Assembly (NCBI GenBank): GCA_963422205.2
Contig: CAXMWX010000005.1
Coordinates: 32,001-96,000, forward strand
Reading direction: 5' to 3'
From: Gammaproteobacteria bacterium
Lineage (GTDB): Bacteria > Pseudomonadota > Gammaproteobacteria > Eutrophobiales > Eutrophobiaceae
DNA length: 64,000 bases
The position numbers were made by a program, and so were the translations under genes. The notes under the pieces were generated by a model. It searched no databases. It had not been told where the DNA came from and saw only the letters and a program-made list of their open reading frames with translations. Positions 1 to 64,000 of this stretch are shown piece after piece. The first letter of the stretch is position 1, and every line of letters begins with the position of its first letter.

Positions 1-919
1 AATCCAGCAGCCCACCACCTTTGCCCGATGGCACCAGAAACATCACCACCACAGCCGCCAGCGCCACCGTTGAATCGCCGACACCGGACAAGCCCAGCAA
101 ACCAGACCAGCCGCCAAGCGGTTCTGAGCGCGTGATCCACAAGCCAACAGTGATGGCAAACACCCCCAGGACACGCACCTCATCCGTGCGCCAGGCACCA
201 ATCGCCGGGAGGCTGGCCTGAACTGTGCCGGTCACGTTCCGAGTCAACCACAGGGCCATGAGGGGCAGGCCAATGACCACGACCGGCAAGCCGGTTTGCA
301 TCCAGCGCAGAAAACCAAACTCCCGCTGGGTGAACTCCTGATAGATACCAGCAAAAATCACATTCGGGGGCGTGCCGATCAAGGTGGCAATGCCGCCATA
401 AGAGGCACCATAAGCGATGCCCAGCACAACGGCGATTGCCAGCTTTTTATCAGTATTCATGCTAAGCACACCAAGCGCAATGGGGATCAGCATCAAGGTG
501 GTCGCCGTATTACTGATCCACATTGACAAAAATGCCGCCGTTAGCATAAATGCCAGCACGATACGCCGCCCGCCCGTGCCAACCCGATGTAATATCATCA
601 GGGAAAACCGCCGATGCAGATCGCATTTCTCCAGCGCCCTGGCCAGCATGAACCCACCCATCAGCAGCAAAATGACATGATTGCCCAACCCCAGTGCGGC
701 CTGTTGATGCGTCAGCACACCGCACAGGGGAAAGGCAAAAAAAGGCAGCAGCGATGTCGCCGGGATGGGCAGGGCTTCGGTTACCCACCAGCCTGCCGTG
801 AGCAGGGTAATGGCGAAGGTGGCGGCGATTTTATGCTCAATACCGTGGCTTTTAAGCAGGTAATAGCTGAACAATGCCACCAGAGGTGCCGTCAGCAATG
901 CCAGTTTTTTAATCTGCAT
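1..919 (-). CDS. SLC13/DASS family sodium:dicarboxylate/sulfate symporter (3' end outside window)
   Basis: Hand translation from ATG at 919: MQIKKLALLTAPLV...WWVTEALPIPATSLLP...LLMGGFMLA...LGIAYGASYGGIATLIGTPPNVIF, which are DASS signature segments; not in the ORF track because it runs off the edge. Confidence 0.9.
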   Translation of the reverse strand, partial: MQIKKLALLTAPLVALFSYYLLKSHGIEHKIAATFAITLLTAGWWVTEALPIPATSLLPFFAFPLCGVLTHQQAALGLGNHVILLLMGGFMLARALEKCDLHRRFSLMILHRVGTGGRRIVLAFMLTAAFLSMWISNTATTLMLIPIALGVLSMNTDKKLAIAVVLGIAYGASYGGIATLIGTPPNVIFAGIYQEFTQREFGFLRWMQTGLPVVVIGLPLMALWLTRNVTGTVQASLPAIGAWRTDEVRVLGVFAITVGLWITRSEPLGGWSGLLGLSGVGDSTVALAAVVVMFLVPSGKGGGLLD

Positions 920-1126
920 CTTCGCATTGTACCCATGCCAGCCCGTTATGCTACAAGCGAGCAAAACTGAATGAGGAGGCAGTAAGGCACGGCGCAGTTG
1001 CAATGAGATGCTGTCGGGCGGTGATCGGGCAAGTCCCGGCATCACAGCGGTTGAGCAAATCCGCGGCAGAGATAAGGGGCCGCTTCCTCTTGGTATGGTT
1101 AGCCGGTTTACCCGCTTCAAGCGATC

Positions 1127-2554
1127 CTAAAAGACCTTGGGCATGTCTGGCGTGCGTCCGGCAAAAAAGTCTTCTATGGTGTAGATTTGCACAACAGGTG
1201 CATTCATAAAGTATCCTGTACTTGCCGCCGCATCGTACATCCTGGGCGTGACCTTATCCGCAAAACAGATAAATATCCCCATATCAGCCCCGATCTCCTG
1301 CCGTGCGCCGTTAAATGCCTGCACATCACCCGGCCCGGTGCCGCCAGCTTTGACCTGAGATACGATATCGACAAACTGCCCTTTGCGAATCGGCAACCGA
1401 CCGCGCCCATCAATCCCGCGATCGCCGCGCTGCCGCTTATTGGCCTCCATGCCATCGACCAGAGAGGCAGCCCAGCGTTCAAACCGGAAGGCATCCAATT
1501 CAGCGAGGGTCTTCGCATCATCGCTGGTCTTGGGCATGCCGATAAACTGCACATCATCCCACAGGCTGTCGAAGTGATTTTTCAGGCGCTTTTCGATGAC
1601 CCGGCAAGCATTCACGCACACATCGATGCCGATCCAGCGCCGTTTATGCAACTGCGCGGCGTGAACCGTGGTGCCACATCCACAGAAGGGATCAAGCACC
1701 ACATCGCCAGGATTGGAACTGGCCCTGATAATGCGATCCAGTAAGGCCAGCGGCTTTTGGGTGGGGTAGCCCAGGCGCTCTTTGGCTGCCTGATTGATGA
1801 TGTTGATATCTGACCACCAATCTTCAAATATCACACCTTTTTTCTCGTCAAGATAATCGCGCACCGTCAGCTCAGGTCTTTCCACTTCCCAGTTGACATC
1901 AACGTCTTTCGCTGATCTTATAGGGCTGCCCGTAATACCTCGTCCCTGTAAACGGTATCAACGTCCCTTCTCGTCGACCAACCGGTACTTTGCTATCGTA
2001 ACTGCCGATAGCTGGCGCATCACATCATCCCGGTTAAAGCGGTAATGCTCGCCCTTGGAGTAAAAGAATATCGTATCGTGTTTTTTGCCGAAATGGCGTT
2101 TCGGCTGCGGCCTTGTTTTGTAACACCATACAAGCTCATTGTGAAAGTTATCACGCCCGAATATTCCATCCATCACAATCTTAAGATAATGGCTCATGGT
2201 CGGATCAGAGTGCAGGTAAATACAACCGGTGTCCTTGAGTACGCGGCGGCATTCCCGCAGCCGGTTCGCCATGTAGGACAGATAGGCGAGATTAGCGCCC
2301 TCGCCCAGGATCTTACGCAGCCCTTCCATGGTGGCCGAGAGGCCAACATCGGCGGCCACCTGGTGAAAATCGGAGACGGCCTCAGCCCACCGCCAGGTAT
2401 CATCAAAGGCGACCCACTGTGCATCGCCGATAAAGGCGTTGTACAATCGCTTTGAATTAAACGGCGGATCCAGATAGATCAGATCAACACTGGCATCCTG
2501 AATGTCCTCGCGCATGACCTCAAGGCAATCACCAAAGTACAGCGTGTTGATCAT
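1127..2554 (-). pseudogene. N4/N6 DNA methyltransferase (beta class) fused to C-terminal Mrr-like PD-(D/E)xK domain, interrupted by in-frame TGA at 1958-1960
   Basis: NTLYFGDCL...IYLDPPFNS (catalytic motif IV) in ORF 1958..2554; GYPTQKP...VLDPFCGCGTT (SAM motif I) and FERWA...DRGIDG...QVK in ORF 1127..1885; the two are in the same frame: DEKGR*YRLQGRG... Confidence 0.85.
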
Positions 2555-2576
2555 GGCCGCAGCACCCTGCCCGGTG

Positions 2577-3167
2577 CTACTGTCTGATCCCCTCGATAAA
2601 CAGATCAAGGTCCATCGATTCGGATCTGGGGCCAAGGTTGTAGGTCATGCCAAAATCCGCCCGTTTTATCCGGGTATGCCCCTTAAACCCCGCCCGATAC
2701 CCTCCCCAGGGATCATCGCCTTCGCCGATGTATTCCATATCAATGACGATGGGCCTGGTCACCCCGTGCAATGTCAGATCACCGTGCAGCTTGCCGCCGC
2801 TGGCATCGCCATCGTATCGCGTACTCTTGAATGTCGCCGTCGGGTATTTTTGTACATCCAGAAAATCCGCTTCCCGCAGGTGTTTGTCACGTTCGGCATG
2901 ATTGCTGTCGATACTGGCAGTCTGTACAGTGACCTCCACAGCAGAGGCCGAGGGATTATTTTTATCCCAGGTGAAGCTGCCATCGAATTCGTTAAAACGT
3001 CCCACCATAATGCTGTACCCCAGGTGGTAGATGCGAAACTGGATAAACGCGTGCATGCCGGGAATATCAATGCTGTATTGTGCCGCATGATTGGCTCTCG
3101 GCAGGCTTAACATCACGGGTAACAACAAGACAGCCAGGGCATAGGCCCTGCAAGATCGGGTAGACAT
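2577..3167 (-). CDS. yceI: YceI family periplasmic lipid/polyisoprenoid-binding protein
   Basis: Signal peptide; HAFIQFRIYHLGYS...GRF...SIDSNHAERDKHLR...GDLTLHGVTRP...DPWGGYRAGF; start could be 3194 or 3167. Confidence 0.9.
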   Translation of the reverse strand: MSTRSCRAYALAVLLLPVMLSLPRANHAAQYSIDIPGMHAFIQFRIYHLGYSIMVGRFNEFDGSFTWDKNNPSASAVEVTVQTASIDSNHAERDKHLREADFLDVQKYPTATFKSTRYDGDASGGKLHGDLTLHGVTRPIVIDMEYIGEGDDPWGGYRAGFKGHTRIKRADFGMTYNLGPRSESMDLDLFIEGIRQ

Positions 3168-3384
3168 GGTACTCCTCCTCAGATCATTCATCATGTAAAC
3201 GCTAATTGTGCATAACTATGACCCGGTGATCAATACGCATCGGGCAAACAACACGTCTTGTGTGCCAATTCAACGATATTTTTCGGGATATTTTGCGGCC
3301 AGGGAAAGTCCACCCGGAAGCTACGCTGTGGCTGATCGCAACCCGGATCACAGCAAAGCGGCAACATACAACGCTTGCAACGGC

Positions 3385-3732
3385 CTAGCCAGAGGCACTC
3401 AGAATCTCATCCAGCTCGGATTTCGCCGCTATCATGGTCTGGTTGATTTTTTCAATCTGCTCCGGGAGGCGGTCTAGCTCCCACCGGGCCTTGCTGTTTT
3501 TTTCAATCCGCAGCAGGTCTTGTTCAAGACAGGTCAATCCTGCATAAAAAATAATTGGCCTCAGCTTGTGAACCAGCCTGGATAACGCATCCCAATCCTT
3601 ATCTGCCACAGCCTCGCTCAACTCTGTGGTTGCCCTGTCAATGCGGCTGCTGCCCATACTGACCAACTCCACCAGCATCTCATCATCACCGCAGCTGTTT
3701 GCTTTGAGTTTCTCTCTATCAATTAATGCCAT
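3385..3732 (-). CDS. Stand-alone Hpt (histidine phosphotransfer) protein
   Basis: 115 aa helical protein, IDREKL..CGDDEML.ELV and LVHKLRP phospho-His motif. Confidence 0.75.
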   Translation of the reverse strand: MALIDREKLKANSCGDDEMLVELVSMGSSRIDRATTELSEAVADKDWDALSRLVHKLRPIIFYAGLTCLEQDLLRIEKNSKARWELDRLPEQIEKINQTMIAAKSELDEILSASG

Positions 3733-3740
3733 GGTATCCT

Positions 3741-4130
3741 CTACTGCAATACAGCATGCAGTTTTTTCAACAACGCATCTCGGGTAAACGGTTTCAACAA
3801 CACATCGTCAATACCTGCGGAAATTAATTCTGCCCGTTCCAGCGCATCGGCGGTCAAGGCGATGACCGGCATGTCGCGCTTCGGGCGGGTAAAATCCTGT
3901 CTCAGTCGGCTTACCAACTCATAACCATCCATGATCGGCATGTTCAGATCGGTGAGCAGCAGATGCACATCGTTTGCCTGTAGCACATCAAGCGCCTGCT
4001 GACCATTATTCGCGGTAAAGAGGGTAAATTCGGCGATCTTTTGCAGACATTTCCGGGCAATAAAAATGTGCATGTCCTCATCATCAACAATCAATAACGA
4101 TTTGTGAGCAAACTGAACCTGCTGTTGCAT
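3741..4130 (-). CDS. Single-domain response regulator (REC)
   Basis: LIVDD...LLTDLNMPIMDG...IALTA...LLKPF. Confidence 0.9.
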   Translation of the reverse strand: MQQQVQFAHKSLLIVDDEDMHIFIARKCLQKIAEFTLFTANNGQQALDVLQANDVHLLLTDLNMPIMDGYELVSRLRQDFTRPKRDMPVIALTADALERAELISAGIDDVLLKPFTRDALLKKLHAVLQ

Positions 4131-4339
4131 AACTATCTGCCTGTACCGATCATAGCGACATGACGACCATGCCCTTTGTCTGTAAAGCTCTATGAACGCA
4201 ATTATACATCAAGCGCCCGTCAGGTTAAGCACGGCTTGCCGGTTACAGGCAACATGACAATGCCACAGAGCGACTTGCCCCGTGCGGTGTTCTCCTGAAC
4301 GTTGGGCGGGTTTATCGTAGCAGGGATGATACCGCTTGG

Positions 4340-5632
4340 CTAATTTTGTGACACGGCAGCAAGGGCGGCGATAAATTCCGGGATGTTCTGATAACGATCG
4401 GTGGGAGATTTCTCCAGCAGCTTCTCAACCAGCGGCTGAAATGTTGCCAGCTCGGTCGGTAAAGGCGGCGGCTTGTCATAGGCATGTTGACAGGCCACCT
4501 CAATAATTGAATCGCCGGAAAACGGCTTGCGACCCGTGAGCAACTCATAGAACAAAATGCCAAGGCTGTAGATATCGGTACGCCGATCAATCTGTGCCCC
4601 CTTTATCTGCTCCGGACTCATGTAAAACGGCGTACCCAGCACCTCGCCCCTGGCGGTCATCACTTCCTGGCAGGTCAAATCCTTGGCGATCCCCAGATCG
4701 GCAATCACCAGATCATCATCTTCTTTGAACAGAATATTATTCGGCTTGACATCCCGGTGTACCACATTCAACTCATGCAGAGCAGACAAGCCCCTGGCGA
4801 GGCTTAGGGTATAATTGACCGCAGATTCTGGCAGCAGATGATCGCGCTTGATTTTGCCGGCGAGATCGCCGTTGGACAAATATTCCATGGAGTAATAAGC
4901 GTACTCTTCAGTAAAACCATAATCCATGGTCTTGATGATATTCGGATGGTGCAGGTTTGACAGTATGGTAAATTCGCGCATAAAACGCTTCACCAGCACA
5001 GGCTGGGTGACATCCCGGACATCCAGCACCTTCAACACCACCTGCTGCTGATCTTTTTCCCGCTCGGCAAGCAAGGTGGTAGACCAACTGCCAGAGGCAA
5101 TCTCGCGGATGCAGAAATACCCGGGAATATGCCAGCGGTTGACATATTTTTTTACGCCATAGCCGGTGATGTCGATCAACTCGGTCTCATTCTCACCCAG
5201 CTGGAGCTCCTCTTCATCCTTCCGCTGTTGCTGCAAACTCTCCAGCATCGCCCGGTGAGTGAGTATATCGGTGACCCGCTCATACAATAGCTCACTCGCC
5301 AGATCATACTTGATGAGATAGCTGTCAGCACCGAGCTTGATCGCCTTCACGGCGACTTTCTCATCCCCCTCGCCGGTGACGATCACCACCGAGGCACTGG
5401 ACTGCCTGGCCTTTATCATCTTGAGCCAATCCAGGCCATTCTCGGTCTGAAAACCAAGATCATAATCCAGAAATATCATATCGTAATCTGACCAGGAAAA
5501 ATCATCGTCCGGCTTGCCACGTCTGTGCGGATCATAGGTTTCTATGTCAGCATGAGGCCATCTGTGTGCTATGGCTTTTTTGAAATAATTGCGGAAACTT
5601 CTCGAATCGTCTATGACCAGGAATTTTGGCAT
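4340..5632 (-). CDS. Receiver domain-Ser/Thr protein kinase fusion
   Basis: N-terminal REC (VIDDS, IFLDYDLG, VTG, LIK); Hanks kinase motifs VVLKVL, HRDVKPNN, DLG, GTPFYMSPEQ, DIYSLG; no TM. Confidence 0.92.
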   Translation of the reverse strand: MPKFLVIDDSRSFRNYFKKAIAHRWPHADIETYDPHRRGKPDDDFSWSDYDMIFLDYDLGFQTENGLDWLKMIKARQSSASVVIVTGEGDEKVAVKAIKLGADSYLIKYDLASELLYERVTDILTHRAMLESLQQQRKDEEELQLGENETELIDITGYGVKKYVNRWHIPGYFCIREIASGSWSTTLLAEREKDQQQVVLKVLDVRDVTQPVLVKRFMREFTILSNLHHPNIIKTMDYGFTEEYAYYSMEYLSNGDLAGKIKRDHLLPESAVNYTLSLARGLSALHELNVVHRDVKPNNILFKEDDDLVIADLGIAKDLTCQEVMTARGEVLGTPFYMSPEQIKGAQIDRRTDIYSLGILFYELLTGRKPFSGDSIIEVACQHAYDKPPPLPTELATFQPLVEKLLEKSPTDRYQNIPEFIAALAAVSQN

Positions 5633-5660
5633 GGTGCAGCTATCGCGCTATCTGATGAGT

Positions 5661-6140
5661 CTATTCTGTCAGCAATGAATTAAAAATTTTTTGTAAATCA
5701 ACAATCGGGGTTGGTCCGTGCTCGGGGTGCTGAAAACAGGATGCAGCAATCAGTGGCCAATCATCCCATCCAGCCGGGTAATCACAACATGAACCATCGG
5801 TGACAGTCGCCCGATAGGGCAATGCACTTAACACGAGCGCACCATAGCCCACCTTATCGGCATACGCTGCACTGTGATAAGCAACGATGCAGATAAAATA
5901 ACGCGGCAGGGATTGCACCTGGCGGGCAGACTCAGCTGAACAGATCACATTATAGATATCAAAAACCGGCACAACTCGGCCATGCCATAGCAAAATACGG
6001 TGACAGTAGGCCGGCGTGTGAGGTACTCGATGCAGCTTGATCCATTCGGTGATTATGTGCAGCATGTCGAACTCACCGATAGCAACATGCACTGATTCAG
6101 CTATCGGCAACACCCAAGCATTGGTCACTGTCTTACCCAT
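5661..6140 (-). CDS. CheW-like protein
   Basis: RVPHTPAYCHRILLWHGRVVPVFD resembles the CheW core; last gene block of the chemosensory operon. Confidence 0.7.
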   Translation of the reverse strand: MGKTVTNAWVLPIAESVHVAIGEFDMLHIITEWIKLHRVPHTPAYCHRILLWHGRVVPVFDIYNVICSAESARQVQSLPRYFICIVAYHSAAYADKVGYGALVLSALPYRATVTDGSCCDYPAGWDDWPLIAASCFQHPEHGPTPIVDLQKIFNSLLTE

Positions 6141-6146
6141 ACATCA

Positions 6147-6632
6147 TCACCTGTGCGCTTCGGCCAAATTGCTGGACATGTAATCTCCCTTGCCACTGTG
6201 TGCAATCAGCCGATATAAGGCCCGAACACTGATCAGGCTGTAGATACGCTCCTTGTGTATGCCGATATGGCTGACTGGACAGGTGCCTGCCTGCATACAC
6301 ACCGGCAGTTCAACCAGTTCAACCTGATCTTTATCCAGGCGGTTTATGGCATCACAGGCCAGGGCAAAGACCACCTCATCAACACAGATACACAGACACA
6401 TTTTCCTTGAGACTGGCATGGCACGGATCAGTTGCAAATCAGCATCAAAATTAAACACGCTGAATGCGCGGCCAGCATGTACGACCGCCCCGACGGACAG
6501 GCTATTGGCATCATCTGCCATCATGTCCGTGATGGATTCTATGGCACTCACCTGTGCTTGCGGGATGAGCAATTTTGTTTTTTCTATCTCAAGCTGCAAG
6601 AGTTCGCTGGTATCGGCAACCGGAGCAGGCAT
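6147..6632 (-). CDS. Divergent CheW-like (ChpC-like) protein
   Basis: LLIPQAQVSAIE...VGAVVHAGRAFSVF; directly downstream of the CheA-like hybrid kinase. Confidence 0.6.
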   Translation of the reverse strand: MPAPVADTSELLQLEIEKTKLLIPQAQVSAIESITDMMADDANSLSVGAVVHAGRAFSVFNFDADLQLIRAMPVSRKMCLCICVDEVVFALACDAINRLDKDQVELVELPVCMQAGTCPVSHIGIHKERIYSLISVRALYRLIAHSGKGDYMSSNLAEAHR

Positions 6633-6641
6633 TATCGTTGA

Positions 6642-9566
6642 CTACGGCGAACAGATGGATTGAATTTTCTCCATCAGCTCATCTTCAGAATAAGGCTTGA
6701 TCAGATACGCATCAACACCCGCCGTCATGGCCTCCTGCTGATGCCGGGCGGCGGCCCTGGAAGTAATCATGATGCAGGGGATATCCGAGATACTGCCATC
6801 AGCACGTATATGTCCTATCAGCTCCAGCCCGGTCATCCTCGGCATTTCCAAATCAGACAGCACGATATCCGGCTTGCTGACTTTTATTATCTTGAACGCT
6901 TCCACCCCATCACGCGCCATACGCACAGTGTAACCGGCATCTTGCATAAACTGCGCCAGCGAACGTCTGGCACTGAGCGAGTCATCCACGATAAGCGCCG
7001 AGGGTAAATTCGAACGGGGTGCTTCGGTTCTTTGATATCTGCTTGCCGCCTTCCCCGCCGTGGTCGTAACCCGCACCAGTTCAGGTAAATCAACCACCGG
7101 GGTAACACTGCCATCCCCTAAAATCGTCACTCCTGACACACCGGTCAACCTCGGCACGTAATGGCCCAGATCCTTAACAACCAGGTCCTGACCGCCGATT
7201 ATCTTCTCCACCATGACGGCATGCCTGCCCTGCTCATTCTCTACCAGCAAAACCGAGCGCGATTCCCGGTCTTCGCTGCGGCGCTCAAAAACCATATTAA
7301 TCATATTTTCAAATTGATGTGCCGGGTAGCTATGCTCACCCAGCTGAAACACCTGCTTGCCGCCATAATCCAGCAGCCGCCCGGATTGATGATGGATGAT
7401 CTGCACGATACCGCGATTGGCAATGGCCACAAGCTGCGGCCCGGCCCTGATCAGCAACACATAGGAAGAGACCAGCGTCTGCGGCAGCTTGATCTCCACA
7501 GTACACCCCTTGCCGGTGTCTGATTCAACGATAAAACTCCCCGACATCTGCACGATGGCGGCATAAACCGCATCCATTCCGATACCCCGGCCGGATATCT
7601 GGGTTATTTTTGCACTGGTGGAAAAATCCGAACGTAAAATCAGTTGCTTCAATTCATCGTCTGAGATCTCATCCTGCGGCTGGTAGATCCCCTGTTCCAT
7701 CGCCTTGCGTTTGATTGCTGCATAATCCAGGCCCTTGCCGTCATCCTGACAACGCACCAGGATCTGATTGCCCTCGCGCATAAACGTCAGATAAATATCA
7801 CCTGTGGCCGGTTTGCCGGCGGCCAGGCGCACAGCACGCTCCTCAATGCCATGATCTATCGCATTGCGTAACAAGTGCATCAATGGATCAAGCAGATTAT
7901 TCAATGTGTTGGTATCTATCAGCGTATCGCCGCCATGCAGATGCAGCCTCACCGCTTTGCCTGTGATCCTGCTGGCCTGCCGGACACTGCGCTGCAAGCG
8001 GGCAAACTGTGAACTCACCGGCACCATCCTGGCGCGCATCACCCCTTCCTGGGTTTCATTATTCAAACGCGCCTGCTCCAGCAACATCTCATCCAGACGC
8101 AACAGATTCTCCGATACGGTTTTCGCCTCTTCATTCGCATCAACCGCGGCTTCAACCAGCCGTCGGCAACACGTATGTAATTCGCTGTACAGATCCATCT
8201 CCAGGCTGTCATAATCACTGTCCAGCGTACCCGCCCGTTGCAGGCCGGTTAAATCCTTGACATCAACAATCTCTTCCAACTGACTGCCTAACTGCCGGAT
8301 CAGCGCAAACTGCCCCTGCATGTTTTTAATCTGTGTTCGGGTGACGTGCACCCGGTCACGCACCTGCCCGGTCATGATGATGGTCTCGCCCACCAGTCTT
8401 AATAAATTATCAACAAACCCGGCCGGAACCCGCATCATGAAACTGCCGGATTCACGCATGTTAATCCCTGGCTTGCCGGTCTCAACAGCACCAGGCTCGC
8501 CCGATTGTCTTCCCTCGGCATCTGACAGTGCTGGCTCTTCTGCCCGGGCCGGCATGAGATCGGCCACCTGTATGCCCTCCTGTTCAATCAGGTTGACCAA
8601 ATCCAGCACCTCCTGCAAAGTCTCACGGGCATCTTGCGGCGGCCTGCCTGTCCCCAGCAGGGTTTCACTCATCGCTGCCAGACAATCAGCGGCATTCATC
8701 AAGGTCTCGGAGATGCGTACTGATGGCAGCCGCTTGTGCTTGCTTAATATAAGCAGCAGGTCTTCCAAGTGGTGGGTCAGGGTGGCGATACCACGCACTC
8801 CCACCGTATTGGCGGCACCCTTTAATGTGTGGGCAACACGCTTTGCGATCTGCACATCCTCAAGAGTACCGCCATCAGTCAGACGACTGATCGCCGCCGA
8901 AAACTCCTCGGTCTGCCCCGGCAACTCTGCTAACAAACCATCGAGTAAATCCTGACTGACATCATCTTGCAGTTGCAGGGAAACATCGGCAGCACGTGCA
9001 CTCCTCTGCCGCTCTGCCATGATCTTTTCAGGCACCGTAAAACCGGATTTAAGGAGCGTGTTTTTCAGCACCCTGGCCTGCTCTGCGGATAATGGCATCG
9101 GCCAGGCACTGTCCTGCATAAAGGACAACAAGCGATTCGTTGCCGCTTCATTCGCTGGATTGCTCAGGCAGGCCAGCAGGGTTTGTGGCCATCTGCCAAG
9201 CAGGGCGAGGGTATTTCCCAGTGCTTCTGGCTGATCCTCTGCCATTGCAAGATCGGCAAGGGTTGAGAGATTGGCCCGGGCAGTATCAACCACCTCGGCC
9301 AGGGCGGTAAAACCAAGGCTGCTCAAGGCATCGGAGTAACGCTGCATTTGTGTGGTTAGACCCGGCACCAGCAACAAGGCGGCATCAATCTCGGCAATGG
9401 CTAATTGCTGTATTGCCTCATGGATGACCCGCAATTCGGCTGCCATGATCTGCACGGCCTCCCGGATCGAGTCCGGCAATTCATCGCTGATCGCCACCTC
9501 AAGTGCAGGCGATGGGGGGGTGCCTTTATCCAGCAGATCATCGGCTTGCTCATCAGAAATCATCAC
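6642..9566 (-). CDS. CheA/ChpA-like hybrid chemosensory histidine kinase (Hpt, dimerisation, HATPase, CheW, REC)
   Basis: AHTLKGAA (Hpt), RMVPV, HLLRNAIDHGIE, DDGKGLD, SGRGIGMDAV, GVTILGDGSV, C-terminal REC IVDDS...DLEMP...KPY. Confidence 0.95.
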   Translation of the reverse strand: MMISDEQADDLLDKGTPPSPALEVAISDELPDSIREAVQIMAAELRVIHEAIQQLAIAEIDAALLLVPGLTTQMQRYSDALSSLGFTALAEVVDTARANLSTLADLAMAEDQPEALGNTLALLGRWPQTLLACLSNPANEAATNRLLSFMQDSAWPMPLSAEQARVLKNTLLKSGFTVPEKIMAERQRSARAADVSLQLQDDVSQDLLDGLLAELPGQTEEFSAAISRLTDGGTLEDVQIAKRVAHTLKGAANTVGVRGIATLTHHLEDLLLILSKHKRLPSVRISETLMNAADCLAAMSETLLGTGRPPQDARETLQEVLDLVNLIEQEGIQVADLMPARAEEPALSDAEGRQSGEPGAVETGKPGINMRESGSFMMRVPAGFVDNLLRLVGETIIMTGQVRDRVHVTRTQIKNMQGQFALIRQLGSQLEEIVDVKDLTGLQRAGTLDSDYDSLEMDLYSELHTCCRRLVEAAVDANEEAKTVSENLLRLDEMLLEQARLNNETQEGVMRARMVPVSSQFARLQRSVRQASRITGKAVRLHLHGGDTLIDTNTLNNLLDPLMHLLRNAIDHGIEERAVRLAAGKPATGDIYLTFMREGNQILVRCQDDGKGLDYAAIKRKAMEQGIYQPQDEISDDELKQLILRSDFSTSAKITQISGRGIGMDAVYAAIVQMSGSFIVESDTGKGCTVEIKLPQTLVSSYVLLIRAGPQLVAIANRGIVQIIHHQSGRLLDYGGKQVFQLGEHSYPAHQFENMINMVFERRSEDRESRSVLLVENEQGRHAVMVEKIIGGQDLVVKDLGHYVPRLTGVSGVTILGDGSVTPVVDLPELVRVTTTAGKAASRYQRTEAPRSNLPSALIVDDSLSARRSLAQFMQDAGYTVRMARDGVEAFKIIKVSKPDIVLSDLEMPRMTGLELIGHIRADGSISDIPCIMITSRAAARHQQEAMTAGVDAYLIKPYSEDELMEKIQSICSP

Positions 9567-9621
9567 GGCGGCACACGTCAGCCGTTGCAGTTATACGGCC
9601 TGGCGGGCAGCATGAGCCGTA

Positions 9622-11043
9622 TCACTTGACCTGTTCCGGCAGCTTGAACACCCGCACGGCCTCCACCAGCAAGGCGGAATAATTGACCAGCTTGTCTGCG
9701 TTGGCTGATTGCTCATGCAACTCGGTATTGGTCTTCTCCGTACTCTCCTTGATGACTTTTGCTCTTTCAGTAATCGCGGTCGTGGTTTTCGCCTGCTGCA
9801 TTGAACTGCCCGCTATTTGCTGCACCATCTCAACCAGGTTATTGGTCTGCTGCATGGTCTCCTGCATTTGTTCACCCGCCTTACCGGCCAGTTGCGTGCC
9901 AGCAACCACTTCGCTGATCGCACTGTTCATGGTGGTGACGGCATCGGAGGTTTCGGTCTGTATATTGTTCACCAGTGAGGCGATCTGTGCGGTTGCTTCA
10001 CGTGAGTTCTCCGCAAGACGCTGAACCTCATCCGCAACAACGGCAAAGCCACGCCCGGCCTCACCAGCAGAAGCCGCATGCATACTCGCATTCAAGGCGA
10101 GAATATGGGTACGTTCAGCAATGCTGTTAATCAGGCTGACCACGCTGCTGATCTCCTGTGAACGCTCACCCAGTCTTTTGATACGTTTTTCTGTCTCTCG
10201 AATGGTCTCGCGGATAGTATTAATCCCCTCTACTGTACCAAGCACCGTCTCTTTGGCCTTTGAGGTGGTGTTGGTTGCATCATCCGCTGCCTTGTTACAG
10301 GTCTGCGCCAGTTCGGCGATCTGCCGCATGGCTTCTGCTGCTGATAATAACTCGGCATTGGCGAGATCGACTTCAATACTTTCCTTATTGGCCAGTTCAA
10401 GTGCCTTGTCGGAGTGATTTTTTACTGACTGGCAGCTATGTGAAATGTCATCGGACATGGTGCGTACACCCTGCAATACCTGGGCGATCTCATCTGCCAG
10501 GATGTTTAATGAGTCGGCAATCGGTGCGGTGGCATCTTCATTCACATCCACTCGTGCGGTGAGGTCTTTCTGGCTTAGCTTGTAGACGCCGTGTAATAAC
10601 TTGACCACGGCATTATTCAGGGCTTCATTTTCCTGTTTTGAGCGTTGTTCAATATTGACTATCTCATCCAGGATGGCATCCAGCGTTGTGCCGACGGCCC
10701 CTATCGGATCGCCATCGCCCAGGCCAGTGCGGGTATCCTGCTGTCCATCCAGCACGTTTTTCAAGGTCGACATGAGGCAATCAAGCGATGTGCCAAGGCG
10801 GCGTCTCGTTTTTATACTGGCGATCAGCAAATAGATGATGATAAGGAAAGCTGCCAGCAGCATGGCCATATCCACAACCTGCAATTCACCTTGCAGCAGA
10901 TGGATATTGGCGATAAAACGCCAACTGACCATGACAGAGATGATCGCACAGAGCAGCAGACCTGTGGTTAGAAAATTCAATCTCCTGAGAATGGGAAATT
11001 CCCCCTCATGGTGAGTGTCTGCTTGTGATGGTAAAAACGTCAT
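9622..11043 (-). CDS. Methyl-accepting chemotaxis protein (PilJ-like signalling domain, very short periplasmic loop)
   Basis: Two TM helices, HAMP-like segments, hairpin tip IAERTHILALNASMHAASAGEAGRGFAVVADEVQRLAE. Confidence 0.93.
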   Translation of the reverse strand: MTFLPSQADTHHEGEFPILRRLNFLTTGLLLCAIISVMVSWRFIANIHLLQGELQVVDMAMLLAAFLIIIYLLIASIKTRRRLGTSLDCLMSTLKNVLDGQQDTRTGLGDGDPIGAVGTTLDAILDEIVNIEQRSKQENEALNNAVVKLLHGVYKLSQKDLTARVDVNEDATAPIADSLNILADEIAQVLQGVRTMSDDISHSCQSVKNHSDKALELANKESIEVDLANAELLSAAEAMRQIAELAQTCNKAADDATNTTSKAKETVLGTVEGINTIRETIRETEKRIKRLGERSQEISSVVSLINSIAERTHILALNASMHAASAGEAGRGFAVVADEVQRLAENSREATAQIASLVNNIQTETSDAVTTMNSAISEVVAGTQLAGKAGEQMQETMQQTNNLVEMVQQIAGSSMQQAKTTTAITERAKVIKESTEKTNTELHEQSANADKLVNYSALLVEAVRVFKLPEQVK

Positions 11044-11058
11044 GGGCTTAACCCCCCG

Positions 11059-11595
11059 TTAGTCAGTGAAACTGCTGAATACTTCCTGAAACAGCCCGTC
11101 AAAATCCACATCCAGCCATATATCCTCTGCATGTAGAAAAGCGGTTTTTGTGTGGTTCTGCAAAATATCAGCCAATGGTGGCAGGGCATCGACTGGCCTG
11201 CTGGCATCCACGACAACCGGCAGATCATCAATGCTGATACCGACACTTTTGCTGCCCTCACCAATCATCAACACCCAGCGGCCAGGCTGATCAGCACCGG
11301 TATCGAGCAGCATATCCATGTTGATCACCGGTATGAGATTGCCGCGCACATTAATCATGCCCCGAAACCATAACGGCGTATTGGGTATCGGACAGGGGCC
11401 AGGGGCATCAATGACTTCAGATTTTTCACCGCCTGCCAGCAACAAGCCCATCGTCCCGACCATAAATCCATAGCGTGATGTTTCAACCTCTTCAGCCCGG
11501 TAGACATCCAGTTTATCCGGGCGGGCGGTGAAACGGGTCAACGCCTCGCTCGGTAACAGCAGACCATCGGGCAGGTTATCGTTACGCTGTGACAT
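11059..11595 (-). CDS. CheW/PilI-like coupling protein
   Basis: PIPNTPLWFRGMINVRGNLIPVI. Confidence 0.88.
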   Translation of the reverse strand: MSQRNDNLPDGLLLPSEALTRFTARPDKLDVYRAEEVETSRYGFMVGTMGLLLAGGEKSEVIDAPGPCPIPNTPLWFRGMINVRGNLIPVINMDMLLDTGADQPGRWVLMIGEGSKSVGISIDDLPVVVDASRPVDALPPLADILQNHTKTAFLHAEDIWLDVDFDGLFQEVFSSFTD

Positions 11596-11678
11596 CGTTA
11601 TTGATGGCTATGGCAGGCAACACCGATCAGCAGTTAATACCGGTCTGTTGCCAGGAACAATGTGCCGGGGCACATGGA

Positions 11679-12485
11679 TTATTCAATATCAAGATACTCA
11701 CTGATGACCTCTTTGAAGATCCCCGGATTAACCGGCTTGATCATATAGGTATCACACCCTGCCAGTTTGCCTTTCACCTTATCGGCTGGCGATGAATTAC
11801 TGGTCAGCATAATCACCGGGGTCTCGGCCTTGTTTGGATCCTGCTTGATCATCTTGCAGATGTCATAGCCATCAACCCCCGGCAGCACCACGTCCAGAAA
11901 CACAATATCATAACGATTACCTTTTATAAGGGCTTCTGCCTCCTCACCGCTTTCCGCAAAATCTATTTTGCTGGCGATGCTCTGTAGTGCTTTTTTCATC
12001 TGAATGCGAACTGGCAGACTGTCATCAACGACCAGCGCGCTGATGGCATTGCCAGCCGCCTGGGTGCCATCGCCCTGCCCGTCTGTTGCACTGCCTGACT
12101 CACCCTCAAAGATCGAGGGCACAGCATAGCCATGCTCATCGATCACCGTCTCTTCCAGCAAGGACAGCAGGCGGGTGGCGACCAGGGGCTTGGCGGTATA
12201 ATGGTTGGTGTCATTCGGATTGGCCGGCGGGATCGACTCACATAGCATGATGGTGGAGATGACATTGCCCTCGCCATAGCGTTTAAGGTAAGCACCCCAG
12301 CGGCGCACGGCATCCGGGTTGTCTGCATCAACAATCAGGATGTCGGCATATTTCCTGCCCGACAGGGCTTCAAACAGATCAAAGGATGGCGTACGATTTT
12401 TAGCCAGTGCCATCGCCGTGGACAAGATGTTTTGATCATGTGTTTTAAACCCAATGGATGCAACGGCAAATATCGTCTCACTCAT
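11679..12485 (-). CDS. Response regulator with degenerate N-terminal REC-like domain and C-terminal PilG/PilH-like REC
   Basis: C-terminal LVVDDS...FLDVVLPGVDGYDIC...MLTS...KP; N-terminal ILIVDAD...KP remnant. Confidence 0.8.
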   Translation of the reverse strand: MSETIFAVASIGFKTHDQNILSTAMALAKNRTPSFDLFEALSGRKYADILIVDADNPDAVRRWGAYLKRYGEGNVISTIMLCESIPPANPNDTNHYTAKPLVATRLLSLLEETVIDEHGYAVPSIFEGESGSATDGQGDGTQAAGNAISALVVDDSLPVRIQMKKALQSIASKIDFAESGEEAEALIKGNRYDIVFLDVVLPGVDGYDICKMIKQDPNKAETPVIMLTSNSSPADKVKGKLAGCDTYMIKPVNPGIFKEVISEYLDIE

Positions 12486-12697
12486 TATCGCACCATTAAA
12501 ATATTCTTTATTCTGTTTAACACCTTATCGGGCGCAGGTCGTAATACAGCACTGACAGGCAATACCGGCTGCCGGCAGGCGCTTATCAGGCTTATGAAGT
12601 ATACACCAATACGACTGTTTTACAGCAGCACATTGAGGTAATCCGTGTATGCAGGCGATGCCTGAACAAGGAAGTCAATGAAAATTCAAGCGGGAAT

Positions 12698-14302
12698 TTA
12701 AGCCCATTCCTTCCAGTTCAATCCCATGAGTAAATCTTCGGTGCTTTGAAAACGCTCATCCGGGTCTTTACACAGTAAACCATCGAGCAGTGGTTGCAGG
12801 GATAAGAATTGTTCGGGGAGCTTGGGGATAGGTGCAGAGAGGTGGCGTTCAAACACGCTCATGGGCGTGCCGCCGGTATACGGATGCTTGTTGGTCAGCA
12901 TTTTATACATGATGATGCCAAGGCTGTAGATGTCGCTGCGCTGATCAGCTTTGCCACCTTCTATCTGTTCAGGGCTGATGTAGTATAAGGTGCCCATAAG
13001 CTGCCCATCCATGGTCAGCCCCTGCTTGATTTGATTTTCTGCCTCCAGGTCTTTTGCGATCCCAAAATCTGTCACCGCTAACTCATCTGCAGAACGAAAC
13101 AGGATATTCGCCGGCTTCATATCCCGATGCACGATGCCGAGGGCATGGGCGGCTCCCAGACCTTCAGCAATCTGATGTAAGTAGGAAATTGCCGTTTTCC
13201 CATCTATGCCGGCCTTTAATCGCTCGGCCAAATCGCCATGACTGAAATATTCCATGGCGATATATGCAAAATCGCTGGCAAATGCACGCTCGTGAATCTG
13301 CACGACATTGGGATGATCAATCTGCCCGATTATCTTGTATTCCCGCATGAAACGCCTTAACAGCCCGGAACCCCCCTGCTCTCCCAGCGACAGCACCTTC
13401 AACACCACTTTTAACTGATCTTCCTCTCGTTCTGCCAGATAGATAGAGGCCATGCCCCCTTCGCCAATTTTTTTCTCCAGACGATAGCCCGGCACCTCGA
13501 TGGGAATATCCTTCGCTGTGCATGGCCGGCGAGTCACAGAACCCGCCCCTGCCTTGCTGATGGGGCGTCTTTTCGATATCAGTCTGCTCGGCGTCGAACT
13601 TGCCAGCACCTTATCTGTTGCCTCTGCTCTCTGCTGTACCTTCCCTGCTTTGCGCTGGGTTTTCCTTACCCTCTGCCGTGCTTTTGCTGCTTTGTGTTGT
13701 GTTTTCTTTGCCTTCTGCTGTCCGCTGCTGTCCTGCTTGCTTTGCTGTCTCCTGCTGGTAATCTCTGACATCTCCTCGCTGCTCAACAAGACCGTGCGCT
13801 CATGCTCATCGGCTTTCGCTGTGCCTGCAAGCTGCATGGCGAGGTGTTTCTCCTGTGGGCTTAACACCCGTGTCCTCTCCGCCTCATCCTTGTCAGCCTC
13901 ATCGTCCGCTGCGCCTGCCCGGCTGCTCGCCAGCACTTTTTTTACCCGCTCGGAAAATAACTCTGGCGTGATGTGATCTTTACTCAGAAAATCATCGGCA
14001 CCCAGTTTATGCACCTTGGCCTCCAACTGCTTACTGTCATAGCCGGTAAAGAATATTATGGGTGGCGTATTGGGCTGTTGCTTCAGCTGCCTCAACCAGT
14101 GCAGGCCGTTTTGACCTTCCAGGCCAAGATCATAATCAAGCAAAATCAAACCGTATCTGGACCAGTTAAAATCATGCTCCGGCAGCCCGCATTCAGGATC
14201 ATAACTTTCAACGATGACATCGGGGAACTTCAAGTGCTTGCAAAAATGAATAAGACGCTCGGCATCTGTTGCATCATCTATGATTAATATCCTGTCTAAC
14301 AT
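12698..14302 (-). CDS. Receiver domain-Ser/Thr protein kinase fusion with long basic linker
   Basis: REC (IIDD, ILLDYDLG, FTG, LSK); kinase GEGGMASIY, VVLKVL, HRDMKPAN, DFG, GTLYYISPEQ, DIYSLG. Confidence 0.93.
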   Translation of the reverse strand: MLDRILIIDDATDAERLIHFCKHLKFPDVIVESYDPECGLPEHDFNWSRYGLILLDYDLGLEGQNGLHWLRQLKQQPNTPPIIFFTGYDSKQLEAKVHKLGADDFLSKDHITPELFSERVKKVLASSRAGAADDEADKDEAERTRVLSPQEKHLAMQLAGTAKADEHERTVLLSSEEMSEITSRRQQSKQDSSGQQKAKKTQHKAAKARQRVRKTQRKAGKVQQRAEATDKVLASSTPSRLISKRRPISKAGAGSVTRRPCTAKDIPIEVPGYRLEKKIGEGGMASIYLAEREEDQLKVVLKVLSLGEQGGSGLLRRFMREYKIIGQIDHPNVVQIHERAFASDFAYIAMEYFSHGDLAERLKAGIDGKTAISYLHQIAEGLGAAHALGIVHRDMKPANILFRSADELAVTDFGIAKDLEAENQIKQGLTMDGQLMGTLYYISPEQIEGGKADQRSDIYSLGIIMYKMLTNKHPYTGGTPMSVFERHLSAPIPKLPEQFLSLQPLLDGLLCKDPDERFQSTEDLLMGLNWKEWA

Positions 14303-14397
14303 GGCAATACTCTGCTCATCTCACCGTCATGCAAGAGACAACATCCTCTGCATATAGCTGGCGACTGACCGGCACGCCCGGGCTGACAAGCCGCAAA

Positions 14398-14958
14398 TTA
14401 AAATAATTCCACATCGCCTTTATCCAGGGATTGTTGTTTTACCGGATTACTTAATTGCATGGCATGGCTGACTGCCGCTATATCGGCCCGACATTTTTTT
14501 AACACCGACATTATCTCGGCACTGTCCTGCCCTGTCGATTGATACAAGACCTCCACCTGCTCATGAATAGCGACAAACATTTTTTCTATTTCACCGACAC
14601 GTAAACAGGCATGGTTAATCAGTTGCTGCAAGATATCCTCAAACTGCAAGGCGCGCACGGCATTGCCGACAGATGAGCTGATCTCATTGGTGGTCAATAA
14701 CAGGTGTTCTATGTCACTCTCATCCTCATGCTGTTGCACCTGCACGGCGCACTTTCGCAACTCGGCGCTTTGTTGTGCCAACTGGTAACTCATGGTACCG
14801 AAACATGCACGCAGATCACCTGCCGCCTCCCGCAACATCTTGCTCATGCGTTCAAGATCACTCCCCATGACCTGCTGTTCACGAATGACAATATGGCAGA
14901 CATCATCAGACAGGGCATGCAGTGACTGCATTAATTGGTTATGTCCGTTTTCACTCAT
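14398..14958 (-). CDS. Chemotaxis-associated coiled-coil protein (MCP/CheZ-like C-terminal module)
   Basis: AVRALQFEDILQQL motif and C-terminal NPVKQQSLDKGDVELF, typical of small proteins in che clusters. Confidence 0.65.
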   Translation of the reverse strand: MSENGHNQLMQSLHALSDDVCHIVIREQQVMGSDLERMSKMLREAAGDLRACFGTMSYQLAQQSAELRKCAVQVQQHEDESDIEHLLLTTNEISSSVGNAVRALQFEDILQQLINHACLRVGEIEKMFVAIHEQVEVLYQSTGQDSAEIMSVLKKCRADIAAVSHAMQLSNPVKQQSLDKGDVELF

Positions 14959-15177
14959 CTTTATTCATACAGTGCAGCGATGCGGATGCGGCATGCCATA
15001 GCACGTCTACCGGTTTTTCCATCCAGCATCTTAAAGAAACTCTCACGTTAAAGACAGAAAACGACCCCACTTGGCTGGCAATAATAGCGGGTACTGGCTT
15101 GTCAAGCTATTAAAAATTGACCAATACGCCAGGACTGCCCGGCCGCCGCCGCTCAAACGAAGCCAGGGCACAGCCCC

Positions 15178-16299
15178 TCAGCTTAACTTGCCCAGCTCTA
15201 TCAGATGCGGTGCAATGGCCGGCAAGCCCAGCACCAGGCTGGCCGCTTCCAGCCTCACGGCCTCCCCCGGCATCCCCCAAACCACACTGGTAGCCTCATC
15301 CTGGGCAATGGTTGTTGCCCCGGATTCAAGCATCTCTTTCAGGCCGCGCGCGCCATCGGCTCCCATGCCGGTGAGGATAACGCCGATGGCATTGGTCGCT
15401 GCGCTTTCAGCGACCGAGCGAAACAAGACATCCACCGAGGGTTTATGCCGGTTCACCGGCGGGCCGTCATGTAATTGACAGCGATAACGGGTACCATCCC
15501 AAACTAACAGCAGGTGTTTATTCCCCGGGGCGAGATAGGCATGGCCGGGCATGACCGGCTCGCCATCCGTTGCCTCAGATACCGTGACCTGACACAGGCT
15601 GTTCAAACGTTCAGCGAATGAGGTGCTGAAGACCGGCGGGATATGCTGGCTGATCAAGATGCCCGGGCTGTCAAGTGGCATTTGCAGCAGAATCTCTCTA
15701 ATCGCCTCGGTGCCGCCGGTTGAGGCGCCCATGGCAATAATTCTCTCCGTGGTGTTAAATTTTCTGACATTGGCCGGTCGCTGTAACACCGCGGTGGCAG
15801 AATACTTGACATCTATCTCATCCGTGCCTGTGCCAGCACCTGGCTCTGGCGGCGCTGGCTTGTCCTCTGCCATGAGGTGCCTCGGCCTGACCTTCGCCTG
15901 TGCCGCATTCTTGACCTTGGCAATGATCTCCTCTGAATAATTGATCAGATCGTTGGCAACATCCACTTTGGGCTTGCCGATAAAATCGATCGCCCCCAAG
16001 GATAATGCCTCTAATGTCACTTCAGCGCCTTTTTCAGTCAGGGAAGAGACCATGACAACAGGCAGCGGGCGCAAACGCATCAGCTTACGCAGGAAACTCA
16101 TCCCATCCATCTTGGGCATTTCCACATCCAGGGTAACGACATCAGGATTAAGCTCTTTTATCTTGCGTCTGGCAATCAGGGGATTCATGGCCGAGCCCAC
16201 CACCTCAATCGCCGGGTCGGATGAGAGCACCCGGGTCAGGATACGTCTGACTAACGCTGAATCATCAATAATAAGTACACGAATCCTGTTCATGGGCAT
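15178..16299 (-). CDS. cheB: Chemotaxis methylesterase CheB
   Basis: REC plus [29 protein letters not shown]. Confidence 0.96.
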
Positions 16300-16307
16300 G
16301 GCTGAGG

Positions 16308-16979
16308 TTATGGCGTGAATATATCGACTTCGCCACTGAGCTGCTGGTTTTCCAGCTTGCGAATATAGGCCCGCTCCCGTTCAATCAGTGTGTTGTTATG
16401 CACTTTGTAGAAATGCTTTACCCTGACCCTGCCGGAGCTGGGATAATAATTTATTTTTCTCGGCCAGATCCCGCCCACATCAGCGCTGATCACCTGATAC
16501 CCTTCCTTGGCGATAAAATCCCTGACGAAATCAATATTCATCTGGCCGATGTTGGTATTAATATCCAGCACTTTTGCCCCGCCAAACAGTTTGATTTCGA
16601 AATTTTTCCGGCTGCCGCCACAGGCCAGAATGGCGTTGATTAATCTCTCCATCGCCACATTGCCATAACGTGTGCCGAGACTGACAGGCGTATTGGTCCA
16701 CTCATCCTGCCTGTAATCACGCAACACGGGCAGCATAAAATGATTCATCCCGCCGATACGGCTGATCTTGTCACGGATACAGGCGGTCACACACGACCCC
16801 AGCACCGTGCTGATCATCTCTCCCTGGCTGGTGACATAATACTGGCCTGGTGTGATCTTGGCGGAATAAATATGATTTTTTGCATCCCAGAACCGATGGA
16901 TATGCTCAAAGCCCGGCAAAACAGACGGCAGGTTGCCATCGTCAATGCCATGGTCATGGATATCATCGCTGGCGCCCAT
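16308..16979 (-). CDS. cheD: Chemoreceptor glutamine deamidase CheD
   Basis: [10 protein letters not shown]...GGMNHFMLP...KLFGGA...DVGG. Confidence 0.95.
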
Positions 16980-17827
16980 CAGCTTATCTTCCGATGTATG
17001 GTGTTGCCAAGAGACCGGAAACGCTCAGAGACACCAAACAGGCTCTCGGAGTGGCCAATAAACAAATGCCCGTCTTTGATCAGCAGATCATGGAAACGGG
17101 CGATGAGATTCTGCCGCATCTCCCGTTCAAAATAGATCACCACATTACGACAGAAGATGATGTCGAACGGCCCGCGCATAGGCCAGGCAGTATCGGCAAG
17201 GTTCAGACGTTTGAAGTGAATCATCGCCTTGATCTCATCGGCCACAGTCACCAGCCCATCGTTCCTGCCACGGCCTTTGCGGAACCAGCGTCTGTGCTGG
17301 GACAGCGAAGAGTCATCGAGTTTTTCGGTGGTGTACACACCGGCCCTGGCCTGCTTGAGAATGCCGGAATCCAGATCAGTCGCCAGGATTTTTATATCCC
17401 AGTCCCCGGTAAACAGGCGGCTCTGCTTAATCGTCATGGCGATTGAATACGGCTCTTCACCGGAAGAACAACCGGCAGACCAGACCCGTATGCGCTTGTT
17501 GTTCTGCTCTGTTTTATGCTTGAGGATTTCGGGTAAGGCACTGTTTAACAAATACTCAAAATGATGATTTTCACGGAAAAACGCCGTGACGTTAGTCGTC
17601 AGGGCATTGATACACTGCACCAGCTCCTCATCATTGTCCTGCTGTAACAGGCGACAATATTGCTCGAATGAATCAAGCTCCAGATGCCGCAGCCGCTTGG
17701 CCAGCCGCCCATAGATCAACTCACGCTTGGAGACCGGCAGGTGGATACCCACGCGTTCAAGCATCAGATTGCTGATGAACCGGTAATTCTCATCAGTAAA
17801 CGTGAACCTCTGCATTGGCCCAACCAT
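16979..17827 (-). CDS. cheR: Chemotaxis methyltransferase CheR
   Basis: TTNVTAFFRE, RVWSAGCSSGEEPYSIA, IFCRNVVIYF, GHSE. Confidence 0.96.
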   Translation of the reverse strand: MVGPMQRFTFTDENYRFISNLMLERVGIHLPVSKRELIYGRLAKRLRHLELDSFEQYCRLLQQDNDEELVQCINALTTNVTAFFRENHHFEYLLNSALPEILKHKTEQNNKRIRVWSAGCSSGEEPYSIAMTIKQSRLFTGDWDIKILATDLDSGILKQARAGVYTTEKLDDSSLSQHRRWFRKGRGRNDGLVTVADEIKAMIHFKRLNLADTAWPMRGPFDIIFCRNVVIYFEREMRQNLIARFHDLLIKDGHLFIGHSESLFGVSERFRSLGNTIHRKIS

Positions 17828-17866
17828 GACCTTAGCCAGGGGCCAGGAACGATAATGTTGTCAGGC

Positions 17867-18331
17867 TCATACCGGCAGGCCCAGGGGCTCAGTCAGCCCC
17901 AGTAACGCCGCCGTATCGGTGAAGGCTTGTGAGGGTTGCAACAGCGTGCAATCCCGGTTTTGTGCCTGTCGCTGGCGGATGAAGGCCAGCAATAACTGCA
18001 AACCGGCGGTATCAATCATCTGCACACCGCCAGCATCAATGCAAACCGTCGCCTGTTGATCACCATGTACCATGAGCGTCTCTTTCAAAGCCGCCACATC
18101 AGCGATGGTGATGACTGTGGCCAGCGAGATGGTTATCGTCTCATCTGCCATCGTGCTGCCATCAGACGGGGCAGCCTGTGTCTTCTGCCCCTGTGTCTTC
18201 TGTTTTGAACTGGCGACTTTTTTGCCGGTTTTTTTCCTCGTTCGGGGGCGGGTTGCCGGCCTGGCCGCATCGGCGCTGCCAGCCGCCGCATTCGAGCGCT
18301 GGATGCGGCCGGTCTTTTTTTTCGCTGTCAT
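17867..18331 (-). CDS. STAS domain protein with Lys/Arg-rich N-terminal extension
   Basis: IDAGGVQMIDTAGLQLLLAF STAS_2 motif. Confidence 0.85.
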   Translation of the reverse strand: MTAKKKTGRIQRSNAAAGSADAARPATRPRTRKKTGKKVASSKQKTQGQKTQAAPSDGSTMADETITISLATVITIADVAALKETLMVHGDQQATVCIDAGGVQMIDTAGLQLLLAFIRQRQAQNRDCTLLQPSQAFTDTAALLGLTEPLGLPV

Positions 18332-18367
18332 GTCGTGCTTATCTCAGCCTGTTGCGGCGGGCAGGAT

Positions 18368-18877
18368 CTAAGGACTGCTCGGCAACTCTGCCAGCAAACC
18401 GGCATTGACCAGGGCATCGATCTCCAGCAGGATGATCATCTTCTCATCGATGGTTGTCAGTCCCCGGATAAACTCCACATTGATGGCGCCTCCTATATCA
18501 GGCGTCTCGCTGATCGCATCCCCGACCACGTTGTATACCTCAGAGACCGCATCCGCCACCATGCCGACTGTACGCAGATGCCCTTCGTTTTCTATCTTGA
18601 CCACGATGATCACGGTCGTGGTATGAAATTCCGCCTGTTCCAGCTGAAACCGGCGGCGCAAGTCCATCACCGGCACGATCGTGCCGCGCAGATTGACAAC
18701 GCCCAGCACATAATCCGGCGTGTTCGGGATGGTGGTGACCGGCTCCCAGCTGCGTATTTCCTGCACCTTGAGGATGTCAATACCGTACTCTTCCGCCCCC
18801 AGCTTAAAGGTCAGGAACTGGCTGGTGCCGGCCTGCTGCTCGGCTGATAACATATCGGTTGGTGATATCTCGGTCAT
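18368..18877 (-). CDS. cheW: Chemotaxis coupling protein CheW
   Basis: FLTFKLGAEEYGIDILKVQEI...GVVNLRGTIVPVMDLR. Confidence 0.96.
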   Translation of the reverse strand: MTEISPTDMLSAEQQAGTSQFLTFKLGAEEYGIDILKVQEIRSWEPVTTIPNTPDYVLGVVNLRGTIVPVMDLRRRFQLEQAEFHTTTVIIVVKIENEGHLRTVGMVADAVSEVYNVVGDAISETPDIGGAINVEFIRGLTTIDEKMIILLEIDALVNAGLLAELPSSP

Positions 18878-18889
18878 TGCCCCTCCTGA

Positions 18890-20905
18890 CTATGTGCTGA
18901 TCTCGGCCGCTGCGCTGGGGGTATTGGCCGATTCGTTTTCTGCTAACCAAAATTCAAGCAGGCCAGGCAAATCGATGATCATCGCCACGGTACCATCCCC
19001 CAGGATAGTCGCCCCGGCCAGGCTTTCAATCTGACGAAAATTCGTACGCAGGCTTTTAATCACAACCTGCTGCTGGCCTAATATGTCATCCACCAGCAGG
19101 CCGATGCGCCGCCCGGCATCCATGATGACCAGCAAGCCGTCGTCCAGTGCGGTATTGGCACCTTGAACACCGAAGACCTCATGCAGGCGAATGACCGGGA
19201 TATACCCATCCCGGTAGCGATATACCTCATATTTGCCCGCCACAGCGCTCACCAGGCTACTGTCAATCTGGGTGGATTCGATGATCGATAACAGCGAGAT
19301 GACAAAAATATCCTCACCCACCCGGATCAGCTGACCATCCATGATGGCCAGCGTCAGCGGCAAATATAGGCTGAACGTGGTGCCGATGCCTTTTTGCGAT
19401 GCCACTTTGACATTACCGCCCAGCTCCACGATGTTGCTTCTGACCACATCGGCGCCCACACCCCGCCCGGATACGCCACTGATCTCGTTCGCCGTGGAGA
19501 AGCCGGGCAGGAAGATCAGGTTGTGAATCTGGCTTTCCGTCAACTCATCGCTGACGTTAATCAGGTCTTTCTCAATCGCCTTTCTCCGGATCGCCTCCGG
19601 GTCAATACCGGCCCCATCATCACGGATCTGTACCACGATATTGCCGCCCTCATGATAGGACTCCAGCGCAATCACGCCGACCTTCTCCTTCCCCGCCGCT
19701 TCACGTTCAGCCGGGGTTTCAATGCCATGATCCAGCGCATTGCGAATCAAATGCACCAGCGGGTCGCCGATCTTCTCCAGTACGGTCTTGTCAATTTCGG
19801 TGGCGTTGCCCGACAGTTTGAGCTCGACCTGTTTGCCCAGCGAGCGGCTCAAATCATGCACCAGCCTCGGCAGGCGCTGAAAGACAAAGTCAATCGGCAA
19901 CATCCTGATGTTTAAGGTTTGCTCCTGCAAATCACGGGTATTACGCTCCAGCTGTTCCACGCTTTGCTTGAGTTTTTCCCGATCAACAGGGCGGCGATTC
20001 GTACTGGCAAACCGGCTCAGCATGGAGACCGTGATCACCAACTCACCCACCAGATTGACCAGATTATCGACTTTCTCCGTGTTCACCCGGATAGAGTTGC
20101 TTTCCTGGCCGGGGAGCTGTCCGCCCGAAGCCGCACTGGTCGGGAGCTGCATATCATCCGCCCGGCGGCCACCGGTACGACCCCCGGCACGACGATCAGC
20201 ATGCTGCCTGCGCTCGCCGCCCAGCTCGATATGCAGCTCACAATCCTCATCCACCCATTCAAACATCTCTTCGATATCGCCCCTCGCAACATCGGCAGAG
20301 AACTGGATATGCCAGCTAAGGTAACACAACTCCGGGTCCATGCCTTGCAGCGGCGGCAGCCGGTCAAGCTGTCCGCTGATCTGCATCTCGCCCAACTCGG
20401 CCAACTCACGAAACAAACGATAGGGATCGTTGCCCGTTTTTAGAAAATAATCATGGGGATGGAAATAAATATGCCAGCTGGGGGTTGGCTGTTGTGTGGC
20501 CTCGCTTTGGGTGGCTGCTGGCAGTGCAATCAGCTTCTGCCTGATCCCGGCCACCTTGTCTTTGTCAATGTCCTGGCCGGATTTCGACTGGGCAATCATG
20601 TAGCGAAGGCAATCCACAGACTCCAGCACGGCATCCACCATCAGCCGGGTCAGCGCCCGCTTTTGCTCCCGCACCTCATCAAAACAGGTCTCAACCACGT
20701 GGGTAAAATCGGCGATGTCGCTGAAACCAAAGGTGCCGGCACCGCCTTTGATCGAATGTGCCGCACGAAACACCGTATTGATCACCTCCGGTTCGGGACG
20801 GGCAATGTCGAGACTCAGCAGATTGGCCTCCATCACTTCCAGGTTTTCTATGCTCTCCTCAAAGAAAATGTCATGGAACTGCGACATATTCAGGTCTAGC
20901 GCCAT
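18890..20905 (-). CDS. cheA: Chemotaxis histidine kinase CheA
   Basis: FRAAHSIKGGAGTFG, SIRV..EKVD.LVNLVGELVI, HLIRNALDHGIE, SGRGVG, LPLTLAI, GATILGDG. Confidence 0.96.
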   Translation of the reverse strand: MALDLNMSQFHDIFFEESIENLEVMEANLLSLDIARPEPEVINTVFRAAHSIKGGAGTFGFSDIADFTHVVETCFDEVREQKRALTRLMVDAVLESVDCLRYMIAQSKSGQDIDKDKVAGIRQKLIALPAATQSEATQQPTPSWHIYFHPHDYFLKTGNDPYRLFRELAELGEMQISGQLDRLPPLQGMDPELCYLSWHIQFSADVARGDIEEMFEWVDEDCELHIELGGERRQHADRRAGGRTGGRRADDMQLPTSAASGGQLPGQESNSIRVNTEKVDNLVNLVGELVITVSMLSRFASTNRRPVDREKLKQSVEQLERNTRDLQEQTLNIRMLPIDFVFQRLPRLVHDLSRSLGKQVELKLSGNATEIDKTVLEKIGDPLVHLIRNALDHGIETPAEREAAGKEKVGVIALESYHEGGNIVVQIRDDGAGIDPEAIRRKAIEKDLINVSDELTESQIHNLIFLPGFSTANEISGVSGRGVGADVVRSNIVELGGNVKVASQKGIGTTFSLYLPLTLAIMDGQLIRVGEDIFVISLLSIIESTQIDSSLVSAVAGKYEVYRYRDGYIPVIRLHEVFGVQGANTALDDGLLVIMDAGRRIGLLVDDILGQQQVVIKSLRTNFRQIESLAGATILGDGTVAMIIDLPGLLEFWLAENESANTPSAAAEIST

Positions 20906-20967
20906 GGCCTTAAATCCCCCGATTCCGCCGCATGCGTTATACCATCAACCGTGGCTGCCTGCTGACA

Positions 20968-21345
20968 TCACAAAACCCGTCGTATGGTCTTGAGCAAGGT
21001 ATCCGGATCGAAGGGTTTGACAATCCAGCCAGTCGCACCGGCCGCCTTACCCTGCTGCTTCTTGTCATCGGCAGATTCTGTGGTCAGAGTCAAGATAGGC
21101 GTGAACCGGTAGTTCGACAGCTGTCTGAGCTCTTTGATAAGCGTGATCCCGTCCATATTCGGCATGTTGATGTCTGTCACCACCAGGGCAACATCATTGT
21201 CCTGGGCAAATGCCAGGGCATCCACCCCATCCATACTTTCATGCACCTCATAATGGGCGGCTTTCAAGGTGAAACTGACCATCTCTCTCATGGAAGCCGA
21301 ATCATCGACCAGCAGGATCCGTGTCGGTTTGGGTGTCTCTGTCAT
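20968..21345 (-). CDS. cheY: CheY-like response regulator
   Basis: ILLVDDS...TDINMPNMDG...LTTES...GWIVKPF; first gene of the che operon. Confidence 0.9.
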   Translation of the reverse strand: MTETPKPTRILLVDDSASMREMVSFTLKAAHYEVHESMDGVDALAFAQDNDVALVVTDINMPNMDGITLIKELRQLSNYRFTPILTLTTESADDKKQQGKAAGATGWIVKPFDPDTLLKTIRRVL

Positions 21346-21708
21346 TATTAATTTTTTATCTGAAAGGTTTCTTAACTTTAATCAATAACCTGGCTTTCGT
21401 CCACAGTAAAACGGCGGCATAAAATCACTGCCTGAAGTTGGTAAATGACTCAAAATATTGCCTTTAAGCCATGAAATACTAAAGTATTATCGACAAGCAT
21501 GTTGCCGCAGTATTACAATAACATCATAAGGTATGGTCGCAGATAACCCTGTGGGTAGTGATGAGCTGTCTGGCACAGCCCGTTATTGACAGTACAATAA
21601 ACGCAATAAATGCTATATTTTACAGATATTTATACGAATCCCAAAGAATGCAGTGCGCCCGCATCAGCGGCTTTGCGTTTCTTAACGGTAAATTAGAGAA
21701 GTCAATCA

Positions 21709-22086
21709 ATGCCAAAGACCGTGTTAGTGGTGGATGATTCGAAATCAGTCCGTGCTGTGATAGGCGCCACATTAAAAATGGCCGGCTATAATCTGATATT
21801 AGCCGAAGATGGCCTGCAAGCGATGGATTTGCTGTCCTCACCAGAGACCCCCCCGATCGATCTGATCATTACCGATGTCAACATGCCCAACATGGATGGC
21901 CTGACCTTAATCAAGGAGGTGAAAAAACTGGCCGGGTACTTCAAAACCCCGATTTGTGTGCTCACCACCGAAACCGAGCAAAGCAAACTGCAACAGGATA
22001 TTGGTCATCTGAACGATGCCTGGATCACCAAGCCGGTGCAACCTGCCCATGTGTTAAACGTGGTCGGCGAGTTGTTGTCGAGCTGA
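21709..22086 (+). CDS. Second CheY-like response regulator, divergently transcribed
   Basis: VLVVDDS...TDVNMPNMDG...LTTE...WITKP. Confidence 0.88.
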   Translation: MPKTVLVVDDSKSVRAVIGATLKMAGYNLILAEDGLQAMDLLSSPETPPIDLIITDVNMPNMDGLTLIKEVKKLAGYFKTPICVLTTETEQSKLQQDIGHLNDAWITKPVQPAHVLNVVGELLSS

Positions 22087-22135
22087 ACTGCTACGACAAG
22101 CCTGGCTGTAACATCCACCGAGCCGACATAGAAAA

Positions 22136-24106
22136 ATGGCAGCAGCAGAACAGCAAGCATCTGAGGTGAATTGCCAATCCATACTGGCTATAGATGATGA
22201 TCCTGACTTCATCACCCTGCTGAAAATTATCTTTCAGAAGCTCACCCCGGGCGCCAGATTCTACAGCTATGATCCAGAGAAAAAAGGACGGCCGGACAGC
22301 AATTTCAACTGGTCGAAATATGATCTGATCCTGCTCGATTATGACCTGGGCGATGGCGAGAAAGGGTTGGACTGGCTGCGGCGTTACAAAACCTCGGAAG
22401 AATTCCCCACCACCGTCATGCTGACCGCCCAGGGGGATGAGGAAATTGCCGTCCAGGCGATGCGTTTTGGGCTGGAAGATTACATCAACAAACAGAAGCT
22501 CTCGTTTGACCGGCTCTCCCAGGCGGTCAAAAACGCCATGGCGAGAAAACAAAAGCAAAAAAAGCTCGCCAATACGTTAAGCATGCAGGCCAGCCTGTTT
22601 GACAAGGCCAGCTTTTATAAAAAGCTGCGTGATGAGCTGAAGACCCTTGATGAGGATCAGGACAAGCATGCGTTTATTTTGCAGATCAGCATTGATGATT
22701 ATGACGGGCTGTATGAAAAACACGGCATCCTCGCCATAGACAACCTGTGTTCCAATATGGCCGGCAAGATTGCCAAGGCCCTCACCAGCAGCAAATTTGT
22801 CGTCAATATCACCCGTCTGGATGATTCTCTCATTGGCTGCCTCATCACCGAACATGCGGATGAGAATGGGGGGGAGAGAATTGGTCGGGCGATTTGCAAG
22901 CTGATAGATAACTACGCCTACACCATAAAAGATGCGAAGCTGACTTCAACGGTCAGCATCGGCATCATGAATATCAGCCGCTCGACAGCGAAACCGGATA
23001 CCCTGCTCAATCAGGTGAACAAAGCCTGTCAGAAGGCGGGCAAGAAGGCGGGAAACAGCATCGTGCTGATCAGGCAGGCCGGGAAGAAGGCCGAGACAGC
23101 ACAAGCCGCCGTCAAAACAGATCACGCTGCTGCCAGAACAAATATTGTGATACTGGATTTGGATGAGGGCGTATCCGCACAGGCGCTGGATACCGCACAG
23201 AAAAGTACGCCCCAGGAACAGCCGGCCGGGCAGGCAGCCGATAAACCGGCAAGCAAACGCAGGCCAGCGGCTAAAAAAACTGCCCGTAAAGAGACAACGA
23301 CAGCAAAGCCGCCGGCACCGGATGAGGCGGATGAGGCGATGGCAGCAGAAGCGCCAAAATATGATCTCCATGCCGCCGTTGGGCAGAATCGCATACAAAC
23401 CTACTACCAGCCATTTGTCGCCCTGTCAGAAAGTGCCAATATGTTTGATGCGGAATTTTTTCAATTAACGATCAATATTGTCGATCCTGACGGTGCACTC
23501 ATCAGCCAGCAAGCCATGATGGAGAGAGAGATTGAACCCGGTGGATTAGTCCTGCTTGATCGCTGGATGATCAGGCACGGTCTCGGCCAGTTAATGCTGA
23601 ATAAAAAAGAAAATGAGCAGGAATGCGGCCTGTTTATGCGGCTCTCGGCGGACTCCTTTACCAACAATGATTTGTTTGACTGGATGGTGAAGCTGATTGT
23701 CAGAACCAAAACCTCCAGCATCACGTCCAAGATGGTGTTTGAAATCAGCCCGCCTGAATTTCTGTCCAATAAAAAAATCATGCAGGACTTTATCAACAAG
23801 ATGCGCGATACCTGGGGCATTGCGTTTTCATTATATGATGTCGTCAATCCGGCGGTGCTGGAGACCTGCGTTAAGCAAGCGGGTTTTGAATTTGCAAAAG
23901 TCAACTTAAACAAGGCATCGGTGGATGATATCAGGCCGGTGGTGGAATCGGCCCGCAGACTCGGCACCTTGACCGTGATTGAAAACATCCAGGATGCCGA
24001 ACAATTAAACCAGTCGGTGGTCATCGGTTGCGACTATGCCCATGGCGATTTTATCCAGCCACGACAAGATGCCCTCATCTCCTCTAACGATGCCATAGAG
24101 CTTTAA
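22136..24106 (+). CDS. REC-GGDEF-EAL protein with both enzymatic motifs degenerate
   Basis: REC (AIDDD, LLDYDLG); GGDEF position reads RLDDSLIG, followed by STVSIG; EAL region YYQP...FQLT...LDRW...FEIS...GCDYAHGDFI lacks EAL and DDFGTG. Confidence 0.82.
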   Translation: MAAAEQQASEVNCQSILAIDDDPDFITLLKIIFQKLTPGARFYSYDPEKKGRPDSNFNWSKYDLILLDYDLGDGEKGLDWLRRYKTSEEFPTTVMLTAQGDEEIAVQAMRFGLEDYINKQKLSFDRLSQAVKNAMARKQKQKKLANTLSMQASLFDKASFYKKLRDELKTLDEDQDKHAFILQISIDDYDGLYEKHGILAIDNLCSNMAGKIAKALTSSKFVVNITRLDDSLIGCLITEHADENGGERIGRAICKLIDNYAYTIKDAKLTSTVSIGIMNISRSTAKPDTLLNQVNKACQKAGKKAGNSIVLIRQAGKKAETAQAAVKTDHAAARTNIVILDLDEGVSAQALDTAQKSTPQEQPAGQAADKPASKRRPAAKKTARKETTTAKPPAPDEADEAMAAEAPKYDLHAAVGQNRIQTYYQPFVALSESANMFDAEFFQLTINIVDPDGALISQQAMMEREIEPGGLVLLDRWMIRHGLGQLMLNKKENEQECGLFMRLSADSFTNNDLFDWMVKLIVRTKTSSITSKMVFEISPPEFLSNKKIMQDFINKMRDTWGIAFSLYDVVNPAVLETCVKQAGFEFAKVNLNKASVDDIRPVVESARRLGTLTVIENIQDAEQLNQSVVIGCDYAHGDFIQPRQDALISSNDAIEL

Positions 24107-24174
24107 CAAACCGCACGGCAGCGGCTGGTTCAGCAGCAGAGCTAACCCCTGTCTGGTATATATTTTTAATCAGC

Positions 24175-25341
24175 ATGAATAAAATCCGCGTGCTTGCCAT
24201 CTGTCTGCTGGCAACCTTAATCATGTCCGGCCTGGTGACCACCATCGGTTTATTAACCGCCTCGGCGGCGGCCTATTATGGGGTTGAGGTAACGCAGATC
24301 GCCGCCCGGTTTTCCTGGTTCATCGGTGGCGTTTTTGCCGGTTATATCGGCTCGTTTTTCGTGTTTGATCATTTCCGAATGAAGACGATCATTATCAGTT
24401 GCTACGCGCTCACTGCGCTTGCCATTTTAAGTATACATTACGTTAAGCTGTATGCCCTGCTGCCTTGCCTGCTGCTGCTGATCGGCATCACTGCAAGCAT
24501 CTGTGCCTGTGCCGGCAGCACCTTAATCACACGGCTATGTCAGGGAAAACAAAGGCAGTCTGTGCTGGTTGCACAGGATGCGATGTTCAATGGTGGCGGG
24601 GTCGTGTTTGCTTACACCGCCACAATGTTTATCAGCGCAGAATATAAATGGAGTGCCAGCTATATGGTGGTGGCCGGAATATGTCTGTTCGTTTTATTGC
24701 TGGCATTATGCTCATCGTTCAGCATGCGAGCTGACAATCAACCGACCGCAGATCAACCCGAAGAAAAAACGGAATGGAATGCCAGCTTCATCGGCATGGG
24801 ATTAAGTTTAGCGCTTTTTTTGCTGGCAAAAATAGCCATCTTTGTCTGGCTACCACAATTTGTAGAACAGAAATTTGCCGTCAGTAACGCCAGCGCCGGG
24901 CAATTAATGTCCAACATTTTTATCTCGGCCTTTGTCGGCTCATTGCTGGGCACTTATCTCGTCTCCCAAATCAACGTCAAGTATCTGCTCTACAGCCTGG
25001 TCATACTCGCTGCAATCAGCATCTCGCTAATCAGCAACGCTGATAATTTCACGATTGTTTACGCATCAGGTTTTGCCTTTGGTCTATCCATATCAGCGAC
25101 CTACAACTCGTATGTCGCCTTCGCCCTGACCTTCATACAGTACCCGAATCACAGACATATCGCTTACCTGTTTCTGGCCGGGGGCTTGGGTTCAGCACTG
25201 GCCCCGGTGTTGAGCAGTCAGTTTGTTGAGATGACCGGCAAGGTGGATGGGGCAATGTATCTATGCGTTGCCGTGTTTGTGATCTGCTTTATTACCTTGA
25301 TCTTCAGCAATGCAGCAGGCAAGAGACAAATAGCCGCCTGA
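24175..25341 (+). CDS. MFS transporter, TsgA-like
   Basis: About 12 hydrophobic segments; N-terminus MNKIRVLAICLLA..IMSGLVT.IG resembles TsgA. Confidence 0.78.
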   Translation: MNKIRVLAICLLATLIMSGLVTTIGLLTASAAAYYGVEVTQIAARFSWFIGGVFAGYIGSFFVFDHFRMKTIIISCYALTALAILSIHYVKLYALLPCLLLLIGITASICACAGSTLITRLCQGKQRQSVLVAQDAMFNGGGVVFAYTATMFISAEYKWSASYMVVAGICLFVLLLALCSSFSMRADNQPTADQPEEKTEWNASFIGMGLSLALFLLAKIAIFVWLPQFVEQKFAVSNASAGQLMSNIFISAFVGSLLGTYLVSQINVKYLLYSLVILAAISISLISNADNFTIVYASGFAFGLSISATYNSYVAFALTFIQYPNHRHIAYLFLAGGLGSALAPVLSSQFVEMTGKVDGAMYLCVAVFVICFITLIFSNAAGKRQIAA

Positions 25342-25475
25342 CTTATAAGATCGTGAGCAGGCGATAACATGGATACCGATCTCTGGGGACGCCGATCTCT
25401 TTACAACAGATCAAAAGCCGGGAGGCAGCATAAGGCCTGCCATCATCACGGCTTATCTGCGTTGATCAGCACATG

Positions 25476-26476
25476 TTACTTCAGCGGTATGTACAGTGCG
25501 GTGATAACATCATTGGTGGATGCCACCTGATTGGGATCATTTTCATACACTTCCAATGCGGCCTGCGATGAATCTACTTTGTATTTTCGTATGTGTATAT
25601 GGCTGTAGGCCACATGCCAGGCCAGTTCGAGAAACTCATAACTGCCCTGCAATACGACTTTTAGAAAACGTCCGGCGGCGGCCTCCTTAAATACATACTC
25701 ACCGGCCGGGATATCCGCCTCTGTCGGCACGGCCAGGTCACACTGAAACCGATCCGCTTTCAAATTCACCTTGTGATAGATGCTCATGGGATAGCCGCTG
25801 ATGCTGGCATCACGGCTCGCCAGGTAGGCCATTAATTCAGGGAAGCCCGCCCGCATGGCAGATACCATATCTCGGTCATGCTGCCGACAAATTCCTGACA
25901 AAGACAGCGTTGTGCTGCCAGCCGGGTCTCACCGCCAAAGGTTATCTGCGGATGTTCTGCTGTCGGGTCTATAACGCCGCCCAGCCGGGCGAGACCAAAG
26001 GCGTAATCCTTGCTTATCATGGCGATCACCCTCCTCGTCATGAAGCGAAGAAAAAACGGCATCTTCCCGCTGATGCTCCAGCTGATCCTGGTTTGACCAT
26101 CCTGTGCCTCGATCGCAAACACCACATCACCAGCCAACCTGAAAGGACGCATAAATTCGATCCGCTGTTGTATACGATGAGGACGTTCCAGGCGGACATG
26201 GCTGATTCGGCCCGCGCCCAGATAGTTGCCATCCCAGCTATAGTGACCGCCCTCCTCATCGCAGTTATCACTGTAGTTCAGCAGCGTACCCGGCTCATGC
26301 AGCAGCCACGGGCTCCAGTCCGACCAGCTCTTGAAATCACGGAGCTTGTCAAACGCCGTGTTGATATCAGTATTGATGCGCCGGGATTGCGTGACGCTGT
26401 AGCTGCCATCCAGCATCGACAGCCAGATAAGCACAGCCGCTATAACGGCCAATATCACAAGGCTAACAGTCAACAT
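25476..26476 (-). pseudogene. SRPBCC + GyrI-like effector-binding protein split by a frameshift near 25872
   Basis: ORF 25832..26476 has TM + SRPBCC (DFKSWSDWSPW); ORF 25476..25901 has GyrI-like GSYEFLELAW...LEVYENDP...LYIPLK; the junction ACC GA GAT ATG is one base short. Confidence 0.75.
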
Positions 26477-26560
26477 AAAACAACACCTCTTAACTCTTCA
26501 TGTTCAATCGGTTCAGCACAACGCCATGCGGTGTCTTCGCTCACCGGCCATGGCATACGA

Positions 26561-27751
26561 TTATATCAGCATCGCCCGAAGCCGGGCAAAATCCTGATGG
26601 CGACTGGCAATATCATCACGCACCGCGGCCAGGCGCAAATCACGCAGCCTCTCCAGCGAGTTCAGCAATACCGGTAATGGCGGGCCGCTAGCCGTGATAT
26701 GTATCAAGCCCTGTTCAGGCAATTCCTCGGCCATCCGGGTGATGAATTTATCCACCAGTTGATCATGATGCTGGGCGGCTGTTTTACCATAGGTATCACA
26801 CACGGCTAAAAAGGCACGCAGATTTTTTTGATACCAGCTTCGCTGTGTCTCCTGCTTCGGCACCTCCAGAAACAGATTCAAAAAACTTTTGCGCCGCATC
26901 GTATCTTTCAGCAGCGCTTGTTCCTCCGGCAGCATAAAGAGAAATTTATCAATGAGAATCTGCGAATAAGAAGAGTTATCTGCACTGCATACGCCCAATA
27001 GCAGATCGATAATATTGATACCGGCAAAATCACCTGCATTTGCCCCCCGGTAGACGTTCGGACCAACCCGGTACGGCTTGTAGTAAGGACGCACACAATA
27101 AAAAAAACGGCGAGGATCAAGCTCAGTAAACAACACCGTGTTAAACCGGATCACATCCTCCAGTGCGTGTCTGGCATCATGAAATAAATGATACGCCAGG
27201 GGATGCGATATGCCCAAGGGCAACACCCGGCGCAGCACATCGGCCGCCCGCTGATAGGCAAACACCCCCAGGGTATTGTAATCCAGAAAGAGCCGCTCAT
27301 CCGGCAAGGAGGTAAACGTGCGATATTCACCGGCAACCGCCGGATTATGCGTTGAAAGATGGCTGGTCGCAAAACGTGGCGAGACTCCCAAGGTGGTGGC
27401 CAGATGCAAGGCCAGGGCGGACGCCTCTACCAGGGGCGAGGTCGTCTCATGCGCCGGATCGGTGATCTCATGCCGACGGCAGGCCGCCATAAACAAGCCA
27501 ACACAGCCCAGCAGATTATACGCGTTTTCAGCGCCCTCATCGGTGTTGCCCTCATGCAGCAGGGCGGTGATCAGCCGGTTCCCCTCAGCAACTAATTGCT
27601 GTTTAATGTCATCGCCCTTCTCTGCCACCACGAACCGTTGCTCACTGGCAAAGTACAGCGCCTCCAACTCCGTATTGATATGCCGGAAGCGACCACGTAT
27701 CCAGGCATCAAAAGCCGCCACATTTTTTGTCGTACTCACAGCATAACCCAC
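26561..27751 (-). CDS. PrnB-family (DUF1864) heme-dependent tryptophan dioxygenase-like protein
   Basis: FDAWIR.RF..INTELE, RRHE, RPYYKPYRVG, GANAGDFAGIN, HITASGPPL. Confidence 0.8.
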   Translation of the reverse strand: MGYAVSTTKNVAAFDAWIRGRFRHINTELEALYFASEQRFVVAEKGDDIKQQLVAEGNRLITALLHEGNTDEGAENAYNLLGCVGLFMAACRRHEITDPAHETTSPLVEASALALHLATTLGVSPRFATSHLSTHNPAVAGEYRTFTSLPDERLFLDYNTLGVFAYQRAADVLRRVLPLGISHPLAYHLFHDARHALEDVIRFNTVLFTELDPRRFFYCVRPYYKPYRVGPNVYRGANAGDFAGINIIDLLLGVCSADNSSYSQILIDKFLFMLPEEQALLKDTMRRKSFLNLFLEVPKQETQRSWYQKNLRAFLAVCDTYGKTAAQHHDQLVDKFITRMAEELPEQGLIHITASGPPLPVLLNSLERLRDLRLAAVRDDIASRHQDFARLRAMLI

Positions 27752-27888
27752 AGCATGAACGTGTGTCGCTCTCCCCTGGTATCAGCGATCACAGTATGAC
27801 AGAAACGTAAAATCGACGAGGAATTATTTGCTATCCCGCTGCTTTATGCACATAATGAACAGGTTATTATCACATAAGGTTTACCATT

Positions 27889-28761
27889 ATGAAGTTTATC
27901 ACTATGAAATACATCGGCATCATCTTGTTCCCTGCTCTGTTGATGTTCTGCTCGATCAGCAGCGCACAGGCGGCTGAACATACCGCCGACATGGACAAGG
28001 TGTTAGCGGCACAATCGGATAAAACAAAATCCCGCTATGACGACAGAAACCCGAAAGAAACCCTGACATTCTTCGGCATCAAGCCGGGCATGACCGTGGT
28101 GGAAGTGTTACCCGGCGGCGGCTGGTACAGCAAAATCCTCATCCCTTACCTTGGTCCTGAGGGCAGGTTGATAGGTGCTGATTACGCCTACGACATGCTG
28201 CCCAAATTCGGCTTCTACAGCGCCGAAGCACTGGATAAGAGAAAAATCTGGGCCAGCACCTGGCCGGCTGAAGCCAGAACCTGGTACGGTAAGGAGGGTG
28301 CCACAGTCGCCGCTTTTGTGCTGGGCTCCCTGCCAGCTGACATGAAAGGTCAGGCTGATGTGGTGTTGTTCATTCGTGCCTTGCATAACCTGAACCGGTT
28401 TGAGCCCGATGGGGCTTACCTAACAACCGCATTAAAAGAAGCCTATGCGGCCCTCAAGCCCGGCGGTATCCTGGGCGTGGTGCAACATGAGGCCAGAGAA
28501 GACATGCCGGACGACTGGGCACAAGGCAGCAAGGGCTACCTGAAAAAAAGCCAGGTTATAGATAAAGTGACAAAGGCCGGTTTTGAATTGGTTGGTGAAA
28601 GCGAGATCAACCAGAACCCTGAGGATCAACCGACGACAGATGACAAAGTATGGCGGTTGCCGCCGGCCTATGCTACCAGTCGTGAGGATGCCGCACTGCG
28701 TGAGCAGTTTGCCGCTATCGGTGAATCCAACCGCATGACCTTAAAGTTTCGTAAGCCGTAA
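27889..28761 (+). CDS. Exported class I SAM-dependent methyltransferase (COG4798-like)
   Basis: Signal peptide; RNPKETLTFFGIKPGMTVVEVLPGGGWY...LKPGGILGVVQH...IGESNRMTLKFRKP. Confidence 0.85.
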   Translation: MKFITMKYIGIILFPALLMFCSISSAQAAEHTADMDKVLAAQSDKTKSRYDDRNPKETLTFFGIKPGMTVVEVLPGGGWYSKILIPYLGPEGRLIGADYAYDMLPKFGFYSAEALDKRKIWASTWPAEARTWYGKEGATVAAFVLGSLPADMKGQADVVLFIRALHNLNRFEPDGAYLTTALKEAYAALKPGGILGVVQHEAREDMPDDWAQGSKGYLKKSQVIDKVTKAGFELVGESEINQNPEDQPTTDDKVWRLPPAYATSREDAALREQFAAIGESNRMTLKFRKP

Positions 28762-28840
28762 AAATAAGGATATCCCGCACACGGCTGATCTGCCCGATGA
28801 CGCGCTGCCAGTGATGTTGCTGGATTGGGCAGTATACTCA

Positions 28841-28915
28841 GTCATACGCACAGGATGACAAGGAAGTCATTGCGTGGATGGATATACAGATGGATGCAGG
28901 ATTATTGGCCGTCAA
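28841..28915 (+). ncRNA. Candidate Csr/Rsm-type GGA-rich small RNA in the 5' leader of tRNA-Arg
   Basis: Six GGA motifs in about 50 nt (CAGGATG, AAGGA, GTGGA, ATGGA, ATGGA, CAGGA); hairpin ATGAC-AAGGAA-GTCAT inside an ACGCA/TGCGT stem; TATACT at 28833-28838. Confidence 0.45.
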
Positions 28916-28920
28916 TTCAA

Positions 28921-28997
28921 GCGCCTGTAGCTCAGTTGGATAGAGTGCTGCCCTCCGAAGGCAGAGGTCACAGGTTCGACTCCTGTCAGGCGCGCCA
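28921..28997 (+). tRNA. tRNA-Arg(CCG)
   Basis: GCGCCTGTAGCTCAGTTGGATAGAG...CTGCC-CTCCGAA-GGCAG...GGTTCGACTCC...CAGGCGCGCCA. Confidence 0.97.
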
Positions 28998-29222
28998 CAC
29001 CGACACCAGCCCGCCAGGCTGATCTTTTAAGGATAGCCGGTTCAACTCTACTGTATGCCGTTTCATTGTGCATGGTATAACTTGAGCAGAAAATGGCTTG
29101 CAGGCGTCTGATCATATCTGCCACGGGCATGGCTGTGTCACACAGGATGTAAGGGCTGGCCGATGTTCTGTAGTTGAGCCGGATCGGGTTACAGAGCAGC
29201 AAAACCGCATAGCCTGCCGTGC

Positions 29223-31394
29223 TTAATCACCGCCAGTGATCGGCGGCGTGGGCCTGTAATGTGCTGGCGTTGGCCCTCCCTCGGCCTTGCGGGCGAGCGC
29301 CTCTGCCACTGTTTCCACCTTCACTGCCGCCGCCAGCCCGTCTTTTCTATTGACCTTGACAGCAATCCCCGCACTGTCCGGCGGCGGCATCATGTCGGCA
29401 TGGTAGTAGGCAATCTTGTGCTTTTTCAGATCGATCTGGCGATGCAGATTAAGATCACGTTGATTCACCCCCCTGGTTGGATGCACACAGACACCATCAA
29501 CGATCTCCAAATCCAGCCACCATTTTTTTACCGGATTACGCACACCGTGGCCCAGCAGGTCATCCAGCTTCACCGCAAGCGGCACTAACAGCGGCTTTAG
29601 CCAGAACGCATTCACCCCGCACCAACTGGCAATCTGCGTGGTGATGGGGCCGTCCCAGCTGATCACCTTGTTTAGCGGACAGGTCTTCATGCAGCGACCG
29701 CAGGCCAGGCCGCGCTGATTGGTGATTCGATAACGAGTACAGCGCTCCACATCCGGCTTCCATATTTCATAGCCGTTAAACATCACTTTACCGCCAAACG
29801 GGATCGCATCACAGGGACATTCCCTGGCACACTTGAGACAATGCGAACAAAAATATTGCAGACCAAAATCCACCGGCTTATCAGGGATCAGGGGCAAATC
29901 CGTTGTCATGACGACCGTCTTAAACCTCGGCCCGATAAACGGGTTCAGCACCAACTCACCAATACGACTCAACTCGCCCAGACCAGCCCACAGCACCAGG
30001 GGAATATGCAGTACATGCGAATCGGCATTCGTTTGCGGGCGCGCCGCATGCCCCATCGAGCGGATATGCTCGGCCATGATGCCGGCAATCAATGCACCAC
30101 GCATATACGCACGCATGGACTGTGCGCCGGAGATAAAGTCATCACCGGAGGCGCCCTCCATCGTCTCATACCCCTGATCGATTAAACAGACAACGGCGTA
30201 TTTATGATAAGGGACGATCGCTGTGCCATCCGCATCATGCGAGTACCAGGCATACGGCGGAATCTCACAGATCCCGGTGATCTCTGCGCCCAGCGCATAA
30301 GACAAGGACTTGATCGCTCGGGTATTCGCTTCTGGATCAGCCAGCCCGGCGGCCTGTACCTCAGCCACCTGACCGTCCTGATAAGGCACCATAGCGCTGA
30401 TCTGTTTTACCATGGCACTGGCAAAAGGATGCTTGAATGCAAAGCGGCTTCTTTCTGTCTGCGCTTTTTTGTCGAGATCGCCATGTATTGCCCGCTCAAA
30501 AAATGCCGCACGCTTCGGCACACGCGGTACCTCATCATCCAGGATCAGTGTGGTTGGCCGGGGCTGACGCTGTACCTGCTCCATTGGATAGTTACCCAGA
30601 TCCGTGCGCCGCCGGGCGCAACGCCACCTTTCCAAACCGGAAGTCGCCCCGCCCCAGCCTAACCAATACGCCAGACCTTTTCCATGCAGCGCCGTTGCCG
30701 CTAATGGCGTATCTGTTGCCAGTGAATAATCCGTTGTGAGAACAGCAGCCGCATAATCCGTGCCCAGATACGGATTGACGACTTGCTCGCCGTGGCGCAC
30801 AGCCAAACCACATAACAGGGTGAGACGCACCACATCAACCCGGGTGTTTCTATCGTCATAAGCCGTGGCATCAAAACCCATCGCTCTGATATGGTTCGCC
30901 AGACTGACAACGATCTCAAACGCACGCATCTGTGCGGTGGCATGCACGGCGCCCTGCAACCAGTCATGCGCCGGATTATCGGCCTCCGGCAGACGAGGGT
31001 AGCGGGCAATCACGGCAATGCCGTGGCTGTGTCCGTTTGCTGCTGCCCCCTGATACCAGCAGGGACCCGATAACTCACAGATCCCAACCTGGCTGGCATC
31101 GAGAAAATAGGCCGCCCCTTTAATATCCACACTGCGTGTTTGCAGATCATCAGGTACCGGTGCTTTTGCAGGCGCCACCTCGCCCTCGCTGAACTGCTGG
31201 AAGAGCGCATGGTATTTCGCCAGCGCAGCGGCGTAGTGTGACCTGGCGTTATCTGTAAATGCCGGGGCAGATGCTGGCCTGGCCCGCCGCCCGGCCTGCT
31301 GCTCGGCCAGGCCCGCCTGCACATCACGCGGCAATCGCTCCAGGGGGTACGGCCCCAGATGGAATGGTCGATGCTTGTTGGAAAACAAAACCAT
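29223..31394 (-). CDS. Catabolic-type (cytoplasmic) cobalamin reductive dehalogenase
   Basis: N-terminal RPFHLGPYPLERL, duplicated domain, AGLGELSRIGELVLNPFIGPRFK, two Fe-S motifs CSHCLKCARECP and C..CMKTCP; no TAT signal, no rdhB, no fused reductase. Confidence 0.9.
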   Translation of the reverse strand: MVLFSNKHRPFHLGPYPLERLPRDVQAGLAEQQAGRRARPASAPAFTDNARSHYAAALAKYHALFQQFSEGEVAPAKAPVPDDLQTRSVDIKGAAYFLDASQVGICELSGPCWYQGAAANGHSHGIAVIARYPRLPEADNPAHDWLQGAVHATAQMRAFEIVVSLANHIRAMGFDATAYDDRNTRVDVVRLTLLCGLAVRHGEQVVNPYLGTDYAAAVLTTDYSLATDTPLAATALHGKGLAYWLGWGGATSGLERWRCARRRTDLGNYPMEQVQRQPRPTTLILDDEVPRVPKRAAFFERAIHGDLDKKAQTERSRFAFKHPFASAMVKQISAMVPYQDGQVAEVQAAGLADPEANTRAIKSLSYALGAEITGICEIPPYAWYSHDADGTAIVPYHKYAVVCLIDQGYETMEGASGDDFISGAQSMRAYMRGALIAGIMAEHIRSMGHAARPQTNADSHVLHIPLVLWAGLGELSRIGELVLNPFIGPRFKTVVMTTDLPLIPDKPVDFGLQYFCSHCLKCARECPCDAIPFGGKVMFNGYEIWKPDVERCTRYRITNQRGLACGRCMKTCPLNKVISWDGPITTQIASWCGVNAFWLKPLLVPLAVKLDDLLGHGVRNPVKKWWLDLEIVDGVCVHPTRGVNQRDLNLHRQIDLKKHKIAYYHADMMPPPDSAGIAVKVNRKDGLAAAVKVETVAEALARKAEGGPTPAHYRPTPPITGGD

Positions 31395-31540
31395 GATGAC
31401 AGAAAAGCCCTCGGCGCTGCTGTGCTTGATCTTGATAGTAGAGTATGCCAAAAAACACGCCGCCGGTCTAAGAAAACCGGCCTGTGCTTTAGCATTGCGT
31501 AATCAGCGCATTATCGATACGCATATGTGCATAACAGGCC

Positions 31541-31917
31541 ATAATCACCGGCTTGTTTGATGTTGCACAATGGGATGCACAAGATCGTCTGTTGGACTGA
31601 AGAGGTCACGAATTACCCGGAAGTCGCTGGCAAATATATGAGGTATTTTGAACAAAGCCGCCTTGATCAACGCCGTATCCTTGTCACGTCTGGAGAATTT
31701 TGCGCCGTATCATGAGGGCTTTAGCCGTTTGTTTGCCGGGGAAACCATGGACACCGTTGGAAGAAGATACACTGGAGTATATCCCGGTGACAACAGCGCC
31801 GGGTGCTGTATGCCACCTGCAATAAGCTGTCAGAGGGCGATCAGCGCCGTCAATATTATGAAGATAAACGTGCCCGACATAGAAAGAGAAGCACATAAGG
31901 AGTACCGATTTCGGGTG
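31541..31917 (+). pseudogene. Remnant of a PhyH-family Fe(II)/2-oxoglutarate dioxygenase (PhnY-like)
   Basis: Collinear fragments in shifting frames: IITGLFD / WTEEVTNYPEVAGKYMRYFEQS / SRLENFAPYHEGF / GKPWTPLEEDTLEYIPVTTAPG / LYATCNKLSEGDQRRQYYEDKR / PDIEREAHKEYRFRV; catalytic HxD...H segments missing. Confidence 0.6.
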
Positions 31918-32170
31918 TCATTGTGCATCATCAGAAGCCATACAACCGGGCAACTCTGCCCGCACAGGCTGAGAAAGCGTGAGGGTAAAGCCTTTACCAA
32001 CGCGGTTGCCTTGCAGATGCCAAGGCTGGCCATCGGGCCGGCGATTACCGCCAGCATGATTGGTGAGGATGGATTTGTCAGTGCATTATTACCGGGCTTG
32101 TTGCCGATCGTCCCATTATTGAAAAAGCAAAAAGCTATTACGTCTACATGCCTTGTCTTAACGCCAGCTC

Positions 32171-33406
32171 TCATTCAGAACGTAACTTTAATAACCAGTC
32201 ATCAACACGGCCGCTGGCGGCCAGCCATTCAACCCATGACCGCCAGAGATGCCCGCGCAACTCGGTTGCCGCATTCTGTATAGCCAGCATCTGCTCAAGC
32301 TGTCGCAAATAGTCGGTGGTGCTGATATCGCCGGCCTGCCAGAGTTGTTGCAATGCCGCCTGCTGCTCATGCAGGGCCGAGGCGCCGGTTGCCGCCCACT
32401 CACGCCAGGTCTGCTCTGCCAGCCGATAACGCGCCAGGCTGGTGACCAGACGTGCATGGGCCTGCTGATATTTGTCTTTTGCCTGTAATTCAAGCTCAAG
32501 CAATTCGGCGTATGCTGCATCCACCTCCGCACGATAGGTATTACGTATCAGCATCGGCATTGACACACTGACACCCGCCAGCAGATCAGCGCCCTCCCGG
32601 CCAAGCCGAACGCCGATAGTGGGATCCGGTTTTCCCGCAAGGCGATGCACTCTGACTTGCTCATGTGCACTGGCAATGCGGGCGAGCGCCATCCTGGTGG
32701 CGGGTAACTGATGGATGAGCTGCTCACTGTCCACTGCGGCTATTACGGCAGCCGGCGGCAGTTGCGGCAGGCGGATGGCGGCAAATGCGTTTTCATTGAC
32801 AAGAGCAAGCAACACCTGCCGTGCATCGAGCAAAGCAAACTGGCTATCGGCATGGCTTAACTGTGCCTCGGCCAGTGCCAGCCTGGCCAGCTTCAGGGAG
32901 CTGTGATCCAGATCGCCTGCTGCCTGACGTTTGCCCGCCAGGGCAGCAGAGCGCCGCAGCAGTCTCTCGCTTTCAACAGCAGAGGCAACAAGCTCTCTGG
33001 CAATATCATGGTTGATCATCGCGGTGAGTAACGTGATTGCCATATCCTGGCGTACTTTATGTAACTGTGCGGCGGCCAGCTCAACCGCCTGTGAGGCCAG
33101 CCTGCCGCCTGCGGTACGTTTATCATGCCAATCAAGCTGCTGACTGATCCCGACAGATGCCGTGGTATCCATCGCCTGTTGCAGATCAATCGCCACTTCG
33201 GGATTATGCAGGGGTTGCTGTTTGGCACGTTCATTGGCACTGGCCGCCTCCAGCGCTGCCCGGGCTGATAACACACCAGCATTCGCATCCACTGTCCTAA
33301 GGATGAATGCGGCGAGTCTTGTAGCTGCCGCCGAGGAGTCGGCAGCTGCATTGACCGGCAGGAAAGCAAACAGGCACAGGACAAGGGGTAAGCTGCTGTC
33401 AGGCAT
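32171..33406 (-). CDS. TolC/CzcC-family outer membrane efflux protein
   Basis: Signal peptide, NPEV, two helical repeats, KPDPTIGV...GVSVSMPM, GDISTTDYL. Confidence 0.85.
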   Translation of the reverse strand: MPDSSLPLVLCLFAFLPVNAAADSSAAATRLAAFILRTVDANAGVLSARAALEAASANERAKQQPLHNPEVAIDLQQAMDTTASVGISQQLDWHDKRTAGGRLASQAVELAAAQLHKVRQDMAITLLTAMINHDIARELVASAVESERLLRRSAALAGKRQAAGDLDHSSLKLARLALAEAQLSHADSQFALLDARQVLLALVNENAFAAIRLPQLPPAAVIAAVDSEQLIHQLPATRMALARIASAHEQVRVHRLAGKPDPTIGVRLGREGADLLAGVSVSMPMLIRNTYRAEVDAAYAELLELELQAKDKYQQAHARLVTSLARYRLAEQTWREWAATGASALHEQQAALQQLWQAGDISTTDYLRQLEQMLAIQNAATELRGHLWRSWVEWLAASGRVDDWLLKLRSE

Positions 33407-33552
33407 GAGATAACCATAATGCAGCCCACAGCGTTAAGCAAATGTATCCCGCCTGACCGACAGGCTGGCCACAGATCAGAGCATACGATCACACAGCATA
33501 AACCAGCCGCAAGACCTGCCATGCTCGAAACAGCGGCGGCCGGGCAGTATCC

Positions 33553-34299
33553 TCAGCCACTGTGGGCCAGCATGTCATAACCCGCCAATGCTTTAGTGCC
33601 AGGGAACCGGTATGTTTGTTTACTATGACTTAACCCTGTTTTGACAAGGCCATCCGCCAGGTGAACCGTTAAAGGCATGGGATCGATAACCGGCACATCC
33701 AGATCGGCTTCCAGAAGACCGCATCGCATTTCTGCGGCACAACCTAGAAAGCCTGTACAACCGAGTATTATCCCATCTGCCTTATCTTCCTTGACGGATT
33801 CGATGGCTTGCTCTGTTAAAGCCGCAGTCAACTTCGCTATATCGTGGTTTATATCCAGTACCGGCACATTCACGGACTTGAATGAAACATACTTGTCCTT
33901 GATGCCATATTTAGAGGCCATATCGTCGATCATCGGCCTTAACCTGTCCAGTACCGTGATAAACCCAAAACTGTGTGCGAGCAGACTCGCCATGTACATG
34001 GAAGTTTGACAGGGCCCCAGAACAGGGATGGACACGGCTTCCCGGCAGGCATTCAGACCCGGATCACCCATGCAGTCTATCACGATGGCATGAGCGCCAT
34101 TTTTCTCAGCTTCAATGGCTTTCTTTATGGTATCGGGAATACTGAGTGCCTCATCAAATGCCGACTCAATAGAAGCAGGGCCTTGATCTAGCAGTGCATG
34201 GGTAAAAACAAGATCAGCACGTTCCAGTTCTTTTATATCATGTAACTGCCTTATCCCTTTTGTGATGATGGGTGTAATAACATGAATTGTCGTCCGCAT
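33553..34299 (-). CDS. Asp/Glu/hydantoin racemase family protein
   Basis: GPASIES, IDCMGDPGL, IILGCTGF (two catalytic Cys), PVIDP. Confidence 0.9.
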   Translation of the reverse strand: MRTTIHVITPIITKGIRQLHDIKELERADLVFTHALLDQGPASIESAFDEALSIPDTIKKAIEAEKNGAHAIVIDCMGDPGLNACREAVSIPVLGPCQTSMYMASLLAHSFGFITVLDRLRPMIDDMASKYGIKDKYVSFKSVNVPVLDINHDIAKLTAALTEQAIESVKEDKADGIILGCTGFLGCAAEMRCGLLEADLDVPVIDPMPLTVHLADGLVKTGLSHSKQTYRFPGTKALAGYDMLAHSG

Positions 34300-34336
34300 A
34301 AATCTTCCCCGTTTTATTTCTTTAAAATGCGGGCAA

Positions 34337-36487
34337 TCAGAAGCGATATTCCAGATCAGCGCCATAGGTGCGACCGCGTGCCAGAAAGCCCAGGTCGCCG
34401 CCCATGGTACCGGCGAAGGTGGCGGCGTTGTAATCCTGCCAGTACAACTCATCAAAGATGTTCTTCGCCCACAGCGTCAGGGTCCAGTTTTCACCGGCCA
34501 GCGCCGCCCGGCCATTGAGCAGGCCGAAATCGTCCATGGGGTTCAGATTGTCCGAATGCCAGTATTTTTTCCCGCGATGCTCGTAGTCAATACGCAGGCT
34601 GCCTTCAAAGCCACCCGCCAGCGGCAATCGGTATTCCGTGCCGATGTTAATACTGTACTGCTGGTTCTTGGGTGTGCGCCGGCCCACATCCTGTGGCCGC
34701 AAGGTGAACCTTTTGATCTGGGAATCGGTGATGCCCAATGCGCCGAACAAAGTCCAGTGCTCGTCCAGCAGAGCCTGAAAATTCAGCTCGACGCCGAGCA
34801 TATCGACCTTGTCGATGTTTTCGATGACCTGTGCGCCGGAGGCGACATCGACGCGGAAATACTGGAAATTGTCGCTTTTGGCGTAGAAGGCCGCAGCATT
34901 GACGATCAGCCGCCGAGAAAACCAGCTGCTCTTGAAACCGAGCTCAAAATTATCCAGGGTCTCTTCCCTGAATTGTCCGCTCATTTGGATGTTCGGCCCG
35001 TTAAAGCCGCCGGAGCGAAAGCCGCGGCTATAGCTGGCATAGCTGAGCAGCGCATCACGCCAGCGCTTGCTCAACACAAGGCGCGGTTGCAGGTCGGCGA
35101 AGCTCTTTTGGGGCGGGCTGGTAGCCGGGCTGATGCCGGTATGATCGCGCTTGTTATAGTCATAGCGCAGGCCCAGGGTCAGCTCCAGATCATCGGTCAG
35201 ATCATATTCCGCCTGGCCGAACAGCGCCCAGGCCGTGTTGTCATTGCTCTCCCTGATATTGAGAAAGGCAGGGGGAATAAAATCCGCCCTGGAATACACC
35301 GGCGCGGTGCCGGGCGCCTCTACTGAGGCAAGCGTGGTCAGCTTGCGCCTGGTGTCCAGATAGTAGAACCCGGCGATCCAGCGCAACCGCTGATCGTCCG
35401 GCGAAGTCCAGCGCAGTTCATGGCTCATCAACGCCACATCCAGCAGCTGTTGCTGGCCAACACCCAAAAAACCCACCAGGCTGCTTAAACCATTGGTGGT
35501 ATTGTTGGTAAAATCCAGATCAGCAAAATAGTTCTCTTCAAGATCACTGATCCCCAGAATGTATGTCAGATCTCCCCGCCCGCTGTTCCAGTTGATCTTC
35601 ACCGTGCCCTCAATGAATTGCTTTTTATCGGTCTCGCCCAGCACATTGGTATAGGGCCGGTTGAAGGTGTTGCTGGAGGGGTTGGCACCGCTCTGCGGCA
35701 GGTTGGGATTGGGGATGAAGGTATCACTGCAACAGCCGCCATCGGCATCCGAGAAGGCCAGGCGGCCATCCACGCTCAGCGTATCACTCACCTGCCACAG
35801 CAGGCGGCCACGAATATCGCGGCTGGTGAAAAAGTCCACCTCATCGTTTAAGAACCGGTTTTCAGTCACGCCATTAAAATCCTTGAAGGCGCCGGATAAG
35901 CGAAACAGCAGCGTATCTTCCACCAGGGCGCCACTGGCGGCAGCCGAGACCTTTCTCAGCCCGCCGTTGCCGACCCCGCCCTTAATTTTTCCTTCAAGAT
36001 CGTTGCCCGGCCGCTTGCTGACAATGTTGATCGCACCACCAATGGCGTTACGTCCGTAAAGCGAGCCTTGCGGGCCTTTCAATACTTCAATACGTTCGAT
36101 GTCAAACAATTCCTGCTTGAGTTGCTTCTGATTGTTCTGCGGTACACCATCAACGACTATCGCCACGGGTGAATCGGCATTGTTGATCTGCGCCACACCG
36201 CGCACCTGCACAAAGGTATTGCCCAGCGTGAAGGAATCATCCATCGTCATGTTGGGCGTTAAGTTGATGAAGTCCTGTGTGCTTTCGATACCGGCACGCA
36301 CAATATCCTCTGTCGTGAAGGCAGTGACCGATACCGGCACATCCTGTAGCCGCTGCTCCCGGTATTGTGCGGTGACGACAACCTCTTCCAGCACCGCCTG
36401 GGCGGGTAGGGGTGCGGGCATTGACAGGCTGATCAGCAGTAATAACAACGTACTGCTTTTATTGATATGGGTATAGACAGATAACAT
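34337..36487 (-). CDS. TonB-dependent receptor
   Basis: Signal peptide, LEEVVVTAQYRE TonB box, IERIEVLKGPQGSLYGRNAIGGAINI, C-terminal YRF; GGAGG RBS before ATG 36487. Confidence 0.95.
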   Translation of the reverse strand: MLSVYTHINKSSTLLLLLISLSMPAPLPAQAVLEEVVVTAQYREQRLQDVPVSVTAFTTEDIVRAGIESTQDFINLTPNMTMDDSFTLGNTFVQVRGVAQINNADSPVAIVVDGVPQNNQKQLKQELFDIERIEVLKGPQGSLYGRNAIGGAINIVSKRPGNDLEGKIKGGVGNGGLRKVSAAASGALVEDTLLFRLSGAFKDFNGVTENRFLNDEVDFFTSRDIRGRLLWQVSDTLSVDGRLAFSDADGGCCSDTFIPNPNLPQSGANPSSNTFNRPYTNVLGETDKKQFIEGTVKINWNSGRGDLTYILGISDLEENYFADLDFTNNTTNGLSSLVGFLGVGQQQLLDVALMSHELRWTSPDDQRLRWIAGFYYLDTRRKLTTLASVEAPGTAPVYSRADFIPPAFLNIRESNDNTAWALFGQAEYDLTDDLELTLGLRYDYNKRDHTGISPATSPPQKSFADLQPRLVLSKRWRDALLSYASYSRGFRSGGFNGPNIQMSGQFREETLDNFELGFKSSWFSRRLIVNAAAFYAKSDNFQYFRVDVASGAQVIENIDKVDMLGVELNFQALLDEHWTLFGALGITDSQIKRFTLRPQDVGRRTPKNQQYSINIGTEYRLPLAGGFEGSLRIDYEHRGKKYWHSDNLNPMDDFGLLNGRAALAGENWTLTLWAKNIFDELYWQDYNAATFAGTMGGDLGFLARGRTYGADLEYRF

Positions 36488-36536
36488 ATTTCCCTCCATG
36501 AATGCGTTTGCATTCAGTTTGTTTTGTAACCACTGT

Positions 36537-37661
36537 TCAACGTTTATGAATCTCTGCAAGCGATACAAAATCCTCATCAATGCCAAACGCCCTCGGCCCG
36601 AATACGGCAAGCGCCTCCGGCGTTCTCATGATGGGTGCGGCACTGGTGCCGATAACCTGCACCCGTTGTCCATAGGCCAGGCTCTCGGTGGTGATCGTCT
36701 GGCCAGTCTCATGATCAACCACGGTGATCAGATCAGGCACAACAGCCACTGTATTGCCGTTCAGCCTGGCGATCAGATGTTCATTCTGAAATTCGATATG
36801 GCAGTTATCTTGACTGCCATCGCTGGCCATGAGGTGGCAATGCCCAATGACAAAGCCGCGGCGTGTCTCTCGCCGGACATCAATAATCTTGCCGTCAAAC
36901 AACACCTCGCAGGTGTTGTAGTATGGCGTGGTGTGCAGAAATGTCTGCACCGCCTGCACCGGCCTGCCCTGTGTCCGTCCCTCTGCCAGTGCCCTGCCGA
37001 CCCCCAGGGCAATCTTTAAGGTGCCGGAGACGCCGTATTGCTTGACCTGCCTGCCGGTGAGCGGATAGCAGGAGACGATGACACTGAGACCCATCTCAAT
37101 GGCACAGGAGCGCATGATACTTTCAGCACGCCTGGCATCAGCGGTCTCAACAATGACGGTTTGCAGGTGTTCATCAACAATGACGGCCGGTGTCGCTGAC
37201 ACGCCATAGACGTTATACGTGGTCATCTGAATCTCAGGAAATGCCCGGCCCATGCCATCACTGTTTACTATGGGCAAACCCAACCTGGCAGCAGCAACGA
37301 TCGGGATCATTGAATTCATCCCGCCAATTTCAATCGGTGAAATGGCAACCGGTTGCTTGCCGGTATGTGCCGCCAGCGTATTGACCGCCAGATCGATATC
37401 CTCACCGGACGCCGCCTTCTCCATCAACACCGTTGGCGCACCGAACATGGCCGAGGTAAAAACGGGTTCATCATCGGCAAGAGCCTCCGGTTCAATGATC
37501 TCCGGCATACCAAATTCCTCGATGGCATGTCGGGCCAATAACATGCCGATGTAGGGATCACCGCCGCCACCAGCACCCAGAAACGCCGCCCCCTGCGCCA
37601 GGTTCTCCAGATCGTCTATACCCAAACGCACCCTCATCATTGCTGCCTGTGTTGCACTCAT
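36537..37661 (-). CDS. DUF917 family protein
   Basis: GAAFLGAGGGGDP, EIGGMNS, DGMGRAFPE, FQNE, VPDLI. Confidence 0.9.
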   Translation of the reverse strand: MSATQAAMMRVRLGIDDLENLAQGAAFLGAGGGGDPYIGMLLARHAIEEFGMPEIIEPEALADDEPVFTSAMFGAPTVLMEKAASGEDIDLAVNTLAAHTGKQPVAISPIEIGGMNSMIPIVAAARLGLPIVNSDGMGRAFPEIQMTTYNVYGVSATPAVIVDEHLQTVIVETADARRAESIMRSCAIEMGLSVIVSCYPLTGRQVKQYGVSGTLKIALGVGRALAEGRTQGRPVQAVQTFLHTTPYYNTCEVLFDGKIIDVRRETRRGFVIGHCHLMASDGSQDNCHIEFQNEHLIARLNGNTVAVVPDLITVVDHETGQTITTESLAYGQRVQVIGTSAAPIMRTPEALAVFGPRAFGIDEDFVSLAEIHKR

Positions 37662-39202
37662 GGGAGCATCAACTGCCCTGCTGCCCTGACTTTCAAACGC
37701 ACCGAGTTGCCGGGCATATACTGCAACGGTAATTCTTCAAAATCGATGATCTCAACGGTATCCGGTCTCGCCCCGGCAGCGATGGCCATCTGCCTGGCCT
37801 CTTGCCTGGCACGTTCGATCACTTTATTGCGTCCGTGTGTATCGTAGGAGAGAACCTTATCCACCTTGCCGCCAACCTGGGCAATGCAGGCACCGATGGC
37901 ATTCGCCACACCCGCATCATCAGGCACGATAACTTTTGAGACGCCGGGGATTGCATCTCGCAGCAGCACAGCACCGCCACCCACCAGCACCAGCGGAACC
38001 GGCTCGGCGCTGGTCTTCATTCTATCCACGCCTGCATTGACAAGCACATACATGGCCTGCACTGCCAAACCGACAAGGCGACTGTCAAGCCCGGCCAGGC
38101 GCTTCGCATCACCTATATCGGCATAACCGGCGGCAACAGCAATATCACTTGCGGTCAACACATCGCCGCCGAACACCCGGGCTTTTTCCGTCAGTTGATA
38201 ACCGACAGACTGCGGCCCCACTGTCACTGTGCCGTTATCTTTCACCAGGCTGCCGCCGCCCAACCCCAGGGCCAGCACATCGGGCATACGAAAATTGGTA
38301 CGCACACCGCCGATGTCAACCGCCACCGAAGATTCACGTGGAAAGCCATTGCACAGCATACCGATGTCTGTTGTGGTACCGCCAACATCCACCACCAGAG
38401 TATCTTTTAAGCCGGATAAATACGCCGCACCACGCATGCTGTTCGTTGGCCCGGAGGCAAATGTCAGCACCGGATGCTGTTCGACAAAATCCGCCGTCAT
38501 CAGCGTGCCGTCATTCTGACTGATATAAAACGGGGCCTTGATGTGCAACTCTCTTAACGCACAACGAAACGAATTGACAACCTTGCTGGCAAGACTCGCC
38601 AGGCTGGCATTCATGATGGCGGCGTTTTCCCGCTCCAGTAATCCCAAGCGGCCGATGCTCGAAGACAATGTGATCGCGGCATCTGGAATATGCGCCAGCA
38701 CAATGTCGCGGGCGCATGCTTCCATCTCTGCATTCAACGGTGAAAACATACAACTGATCGCGATGGCCTTTATGCCGTTGGCCTTCATCTCCCTGGCAGC
38801 GGCGAGCGTGGCCTTCTCGTCAAATTCAGATATCAGCCTGCCGTCATACTCATACCCGCCTTTGACCAGATAATGGTGATCGCCAATGATGGCAGCAATA
38901 TCCTCTGGCCAGTCAATCATCGGTGGCAGACCACGGCTGGCTGGCAGGGCGAGCCGGATGACGGCAACCTTGAGCAGACCTTTGCGCTCAACAAAGGCAT
39001 TGGTGAAGTGAGTCGTGCCCACCATCACGGCTTGAATCTTTTCCGCCGCAAGCTGTGAGTGGCTGATGATGCTGTTGACGGCATTTATAATGCCATCGCT
39101 GATATTAGTGGTGGTCGGGGTTTTATGACTGGCGAGCACGAGACTGCCGTCCATCAGCACGGCATCGGTATTGGTTCCGCCGACATCAATGCCTATTCTC
39201 AT
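37658..39202 (-). CDS. Hydantoinase/oxoprolinase family protein (HyuA-like, ATP-binding)
   Basis: IGIDVGGTNTDAV, GTTHFTNA, SGPTNSMRGA, DVGGTTTD, ANAIGA. Confidence 0.92.
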   Translation of the reverse strand: MRIGIDVGGTNTDAVLMDGSLVLASHKTPTTTNISDGIINAVNSIISHSQLAAEKIQAVMVGTTHFTNAFVERKGLLKVAVIRLALPASRGLPPMIDWPEDIAAIIGDHHYLVKGGYEYDGRLISEFDEKATLAAAREMKANGIKAIAISCMFSPLNAEMEACARDIVLAHIPDAAITLSSSIGRLGLLERENAAIMNASLASLASKVVNSFRCALRELHIKAPFYISQNDGTLMTADFVEQHPVLTFASGPTNSMRGAAYLSGLKDTLVVDVGGTTTDIGMLCNGFPRESSVAVDIGGVRTNFRMPDVLALGLGGGSLVKDNGTVTVGPQSVGYQLTEKARVFGGDVLTASDIAVAAGYADIGDAKRLAGLDSRLVGLAVQAMYVLVNAGVDRMKTSAEPVPLVLVGGGAVLLRDAIPGVSKVIVPDDAGVANAIGACIAQVGGKVDKVLSYDTHGRNKVIERARQEARQMAIAAGARPDTVEIIDFEELPLQYMPGNSVRLKVRAAGQLMLP

Positions 39203-39374
39203 CTCACCAGCACGTATAGCCTCATATCAAGGCATACACTAGCGACAGCGGATGCGCCTGGTAAAGATGAGATATGTGTAGTTCGGCAGAAAAAAGAAGT
39301 AGCGGTAATAATGCGTTGTTTTGCTGCAACTACTAACAGCAGTAGTTCGCTTTTATATCAGTCACATAAGCGGT

Positions 39375-42131
39375 TTATACGATCCTCATCTCATGCGCCT
39401 GGCGGATAGCCTGGGTTCGGTTTTCCACGCCCATTTTTTGGTAGATACTCTTCAGGTGATAGCGCACACCATGTGCAGTCAGCCCGATCTGTCTGGCGAT
39501 CAACTTATCTGGATACCCCTTGGACAGGACCGATAATATCTGCACCTCCCGGGCAGAAAAACCGGTTGAGCAGGCAGTTGGAGGCGGCCCTGGCGGCTGA
39601 TAGTTAATCAACTGCTGGACTGTATCAACCGCTTGCTGAGTAAAATTCTGTGCCTGCATGTGGCCTTGCACGGGTGCCAACAGCACCTGTATATGCCGGT
39701 ATTCGTTCAAAAACGGGCGCAGATAACGCGCTTGACTGGCCTGCTGAACAGCTGCGGCCAGGCAGGTCACGGCGGCGGCCTGCTCTTGCCGATCCCGGTG
39801 GTTCAATGCCGTCTGTATTGCTACATTGATCATTAAACGCCGATTGTCCGTTCGGCTGGCAATATTATATGCCCTCTGTAGCCATGTCTCGGCATGAAGG
39901 TCTGCGCCAGTTAGACGGCTTAGGCGAACCAGGGCGAGCAGCACTGCCTCCACCTCACGCCAGGTTTTATCGGCAAAGATGGCACCATCATCCATGCCGG
40001 CAAACAGCACCGAGTATTGCTGTGCTATCTTCAATGCCGCATCGCCCTCATCAATAAAATATAAAATCGATACCTGGGCGGCACTTAGAAAAAGCACCAG
40101 CCGATCCAGTGACTGTGCGATTGCACGCTCTCTGGCCTGCTGCATAAAATCCAGGGCGTCATGTGCGCCTTGTTCGAATAACAGATAAAAGATGGCTGTC
40201 TGATAGGCCGTGGTGTAGATCTCAAAATAGGCTTCCATATCACAGATATTCTTGATGACATGCCGGATGTATTTTTTCGTCTTGACTGTATCACCACGCT
40301 CCCAGTAAAACTCGGCCAAAACCGCATTGCCAAGCAGCTTTAAACCGGTATCACCCGGAAAAGCAGAATGGGTCATTTGTGTCGCCTTGTTATAGTGAAT
40401 AAGCGCGGTGTCGGTCTCAAGGCGTGCCAGTGCTGCCATGCCGAAATAGAAATAAATATACAGCTCGCCATATAAAGAATTAAGACCCAGGTATCGTGCT
40501 ATCGCCTCAGCACCGTATTCCAGGCAATCATCAAACTCCCCATACTGCAACGAGGTTAAACATTGCAGTGTCTTGATATAGCCCAGCAACAACGGATCGT
40601 TGCCTGCATGCTGTAACACAAAACTGAATGCCTCATCAGCAATAATGCGATTCGCCGGTACGCACCCATACTCGGCGATCACCATCTTGATAACAGCACC
40701 TTCGATTTGTAACAACGTGTTATCCCCACCCGGGCGATCTGAGGTAAACGCCTTGCTGGCAACCCTGGCGCGGGCAAACGCCTGCCGGGAGTCAACGATC
40801 CTGCCGGTCTTGGCAAACAGCAGACTCCGGGCGAGCTGAATGCGTGGATAGCCTTTGAGTTCGTACCCATCAAGCAGCTTCAGGCCGCTTGTCAGGCGTG
40901 ACATACCCTCTCTGATCCAGAGCATTGCCCCGCCCATCTGCTCCAGGATGGCAGCCGCATAATCGCCATCGTTCGCTGCCAGCGCATAACGCATGGCATC
41001 AAGCCCGCGCTCATGGGTGAGCATCCATGCCGCCGCTTTTTTATTTAACACGGCATACTCATCGGCGGCGGCTTCTATCAACTCCTGGCGCAAATACTCT
41101 CGCACCAGAGGATGCAGCCGATAGGCTTCCTGGGTGTCTTTCAGCGTATATTCCAGGGGCGAGAATATACCGCCGAGATGCTGCAGGCCCTGGATAACAC
41201 TGCCAGCGTCATGACTGCCACGTATGTGATCAGCACAGGCGACAGTCACCACATCCAGAATTGATGTCTGCCTCAGAAAAGACTGCTGCACAACGGATAA
41301 ATGGGCAAACAACTGCTCGCGAAAATACCCGGCTATGAGCCTGCTGCTGACAGATACGGTATGTGCATCGCCCAGGGGCCTGGCGGTCCTGGTGCCAAAG
41401 GTACGAATCAGTTGTAATGCCACCGGCCAGCCATCGGTTTTTTCCATGATGTTATCAATCTCCCGTGCCGCCAGTGTGTTGGCAAAAAAATCACGCACTT
41501 CCGCCTGGCTGAACATCAACTGCTGCGGGCCGATGGTCAACACGTTGCCGGCAACCGCAACACCGGATAATGCAAGTCCGGGGTTTTGTCTACAGGCAAA
41601 AACTAATTGCAGATTGCCCGGCTGCAAATGTAACAAGCGGTTTATGTCCGGCAGGACATCGGCGGGCGTGTTTTCAAAATCATCCAGAATCAGCACACAG
41701 CGGCTCTGGCTGTTCTCAATAAAACCCAGCAGCCTGCCCAATGAATAAGCAAAATCACTGGAAGAGAAAGCAGGCGCCGCCAGCAGCCCGGTTTGTGTCG
41801 CATCAAGGCCGCTATGATGGAAGGCAAACGCCATGTACGGCAGCAGAATATCCGACTGATCGGTCGGCTCGATCGACAGCCAGGCGACATGAATACCACT
41901 TTCCCTGATCTGCTCTCGCCACTGTGAGAGCAGCAGCGTCTTGCCGAACCCGGCCGGTGCTTCCAGCAGAATCACCGGCGTGTCCTGATGTACCCTCAGC
42001 AGTTCAATAAGGGCTTCACGGCGATTGACATTGATCGATATCCTGGGCGGGGAGACCTTGGAGTTGATCAACCAGGGTGCAATGAATGTATTCATCATGA
42101 TTCTGCCAGGCAAAAGTGTATACCAAACCAT
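39375..42131 (-). CDS. MalT-like (STAND) LuxR-family transcriptional regulator
   Basis: Walker A APAGFGKT, LILDD, GWPVALQL, YRLHPL, C-terminal LuxR HTH (FSARE...VRYHLKSIYQKMGV); real start probably near 42098. Confidence 0.92.
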   Translation of the reverse strand: MVWYTLLPGRIMMNTFIAPWLINSKVSPPRISINVNRREALIELLRVHQDTPVILLEAPAGFGKTLLLSQWREQIRESGIHVAWLSIEPTDQSDILLPYMAFAFHHSGLDATQTGLLAAPAFSSSDFAYSLGRLLGFIENSQSRCVLILDDFENTPADVLPDINRLLHLQPGNLQLVFACRQNPGLALSGVAVAGNVLTIGPQQLMFSQAEVRDFFANTLAAREIDNIMEKTDGWPVALQLIRTFGTRTARPLGDAHTVSVSSRLIAGYFREQLFAHLSVVQQSFLRQTSILDVVTVACADHIRGSHDAGSVIQGLQHLGGIFSPLEYTLKDTQEAYRLHPLVREYLRQELIEAAADEYAVLNKKAAAWMLTHERGLDAMRYALAANDGDYAAAILEQMGGAMLWIREGMSRLTSGLKLLDGYELKGYPRIQLARSLLFAKTGRIVDSRQAFARARVASKAFTSDRPGGDNTLLQIEGAVIKMVIAEYGCVPANRIIADEAFSFVLQHAGNDPLLLGYIKTLQCLTSLQYGEFDDCLEYGAEAIARYLGLNSLYGELYIYFYFGMAALARLETDTALIHYNKATQMTHSAFPGDTGLKLLGNAVLAEFYWERGDTVKTKKYIRHVIKNICDMEAYFEIYTTAYQTAIFYLLFEQGAHDALDFMQQARERAIAQSLDRLVLFLSAAQVSILYFIDEGDAALKIAQQYSVLFAGMDDGAIFADKTWREVEAVLLALVRLSRLTGADLHAETWLQRAYNIASRTDNRRLMINVAIQTALNHRDRQEQAAAVTCLAAAVQQASQARYLRPFLNEYRHIQVLLAPVQGHMQAQNFTQQAVDTVQQLINYQPPGPPPTACSTGFSAREVQILSVLSKGYPDKLIARQIGLTAHGVRYHLKSIYQKMGVENRTQAIRQAHEMRIV

Positions 42132-42384
42132 GGCAAGCTGACCATCCTGCCCGCGGCAAGACAGAAAGACTCAGCGTGAACTTAAAAGACAGTCAACCCG
42201 ATCATACCGGATTTTAACGATGTGCAAGCTATCGATTGGGAGTTGCGGACAGGATAACCAGGGGCTTCGCCGGAGCAAATTGAAAAGACGCATCCACAGG
42301 CAGGCAATGACTTGAATTAATCGGGCAACATGAAAAATCGCCGTGGCTTTTATTCGGCATTGACAGGCAAATCAACCACACCGG

Positions 42385-43200
42385 CTAACCGTCCTGATCT
42401 ATCGTTGCCTCCATGTCCTGGGATTCTACTGCCTCATCGCTCTGCCCGAAGTCGGCCTCCATGCTGTGTGACTCTGCACTCTCATCGCTCTGCCCGAAGT
42501 CAGCTTCCATGCTGTGTGACTCTGCACTCTCATCGCTCTGCCCGAAGTCAGCTTCCATGCTGTGCGACTCTGCACTCTCATCGCTCTGCCCGAAGTCGGC
42601 TTCCATGCTGTGTGACTCTGCACTCTCATCGCTCTGCCCGAAGTCGGCTTCCATGCTGTGTGACTCCTGCTTTATTTGCGCCTGTGTTGCAGCAGGCCCG
42701 GCGGGCTTTGGGTCTGTCTGTTTAACGGCGAGCGAGTCTTCTCTCGATTCTTGTTTGACGGGCCGACTCACAACCGGCCTGTTATTACCCTGCAATGGTC
42801 GGTCAAGGATGGCGGAGAAGGTGTGTGACCAGCGTGACTGCTCATCATACACATCCATGATGAATTGCACGAACAACTGGTTTACTGGCTCTGCACTGGA
42901 GAAATGTACGATCCTGCCGTCATCGCCAGGTTCAACCCGAACGGATAGCCCGCTTAAACGTGCCTGTTCAGGGATGTCTTGATTTAAGTAGGCGTAAGCC
43001 GGTGCCATTTTGATGGTGATGCTATCATGATGGGGCAGGCTTGATACCGGGATGACTGTGTATGCCCTAAATGGCTGACCGATACGGGAGTCTACCTGTA
43101 ACTCGCCGATAGTGAGCGCATTGACCTGTAAAGACAGCAGCAATGAAACTGCCAGCATCGGCAACATTCTATTCATGAACCTGCTCCTGAAATTGTGCAT
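42385..43200 (-). CDS. Short FimV N-terminal-like exported protein with acidic repeat tail
   Basis: Signal peptide then ALTIGELQVDSRIGQPFRA...SAEPVNQLFVQF...FSAILD, resembling the FimV N-terminal domain; no LysM/TM/C-terminal domain. Confidence 0.65.
   Translation of the reverse strand: MHNFRSRFMNRMLPMLAVSLLLSLQVNALTIGELQVDSRIGQPFRAYTVIPVSSLPHHDSITIKMAPAYAYLNQDIPEQARLSGLSVRVEPGDDGRIVHFSSAEPVNQLFVQFIMDVYDEQSRWSHTFSAILDRPLQGNNRPVVSRPVKQESREDSLAVKQTDPKPAGPAATQAQIKQESHSMEADFGQSDESAESHSMEADFGQSDESAESHSMEADFGQSDESAESHSMEADFGQSDESAESHSMEADFGQSDEAVESQDMEATIDQDG
42427..42666. repeat. 48-bp coding tandem repeat, five copies plus a degenerate partial sixth
   Basis: Unit CTCATCGCTCTGCCCGAAGTCRGCYTCCATGCTGTGYGACTCTGCACT, encoding ESHSMEADFGQSDESA on the minus strand. 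Confidence 0.95.
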
Positions 43201-43216
43201 CAGCTATCATGCGTTC

Positions 43217-45241
43217 TTAACGCTTCACTTCTCTGGCAACCCTAAAGCCCAGATTAAAGTAACGGTAAGTGAGGGGATCCGTGCCGCGCCTGGCGGCCCG
43301 AATCAATGTGGGAAAATTGCCCCACGAACCACCACGATAAATGCGGTTGCCGCACGTGCCGTTTTTATGAGGACTCCCATCCAGGGGTAAAGTTTCATAA
43401 GAATCATGCCAGCAATCCTCAGTCCACTCCCACACATTACCCAGCGTGTCCTGCAAGCCAAAATTATTCGCCTGAAAGCTGCCGACAGGCGAGGTATGCA
43501 CATGGCCGTCATTACAGGAGAAAATATTATCGGCAGCGGTATTGAGATTATGGCTCTGTGCCCGCTTGACATCGGATACATTGGCGAACAGACACGCTTC
43601 ACGCCCGTTGGCCTCCCAATAACGTGATGCAGTCGTGCCGGCTCGTGCGGCATATTCCCACAGGGCCTCTGATGGCAGCATGTATACCTGCCCGGTCTCT
43701 TCTGACAGCCAGTTGATATAAGCCTGTGCATCATTCCAGTTGACACACACCACCGGATGCTCATCCGATTGCGGAAAACCCGGGCGCTGCCAGTCATGGG
43801 TATTGCTCCAGCGCCAACCCCCATCATAAATTCTGCACCCCTGGGCTGGGTCACGCTCCGCCTCGGTGACATAGCCTGTTGCGGTGACAAATTGTTTGAA
43901 CTGCTTGACCGTGATCTCGGTCTTGCCCATCGCCACCGGTCGGGCGATCTGCACCCGCTGTTGCGGGCCTTCAACACGGGAGCGGCCTTTCTCTGTCGCC
44001 TCACTGCCAATGATAAAATCGCCAGCAGGCAGCAGGACCATGACCGGCCCCGTCCCGCCCATCTTCAGCGCATCGGCAAACACCTCGCCCGCCACCAGCC
44101 CGACATCGGCTGTGCTGGCAACTGGCGGTGCTGGGCTGGTCGTGCTGACCTTCGCGGGCGCCGAGGCGGCCTGGTGTTCTGATCGCCAGACAAACCAGGC
44201 TGAGATAACAACGCTGATCACAACGGCAGCAAGGCCGATGATGATCGCTGGCCTGTGCGTTTTACTCTCAGGTTGTACTGTCTCAAGCGCCATATCATGG
44301 GTATCACCCAGGCGGCTGGTTGTGCTGGTATAGCCGGTTGTGAGTTCACGGTCGCCGGTGAGCATGGCTCTCCAGGTATCGAGATCCTGCGGCCGGCTGT
44401 CCTCCTTAAATTGCAGGGCGGCAGCAATACCATTGAGCAGGCGTACACTGTATCTGCCGGTAGCCGCCAGCTTGTCAAGCGGGATGAGCGGATCATCACG
44501 CTGCTGCAATAAAGCACTGCCACGGGACAGGGCATCAGCCGGACTGGTACCCGCAATGCAACGGTACATGGAGGCGGCCAGGCTGTAGATATCCGTCCAC
44601 CTGCCCTGTGCGGCGGCATCGCCGGTGTATTGCTCATAGGGCGTATAGCCGGGGGAGACCAGTGTGGTCACCTGCTTGGAGTCGGCCATGATGTTGTGCG
44701 CCGAGCCAAAATCGATCAACACGGCGGTGTCATCCCGGCGCAGCATGATGTTGCCGGGTTTGATATCCCGGTGGATAAAACCGGCCTGATGGACGATGGA
44801 CAGGCCATCAATGATCGGTAAAAATATTTTTAAGATCCGCTCCTCATCCAGCGTCTTGTGCACATTCAGCACCGCCTTTAAATCCTGCCCCTGCTCATAG
44901 CGCATGGCGGTGTATGCGGTCTCGTTCTCTTCAAACACGTTCAGCACACGCACGATATTAGGGTGCTCAAACTTGGCCATGGTTCTGGCTTCCCTGATAA
45001 AGCGATTCCTGCCGGCCTCAAATACCTCAACATATTGCTTGTGTGGCGTCACCATATTGGTGTTATCACGCACAGCCATATCCGATGGCATGTATTCCTT
45101 GATCGCCACCCGCCGGTCCAGATTCATATCATGCGCCAGGTAAGTTACGCCAAACCCGCCCGTGCCCAAGACGTCCTCTATCTTGTACCAGAGTAACAAA
45201 TGGCCTTTGGCAAGAAAGTCTCTGTTGGTATCTGTAGCCAT
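43217..45241 (-). CDS. Membrane Ser/Thr kinase fused to a C-terminal FGE-sulfatase (SUMF1-like) domain
   Basis: LGTGGFGVTY, VAIKE, HRDIKPGN, DFG; one TM; HPVVCVNWNDA, LPSEALWEYAARAG, GNVWEW, GFRVAR. Confidence 0.93.
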   Translation of the reverse strand: MATDTNRDFLAKGHLLLWYKIEDVLGTGGFGVTYLAHDMNLDRRVAIKEYMPSDMAVRDNTNMVTPHKQYVEVFEAGRNRFIREARTMAKFEHPNIVRVLNVFEENETAYTAMRYEQGQDLKAVLNVHKTLDEERILKIFLPIIDGLSIVHQAGFIHRDIKPGNIMLRRDDTAVLIDFGSAHNIMADSKQVTTLVSPGYTPYEQYTGDAAAQGRWTDIYSLAASMYRCIAGTSPADALSRGSALLQQRDDPLIPLDKLAATGRYSVRLLNGIAAALQFKEDSRPQDLDTWRAMLTGDRELTTGYTSTTSRLGDTHDMALETVQPESKTHRPAIIIGLAAVVISVVISAWFVWRSEHQAASAPAKVSTTSPAPPVASTADVGLVAGEVFADALKMGGTGPVMVLLPAGDFIIGSEATEKGRSRVEGPQQRVQIARPVAMGKTEITVKQFKQFVTATGYVTEAERDPAQGCRIYDGGWRWSNTHDWQRPGFPQSDEHPVVCVNWNDAQAYINWLSEETGQVYMLPSEALWEYAARAGTTASRYWEANGREACLFANVSDVKRAQSHNLNTAADNIFSCNDGHVHTSPVGSFQANNFGLQDTLGNVWEWTEDCWHDSYETLPLDGSPHKNGTCGNRIYRGGSWGNFPTLIRAARRGTDPLTYRYFNLGFRVAREVKR

Positions 45242-45252
45242 GTTGCCAAACC

Positions 45253-45852
45253 TTATTTGCTCATATTGAGGTAGCGACTCACCCAATGAACACGTGCAGC
45301 CGGCAATCGCATGATCAGCAACAGCAGCAGCACAAAGCCATAGATCAGCGGCTCTGTTATATCCGCCTTGACCAGCCAGAGAAAATGCAGCACGCCTAAA
45401 ATGGCGATGAGGTAGATTAGCTGATGCAGTTTTTTCCAATAGCTGCCGAGACGCTGCACCATCATTCTGTTAGAGGTTATCGCCAGCGGGATCAACAAGA
45501 CAAAAGCAGCAAAGCCGACCGTGATATATGGCCTTTTAACAATATCAGCAATGATCGCCTGCACATCAAAAAATTGATCGAATACCAAGTAAGTCAGAAA
45601 ATGCAGCAGGGCATAGAAAAAAACATAAAGCCCTAACATCCGGCGATAGCGGATCAGGCGATTCCATTTTGTGATCCGGCGTAACGGGGTGATGGCCAGC
45701 GTGAGCAGCAACATGATCAGCGTCCAGCCACCCGTGAAGTGGGTGATATCCTCCACCGGGTTTGCGCTTAAACCACCTGTCAGGATTAAAAATAACAGGT
45801 AGCAAAACGGCATCAAGGCGAAAATAAATACGATAACTTTATCCATGCCCAC
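45253..45852 (-). CDS. msrQ: Heme-binding membrane subunit MsrQ (YedZ)
   Basis: ANPVE.ITHFTG.W, RRMLGL..FFYA.LH, KRPYITVG, WKKLHQLIY, LHFLW. Confidence 0.9.
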   Translation of the reverse strand: MGMDKVIVFIFALMPFCYLLFLILTGGLSANPVEDITHFTGGWTLIMLLLTLAITPLRRITKWNRLIRYRRMLGLYVFFYALLHFLTYLVFDQFFDVQAIIADIVKRPYITVGFAAFVLLIPLAITSNRMMVQRLGSYWKKLHQLIYLIAILGVLHFLWLVKADITEPLIYGFVLLLLLIMRLPAARVHWVSRYLNMSK

Positions 45853-46269
45853 CCTTCTTTGTCTGTTTTGTACCCCGTCTGCCGGACTGTTGACTCATGA
45901 GTATGTGGTATAGACGATTTGTTTGCCCTGAATGCGATTTTCCCCATCGACTGCATGCCCTGGAAGTCATACCTTGCAATTCAAGTAGAGTTTTTTTGAC
46001 TATGAGGCTAGGACTCCAACTGGTCGTCAGTAGTTCAAAAATGGCCGAATTGCCAATTTCAGGTAAAAAAACGGCTTGGGCAAGATAAGGCAAAAAAGAC
46101 GATCTATCAACGACATAGCCAAATGAATACCCGACATAAAGGCGCTGCCTGGCTGGCTTTTATATGGCAGACTTTATCCCGGCAAATAACATACTGTTGG
46201 GCAAATCAGTCAGGATAATTAACGGCACGTAATATTTTTTCAATCTCCTCCCAATAATCCTCAAGTTGC

Positions 46270-46839
46270 TCATCCATGATCTCGGCATGGCTGGCATATC
46301 TGTCTTTGATTCACCCGGTCGTTCTTCCAGACATGTTGGTAGCACCTATAGGTCTGGTCACTTGAAGTCTCTCGCAAGCGCAGAATTGCTACGGCAAACA
46401 GAAGATAAACACCGGATTCAATATGATTATTGTGTGCATCATAGTTGAAAGTATCGATGAGAATATGAGCAGCATTTTTTACCGCTGAAATTTTGTTGGA
46501 TATGTCATCGGGTGGGAAATAACCATTTATTATTAAGCTGATATTTGAAAGTTTACTGAGATAAATTTCCGATATGTTTTTGCCTTTCGTAAAGTATTTC
46601 GCGCGGACAAATTGATCTAATAGAAACAATCTCTCGTCTCTAAAAGTTTTAAACTGACTGCGGTAATCTTTTCTGAAATTCTCATCCAGTGTTTCGTTGA
46701 CTTTATCCAGGGCATTATCTGCAAGCAGCCCCTCGTTCATACCCCATTCACAGACTTCCCGTGTCTGTTCACAAAGAACGTGATATAAGTCATCCTGTTT
46801 TTGTTCCAGGCGGTTAAAAGCCGCTGTGATTTTGCTCAT
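46270..46839 (-). CDS. Hypothetical helical protein, AT-rich, possibly frameshifted near its 3' end
   Basis: 189-aa ORF with no recognised motif; an alternate frame continues IKDRYASHAEIMDEQLEDYWEEIEKILRAVNYPD*. Confidence 0.5.
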   Translation of the reverse strand: MSKITAAFNRLEQKQDDLYHVLCEQTREVCEWGMNEGLLADNALDKVNETLDENFRKDYRSQFKTFRDERLFLLDQFVRAKYFTKGKNISEIYLSKLSNISLIINGYFPPDDISNKISAVKNAAHILIDTFNYDAHNNHIESGVYLLFAVAILRLRETSSDQTYRCYQHVWKNDRVNQRQICQPCRDHG

Positions 46840-46897
46840 GATCTTTTAAGCAAGTGATGAATAAACGGGTGAGCATGCCTTGACCGAACCGCTGCAA

Positions 46898-48802
46898 TCA
46901 CAACACCTCTTCATACACCGTCACCTTTGCATGATCTTGCAGCGTCCTGGCAAACTCCTGCCAGTCATTACCCCCCGCAGTACGCACTAATTGCTCGCGC
47001 AGTGTGTTCACTTGTGCCTGCTTGATATCCTCTGCCGCCATCTCGTGTACCTTCTCTACCACCACGACAATATAATCACCACTGCCCAGAGAAGTGCCCG
47101 ATACCAGCGGGACGGCGGCGGCCGGTCGGCCGGCATTAAATGCCTGTCGCAACACAGCCCGGTTGATACCGGGATCATCCCGGCTGACATCGCTGGCCTG
47201 TTGCCAGGAAACCGCATATGCAGAGGCAATCGCTTCCTGACTAACCCCGTCATGCAGTTTGGCGATAATCGCCTGGCCCTGCTCTTCGGTCTGTTCTCTG
47301 GCCTGTTCAAACGTGATACGGGTGATGATCTGCTCGCGCACATCGGCCAGTGGCCGGGCTTCAGCTTCAATATGATCAACCACACGCAATACCATCAGGC
47401 GCTCATCCGCCAGTTCCAACAATTCGCTGTTCTCTCCCTGCTGCAACACCTCCTCACTGAATGCCGCCCTGATCACCCGAGGATCAGAGACCACGCCCGT
47501 ACCCGGGGCTTCCCGGCTGATATAATCGCTTTCCATGATCGCCAGGCCAAGCTCCTCAGCGGCGATATCCAAAGTATCAGAATGCTCGTATGCCAGGGTG
47601 GCAAGCTGATCAGACTGCTCATATAACAAGGTCTCGGCTTTGTGCAATTTCAGATCAGCGACCACCTGTTCACGGATCTCATCCAGGGAAGCACGGGAAC
47701 CCCCTTTGACCTTAACTAACTCAATAATATGCCAGCCGTATTTTGATTTGACCGGCTCACTTATCTGCCCGGCCTGCATGTCGGCCAGGACCGCATCCAC
47801 TTCCGGCTCCAAAACGCCCTCGGTCAGGAACTCAAATTCGCTATACTCCACACGGTTATCCTCACTGGCATCCTCGGTGACTACCGCCTCCAGCGTTTTC
47901 CCGGAGGTAATCAAGGCATACAAGCTGTCCGCCTGCTGCTGTGTTGCGGCGATGACATCGGCCGTCGGCGGCTCTGGCATTTTCACTAACACCTGTCTGA
48001 TGTGTCTTTGCCCGGCCACGTCATAATCCTGCCTGTTGTCCTGATACCACGCCTCCAGCTCACCTTCCGCCAGTTCGATATCATCGGCCAGCCTGGCAGC
48101 GGACAGCACCAGATAATGCAGCTTGACTTTCTCCGGCTGCATGAATGCCTGTTGATTTTCTTTGTAGTAGGTATCAATTTCCGCATCGCTGACGGCAATA
48201 CGCTCTTTGGCCTTATCAGACGATAAAACCACATACGCCAGGTCACGTTTTTCATTTTCTATCCGGGCGAAGCGTAATGCCTCCTGCCGGGTCGCAAAGC
48301 TGGATTCAATCAACGTACCCTGAAGCTGTTCAAGCAGCATGTCCTGCTTTATCTGTGCTTTGAATGTCGCCGGAGTCAAACCCTGGCTTGACACATAAGC
48401 CTCAAGTAATGCAGGACTGAAGCCGTTCTCATCATTGAAGGCGGGGATCTGTTCCAGGGTATTGAGGACATCGGCATCGCTAACCGCTAACCGCATCCTG
48501 GCGCTCTGTTGCTTGAATAATTCTGCCCGAATGAGCCGGTCAATGGTCTGCTGTTTCAGCAAGGGCTGAATGTCATCGGTTATCGGCTGGCTGGCGATTT
48601 CCTGCCAACGCTGCTTGAGCACCTGATAAGCTCGCTGGTAGTCGCCCAAGGAGAGTGCTTCACCATTGACTTCAATGGCGATAACCTCGCCGCCAGCTTC
48701 GAAATAAGAACTCACCCCCCACAAGGCAAACGGGATAATTAACAGGGTGAAGATGACACCGGCCACCCAGCCGGTGACCCGATCTCTGATGCTTTGTAAC
48801 AT
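46898..48802 (-). CDS. ppiD: Peptidyl-prolyl isomerase/chaperone PpiD
   Basis: MLQSIRDR..TM..FALWGV, SurA-like N-terminus, parvulin-type PVKSKYGWHII; conserved position after hupB-tRNAs. Confidence 0.92.
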   Translation of the reverse strand: MLQSIRDRVTGWVAGVIFTLLIIPFALWGVSSYFEAGGEVIAIEVNGEALSLGDYQRAYQVLKQRWQEIASQPITDDIQPLLKQQTIDRLIRAELFKQQSARMRLAVSDADVLNTLEQIPAFNDENGFSPALLEAYVSSQGLTPATFKAQIKQDMLLEQLQGTLIESSFATRQEALRFARIENEKRDLAYVVLSSDKAKERIAVSDAEIDTYYKENQQAFMQPEKVKLHYLVLSAARLADDIELAEGELEAWYQDNRQDYDVAGQRHIRQVLVKMPEPPTADVIAATQQQADSLYALITSGKTLEAVVTEDASEDNRVEYSEFEFLTEGVLEPEVDAVLADMQAGQISEPVKSKYGWHIIELVKVKGGSRASLDEIREQVVADLKLHKAETLLYEQSDQLATLAYEHSDTLDIAAEELGLAIMESDYISREAPGTGVVSDPRVIRAAFSEEVLQQGENSELLELADERLMVLRVVDHIEAEARPLADVREQIITRITFEQAREQTEEQGQAIIAKLHDGVSQEAIASAYAVSWQQASDVSRDDPGINRAVLRQAFNAGRPAAAVPLVSGTSLGSGDYIVVVVEKVHEMAAEDIKQAQVNTLREQLVRTAGGNDWQEFARTLQDHAKVTVYEEVL

Positions 48803-48849
48803 GGTATTACCTCATATATCGCTTCTGCTACTCATGCGATGTGATAACG

Positions 48850-48883
48850 AAAAAAGGCGCACCTGTAGGTTTCAGGCACGCCC
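48850..48883 (-). terminator. Intrinsic terminator after the tRNA pair
   Basis: Minus strand GGCGTGCCTG-AAACCTA-CAGGTGCGCC followed by a T run. Confidence 0.65.
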
Positions 48884-48892
48884 ATTTCGATC

Positions 48893-48969
48893 TGGCGGAG
48901 TGGACGGGACTCGAACCCGCGACCCCCGGCGTGACAGGCCGGTATTCTAACCAACTGAACTACCACTCC
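48893..48969 (-). tRNA. tRNA-Asp(GTC)
   Basis: GGAGTGGTAGTTCAGTTGGTTAGAATACCGGCCTGTCACGCCGG...CCA. Confidence 0.97.
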
Positions 48970-48975
48970 GGAAGC

Positions 48976-49051
48976 TGGTGGGTGCTGAGGGGCTCGAACC
49001 CCCGACTTCCGCCTTGTAAGGGCGGCGCTCTCCCAACTGAGCTAAGCACCC
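48976..49051 (-). tRNA. tRNA-Val(TAC)
   Basis: GGGTGCTTAGCTCAGTTGGGAGAGCGCCGCCCTTACAAGGCGG...CCA. Confidence 0.97.
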
Positions 49052-49082
49052 TGGCTTTTTACCCGACCCCGGGCAAGGCGTC

Positions 49083-49355
49083 TCAGTTTATGGCATCTTT
49101 GAGTGCTTTGCCAGGCTTGAACCCGGGCGCCTTTGACGCCTTGATTTTGATTTCCGCACCCGTCTTGGGATTGCGTCCTGTGCGTGCCTTGCGCTTGCGT
49201 ACCGAGAATGTGCCGAAACCCACCAGAGTGACCGTATCGCCTTTTTGTAATGCCCCGGTGATAGCGGCAACAGCACCATCTAACGCACGACCGGCAGCGG
49301 CCCTGGAGATGTCGGCCGAATCGGCAACGGCGTCTATCAATTCTGCTTTGTTCAT
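49083..49355 (-). CDS. hupB: DNA-binding protein HU
   Basis: [11 protein letters not shown]...LVGFGTF...GRNPKTG; follows lon. Confidence 0.96.
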
Positions 49356-49499
49356 AGTAATAATTCCCCTTATAAGTCACCCTGGAACAATGAAACCTAC
49401 GGAAGTTAATGCGTATTGGCTGGAAGCAACCAAGCCTGCCTTTATATCAAGCAGGCTAAATATCGTCAAGCGATCTTGGAGAAAAGCACGACAAGCGGT

Positions 49500-51914
49500 T
49501 TAATGCGGGCGTATGATGTCATCTTTATTATCGCTGCGAGCCTCTTCCTGCTTGCCCATCTCTTTACCCTTATCGTCTTTTGAACGGGGCTCGGGCATGT
49601 GCTGCAAGGCCAGATCAAGCACCTCGTCGATCCAGCGCACCGGCTTGATATCCAGGTGTTGTTTAATGTTCTTAGGGATCTCGACTAACTCCCGCTCATT
49701 TTCCGCCGGGATCAAGACGATCGCTATGCCCCCGCGCAGGGCGGCCAGTAATTTTTCCTTCAAACCACCGATGGGCAACACTTCGCCGCGCAACGTGATC
49801 TCGCCCGTCATGGCCACATTCGATCTGACCGGAATACCGGTCAATGCGGAGACCATGGCCGTACACATGGCGACACCGGCGCTCGGCCCGTCCTTGGGTG
49901 TGGCCCCTTCCGGCACATGGATATGAAAATCCTGCGTCTTGTAAAAATCATCTTCCAAGCCCAGCACCTTGCTGCGGCTTCTGACCACGGTGCGGGCAGC
50001 TTCAATGGATTCCTTCATGACATCGCCCAGGTGCCCGGTGCGGATAGCCTCGCCTTTACCCGGCACCACGGTGGTCTCAATCGTCAACAGATCACCGCCG
50101 ACCTCCGTCCAGGCCAGCCCGGTGACCTGACCGATACGATCTTCACCTTCAGCCCGGCCATAGCGAAACTTTTTCACGCCAATGAGTTTCTCCAGCTTGG
50201 CCGCCGTGACTGCCAGCCTGCGGGTCGCTTCATTTTGCAGCAATCGGGTCACCACCTTGCGGCAGATGTTGGCAATCTCGCGCTCTAAGTTACGCACCCC
50301 AGCCTCACGGGTATAATAGCGAACCATGTCACGGATGGTGGCCTCATTAATCGTGATCTCTTTTTCTTTTAAGCCATTGCGCTCGATCTGTTTGGGGATA
50401 AGGTATTTCTTTGCGATGTTGACTTTCTCACCTTCGGTATAGCCGGAGATCCGTATCACCTCCATCCGGTCCAGCAGCGGGGCCGGGATGTTCAGACTGT
50501 TGGCGGTTGTCACAAACATCACTTCAGAGAGATCATAATCAACTTCCAGGTAATGATCGGCAAAGGTATTGTTCTGCTCAGGGTCTAACACTTCCAACAG
50601 GGCTGAGGCCGGATCACCGCGAAAATCCATCGCCATCTTGTCCACCTCATCCAGCAGAATAAGCGGATTTTTTGTGCCGACCTTGGCGATGGATTGCAGA
50701 ATTTTGCCGGGCATGGAGCCGATGTAGGTGCGCCGGTGGCCCCTGATCTCGGCCTCATCACGCACCCCCCCCAGTGACATACGCACAAACTTGCGATTGG
50801 TGGCACGGGCGATGGAGCGCCCCAGGGAGGTCTTGCCAACGCCCGGCGGACCGACCAGGCACATGATCGGCCCTTTGAGTTTTTTCACCCGCTGTTGCAC
50901 CGCCAGATACTCGATAATCCGCTCCTTGACCTTCTCCAGGCCGTAATGATCGGCATCCAGAATGCCTTCGGCTTTTTTAATATCACGGGATATCTTGCTG
51001 CGCTTCTTCCACGGCACGCCCACCAGCCAGTCGACATAGTTCCGCACGACCGTGGCCTCGGCCGACATGGGCGACATCATCTTCAACTTGTTCAATTCCG
51101 TTTCGGCTTTTTTCTTTGTCTCCTTGGGCATGCCGGATTTTTCAATCTTCTCGGCCAGCTCTTCCAATTCATTCGGCACATCGTCCATGTCGCCCAGCTC
51201 TTTCTGTATCGCCTTCATCTGCTCATTCAGGTAATACTCGCGCTGGCTTTTTTCCATTTGCGATTTAACCCGACCACGGATACGTTTCTCCACTTGCAGC
51301 AGATCAATCTCCGCTTCCATCAAATCCACCAGATACTCCAGCCGTTGCCGTACTTCTATCAACTCCAGTACGACCTGCTTCTCATCTAAGCTGATGGACA
51401 TGTGGGCGGCGATGGTATCGGCAAGCCGGGAGGCATCGTCAATGCTCGCCAGCGAGGTCAGGATCTCCGGCGGCACTTTTTTATTCAACTTGACATAGTG
51501 TTCAAATTGATTGATGGCGGAACGCCCCATCACATCCATCTCCCGCTCATCCAGTTCTTCGGCTTCCAGCACCTCAACACGGGCGGAGAACATGGCCTGT
51601 GTTTCGGTGAAATCGAGAATGCGTACCCGCTGGCTGCCTTCAACCAACACCTTAATCGTGCCATCGGGCAGTTTTAATAATTGCAGGATATTCGATAATG
51701 TGCCGATGCTGTAAATCTCATCAACGCCGGGATCATCATCGGCGGCGCGCCTTTGCGCCACCAGCAGGATGTGTTTGCTGCCCTCCATGGCCTCATCAAG
51801 TGCCCGGATGGATTTCTCGCGGCCAACGAACAGGGGAATGACCATGTGGGGATAGACCACCACATCACGCAGCGGCAAAACGGGAAAACAAACAGCCCTG
51901 GATTTAGCAGACAT
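49500..51914 (-). CDS. lon: Lon protease
   Basis: [36 protein letters not shown]. Confidence 0.98.
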
Positions 51915-52006
51915 AACTCACCTTCAAGATAATACCTGTCAATATGAGGCGGAGCGCTCGATATTCAAGTGACCAGTCAACAAGCCGTCGGCAGGTTGCT
52001 GACCGA

Positions 52007-53293
52007 TTACTCTGAGTCCGATGCGGCCTTGGGCATATCCGCCCCTTCAAGTAACATCAGCGGTTTGGAGTCTCCGCTGATCACGCCCTCATCGATCACC
52101 ACCTTGGCAACATCATCCATGGAAGGCAGATCATACATGGTATCGAGCAGGATGTTTTCCAGAATGGAGCGCAGCCCCCGTGCGCCGGTTTTGCGCTGCA
52201 TGGATTTACGCGCAACGCTACGCAGGGCATCTTCCCGAAATTCAATCTCACAGCCTTCCATGTCAAACAACTTGTCATACTGCTTGGTGATGGCATTCTT
52301 TGGCTCTACCAGGATAGTGATCAACTGCTCCTCATCCAGCTCATCGAGTGTCGCCAGCACCGGCAAACGACCGACAAATTCCGGGATAAGCCCGTATTTG
52401 ATTAAATCCTCCGGCTCCACCGAGCCGATAAGCTCGCTCATGCTCCGCTTGTCCTGCTGGCTTTTCACCTCGGCAGAAAAGCCAATCCCGGCATTTTCAG
52501 AACGTGCACAAATGATCTTGTCCAGGCCGGCAAACGCACCGCCGCAAATGAACAGGATGTCCGCCGTGTTGACTTGCAGGCATTCCTGCTGTGGATGTTT
52601 GCGTCCGCCTTGCGGCGGCACCGAGGCAATCGTGCCTTCGATCAGCTTCAACAACGCCTGTTGTACACCCTCGCCGGAGACATCACGGGTGATGGAGGGG
52701 TTATCTGATTTGCGCGAAATCTTGTCTATCTCATCAATATAGACGATACCGGTTTGCGCCTTATCAACATCGTAGTCGCATTTCTGCAATAACTTCTGGA
52801 TGATGTTCTCCACATCCTCGCCGACATAACCGGCCTCGGTCAGGGTGGTGGCATCGGCAATGGTAAAAGGCACATCCAGCAAACGCGCCAGGGTCTCGGC
52901 CAGCAAGGTCTTGCCGCTGCCGGTCGGGCCAATCAGCAACACGTTGCTCTTGGCCAGTTCAACATCGGATCGCTTCAAGCCCTGATCAAGCCGCTTGTAG
53001 TGGTTGTAAACCGCAACGGAGAGGATTTTTTTCGCTTTTTCCTGACCGATCACATACTCATTCAGGCTGGCATTGATTTCATGGGGAGTGGGCAAGGCAC
53101 TGCTCGTACTGGCAGAGGAGTTTTCCTGAATCTCCTCACGGATAATGTCGTTACACAATTCCACACATTCATCACAGATAAATACCGAGGGGCCGGCGAT
53201 CAACTTGCGGACTTCGTGCTGGCTCTTGCCACAGAATGAGCAATACAGAAGCCGATCACCCTCACCTGTTCTGCTGTGCCTGTTATTACTCAT
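52007..53293 (-). CDS. clpX: ATP-dependent Clp protease ATPase ClpX
   Basis: CSFCGKSQ zinc finger, [14 protein letters not shown]. Confidence 0.98.
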
Positions 53294-53320
53294 ATCCGCC
53301 GCCTTTAAGTGGTTTGCAAG

Positions 53321-53977
53321 TCAGCTGCCCGCCTGATGCAGCGTGCTGTTGTTATCCGCTGCCACCGGGGCGCGCTCGATTAATACCGAATCAATCAGGC
53401 CGTACTCCTGGGCTTCATGGGAACTCATAAAATGATCTCTTTCCGTATCTATGCTTATCTTATCCAAACTCTGGCCGGTATGCAGCATAAGAATTTCATT
53501 TAAGCGCTCTCTGGCTTTGAGGATCTCCCGTGCGTGGATTTCAATATCCGATGCCTGCCCCTGAAAGCCGCCCAGGGGCTGATGAATCATCACCCGTGAA
53601 TGCGGCAGGCTGAAGCGCTTGCCCCCGGCACCACCGGCAAGCAACACCGCCCCCATGCTGGCCGCCTGCCCCACACACATGGTGCTGACATCCGGCTGAA
53701 CAAACTGCATGGTATCGTAAATCGCCAGACCAGCGGTGACCGAACCCCCCGGTGAGTTGATATAAAAATGAATGTCTTTATCGGGGTTTTCCGATTCAAG
53801 ATACAGCAGCTGGGCAACGATCAAATTGGCCACGTTATCCTCAACCGGGCCGACCAGAAACACCACCCTCTCCTTTAACAAACGAGAATAAATATCGTAG
53901 GCACGTTCCCCCCTGGAGGACTGCTCAACCACCATAGGCACCAGGTTCAGTGCCCTCATATCACGTTGTTGACTCAT
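53321..53977 (-). CDS. clpP: Clp protease proteolytic subunit
   Basis: [23 protein letters not shown]. Confidence 0.98.
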
Positions 53978-53998
53978 GATTTACGGTATCGGTTTGTA

Positions 53999-55333
53999 TC
54001 AACCATCGGCATCGACAGGTTCAGTCTGCCTGTTATTCACTATCTCGTCAAACGAGAGCGGCCTCTCCGTGACCCGGGCGTGGGTCAGTAACCATTCAAC
54101 CACCGCATCTTCAAGGACGATGGCCTTGACCTCGGCCAGCCTTTTCTCATCACTGTAATACCAGTTGATCACCGCCGAGGAGTCTTCATAATTGGCCGCA
54201 TTTTGTTCAATCAGCGTGCGGACTGCCTCCGGCCTGGCCTGCAAGGCATTCGCAGCGATGATCTCACCTGCCAGCAGTTGCAGGGCGACTCGCTTGCGTG
54301 CCTGTGGCTCAAACAGGGTCGGCTCAGACAGTTTTTCTATCTCATGGACGGGCAGCCCCTGTGCCTTGAGCTTATCACTGAACTGCTGCTGCATCCGCTG
54401 GATTTCCGCCTCCACCAGGGCATTCGGCAGCGGCATCTCATTGGCCTCATACAGGCTGTCCATGGCCGCATCACGGGTCTTGTTACGCAGCGCTGTGTCC
54501 AGCTCTTTCTGCATTTGCTGGCGGATTGCCTTGCGGAATGCCGGCTCGCCGCCGGTATTGACACCAACAGTCTGGAAAAACTGATCATTTAACTCCGGCT
54601 TCACCAACTCTGAGACCGCATTGACCTTGATCTCAAAATGCACCGGCTTACCAGCGAGTTGCGGCTCATGATAGGGTTCGGGAAAACGGAGATCCAGGCC
54701 CACCTCATCCCCCGCCTGTTTGCCGATCAGGCCATCTTCCATGCCCTCCAGCAGGCGTTTGCTGCCCAACTCCAGCACCATGCCCTCAGCCGTGCCGCCA
54801 GCAAAGTCCTCACCTGCAACGGTGCCATGAAAATCAATATTCACGACATCGCCCCGGGCGGCGACACGTTCAACCTCTCGTGCTGTTCGATGCTGCTGTC
54901 TAAGGTTCTCGATCATCTGGTCAATGTCAGCAGCCTGAATTTCACAGACGGGTTTTTCTATCGATAACCCGGCGACCGGTTGCAACGTCACATTTGGCAT
55001 GATTTCAAATGTCGCCGTGTAGGCCAGGCCCTGGCCTCGGCGATCTTCCAGCGGTGCTATCGTTGGACGGCCGGCCAATTTCAATTTCTCCCGGCTAACC
55101 GCCTCATAAAACGAAGACTGCACGAGTTGCCCGATCACCTCTTGCCGCACCTGTGTGGCATAACGTTGCCGGATGATCTTCAACGGCACCCTCCCCGGAC
55201 GAAAGCCCTGCACCCGAGTGGTTTTGGTCATGGATTTAAGGCGTGAGTCCAACTCGGTGGCGATCTGCTGCTCCGGCACGACAACTTTCATGATGCGCTG
55301 AAAGGGGCCTTCAGTTTCCACTGATATCTGCAT
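53999..55333 (-). CDS. tig: Trigger factor
   Basis: GFRPGRVP ribosome-binding motif, FKBP domain. Confidence 0.97.
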   Translation of the reverse strand: MQISVETEGPFQRIMKVVVPEQQIATELDSRLKSMTKTTRVQGFRPGRVPLKIIRQRYATQVRQEVIGQLVQSSFYEAVSREKLKLAGRPTIAPLEDRRGQGLAYTATFEIMPNVTLQPVAGLSIEKPVCEIQAADIDQMIENLRQQHRTAREVERVAARGDVVNIDFHGTVAGEDFAGGTAEGMVLELGSKRLLEGMEDGLIGKQAGDEVGLDLRFPEPYHEPQLAGKPVHFEIKVNAVSELVKPELNDQFFQTVGVNTGGEPAFRKAIRQQMQKELDTALRNKTRDAAMDSLYEANEMPLPNALVEAEIQRMQQQFSDKLKAQGLPVHEIEKLSEPTLFEPQARKRVALQLLAGEIIAANALQARPEAVRTLIEQNAANYEDSSAVINWYYSDEKRLAEVKAIVLEDAVVEWLLTHARVTERPLSFDEIVNNRQTEPVDADG

Positions 55334-55386
55334 GTATGTTTATCCTGCTATAAAAATATTATTATATTCAAACGGTTAAATAGACA

Positions 55387-55471
<85 letters not shown>

Positions 55472-55821
55472 TTTTCTGCTGGCGGCCTCACGCTTTACCC
55501 ATCGCAAAACGCCCGCATATACGGCTGTGCCGGGTGCTTATAAGGATCACTGCACGAAAGAATACCGGGTCGGACAGAGTAAAGAATCGTGGCAAAAAAA
55601 CAAACACTAAATTAGGCAAACACCCACCATGTCAGCATGGCATTCGCTCAAGCAGGGCCTGGCAGGGCATTGAACTGAAGCGGCGGATTGCGGGAAATTG
55701 GCGGAAAGCTGGCTTATGTCGAGATGAGGGCTGCCTGGGGCGGGGAGACAACGCTGGCGATCACTGTGGTGCTTTTGCCGTATTCAGCCAGGGGGTATTC
55801 AGGTGACAGAGTCGACTGGCC

Positions 55822-56229
55822 TTAGAAACATTCCTCAACAAAATTTTTGCAGGCACGGCGACATTTTTTTGTCGTCCCGCCAGTCCCTCGATTGATAAAG
55901 ATACATTCCTCTCCCCAACGACCACAAACAGTCATGCATTGTTTTTTTGCTTTATCCTGGCGGTCTTTACCCAGGGCGGCTGGCAACACCAGCGTACCGG
56001 ATTCAATCTGCTGATAAGGCGGCTCGGCATCAGGCCCGCTATCGGCCTCGCTATCAACTTGGGCATACAAAACAGCCGCATTCCTGTCCATCACGTGGGG
56101 ATACGGCGTATTTTGTTGTAAAGACGGGACAGCGGTGGCCGCCTGATGAACCAGCAGCAGGACGCATAATGCGATGCTCATCTTGTTTGCAGGCATGTAT
56201 TTTTGACTTACCATGTTGAAAAAGTTCAA
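55822..56229 (-). CDS. Hypothetical exported protein with a six-cysteine C-terminal module
   Basis: Hydrophobic signal-like segment; CMTVCGRWGEEC...CRRACKNFVEECF; start uncertain. Confidence 0.6.
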   Translation of the reverse strand: MNFFNMVSQKYMPANKMSIALCVLLLVHQAATAVPSLQQNTPYPHVMDRNAAVLYAQVDSEADSGPDAEPPYQQIESGTLVLPAALGKDRQDKAKKQCMTVCGRWGEECIFINRGTGGTTKKCRRACKNFVEECF

Positions 56230-56510
56230 TAATCTGCGACACCGGTCTGTGTCATATAAAGCGCTGTGCGGCAGGGATCAGGCCGTTATGTGTGGTATAA
56301 AAACCTCATGCAAACCCGGCGGGTTTGGCTATACTTGGCAATGAGTGATGACACGTAAAGATACCACCATTCGTGGTATACGCCCCCGTGAGCGCGCAAC
56401 GGGCGGCGTACTTAAAGCAACTCGCAAACACACAAGCGATACCCAATCGGTTGCCTGAAAGAAAGCCAGGGGCTTATGCCTCCTCCGCTGGCATTACCAC
56501 CGCCCGGACT

Positions 56511-56549
56511 GCTGCTGATAGACGCTGCTGATAGACCCTGCCGATAGAC
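56511..56549. repeat. 13-bp tandem repeat, three copies
   Basis: GCTGCTGATAGAC GCTGCTGATAGAC CCTGCCGATAGAC. Confidence 0.75.
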
Positions 56550-56642
56550 CTGGAGCGGTTGATTTGTGCTTTATCACTTTCATACCTTGACAGATTGCCG
56601 CCGTTTCTGTCTCATGAAGCCCGGTCATAAAACACGATCTGC

Positions 56643-57458
56643 ATGCTGAACATTCGCCTCCTCGCCCTCATCATCTGCCTGTGTGGTGGTGCATCATTAC
56701 AGGCCGCCATCATCTATGAATGGGCGGATGATTTTAGCCCGCGCGAAAAAAGCAAACTCACTGACTGGATGGAGACAACCGCCAATGGCCTGTTTGCCCT
56801 GACCGGCGAGTTACCGTTCGATATACACGTGCGTTTTCACCGCAGCCATGCAAACAAAGAGCCCGTCCCCTGGGCGCACACGGTGCGGGGGAAGCGGCAG
56901 GGCGTGAACTTTCATGTCAATCCGAATTTCAGCTTGCAGGTGCTGCTGGCTGACTGGACGGCAGCACACGAGTTAAGTCATCTGGTGCTGTACTATCTTG
57001 GCAGGCAAAATGCCTGGTTTGCCGAGGGCTTTGCCAGCTACATGCAGTTTCAGGTCATGCACAAAATGGGCGTACTCAGCCGGGATGAGATGATCGACAG
57101 CTATCGCCAGCGCATGGCAAAGGCCCGCCGTGATTATGACATGCCGCACTTGAGCTTTGCCCGGGCGGCACCGATACTGCGCTCATCCGCCCGTTATCCG
57201 ACCATGTACTGGGGCGGGGCAGTTTATTTTCTGCGGGTTGACAGCGCATTACGGGATAACACAGGCCGCACGCTGGCCGATGTGTTAAGGGCATTCGTGG
57301 ATTGCTGCCGCATGGATATTCAGCCCTACCCGGGTTTGATCAACACGCTGGATGCAATCGCCGATAGCACGATCTTCAAACAGCAATATGAGCGCTTCAG
57401 CGCCCAGGCTGGCCTGCCGGACTATGAACAGGCACTGGAGAATATCGGCAGCAGATAA
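56643..57458 (+). CDS. Exported gluzincin-type metallopeptidase-like protein
   Basis: Signal peptide; AHELSH (HExxH) followed by WFAEGFASY; YWGGA. Confidence 0.75.
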   Translation: MLNIRLLALIICLCGGASLQAAIIYEWADDFSPREKSKLTDWMETTANGLFALTGELPFDIHVRFHRSHANKEPVPWAHTVRGKRQGVNFHVNPNFSLQVLLADWTAAHELSHLVLYYLGRQNAWFAEGFASYMQFQVMHKMGVLSRDEMIDSYRQRMAKARRDYDMPHLSFARAAPILRSSARYPTMYWGGAVYFLRVDSALRDNTGRTLADVLRAFVDCCRMDIQPYPGLINTLDAIADSTIFKQQYERFSAQAGLPDYEQALENIGSR

Positions 57459-57535
57459 GGCCGTACACACCCCGTATTGTCGGCAGCTGGGTTGTCGCTG
57501 TTTTTTTTGATGATGCGCTTTAACCGGAAATCGGG

Positions 57536-58093
57536 ATGAAAATACTGCATGCTCTCTGCCTGCTGTTCGGATTGTCATTGCCTGTGTGCGGTGCTGATCT
57601 GATCCTCATCTGAATCCAGCCTGGGGCCCTTATCCCTGTCAGAGAAGACGCCAGTCTCGGCACAGTCCCTGGCAAGCCTGTTTCCAGCAGTCAAAATAAC
57701 GCATCAAATCCGGGGCAGTGATGGTTCGAACCTGCATTATTTTGAAATCATCTCTGATGAGTGGCGGCGTGTTGTTCACTATCTCATCTTTTATTCATGA
57801 TAACAGGCAACAGGAGGTGACCACAGTCGCCATGGATTTTCGGCGTCTCTGTCGGTCAGTCTCTGGCGGATGTGTTGCATAAAAGGGGCGAAGATGCGGT
57901 GTTTGGCGCAGCACATCACGATAATTTTGTCGGTGCGGGGAGGATCTGGTAGGCGCTTTCCATGCAGGAATACAAGGCGATGCAGAAGTACCGAGGCCCT
58001 GCTGATATTGCCCCGACCCGCATCACCTGGGCGGAGGCGAAGCGCACCGACCCCAGGGTAACGACCATTTCCTGGCCCTGTCAAAGATGGTAA
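57536..58093 (+). pseudogene. Decayed exported-protein gene (loosely DUF1131/YfeY-like)
   Basis: MKILHALCLLFGLSLPVCGA signal peptide, then fragments across frameshifts SLGPLSL...LFP...YFEI / GGVLFTI / FGVSVGQSLADV...GRIW*...VTTISWP. Confidence 0.4.
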
Positions 58094-58218
58094 GGCACGA
58101 GAGAGCCAGCCATCTGGACGGACATCCAGCAGGCTTGAGGGCAGTGACATGCCCCCTTGATCATCGCTTCAATTTTCCTGGTTTACCCGGAAAGCCAACC
58201 CCGCATGAGAAATGGCGA

Positions 58219-59253
58219 TCAGTTCGGTGCCTCCGCCGCCTCGGTGGCTGTGGTGGTGGCCGCTGGCAGTGTCTTGCGGCGTATCTTCGTCTCAATCTCA
58301 GCGGCAACCGCCGGATGAGCAAGCAGGTGCTTCCTGACATTGTCCTTGCCCTGACCAATGCGCTCGCCCTCATAGCTGTACCAGGCGCCGGTCTTGCCGA
58401 TAATATCGTGCTTCACGCCTAAGGTAATCAACTCGCCCTCACGGGAAATGCCAGCACCATAGAGTATCTCAAATAACACCTCCTTGAACGGCGGGGCTAC
58501 CTTGTTCTTGACTATCTTCACACGGGTCTCGTTGCCAATCACCTCATCGCTCTGCTTGATCGCACTGCCACGGCGTATCTCCAGCCGCACCGACGCATAA
58601 AACTTCAAGGCATTGCCGCCCGTGGTCGTCTCCGGATTGCCAAACATCACGCCAATCCTCATCCGAATCTGGTTGATGAATATCACCAGCGTGTTGGAGC
58701 GCTTGATGTTAGCGGTCAGCTTACGCAGGGCCTGGGACATCAGACGGGCATGCAAGCCCATGTGGCTGTCGCCCATATCTCCCTCAATCTCAGCCTTCGG
58801 CGTCAAGGCCGCTACCGAGTCAATAATCACCAACTCCACCGCACTGGAGCGCACCAGCATATCGGTGATCTCCAATGCCTGCTCGCCAGTATCGGGCTGG
58901 GAGACCAGCAAATCGGCTATCTGCACGCCGAGCTTCTCAGCATACTGTGAATCCAGCGCATGTTCGGCATCAATGAACGCCGCTGTGCCGCCCGCCTTCT
59001 GTATCTCGGCGGCCACATGCAGCGCCAGGGTGGTCTTGCCGGAGGACTCCGGGCCGTATATCTCCACCACCCGCCCACGGGGCAGACCGCCGATGCCCAA
59101 ACCAATATCCAGACCCAGCGAGCCGGTCGCCACCGCACTCACATCATGGTTCACGCTGCCATCGCCCAGGCGCATCACCGAGCCCTTGCCGAATTGCTTC
59201 TCTATCTGGCCGAGCGCTATGTCCAGGGCTTGTCGCTTCTTCTCATCCATCAA
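58219..59253 (-). CDS. recA: Recombinase RecA
   Basis: [37 protein letters not shown]. Confidence 0.99.
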
Positions 59254-59381
59254 TGCCGCCTCATTCGCTGTACTTCAATACCCGAATTATCCCATATTCC
59301 ACGACCGATAACAGGTGGCAGTTTTATCGTCTCCCGGCTTCGCTGTGTCTGATAAACCCGGGCGGTGGGGTGGGCGTATCA

Positions 59382-59897
59382 TCATTCAGCCGCCGCATCG
59401 GTTGCCCGTATAAAACGCAGCAGGCCAGTGAGTGCATGGGCGATTGCCTGCTCCCTTACCGCTGCACGACTGCCGGTGAACAGCCGGGTTTGGGCAGCTA
59501 TTCGGCCCGGTCGGTCAGCCCAGGCAAAACATACCGTCCCCACAGGCTTGGCCGGGCTGCCGCCTGTTGGCCCGGCAATCCCCGTGACCGACAGGCTGTA
59601 ATCGGCCTGGCTGCTCTGCAAGGCGCCTTCGGCCATCGCCCGGGCGGTTGGCTCACTGACTGCGCCGTAGCGGGCCACAGTCGCCACCGGCACGTGCAGG
59701 TGCTGGTGCTTGGCCGCATTGGTATAGGTGATAAAACCGCCCTCCAGCCAGGCTGAACTGCCCGCCAGATCGGTCAACACAAAACCAATACCCCCACCCG
59801 TACAGGACTCCGCCGTGATCAGGGTGTGTTGCCGTTCAAGCAGTATCCCGGCCACCTGTTGTACCAGGTGCCGGAGCATCGCTGGGTCGTTGATCAT
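59382..59897 (-). CDS. pncC: CinA C-terminal domain / NMN deamidase
   Basis: TAESCTGG, GSS, YTNAAK, GAVS, TGIAGP.GG..KPVGTV; upstream of recA. Confidence 0.9.
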   Translation of the reverse strand: MINDPAMLRHLVQQVAGILLERQHTLITAESCTGGGIGFVLTDLAGSSAWLEGGFITYTNAAKHQHLHVPVATVARYGAVSEPTARAMAEGALQSSQADYSLSVTGIAGPTGGSPAKPVGTVCFAWADRPGRIAAQTRLFTGSRAAVREQAIAHALTGLLRFIRATDAAAE

Positions 59898-59907
59898 CGT
59901 CTTTGGT

Positions 59908-60348
59908 TTAGCGTCTTTGCTGGAAAAATTCACTGAGCAGACGGCCACACTCCTCGGCCAACAGGCCGGCCGTCACCGCTGGTGTGTGGTTTAGCTGCCC
60001 TGACTGCAACATGCGCCCGGCGGCACCGCCCCCCGGATCAGCCGCCCCATAGACCACCCGGGCAATTCGGGCATGGATGATGGCACCGGCACACATCAGG
60101 CAAGGCTCCAGCGTGACATACAGCGTGGTGCCTGTCAGGCGGTAATTGTGCAACTGCCGCCCGGCTTCACGGATGGCCATGATCTCCGCATGGGCGGTTG
60201 CATCATGGTTCGCTATCGGCTGATTAAAACCCTTGGCTACGATCTTATCGTCCAGGGTGATGATGGCACCTACCGGCACCTCAGCCTCGCCTGCCGCCTG
60301 CCGGGCCAGACGCAAGGCCTCGCGCATCGCTGTCTCATCGGTCAGCAT
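59908..60348 (-). CDS. tadA: tRNA adenosine(34) deaminase
   Basis: EVPVGA, HAE, LEPCLMCAGA, FFQQRR. Confidence 0.93.
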   Translation of the reverse strand: MLTDETAMREALRLARQAAGEAEVPVGAIITLDDKIVAKGFNQPIANHDATAHAEIMAIREAGRQLHNYRLTGTTLYVTLEPCLMCAGAIIHARIARVVYGAADPGGGAAGRMLQSGQLNHTPAVTAGLLAEECGRLLSEFFQQRR

Positions 60349-60353
60349 GCTGT

Positions 60354-60860
60354 CTATACAGCCAGCACCAACGTGATACAGGGCATGGTTTGCTTGCGGG
60401 AACAAGAGTAAATTTCATCCTCGCCGATTATGATAAAGCCGAGCTTCTCCAGCACCCGGGCGGAGTGCTCATTGCCCTTGATACAGGTTGCTGTCAACCG
60501 ATGGGGATGCTGCGTCTGGATCGCCTGGTTGAGCAACCCTCTGGCGGCCTCGGTTGCATAGCCTTTTCGCCAGTAGGCCCTGCCCAGCCAATAGCCGAGT
60601 TCGTATTCATCAACATCGCTATCGAGGGTTAAACCCACACCGCCAATCAAAGTATTGTTATGAAATATATTCAGGTTTAACGCCGATTCGCTGGCCGTCT
60701 GCAACCAGTCATCGGCATCGCTGAGCGTGTAAGGATAAGGCACACGGGACAGCCATTTGGCCACCTCCCAGTCGCCGATGGCAGAGACCAGCGCCTGCCT
60801 GTCATGCCGCCCCGGCTTTTTCAATACCAATCGCGCTGTCCTGATCTCGCACATGCTCAA
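60354..60860 (-). CDS. GNAT acetyltransferase, RimJ/RimL family
   Basis: TARLVL, ELGYWLGRAYWRKGYATEA, N.HSARVLEKLGF. Confidence 0.9.
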   Translation of the reverse strand: MSMCEIRTARLVLKKPGRHDRQALVSAIGDWEVAKWLSRVPYPYTLSDADDWLQTASESALNLNIFHNNTLIGGVGLTLDSDVDEYELGYWLGRAYWRKGYATEAARGLLNQAIQTQHPHRLTATCIKGNEHSARVLEKLGFIIIGEDEIYSCSRKQTMPCITLVLAV

Positions 60861-60978
60861 TTAATACGCATCTTAAACCCCTGATACCACCAGGCAGGAT
60901 AAAAACTGCCGGGGCAAAGTCAATGCCGGATCTTTTTCTGCTCGACAAAGAAGGCAGCCCTGTAATACCCTACCCCCT

Positions 60979-61581
60979 ATGGGTATAAGAATAGTCGGTG
61001 TGATAATATGCTTGCTCTCATGGGGTGCTGAGGCAAGGCCCGTATCGTATTCGGGCGGTTCAACGTTGATGGCATTTTCAGATAATATGAAAAATTCCAT
61101 CTACTTCCACTACTCTCCCACATACAAATACGCATTAGGCATTGAGGGTCTGCAAGACAAGTATTTCGGGAAAGACTATGCCTATTTCAGATTCACCTGC
61201 TTGTTGGACAGAAAGAACACGCAACACGCCCAACGCAATCTGTATTTTCAGTCCGGCATAAGCTCTGAGGGATTAGGGCATCATTTCTATGGCGTCCATG
61301 GCGATTGGGAGACCAGGAGATGGTTTGCTGGTTTTGGTTATAAAAAGGTAATGAATGATGAGGAGAATTATGCTGATCACACGGTGCAACTGGGAGTAGC
61401 GCCCTACCTGGGTGATTATGGTGACTTGCATTCGTGGATCATGCTCAAGGCCAGGAGAAACACCCTGCTGGAAGGTTGGTCTGTATATCCCGTGCTTAAA
61501 TTTTTTAAGGGCGATTTTCTCGTTGAGTTTGGTTACAACGACAAGACGGCATGGGATGTCCATCTCATGTATCGATTTTAA
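60979..61581 (+). CDS. Exported, probably outer-membrane beta-rich hypothetical protein heading a metal operon
   Basis: Signal peptide, aromatic-rich beta pattern, C-terminal YRF. Confidence 0.7.
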   Translation: MGIRIVGVIICLLSWGAEARPVSYSGGSTLMAFSDNMKNSIYFHYSPTYKYALGIEGLQDKYFGKDYAYFRFTCLLDRKNTQHAQRNLYFQSGISSEGLGHHFYGVHGDWETRRWFAGFGYKKVMNDEENYADHTVQLGVAPYLGDYGDLHSWIMLKARRNTLLEGWSVYPVLKFFKGDFLVEFGYNDKTAWDVHLMYRF

Positions 61582-61591
61582 GGAGAGATGT

Positions 61592-61999
61592 ATGAAGCCA
61601 ATCTTTGTACTGTTGCTGCTCATCACGTCGGCTGTTTCGGCAGATATACACAGCGAAACGGCACAACACGCCCATGATGGCCATAGCCACGAACACGCAG
61701 TCGATGGCAAACGGCTTGAGGTGGATGCGGATAGATTCGATACGTTTGTCCGGCGTCTGTCCGATGTGCAAATTGCCGTGGTCAGTGTGCACGGCATGGT
61801 GTGTGACTTCTGTGCAAGAGGCATCGAGAAAATGTTTAAGCGGGATAAGCACGTTAAAAAAATTGATGTTGATCTGAGTAAAGGCAAGGTGCTGATCGCC
61901 TATACACGTGCCAAAAAAATTGACCTGGCTGATATAACAAAGAAGATCCTCGCCAATGGGCAAACCGTGACCGAGTTGCAGGTGTTACACATTGAATAA
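61592..61999 (+). CDS. Exported heavy-metal-associated (HMA) domain protein with His-rich N-terminus
   Basis: Signal peptide, HAHDGHSHEH, GMVCDFC. Confidence 0.85.
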   Translation: MKPIFVLLLLITSAVSADIHSETAQHAHDGHSHEHAVDGKRLEVDADRFDTFVRRLSDVQIAVVSVHGMVCDFCARGIEKMFKRDKHVKKIDVDLSKGKVLIAYTRAKKIDLADITKKILANGQTVTELQVLHIE

Positions 62000-62016
62000 G
62001 GCTCGAAAACATCCTG

Positions 62017-62382
62017 ATGAACGATAAACTGGCAAGTTTTCTCTCACTGTTCGCCTCCTCCTCAACACTGTTTTGCTGTGCACTGCCTGCATTATTCGTT
62101 GCTCTGGGGGCAGGCGCCAGTTTTGCCAGCCTGATAAGCCTGTTTCCCTTTTTGATCGTGCTATCGCAATACAAGCTGTATATCACCGTGTTCGCACTCA
62201 TCATGCTTGGGCTCGCCGGGTATGCACATTACAAAGCCGGTTATATGCCCTGTCCTGCCGACCTCAAGCCTGGTCAAGCCTGTATGCAGGCACGAAGGCG
62301 ATCCAGGTATGTATATTATTTTTCGGTTTTATTATTCCTGTTTGCTACAATCTTCACCTATGTCGTCCCTGGAGGTATTTAA
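62017..62382 (+). CDS. MerT-like small membrane metal transporter
   Basis: Three TM segments, CCALP in TM1, CPAD...C loop. Confidence 0.75.
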   Translation: MNDKLASFLSLFASSSTLFCCALPALFVALGAGASFASLISLFPFLIVLSQYKLYITVFALIMLGLAGYAHYKAGYMPCPADLKPGQACMQARRRSRYVYYFSVLLFLFATIFTYVVPGGI

Positions 62383-62385
62383 CCG

Positions 62386-62646
62386 ATGAGCCATCCCTGC
62401 CATAAGAAACACCTGGCAAGTATTCGTCGCATAGAGGGTCAAATTCGAGGGATCGTTAAAATGATAGAGGAAGAGAAATACTGCATTGATATATTGAATC
62501 AAACCAAAGCCGTCAGAACTGCCATTGCTACAGTGGAAGGAAAAATACTCAAAACCCATTTAAGGGAATGTATTAAAGACTCGCTGGGTGGTAGTGAAGA
62601 GTTTGAAGATAAGGTTGAGGAGTTGCTAAAAGTGCTAAAACGATAA
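62386..62646 (+). CDS. CsoR/RcnR family metal-sensing repressor
   Basis: RRIEGQIRGI..MIEEEKYC.DIL.Q...H...C. Confidence 0.92.
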   Translation: MSHPCHKKHLASIRRIEGQIRGIVKMIEEEKYCIDILNQTKAVRTAIATVEGKILKTHLRECIKDSLGGSEEFEDKVEELLKVLKR

Positions 62647-62752
62647 CGCTTTTTTTGACAAAGTCAGTTGAATACATTCATCCTGGAGCCAGGTTAAATC
62701 TTTGCAGAGAAAAACAGCGCACCAACCCAGGAGTAAAAAAACCAGGGCGTCT

Positions 62753-63520
62753 TTATCCCTGAGAGCGATGCTTCATCTTCACAGGCATTGCTGCTGAGGC
62801 ATTAAATCTGACAAATTTTTCCCAATCAATCGCCCCGTTGCTATCACAAAACAGCCGGCCAAATTCCAAGGTAAATACATTGATCCGTTTTGAATAGGAT
62901 GCCATGAAATCCTCGTTTCTTGCTTTGGCGTTATGTCCCAGCGGGGCTATGATGTCGGTATACAGATGCTCATTGCCTGATATAAATTTCCAAAACTTCT
63001 GGCCGCAGTATTTGTAATAATCTCCTTTATCCGGTTTGCTGTCGCGGCCGTAACAACAGCCATTGACACAGACAATATTCAACTTTGAATGACTGGTTCT
63101 TAACGTTCGTTGCGCCGTCTTAAAGTCTGCCTTCATCTTGGCGATTTGACTGCTGTTTCCCCAGTTGGGGCCGGATTTGATGTTCACAATATAGCGAATG
63201 CCATCATCGTCAAATTCCAGATCGATGCATGGTATGCCTGATTTCCACCCGCCATAAACTGAGTTGTTTATGAAGATAGCCAACCCTTCCAGCCAGTCTC
63301 CAAACAGCGTTTCTTCGTTGGATGAGAGGTGTGCATCGACAAAGCCCCTGACAATTTCCTCAGATGTCAAAACATGCTTTGCCTTAAACAAATAAGGATT
63401 TTTCCTTTTGATAATTTTATCAAGGCTCAGGGTATCCAGGCTCGATATTCTTTTCTTATGAAAAATATCGATATGCTCTTCAACATACATGATCACATCA
63501 TTCAGATCGATGGGTTTCAT
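62753..63520 (-). CDS. Type II restriction endonuclease (PmeII/EcoO109I-like)
   Basis: KRKNPYLF, EETLFG, IDLEF...IKSGPNWGN (PD-(D/E)xK-like), GQKFW; overlaps the MTase stop. Confidence 0.8.
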   Translation of the reverse strand: MKPIDLNDVIMYVEEHIDIFHKKRISSLDTLSLDKIIKRKNPYLFKAKHVLTSEEIVRGFVDAHLSSNEETLFGDWLEGLAIFINNSVYGGWKSGIPCIDLEFDDDGIRYIVNIKSGPNWGNSSQIAKMKADFKTAQRTLRTSHSKLNIVCVNGCCYGRDSKPDKGDYYKYCGQKFWKFISGNEHLYTDIIAPLGHNAKARNEDFMASYSKRINVFTLEFGRLFCDSNGAIDWEKFVRFNASAAMPVKMKHRSQG

Positions 63521-64000
63521 ACACAGCCCTGGGATCAAATAAAAATAATTCCACCGGTTCCAGTTGGGATCTCACCATGTCATAATATTCTGCGACCACT
63601 TCTATGCCGATAGAGTGTCGGCGCATTTTGCTGGCAACCCTATTGGTTGTGCCAGAACCCATGAAAGGATCCAGCACCGTATCCCCCTCTTGCGTAAACA
63701 GCCGGATAAACCATTCAGGCAATTCTGCTGGAAAGGCAGCGCTGTGATTTTTATTATTGCACTCTGTGGCCAGGTGCAAAACATTCGTAGGGTACGCCTT
63801 GTCTCGTGTCAGCCAGTTGGATATATTTTTCCCAAATCCACTGCCCACTTTGGAGATATCCCTGATTTTATCCGTATCGCTGAGATTTTTTAGCCTTGTC
63901 TTCGCCCAATCCCCCATAGGCACCATGACGGCTTCCTGATACATGGCAAATTTTTTATTTTTGTTAAATTGCAATAGCCGCTCCCAGGCATCCCTGAACC
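63498..64000 (-). CDS. N4/N6 DNA methyltransferase (5' end outside window)
   Basis: HSAAFP..LPEWFI, VLDPFMGSGTT. Confidence 0.9.
   Translation of the reverse strand, partial: FRDAWERLLQFNKNKKFAMYQEAVMVPMGDWAKTRLKNLSDTDKIRDISKVGSGFGKNISNWLTRDKAYPTNVLHLATECNNKNHSAAFPAELPEWFIRLFTQEGDTVLDPFMGSGTTNRVASKMRRHSIGIEVVAEYYDMVRSQLEPVELFLFDPRAVYETHRSE

Follow-up and report, generated by a model that had tools for sequence, protein, structure and literature searches.

The known end points of chemosensory pathways that do not serve motility are cyclases, transcription factors and further histidine kinases, and the known links between two-component and Ser/Thr signalling are mainly cross-phosphorylation or receiver-phosphatase fusions. 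In the Wsp system of Pseudomonas aeruginosa the hybrid CheA WspE feeds WspR, a receiver-GGDEF protein. Pil-Chp and Tax1 share the gene order regulator(s), CheW, MCP and hybrid CheA with a C-terminal receiver, and ancestral F7 systems the order cheY-cheA-cheW-(aer2/mcp)-cheR-cheD-cheB. FimX, whose receiver signals by binding only, has a PAS domain between the receiver and the GGDEF domain.

In the literature, the Tfp class includes Pil-Chp of P. aeruginosa and the Synechocystis system Tax1 (PixGHIJL) (PMC10782961, PMC11181946); FimX, a c-di-GMP receptor with degenerate GGDEF and EAL domains, controls type IV pili via PilZ and PilB (PMC13507683); HsbR (PA3346) of P. aeruginosa is a receiver-PP2C regulator whose phosphatase acts on a STAS partner (PMC12189002); and the function of ancestral (stage 1-2) F7 systems, for example P. 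aeruginosa Che2, was called unclear in a study of 2020 (PMC7184735).

The window analysed here, the whole stretch of 64,000 nucleotides from its source genome (G000; other G numbers denote relatives and f numbers families), contains two chemosensory operons, noticed in a preliminary description and confirmed by Pfam, interleaved with three proteins that share a receiver type labelled REC*:

4340..5632 (-): REC*-Hanks kinase type A, 430 aa; Response_reg and Pkinase (Pfam)
12698..14302 (-): REC*-Hanks kinase type B, 534 aa; Response_reg and Pkinase (Pfam)
22136..24106 (+): FimX-like REC*-degenerate GGDEF-degenerate EAL protein, 656 aa; Response_reg, GGDEF and EAL (Pfam)

All five CheW-domain matches of G000 lie in the window, which holds its only two chemosensory clusters; the genome (98% complete) gives no flagellin match and encodes PilB/PilT-type ATPases. 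The domain content, the residues that are conserved, the spread of the subfamily and the conservation of gene order are matters of observation. On the strength of these sequences we consider it probable that REC* is a portable receiver leading His-Asp input to Ser/Thr phosphorylation, and that two non-flagellar chemosensory systems use it here as their output, three paralogues having presumably been recruited into a supercluster that holds all CheA and CheW genes of a non-flagellated host. If this is true, a conserved receiver-gated Hanks kinase closing a hybrid-CheA operon would be a direct and genetically tractable bridge between both phosphorylation systems; the literature searched, outside which most subscription journals lie, yielded no paper in which a Hanks kinase fused to a receiver is described as the output of a chemosensory system.

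The hybrid-CheA operon and its terminal kinase

Upstream of the type A kinase, the first operon comprises:

5661..6632 (-): two small ORFs (161 aa and 159 aa) in the interval between hybrid CheA and type A kinase
6642..9566 (-): hybrid CheA, 974 aa; Hpt, HATPase_c, CheW and C-terminal receiver (Pfam)
9622..11043 (-): MCP with N-terminal membrane hairpin, 473 aa
11059..11595 (-): CheW (Pfam)
11679..12485 (-): X-REC, 268 aa; 140 aa without a Pfam family, then a receiver

X-REC opens the operon, a place that it keeps in G002, G007, G008, G024, G039, G233 and G256, and the last of its genes to encode an enzyme is that of the type A kinase; the gaps from hybrid CheA through the two small ORFs to the kinase are 9, 6 and 28 nt. 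The 161-aa ORF belongs to no family and the 159-aa one has a weak CheW match (E 2e-4, under the cut-off); G024 has both and G256 also has the latter. Gene order cannot give the direction of phosphotransfer.

The hybrid CheA has a C-terminal receiver and no P2 domain by Pfam, as is the rule in the Tfp/ACF class, and residues 1-205 and 290-500, on either side of its Hpt stretch (206-289), fall in no family. The order regulator, CheW, MCP, hybrid CheA is likewise that of Pil-Chp and Tax1, and a host without a flagellin match but with PilB/PilT-type ATPases offers a further parallel to Tfp systems. Of the multiple Hpt domains usual in the Tfp/ACF class, Pfam finds one in this CheA. Unlike in Pil-Chp and Tax1, the first regulator carries an uncharacterised 140-aa N-terminus, and an extra REC*-kinase closes the operon. 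Judged from its gene order and the domains of its CheA, the operon appears Tfp/ACF-like. With Wsp it shares a non-motility setting and a CheA~REC followed by a receiver-enzyme fusion as the likely pathway output; it differs from Wsp in that this output is a Hanks Ser/Thr kinase, in the lack of CheR and CheB, and in the receiver, REC*, which is also used outside che clusters.

In the type A kinase, REC* occupies residues 1-125 (nt 5258-5632) and the kinase domain residues 175-415. Pkinase (PF00069) scores 170.6-171.3 bits in types A and B, and the type A model matches PknB (5u94) in Foldseek at E 5.6e-23 and TMt 0.86. Residues K201, E220, H292-R293-D294, N299 and D312 are invariant in 62 REC*-kinase homologues; in the type A protein DLG replaces DFG, and its glycine-rich loop is atypical (ASGSWS versus the family consensus GxGGMS). 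The kinases had been described as soluble, which holds, since no 19-residue window reaches a mean Kyte-Doolittle value of 1.6 in any of the three REC* proteins.

For the phosphodonor of REC*, its activation mechanism and its targets we infer the following. As the terminal gene of what looks like a Pil-Chp/Pix-like operon (X-REC, CheW, MCP, hybrid CheA~REC), the type A kinase would most likely receive phosphate from the hybrid CheA, either directly via the Hpt or via a relay of the CheA receiver and an Hpt. Phosphorylation of REC* may switch the kinase on or off, probably via a long alpha5-linker helix, seen in one predicted model, and dimerisation, and a chemoreceptor signal would thereby become Ser/Thr phosphorylation of targets. 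As in HsbR, phosphorylation of a His-Asp receiver, here proposed for REC*, would control a Ser/Thr phospho-signalling enzyme; unlike in HsbR, which is a phosphatase and has no che link in the available part of its description, the enzyme is a Hanks kinase.

The second operon and its REC* neighbours

Three further features complete the cluster on this side:

14398..14958 (-): 186-aa protein without a Pfam family, between CheB and type B kinase
15178..21345 (-): second chemosensory operon: CheY, CheA, CheW, STAS protein, CheR, CheD, CheB
21709..22086 (+): ordinary single-domain receiver, just 5' of the REC*-GGDEF-EAL gene and divergent from cheY

Intergenic gaps in the second operon run from -1 to 62 nt, and its CheA has Hpt, dimerisation, HATPase_c and CheW domains (Pfam). 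The order cheY-cheA-cheW-...-cheR-cheD-cheB and a host in which the system can drive no flagellum recall ancestral F7 systems; unlike these, the G000 operon includes a STAS gene and has no receptor gene, Aer2-like or other, inside it, the place in which G024 and G256 carry a 705-aa MCP. Judged from gene order, the operon resembles ancestral F7, and its conserved REC* neighbours are candidate outputs.

In the type B kinase, REC* (1-125) is followed by a K/Q/A-rich linker of ~140 aa and the kinase domain (273-521). In the tree it groups with the copies of G024 and G007 (SH-aLRT 99), which likewise come after CheB and a ~190-aa ORF; homologues of the 186-aa protein hold the same place in G007 and G256, and its atlas clusters are auto-named 'putative chemotaxis protein' (score 0.97).

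The protein at 22136..24106(+) consists of REC* (12-146), GGDEF (154-307) and EAL (411-642) domains, and G007 (locus L059) repeats its arrangement with the single-domain receiver. The motifs LDDSL and FQL, at the GGDEF and EAL positions, justify the term degenerate used in the preliminary description. The 44 members of the clade do not conserve the catalytic GGDEF and EAL motifs; the pieces conserved among them are FQP, LDRW and DY..G.FI. The best solved relatives of the GGDEF-EAL part are FimX structures (4j40, 3.4e-15; 7lkq; 3hva); both motifs are degenerate in FimX as well, with LDDSL aligning to GDSIF. Three traits set the protein apart from FimX: its receiver keeps all phospho-acceptor residues, no PAS family is found in it at E <= 0.001 (Pfam), and its EALxR motif has Q in place of E and N in place of R, in a region that is not conserved in the clade. 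The proposed c-di-GMP-effector control is therefore speculative.

The type B kinase and the REC*-GGDEF-EAL protein flank the CheR/CheD/CheB operon and are probably more branches of the same network. A stronger version of the scheme, which we hold only tentatively and with some doubt, is that the array drives Hanks phosphorylation directly, the REC*-kinase being an output of the Tfp/ACF-like CheA and, with the FimX-like protein, of the ancestral-F7-like system, and that REC* is an alpha2-less, dedicated His-Asp/Ser-Thr adaptor served by CheA or HisKA_3 kinases.

REC* across genomes and its candidate phosphodonors

A profile of the three REC* domains finds one further copy among 26 receiver matches in G000, so that the signature is a subfamily trait rather than chance. 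REC* occurs in 21 of 24 same-family genomes; a sample of 300 other Gammaproteobacteria has it in 16. Among 60 REC* ORFs from G000 and 23 relatives, six are cut by contig ends, and the complete proteins are all REC*-Hanks kinases (33) or REC*-degenerate GGDEF/EAL proteins (21); the best 149 global representatives comprise 39 kinases, 52 GGDEF/EAL proteins, seven histidine kinases, one other and 50 receivers only. By sequence, the outputs joined to REC* essentially come down to two, a Hanks kinase that looks active or a FimX-like GGDEF-EAL that is catalytically dead. The earlier view of a dedicated subfamily is right in that REC* is distinct and its outputs recur, but finds no support in making it private or dedicated to CheA. 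The fourth G000 copy lies outside the che clusters; only 12 of 57 REC* matches in 40 relatives are within 10 kb of a CheW domain, in neighbourhoods that make up a few percent of each genome by a rough, uncontrolled estimate, and the other 45 include some on short contigs. Fourteen of the 57 reside in six genomes (85-100% complete) with no CheW-domain match. Hybrid-CheA operons can also lack a REC*-kinase: G012, G021 and G022 have their nearest REC* over 60 kb away from the CheW-domain matches.

The expected co-occurrence with che genes thus applies to a subset, which four families conserve within chemosensory operons. The order CheW-MCP-CheA~REC-REC*-kinase is present in f1 (G000, G002, G008, G024), f16 (G039 twice, G256), f59 (G082) and f210 (G233); hybrid CheA orthologues of 941-1412 aa directly precede the REC*-kinase at L060, L062, L063, L064, L107 and L116, and nothing separates the two genes at L064 and L116, where they abut or share 1-4 nt. 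On contig fragments of G004 and G023 a REC* ORF is found within 1 kb of a CheW-domain frame. The expectation that homologous clusters carry the same fusions is borne out by G024 and G256, where the entire supercluster recurs with all three REC* types in rearranged order, and fails for type A in G007, where the supercluster recurs without the type A kinase and an alcohol dehydrogenase comes after the hybrid CheA. Che links of the type B and EAL types come from four related genomes only.

Other donors serve REC* elsewhere, to judge from its neighbours. The fourth copy belongs to an operon with an RND pump, and 29 nt separate it from the genes downstream, which encode a HAMP-HisKA_3 kinase and a NarL-type regulator; of the 21 loci in the non-che clade of this copy, 12 have a HisKA_3 kinase next to REC* on the same strand, and REC*-kinases adjoin ordinary histidine kinases in other families (L113, L118, L120). 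REC* is most likely portable, a module that is coupled to a variety of His-Asp phosphodonors. The same facts lend some weight to an unlikely alternative, namely that orphan or hybrid non-CheA kinases feed the cluster REC* through an Hpt-like protein, that the Ser/Thr kinases, instead of lying downstream of the chemosensory machinery, act on array components or shared targets, and that co-location reflects co-regulation. In line with this alternative, a STAS protein, a classic Ser-phosphorylated switch, is encoded in the second operon, and the 3' side of the type A kinase offers a candidate relay:

3385..4130 (-): stand-alone receiver (129 aa) and Hpt-like protein (115 aa, motif HKLRP)

Behind the type A kinase, G024 encodes a complete PAS-HisKA-HATPase-REC hybrid kinase, then an Hpt-like ORF and a receiver, and this PAS kinase could be the real phosphodonor; G000 retains at its place a receiver of the hybrid-kinase type and the Hpt-like ORF (3385-3732). 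The latter scores 19.3 bits for Pfam Hpt (E 0.0014), missing the 24.6 cut-off, and matches the Hpt regions of NCBIfam BarA/LetS/TorS at E 1e-3 to 5e-3. It is 41% identical to the G024 ORF between hybrid kinase and receiver, which keeps HKLRP, a motif of the HxxKG phospho-His type that aligns with HKLHG of the Hpt structure 3myf (E 0.41). Against a non-CheA donor, the G000 cluster has no histidine kinase gene besides the two CheAs, the kinase comes directly after the hybrid CheA in operons without another kinase in G002, G008, G039, G082 and G233, and a ParA-like gene occupies the STAS position in G007.

It is less likely still that the clustering is merely historical, REC* paralogues having expanded beside che genes in one lineage and been kept by descent, functionally uncoupled. 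The full supercluster is indeed found in only four of 340 searched genomes, and relatives are non-independent samples. The linkage has nevertheless been kept while the order around the three REC* genes was rearranged between G000/G007 and G024/G256, the adjacency of CheA~REC and REC*-kinase, with its short overlaps, spans four families, and che-linked copies form clades of their own, separate from the 21-member non-che clade (SH-aLRT 96-99).

The REC* receiver

The near-identical unusual segment first noticed in the three ORFs is matched letter for letter by the translations, and is followed by GLDWL in 4340..5632(-), GLHWL in 12698..14302(-) and GLDWL in 22136..24106(+). The signature, DPxxxGxPxxxFxWSxYDxIxLDYDLG..GLxWL, with the phospho-Asp within LDYxLG..GLDWL, is absent by alignment from the six other receivers of the cluster, as had been stated. 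In the nine-receiver alignment the REC* domains are 34-36% identical to one another and 15-27% to the other six; they alone have a 3-residue insertion before beta3 and two extra residues after the phospho-Asp. The acidic pair, Asp, Thr and Lys on which the proposal of phosphorylation relied (D8, D9, D56, T86, K108) are among 30 columns invariant in the three copies and are at least 90% conserved in 62 REC*-kinases.

REC* is, by its sequence, a distinct receiver subfamily with intact phospho-acceptor residues, and its phosphorylation is predicted. That it is instead a pseudo-receiver signalling by binding only is very improbable in view of this conservation, even though its alpha2 region is unusual, its catalytic Lys lacks the following Pro, its Response_reg (PF00072) scores of 46.8-48.8 bits, all above the 30.2 cut-off, are low beside the 76-95 bits of the other cluster receivers, and one of the three proteins has a FimX-like output.

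No solved REC* structure exists, and the best PDB match (E 3e-13) is an ordinary receiver of a cyanobacterial kinase. In the AlphaFold2 model of the REC*-kinase, REC* has a pLDDT of 83-95 per 10-residue block over residues 1-110, and alpha5 spans residues 114 to 140, running into a disordered linker. The model departs from the canonical five-helix (beta-alpha)5 fold: a 4-residue helix (35-38) and a loop are predicted at the place of alpha2, and the remaining receiver elements are present. A conserved turn and loop, DPxxxGxPxxxFxW, would thus replace helix alpha2, and since the signature is common to different outputs and different donors, it points to an undescribed function of the alpha2 region.

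Two chemosensory operons and their setting

A Pfam scan of the ORFs placed two chemosensory operons in the window, both on the minus strand, together with three proteins whose receivers form the subfamily called REC* here: P0001 and P0002, the type A and type B REC*-Hanks kinases, and P0003, a REC*-GGDEF-EAL protein.

Features of the cluster (window coordinates)
21345 to 15178, minus: operon 1, CheY, CheA (Hpt, dimerisation, HATPase_c, CheW), CheW, STAS protein, CheR, CheD, CheB (Pfam)
After a 219-nt gap from operon 1, minus: 186-aa ORF, no Pfam family (Pfam scan)
12698-14302, minus: P0002, receiver-Pkinase (Pfam), 95 nt beyond the 186-aa ORF
11679-12485, minus: X-REC, first gene of operon 2, 268 aa, a 140-aa N-terminus of no family plus a receiver (151-258)
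Operon 2, minus: CheW, second gene listed (Pfam)
Operon 2, minus: MCP with N-terminal membrane hairpin
Operon 2, minus: hybrid CheA, 974 aa (Hpt, HATPase_c, CheW, receiver; Pfam)
After hybrid CheA, minus: two small ORFs, 161 aa (no family) and 159 aa (CheW match below threshold)
4340-5632, minus: P0001, second receiver-Pkinase, end of operon 2
Past a 209-nt gap after P0001: single receiver (3741-4130), then a 115-aa ORF
21709-22086, divergent from cheY: single receiver
22136-24106, divergent from cheY: P0003, receiver-GGDEF-EAL

Intergenic gaps within operon 1 range from -1 to 62 nt; operon 2 begins 212 nt beyond P0002, and downstream of its hybrid CheA the two small ORFs and P0001 follow at gaps of 9, 6 and 28 nt. 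Scanning 3000-22500 for promoters and terminators found 27 and 25 sites where shuffled sequences had 19.2 and 16.2, counts so close to background that such sites are unfit to set operon boundaries. An ESM-atlas look-up of the 186-aa ORF yielded unnamed clusters only, and for the N-terminus of X-REC the leads, to CheY-like folds, were weak (below 0.9). In layout X-REC is comparable to DrdR of Xanthomonas, a tandem pseudo-receiver and receiver which has Asp148, Asp198 and K253 and binds PilB and PilT (PMC13507683). The STAS gene (17867-18331, minus strand) lies between cheW and cheR in this genome and in the related genome G024; in the relative G007 a ParA/MinD-like ATPase gene (L058:16006-16761) takes its place.

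All five CheW-domain matches of the genome fall inside the window, so that operons 1 and 2 are its only chemosensory systems. Three of the four MCPs are encoded outside it. Since no flagellin was found in this 98% complete genome and PilB/PilT-type ATPases are present, both systems are non-flagellar. Operon 2 is arranged like Pil-Chp or Pix systems, and the gene order of operon 1 is that of ancestral F7 systems; these class likenesses are resemblances only, of layout and gene order. The F3, F5, ACF and Tfp classes typically have a CheA with the architecture seen in operon 2 (PMC10782961), and the function of ancestral F7 systems is called unclear (PMC7184735). The genome encodes eight Pkinase proteins, three of which carry REC*, and has three PP2C and four FHA matches, none of them in the window. 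A Pkinase-domain protein without REC* lies in a 750-aa frame at about 44528-45187 of the window (minus strand; G000:C7:76528-77187).

The REC* subfamily and its outputs

The preliminary description had reported a shared receiver segment in the three proteins and in no other receiver of the cluster. All three segments are present in the translations, and in an alignment of all nine cluster receivers the three REC* domains are 34-36% identical to one another against 15-27% to the rest, and share insertions flanking the phospho-Asp on both sides that the others lack. Thirty columns are invariant across the three, including the acidic pair, Asp, Thr and Lys said to be kept (D8, D9, D56, T86, K108), and the description of the kinases as soluble agrees with the absence of a hydrophobic 19-residue window in any of the three proteins.

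A profile of the three domains (A2) set four copies apart from the remaining receivers of the genome (26 matches in total). At E <= 1e-15, 24 of the 40 relatives yielded 57 copies between them, and 21 of the 24 genomes from the window's own family had REC*. When 1.84 billion cluster representatives were searched, 69 proteins matched at E <= 1e-30, and a cut-off of 1e-10 brought in 3,860. Among 300 other genomes sampled evenly from the class, at least 16, from 12 families including the window's own, held a copy at E <= 1e-22, a lower bound with at most 13 candidates scored per genome; the unpublished genome G165 is counted among the 16 and had no other use in the analysis. REC* is a real receiver subfamily. 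The wording of the pre-Asp motif is looser across it than in the window, since a strict regular expression fits 67 of the 149 top representatives, and the LDYDLG type 24 of the 149; membership was accordingly judged by profile scores. A pattern scan of one genome per species returned 48 loci, mostly ordinary receivers fitting the short LDY pattern alone, and was set aside; no che gene was found by BLAST against labelled references among the neighbours of L001 and L002, the only two of these loci scanned further. Assignment of REC* to the NarL/FixJ type, suggested by the annotation in one source and by weak NCBIfam matches (E 2e-9), was rejected, neither output nor family cut-off supporting it.

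No solved structure falls within the subfamily; the best match (E 3e-13), 6oap from a cyanobacterial dual sensor kinase, is an ordinary receiver. An AlphaFold2 model of P0001 built with 62 homologues has a mean pLDDT of 85.9, with the REC* blocks at 83-95 over residues 1-110. It predicts the usual order of strands and helices, except that a 4-residue helix (35-38) and a loop would occupy the place of alpha2, and alpha5 would extend from 114 to 140 before a disordered linker.

As to outputs, the 60 REC* ORFs fetched from this genome and 23 relatives comprise 33 REC*-Pkinase and 21 REC*-GGDEF/EAL proteins and six cut by contig ends, every complete ORF having one of these two architectures. A word-indexed search with the P0001 receiver gave 47 matches, 43 kinases (query included) and four GGDEF-EAL proteins.

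Outputs of the 149 best global representatives (cut-offs 1e-5 and 1e-8; some long "receiver only" proteins may conceal degenerate EAL domains)
Pkinase: 39
GGDEF and/or EAL: 52
Histidine kinase: 7
Other: 1
Receiver only (many short): 50

The fusion of two window receivers to Hanks-type kinases was borne out by the receiver-Pkinase architecture of P0001 and P0002 in Pfam. From sequence and model, the REC*-kinases look active: across 62 sequences no variation occurs at K201, E220, HRD, N299 or the DFG Asp, and the modelled kinase of P0001 matches PknB (TMt 0.86). In P0001 DLG replaces DFG and the glycine loop is atypical. The GGDEF-EAL module of P0003, closest to FimX (4j40, E 3.4e-15), is indeed degenerate, with LDDSL for GGDEF, FQL for EAL and Asn for the Arg of EALxR. 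Among 44 members of its clade these motif regions are unconserved and FQP, LDRW and DY..G.FI are conserved; catalysis by the module is excluded by this degeneration.

REC* inside and outside chemosensory clusters

A link to che genes, proposed for REC* as a private family, held only for a subset. CheW-domain matches were mapped onto REC* matches in the same 41 genomes: of the 57 REC* outside the window's genome, 12 have a CheW domain within 10 kb, 14 belong to six genomes without a CheW match (G005, G009, G010, G013, G016, G018; 85-100% complete) and the other 31 are distant from a CheW domain or on different contigs. Most copies (45/57) therefore have no CheW domain within 10 kb, some of them lying on short contigs, but a subset recurs in che operons of four families.

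In these four families the order is [X-REC][REC]-CheW-MCP-CheA~REC-REC*-kinase, CheA~REC being a CheA with a C-terminal receiver. Pfam showed it in G002, G008 and G024 (f1) and twice in G039 (f16), and BLAST against labelled references added G233 (f210), G082 (f59) and G256 (f16); the CheA and REC*-kinase genes abut or overlap in loci L064 and L116, and fragments of G004 and G023 are consistent with this order. The whole supercluster reappears, in a different gene order, in G024 and G256, where REC*-GGDEF-EAL adjoins X-REC and a GGDEF protein; G007 has it in the window's order with the type A kinase missing. Hybrid-CheA operons without a REC*-kinase occur in G007 and also in G012, G021 and G022 (nearest REC* more than 60 kb off), and CheA-CheW pairs at other sites of G002 and G015 lack a REC* within 10 kb, so the REC*-kinase is not universal in such operons. 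In G002 (L060:13820-16376) and G008 (L062:15542-18112) a DUF6976 protein (E 1e-138 to 1e-142) and a 510-517-aa protein of no family precede the hybrid-CheA operon; both are absent from the window.

A quick-search tree of these domains, 60 in all, with SH-aLRT values as support, groups the che-linked copies in small clades of their own: type A joins G024 (96), and the copies of G024 and G007 join both type B (99) and, in a separate clade, the EAL type (93). The fourth REC* copy of the genome, a REC*-kinase outside the window (G000:C9:92609-93868; L049:8610-9869), falls in a 21-member kinase clade (support 99) with one copy in each of 21 genomes and no che-linked member. Its gene order is RND adaptor, AcrB-type pump, REC*-kinase, HAMP-HisKA_3 kinase (starting 29 nt downstream) and NarL-type regulator; of the 21 loci of the clade, 12 have the HisKA_3 kinase as a neighbour on the same strand and 10 have the pump as an upstream neighbour. 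Ordinary histidine kinases adjoin REC*-kinases in further families (L113, L118, L120). Aldehyde:ferredoxin oxidoreductase and YNCE beta-propeller genes lie near the fourth copy, a neighbourhood found also in G010 and G233. The sole REC*-kinase of G018 (L053:8352-9623) is split into 306-aa and 108-aa ORFs, possibly a frameshift or pseudogene, and adjoins an FHA-VWA protein; in G010 and G016 a cyclic-nucleotide-binding-domain protein of about 215 aa (L055:954-1607; L051:8478-9116) stands beside the long REC*-EAL protein.

Candidate phosphate donors, precedents and other window genes

The REC* signature is common to copies with different outputs and different donors, and the most economical account is that of a portable, phosphorylatable receiver gating either a FimX-like scaffold or a Hanks kinase. 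Its phosphate would come from whichever His-Asp donor shares its locus: for the widespread clade this would be a HisKA_3 kinase, for the type A clade the hybrid CheA. What speaks for the coupling of type A to a chemosensory CheA is the operon arrangement in four families, and four related genomes point to che links of the type B and EAL-type copies; the direction of phosphate flow, the mechanism of activation and the substrates of the REC* proteins are what we infer.

At the tail of operon 2 the 115-aa ORF appears Hpt-like by sequence comparison: Pfam Hpt matches below cut-off (E 0.0014), NCBIfam Hpt regions of BarA, LetS and TorS match at about 1e-3, and its HKLRP aligns to HKLHG of the Hpt structure 3myf. 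The best matches of the adjacent receiver (3741-4130) are receivers of hybrid kinases, and the two together make it possible that Hpt relays phosphate from CheA~REC to REC*. The ORF is also 41% identical to one in G024 that has a PAS-HisKA-HATPase-REC hybrid kinase on one side and a receiver on the other. An independent kinase input is possible as well.

In the literature searched no paper was found in which a receiver-Hanks kinase serves as the output of a chemosensory system. Wsp/WspR is a near precedent. Others are the receiver-PP2C regulator PA3346 (PMC12189002) and the control of pili by FimX-PilZ-PilB (PMC13507683).

Elsewhere in the window, an N6/N4 DNA methylase domain is split across adjacent minus-strand ORFs (1127-1885 and 1958-2635), the downstream one fused to an Mrr-type restriction endonuclease domain. 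At 26561-27751 on the minus strand lies a gene for a PrnB homologue of full length, a member of the monodechloroaminopyrrolnitrin synthase family (E 1e-167), adjoined by a polyketide-cyclase-like protein and a methyltransferase-like ORF.
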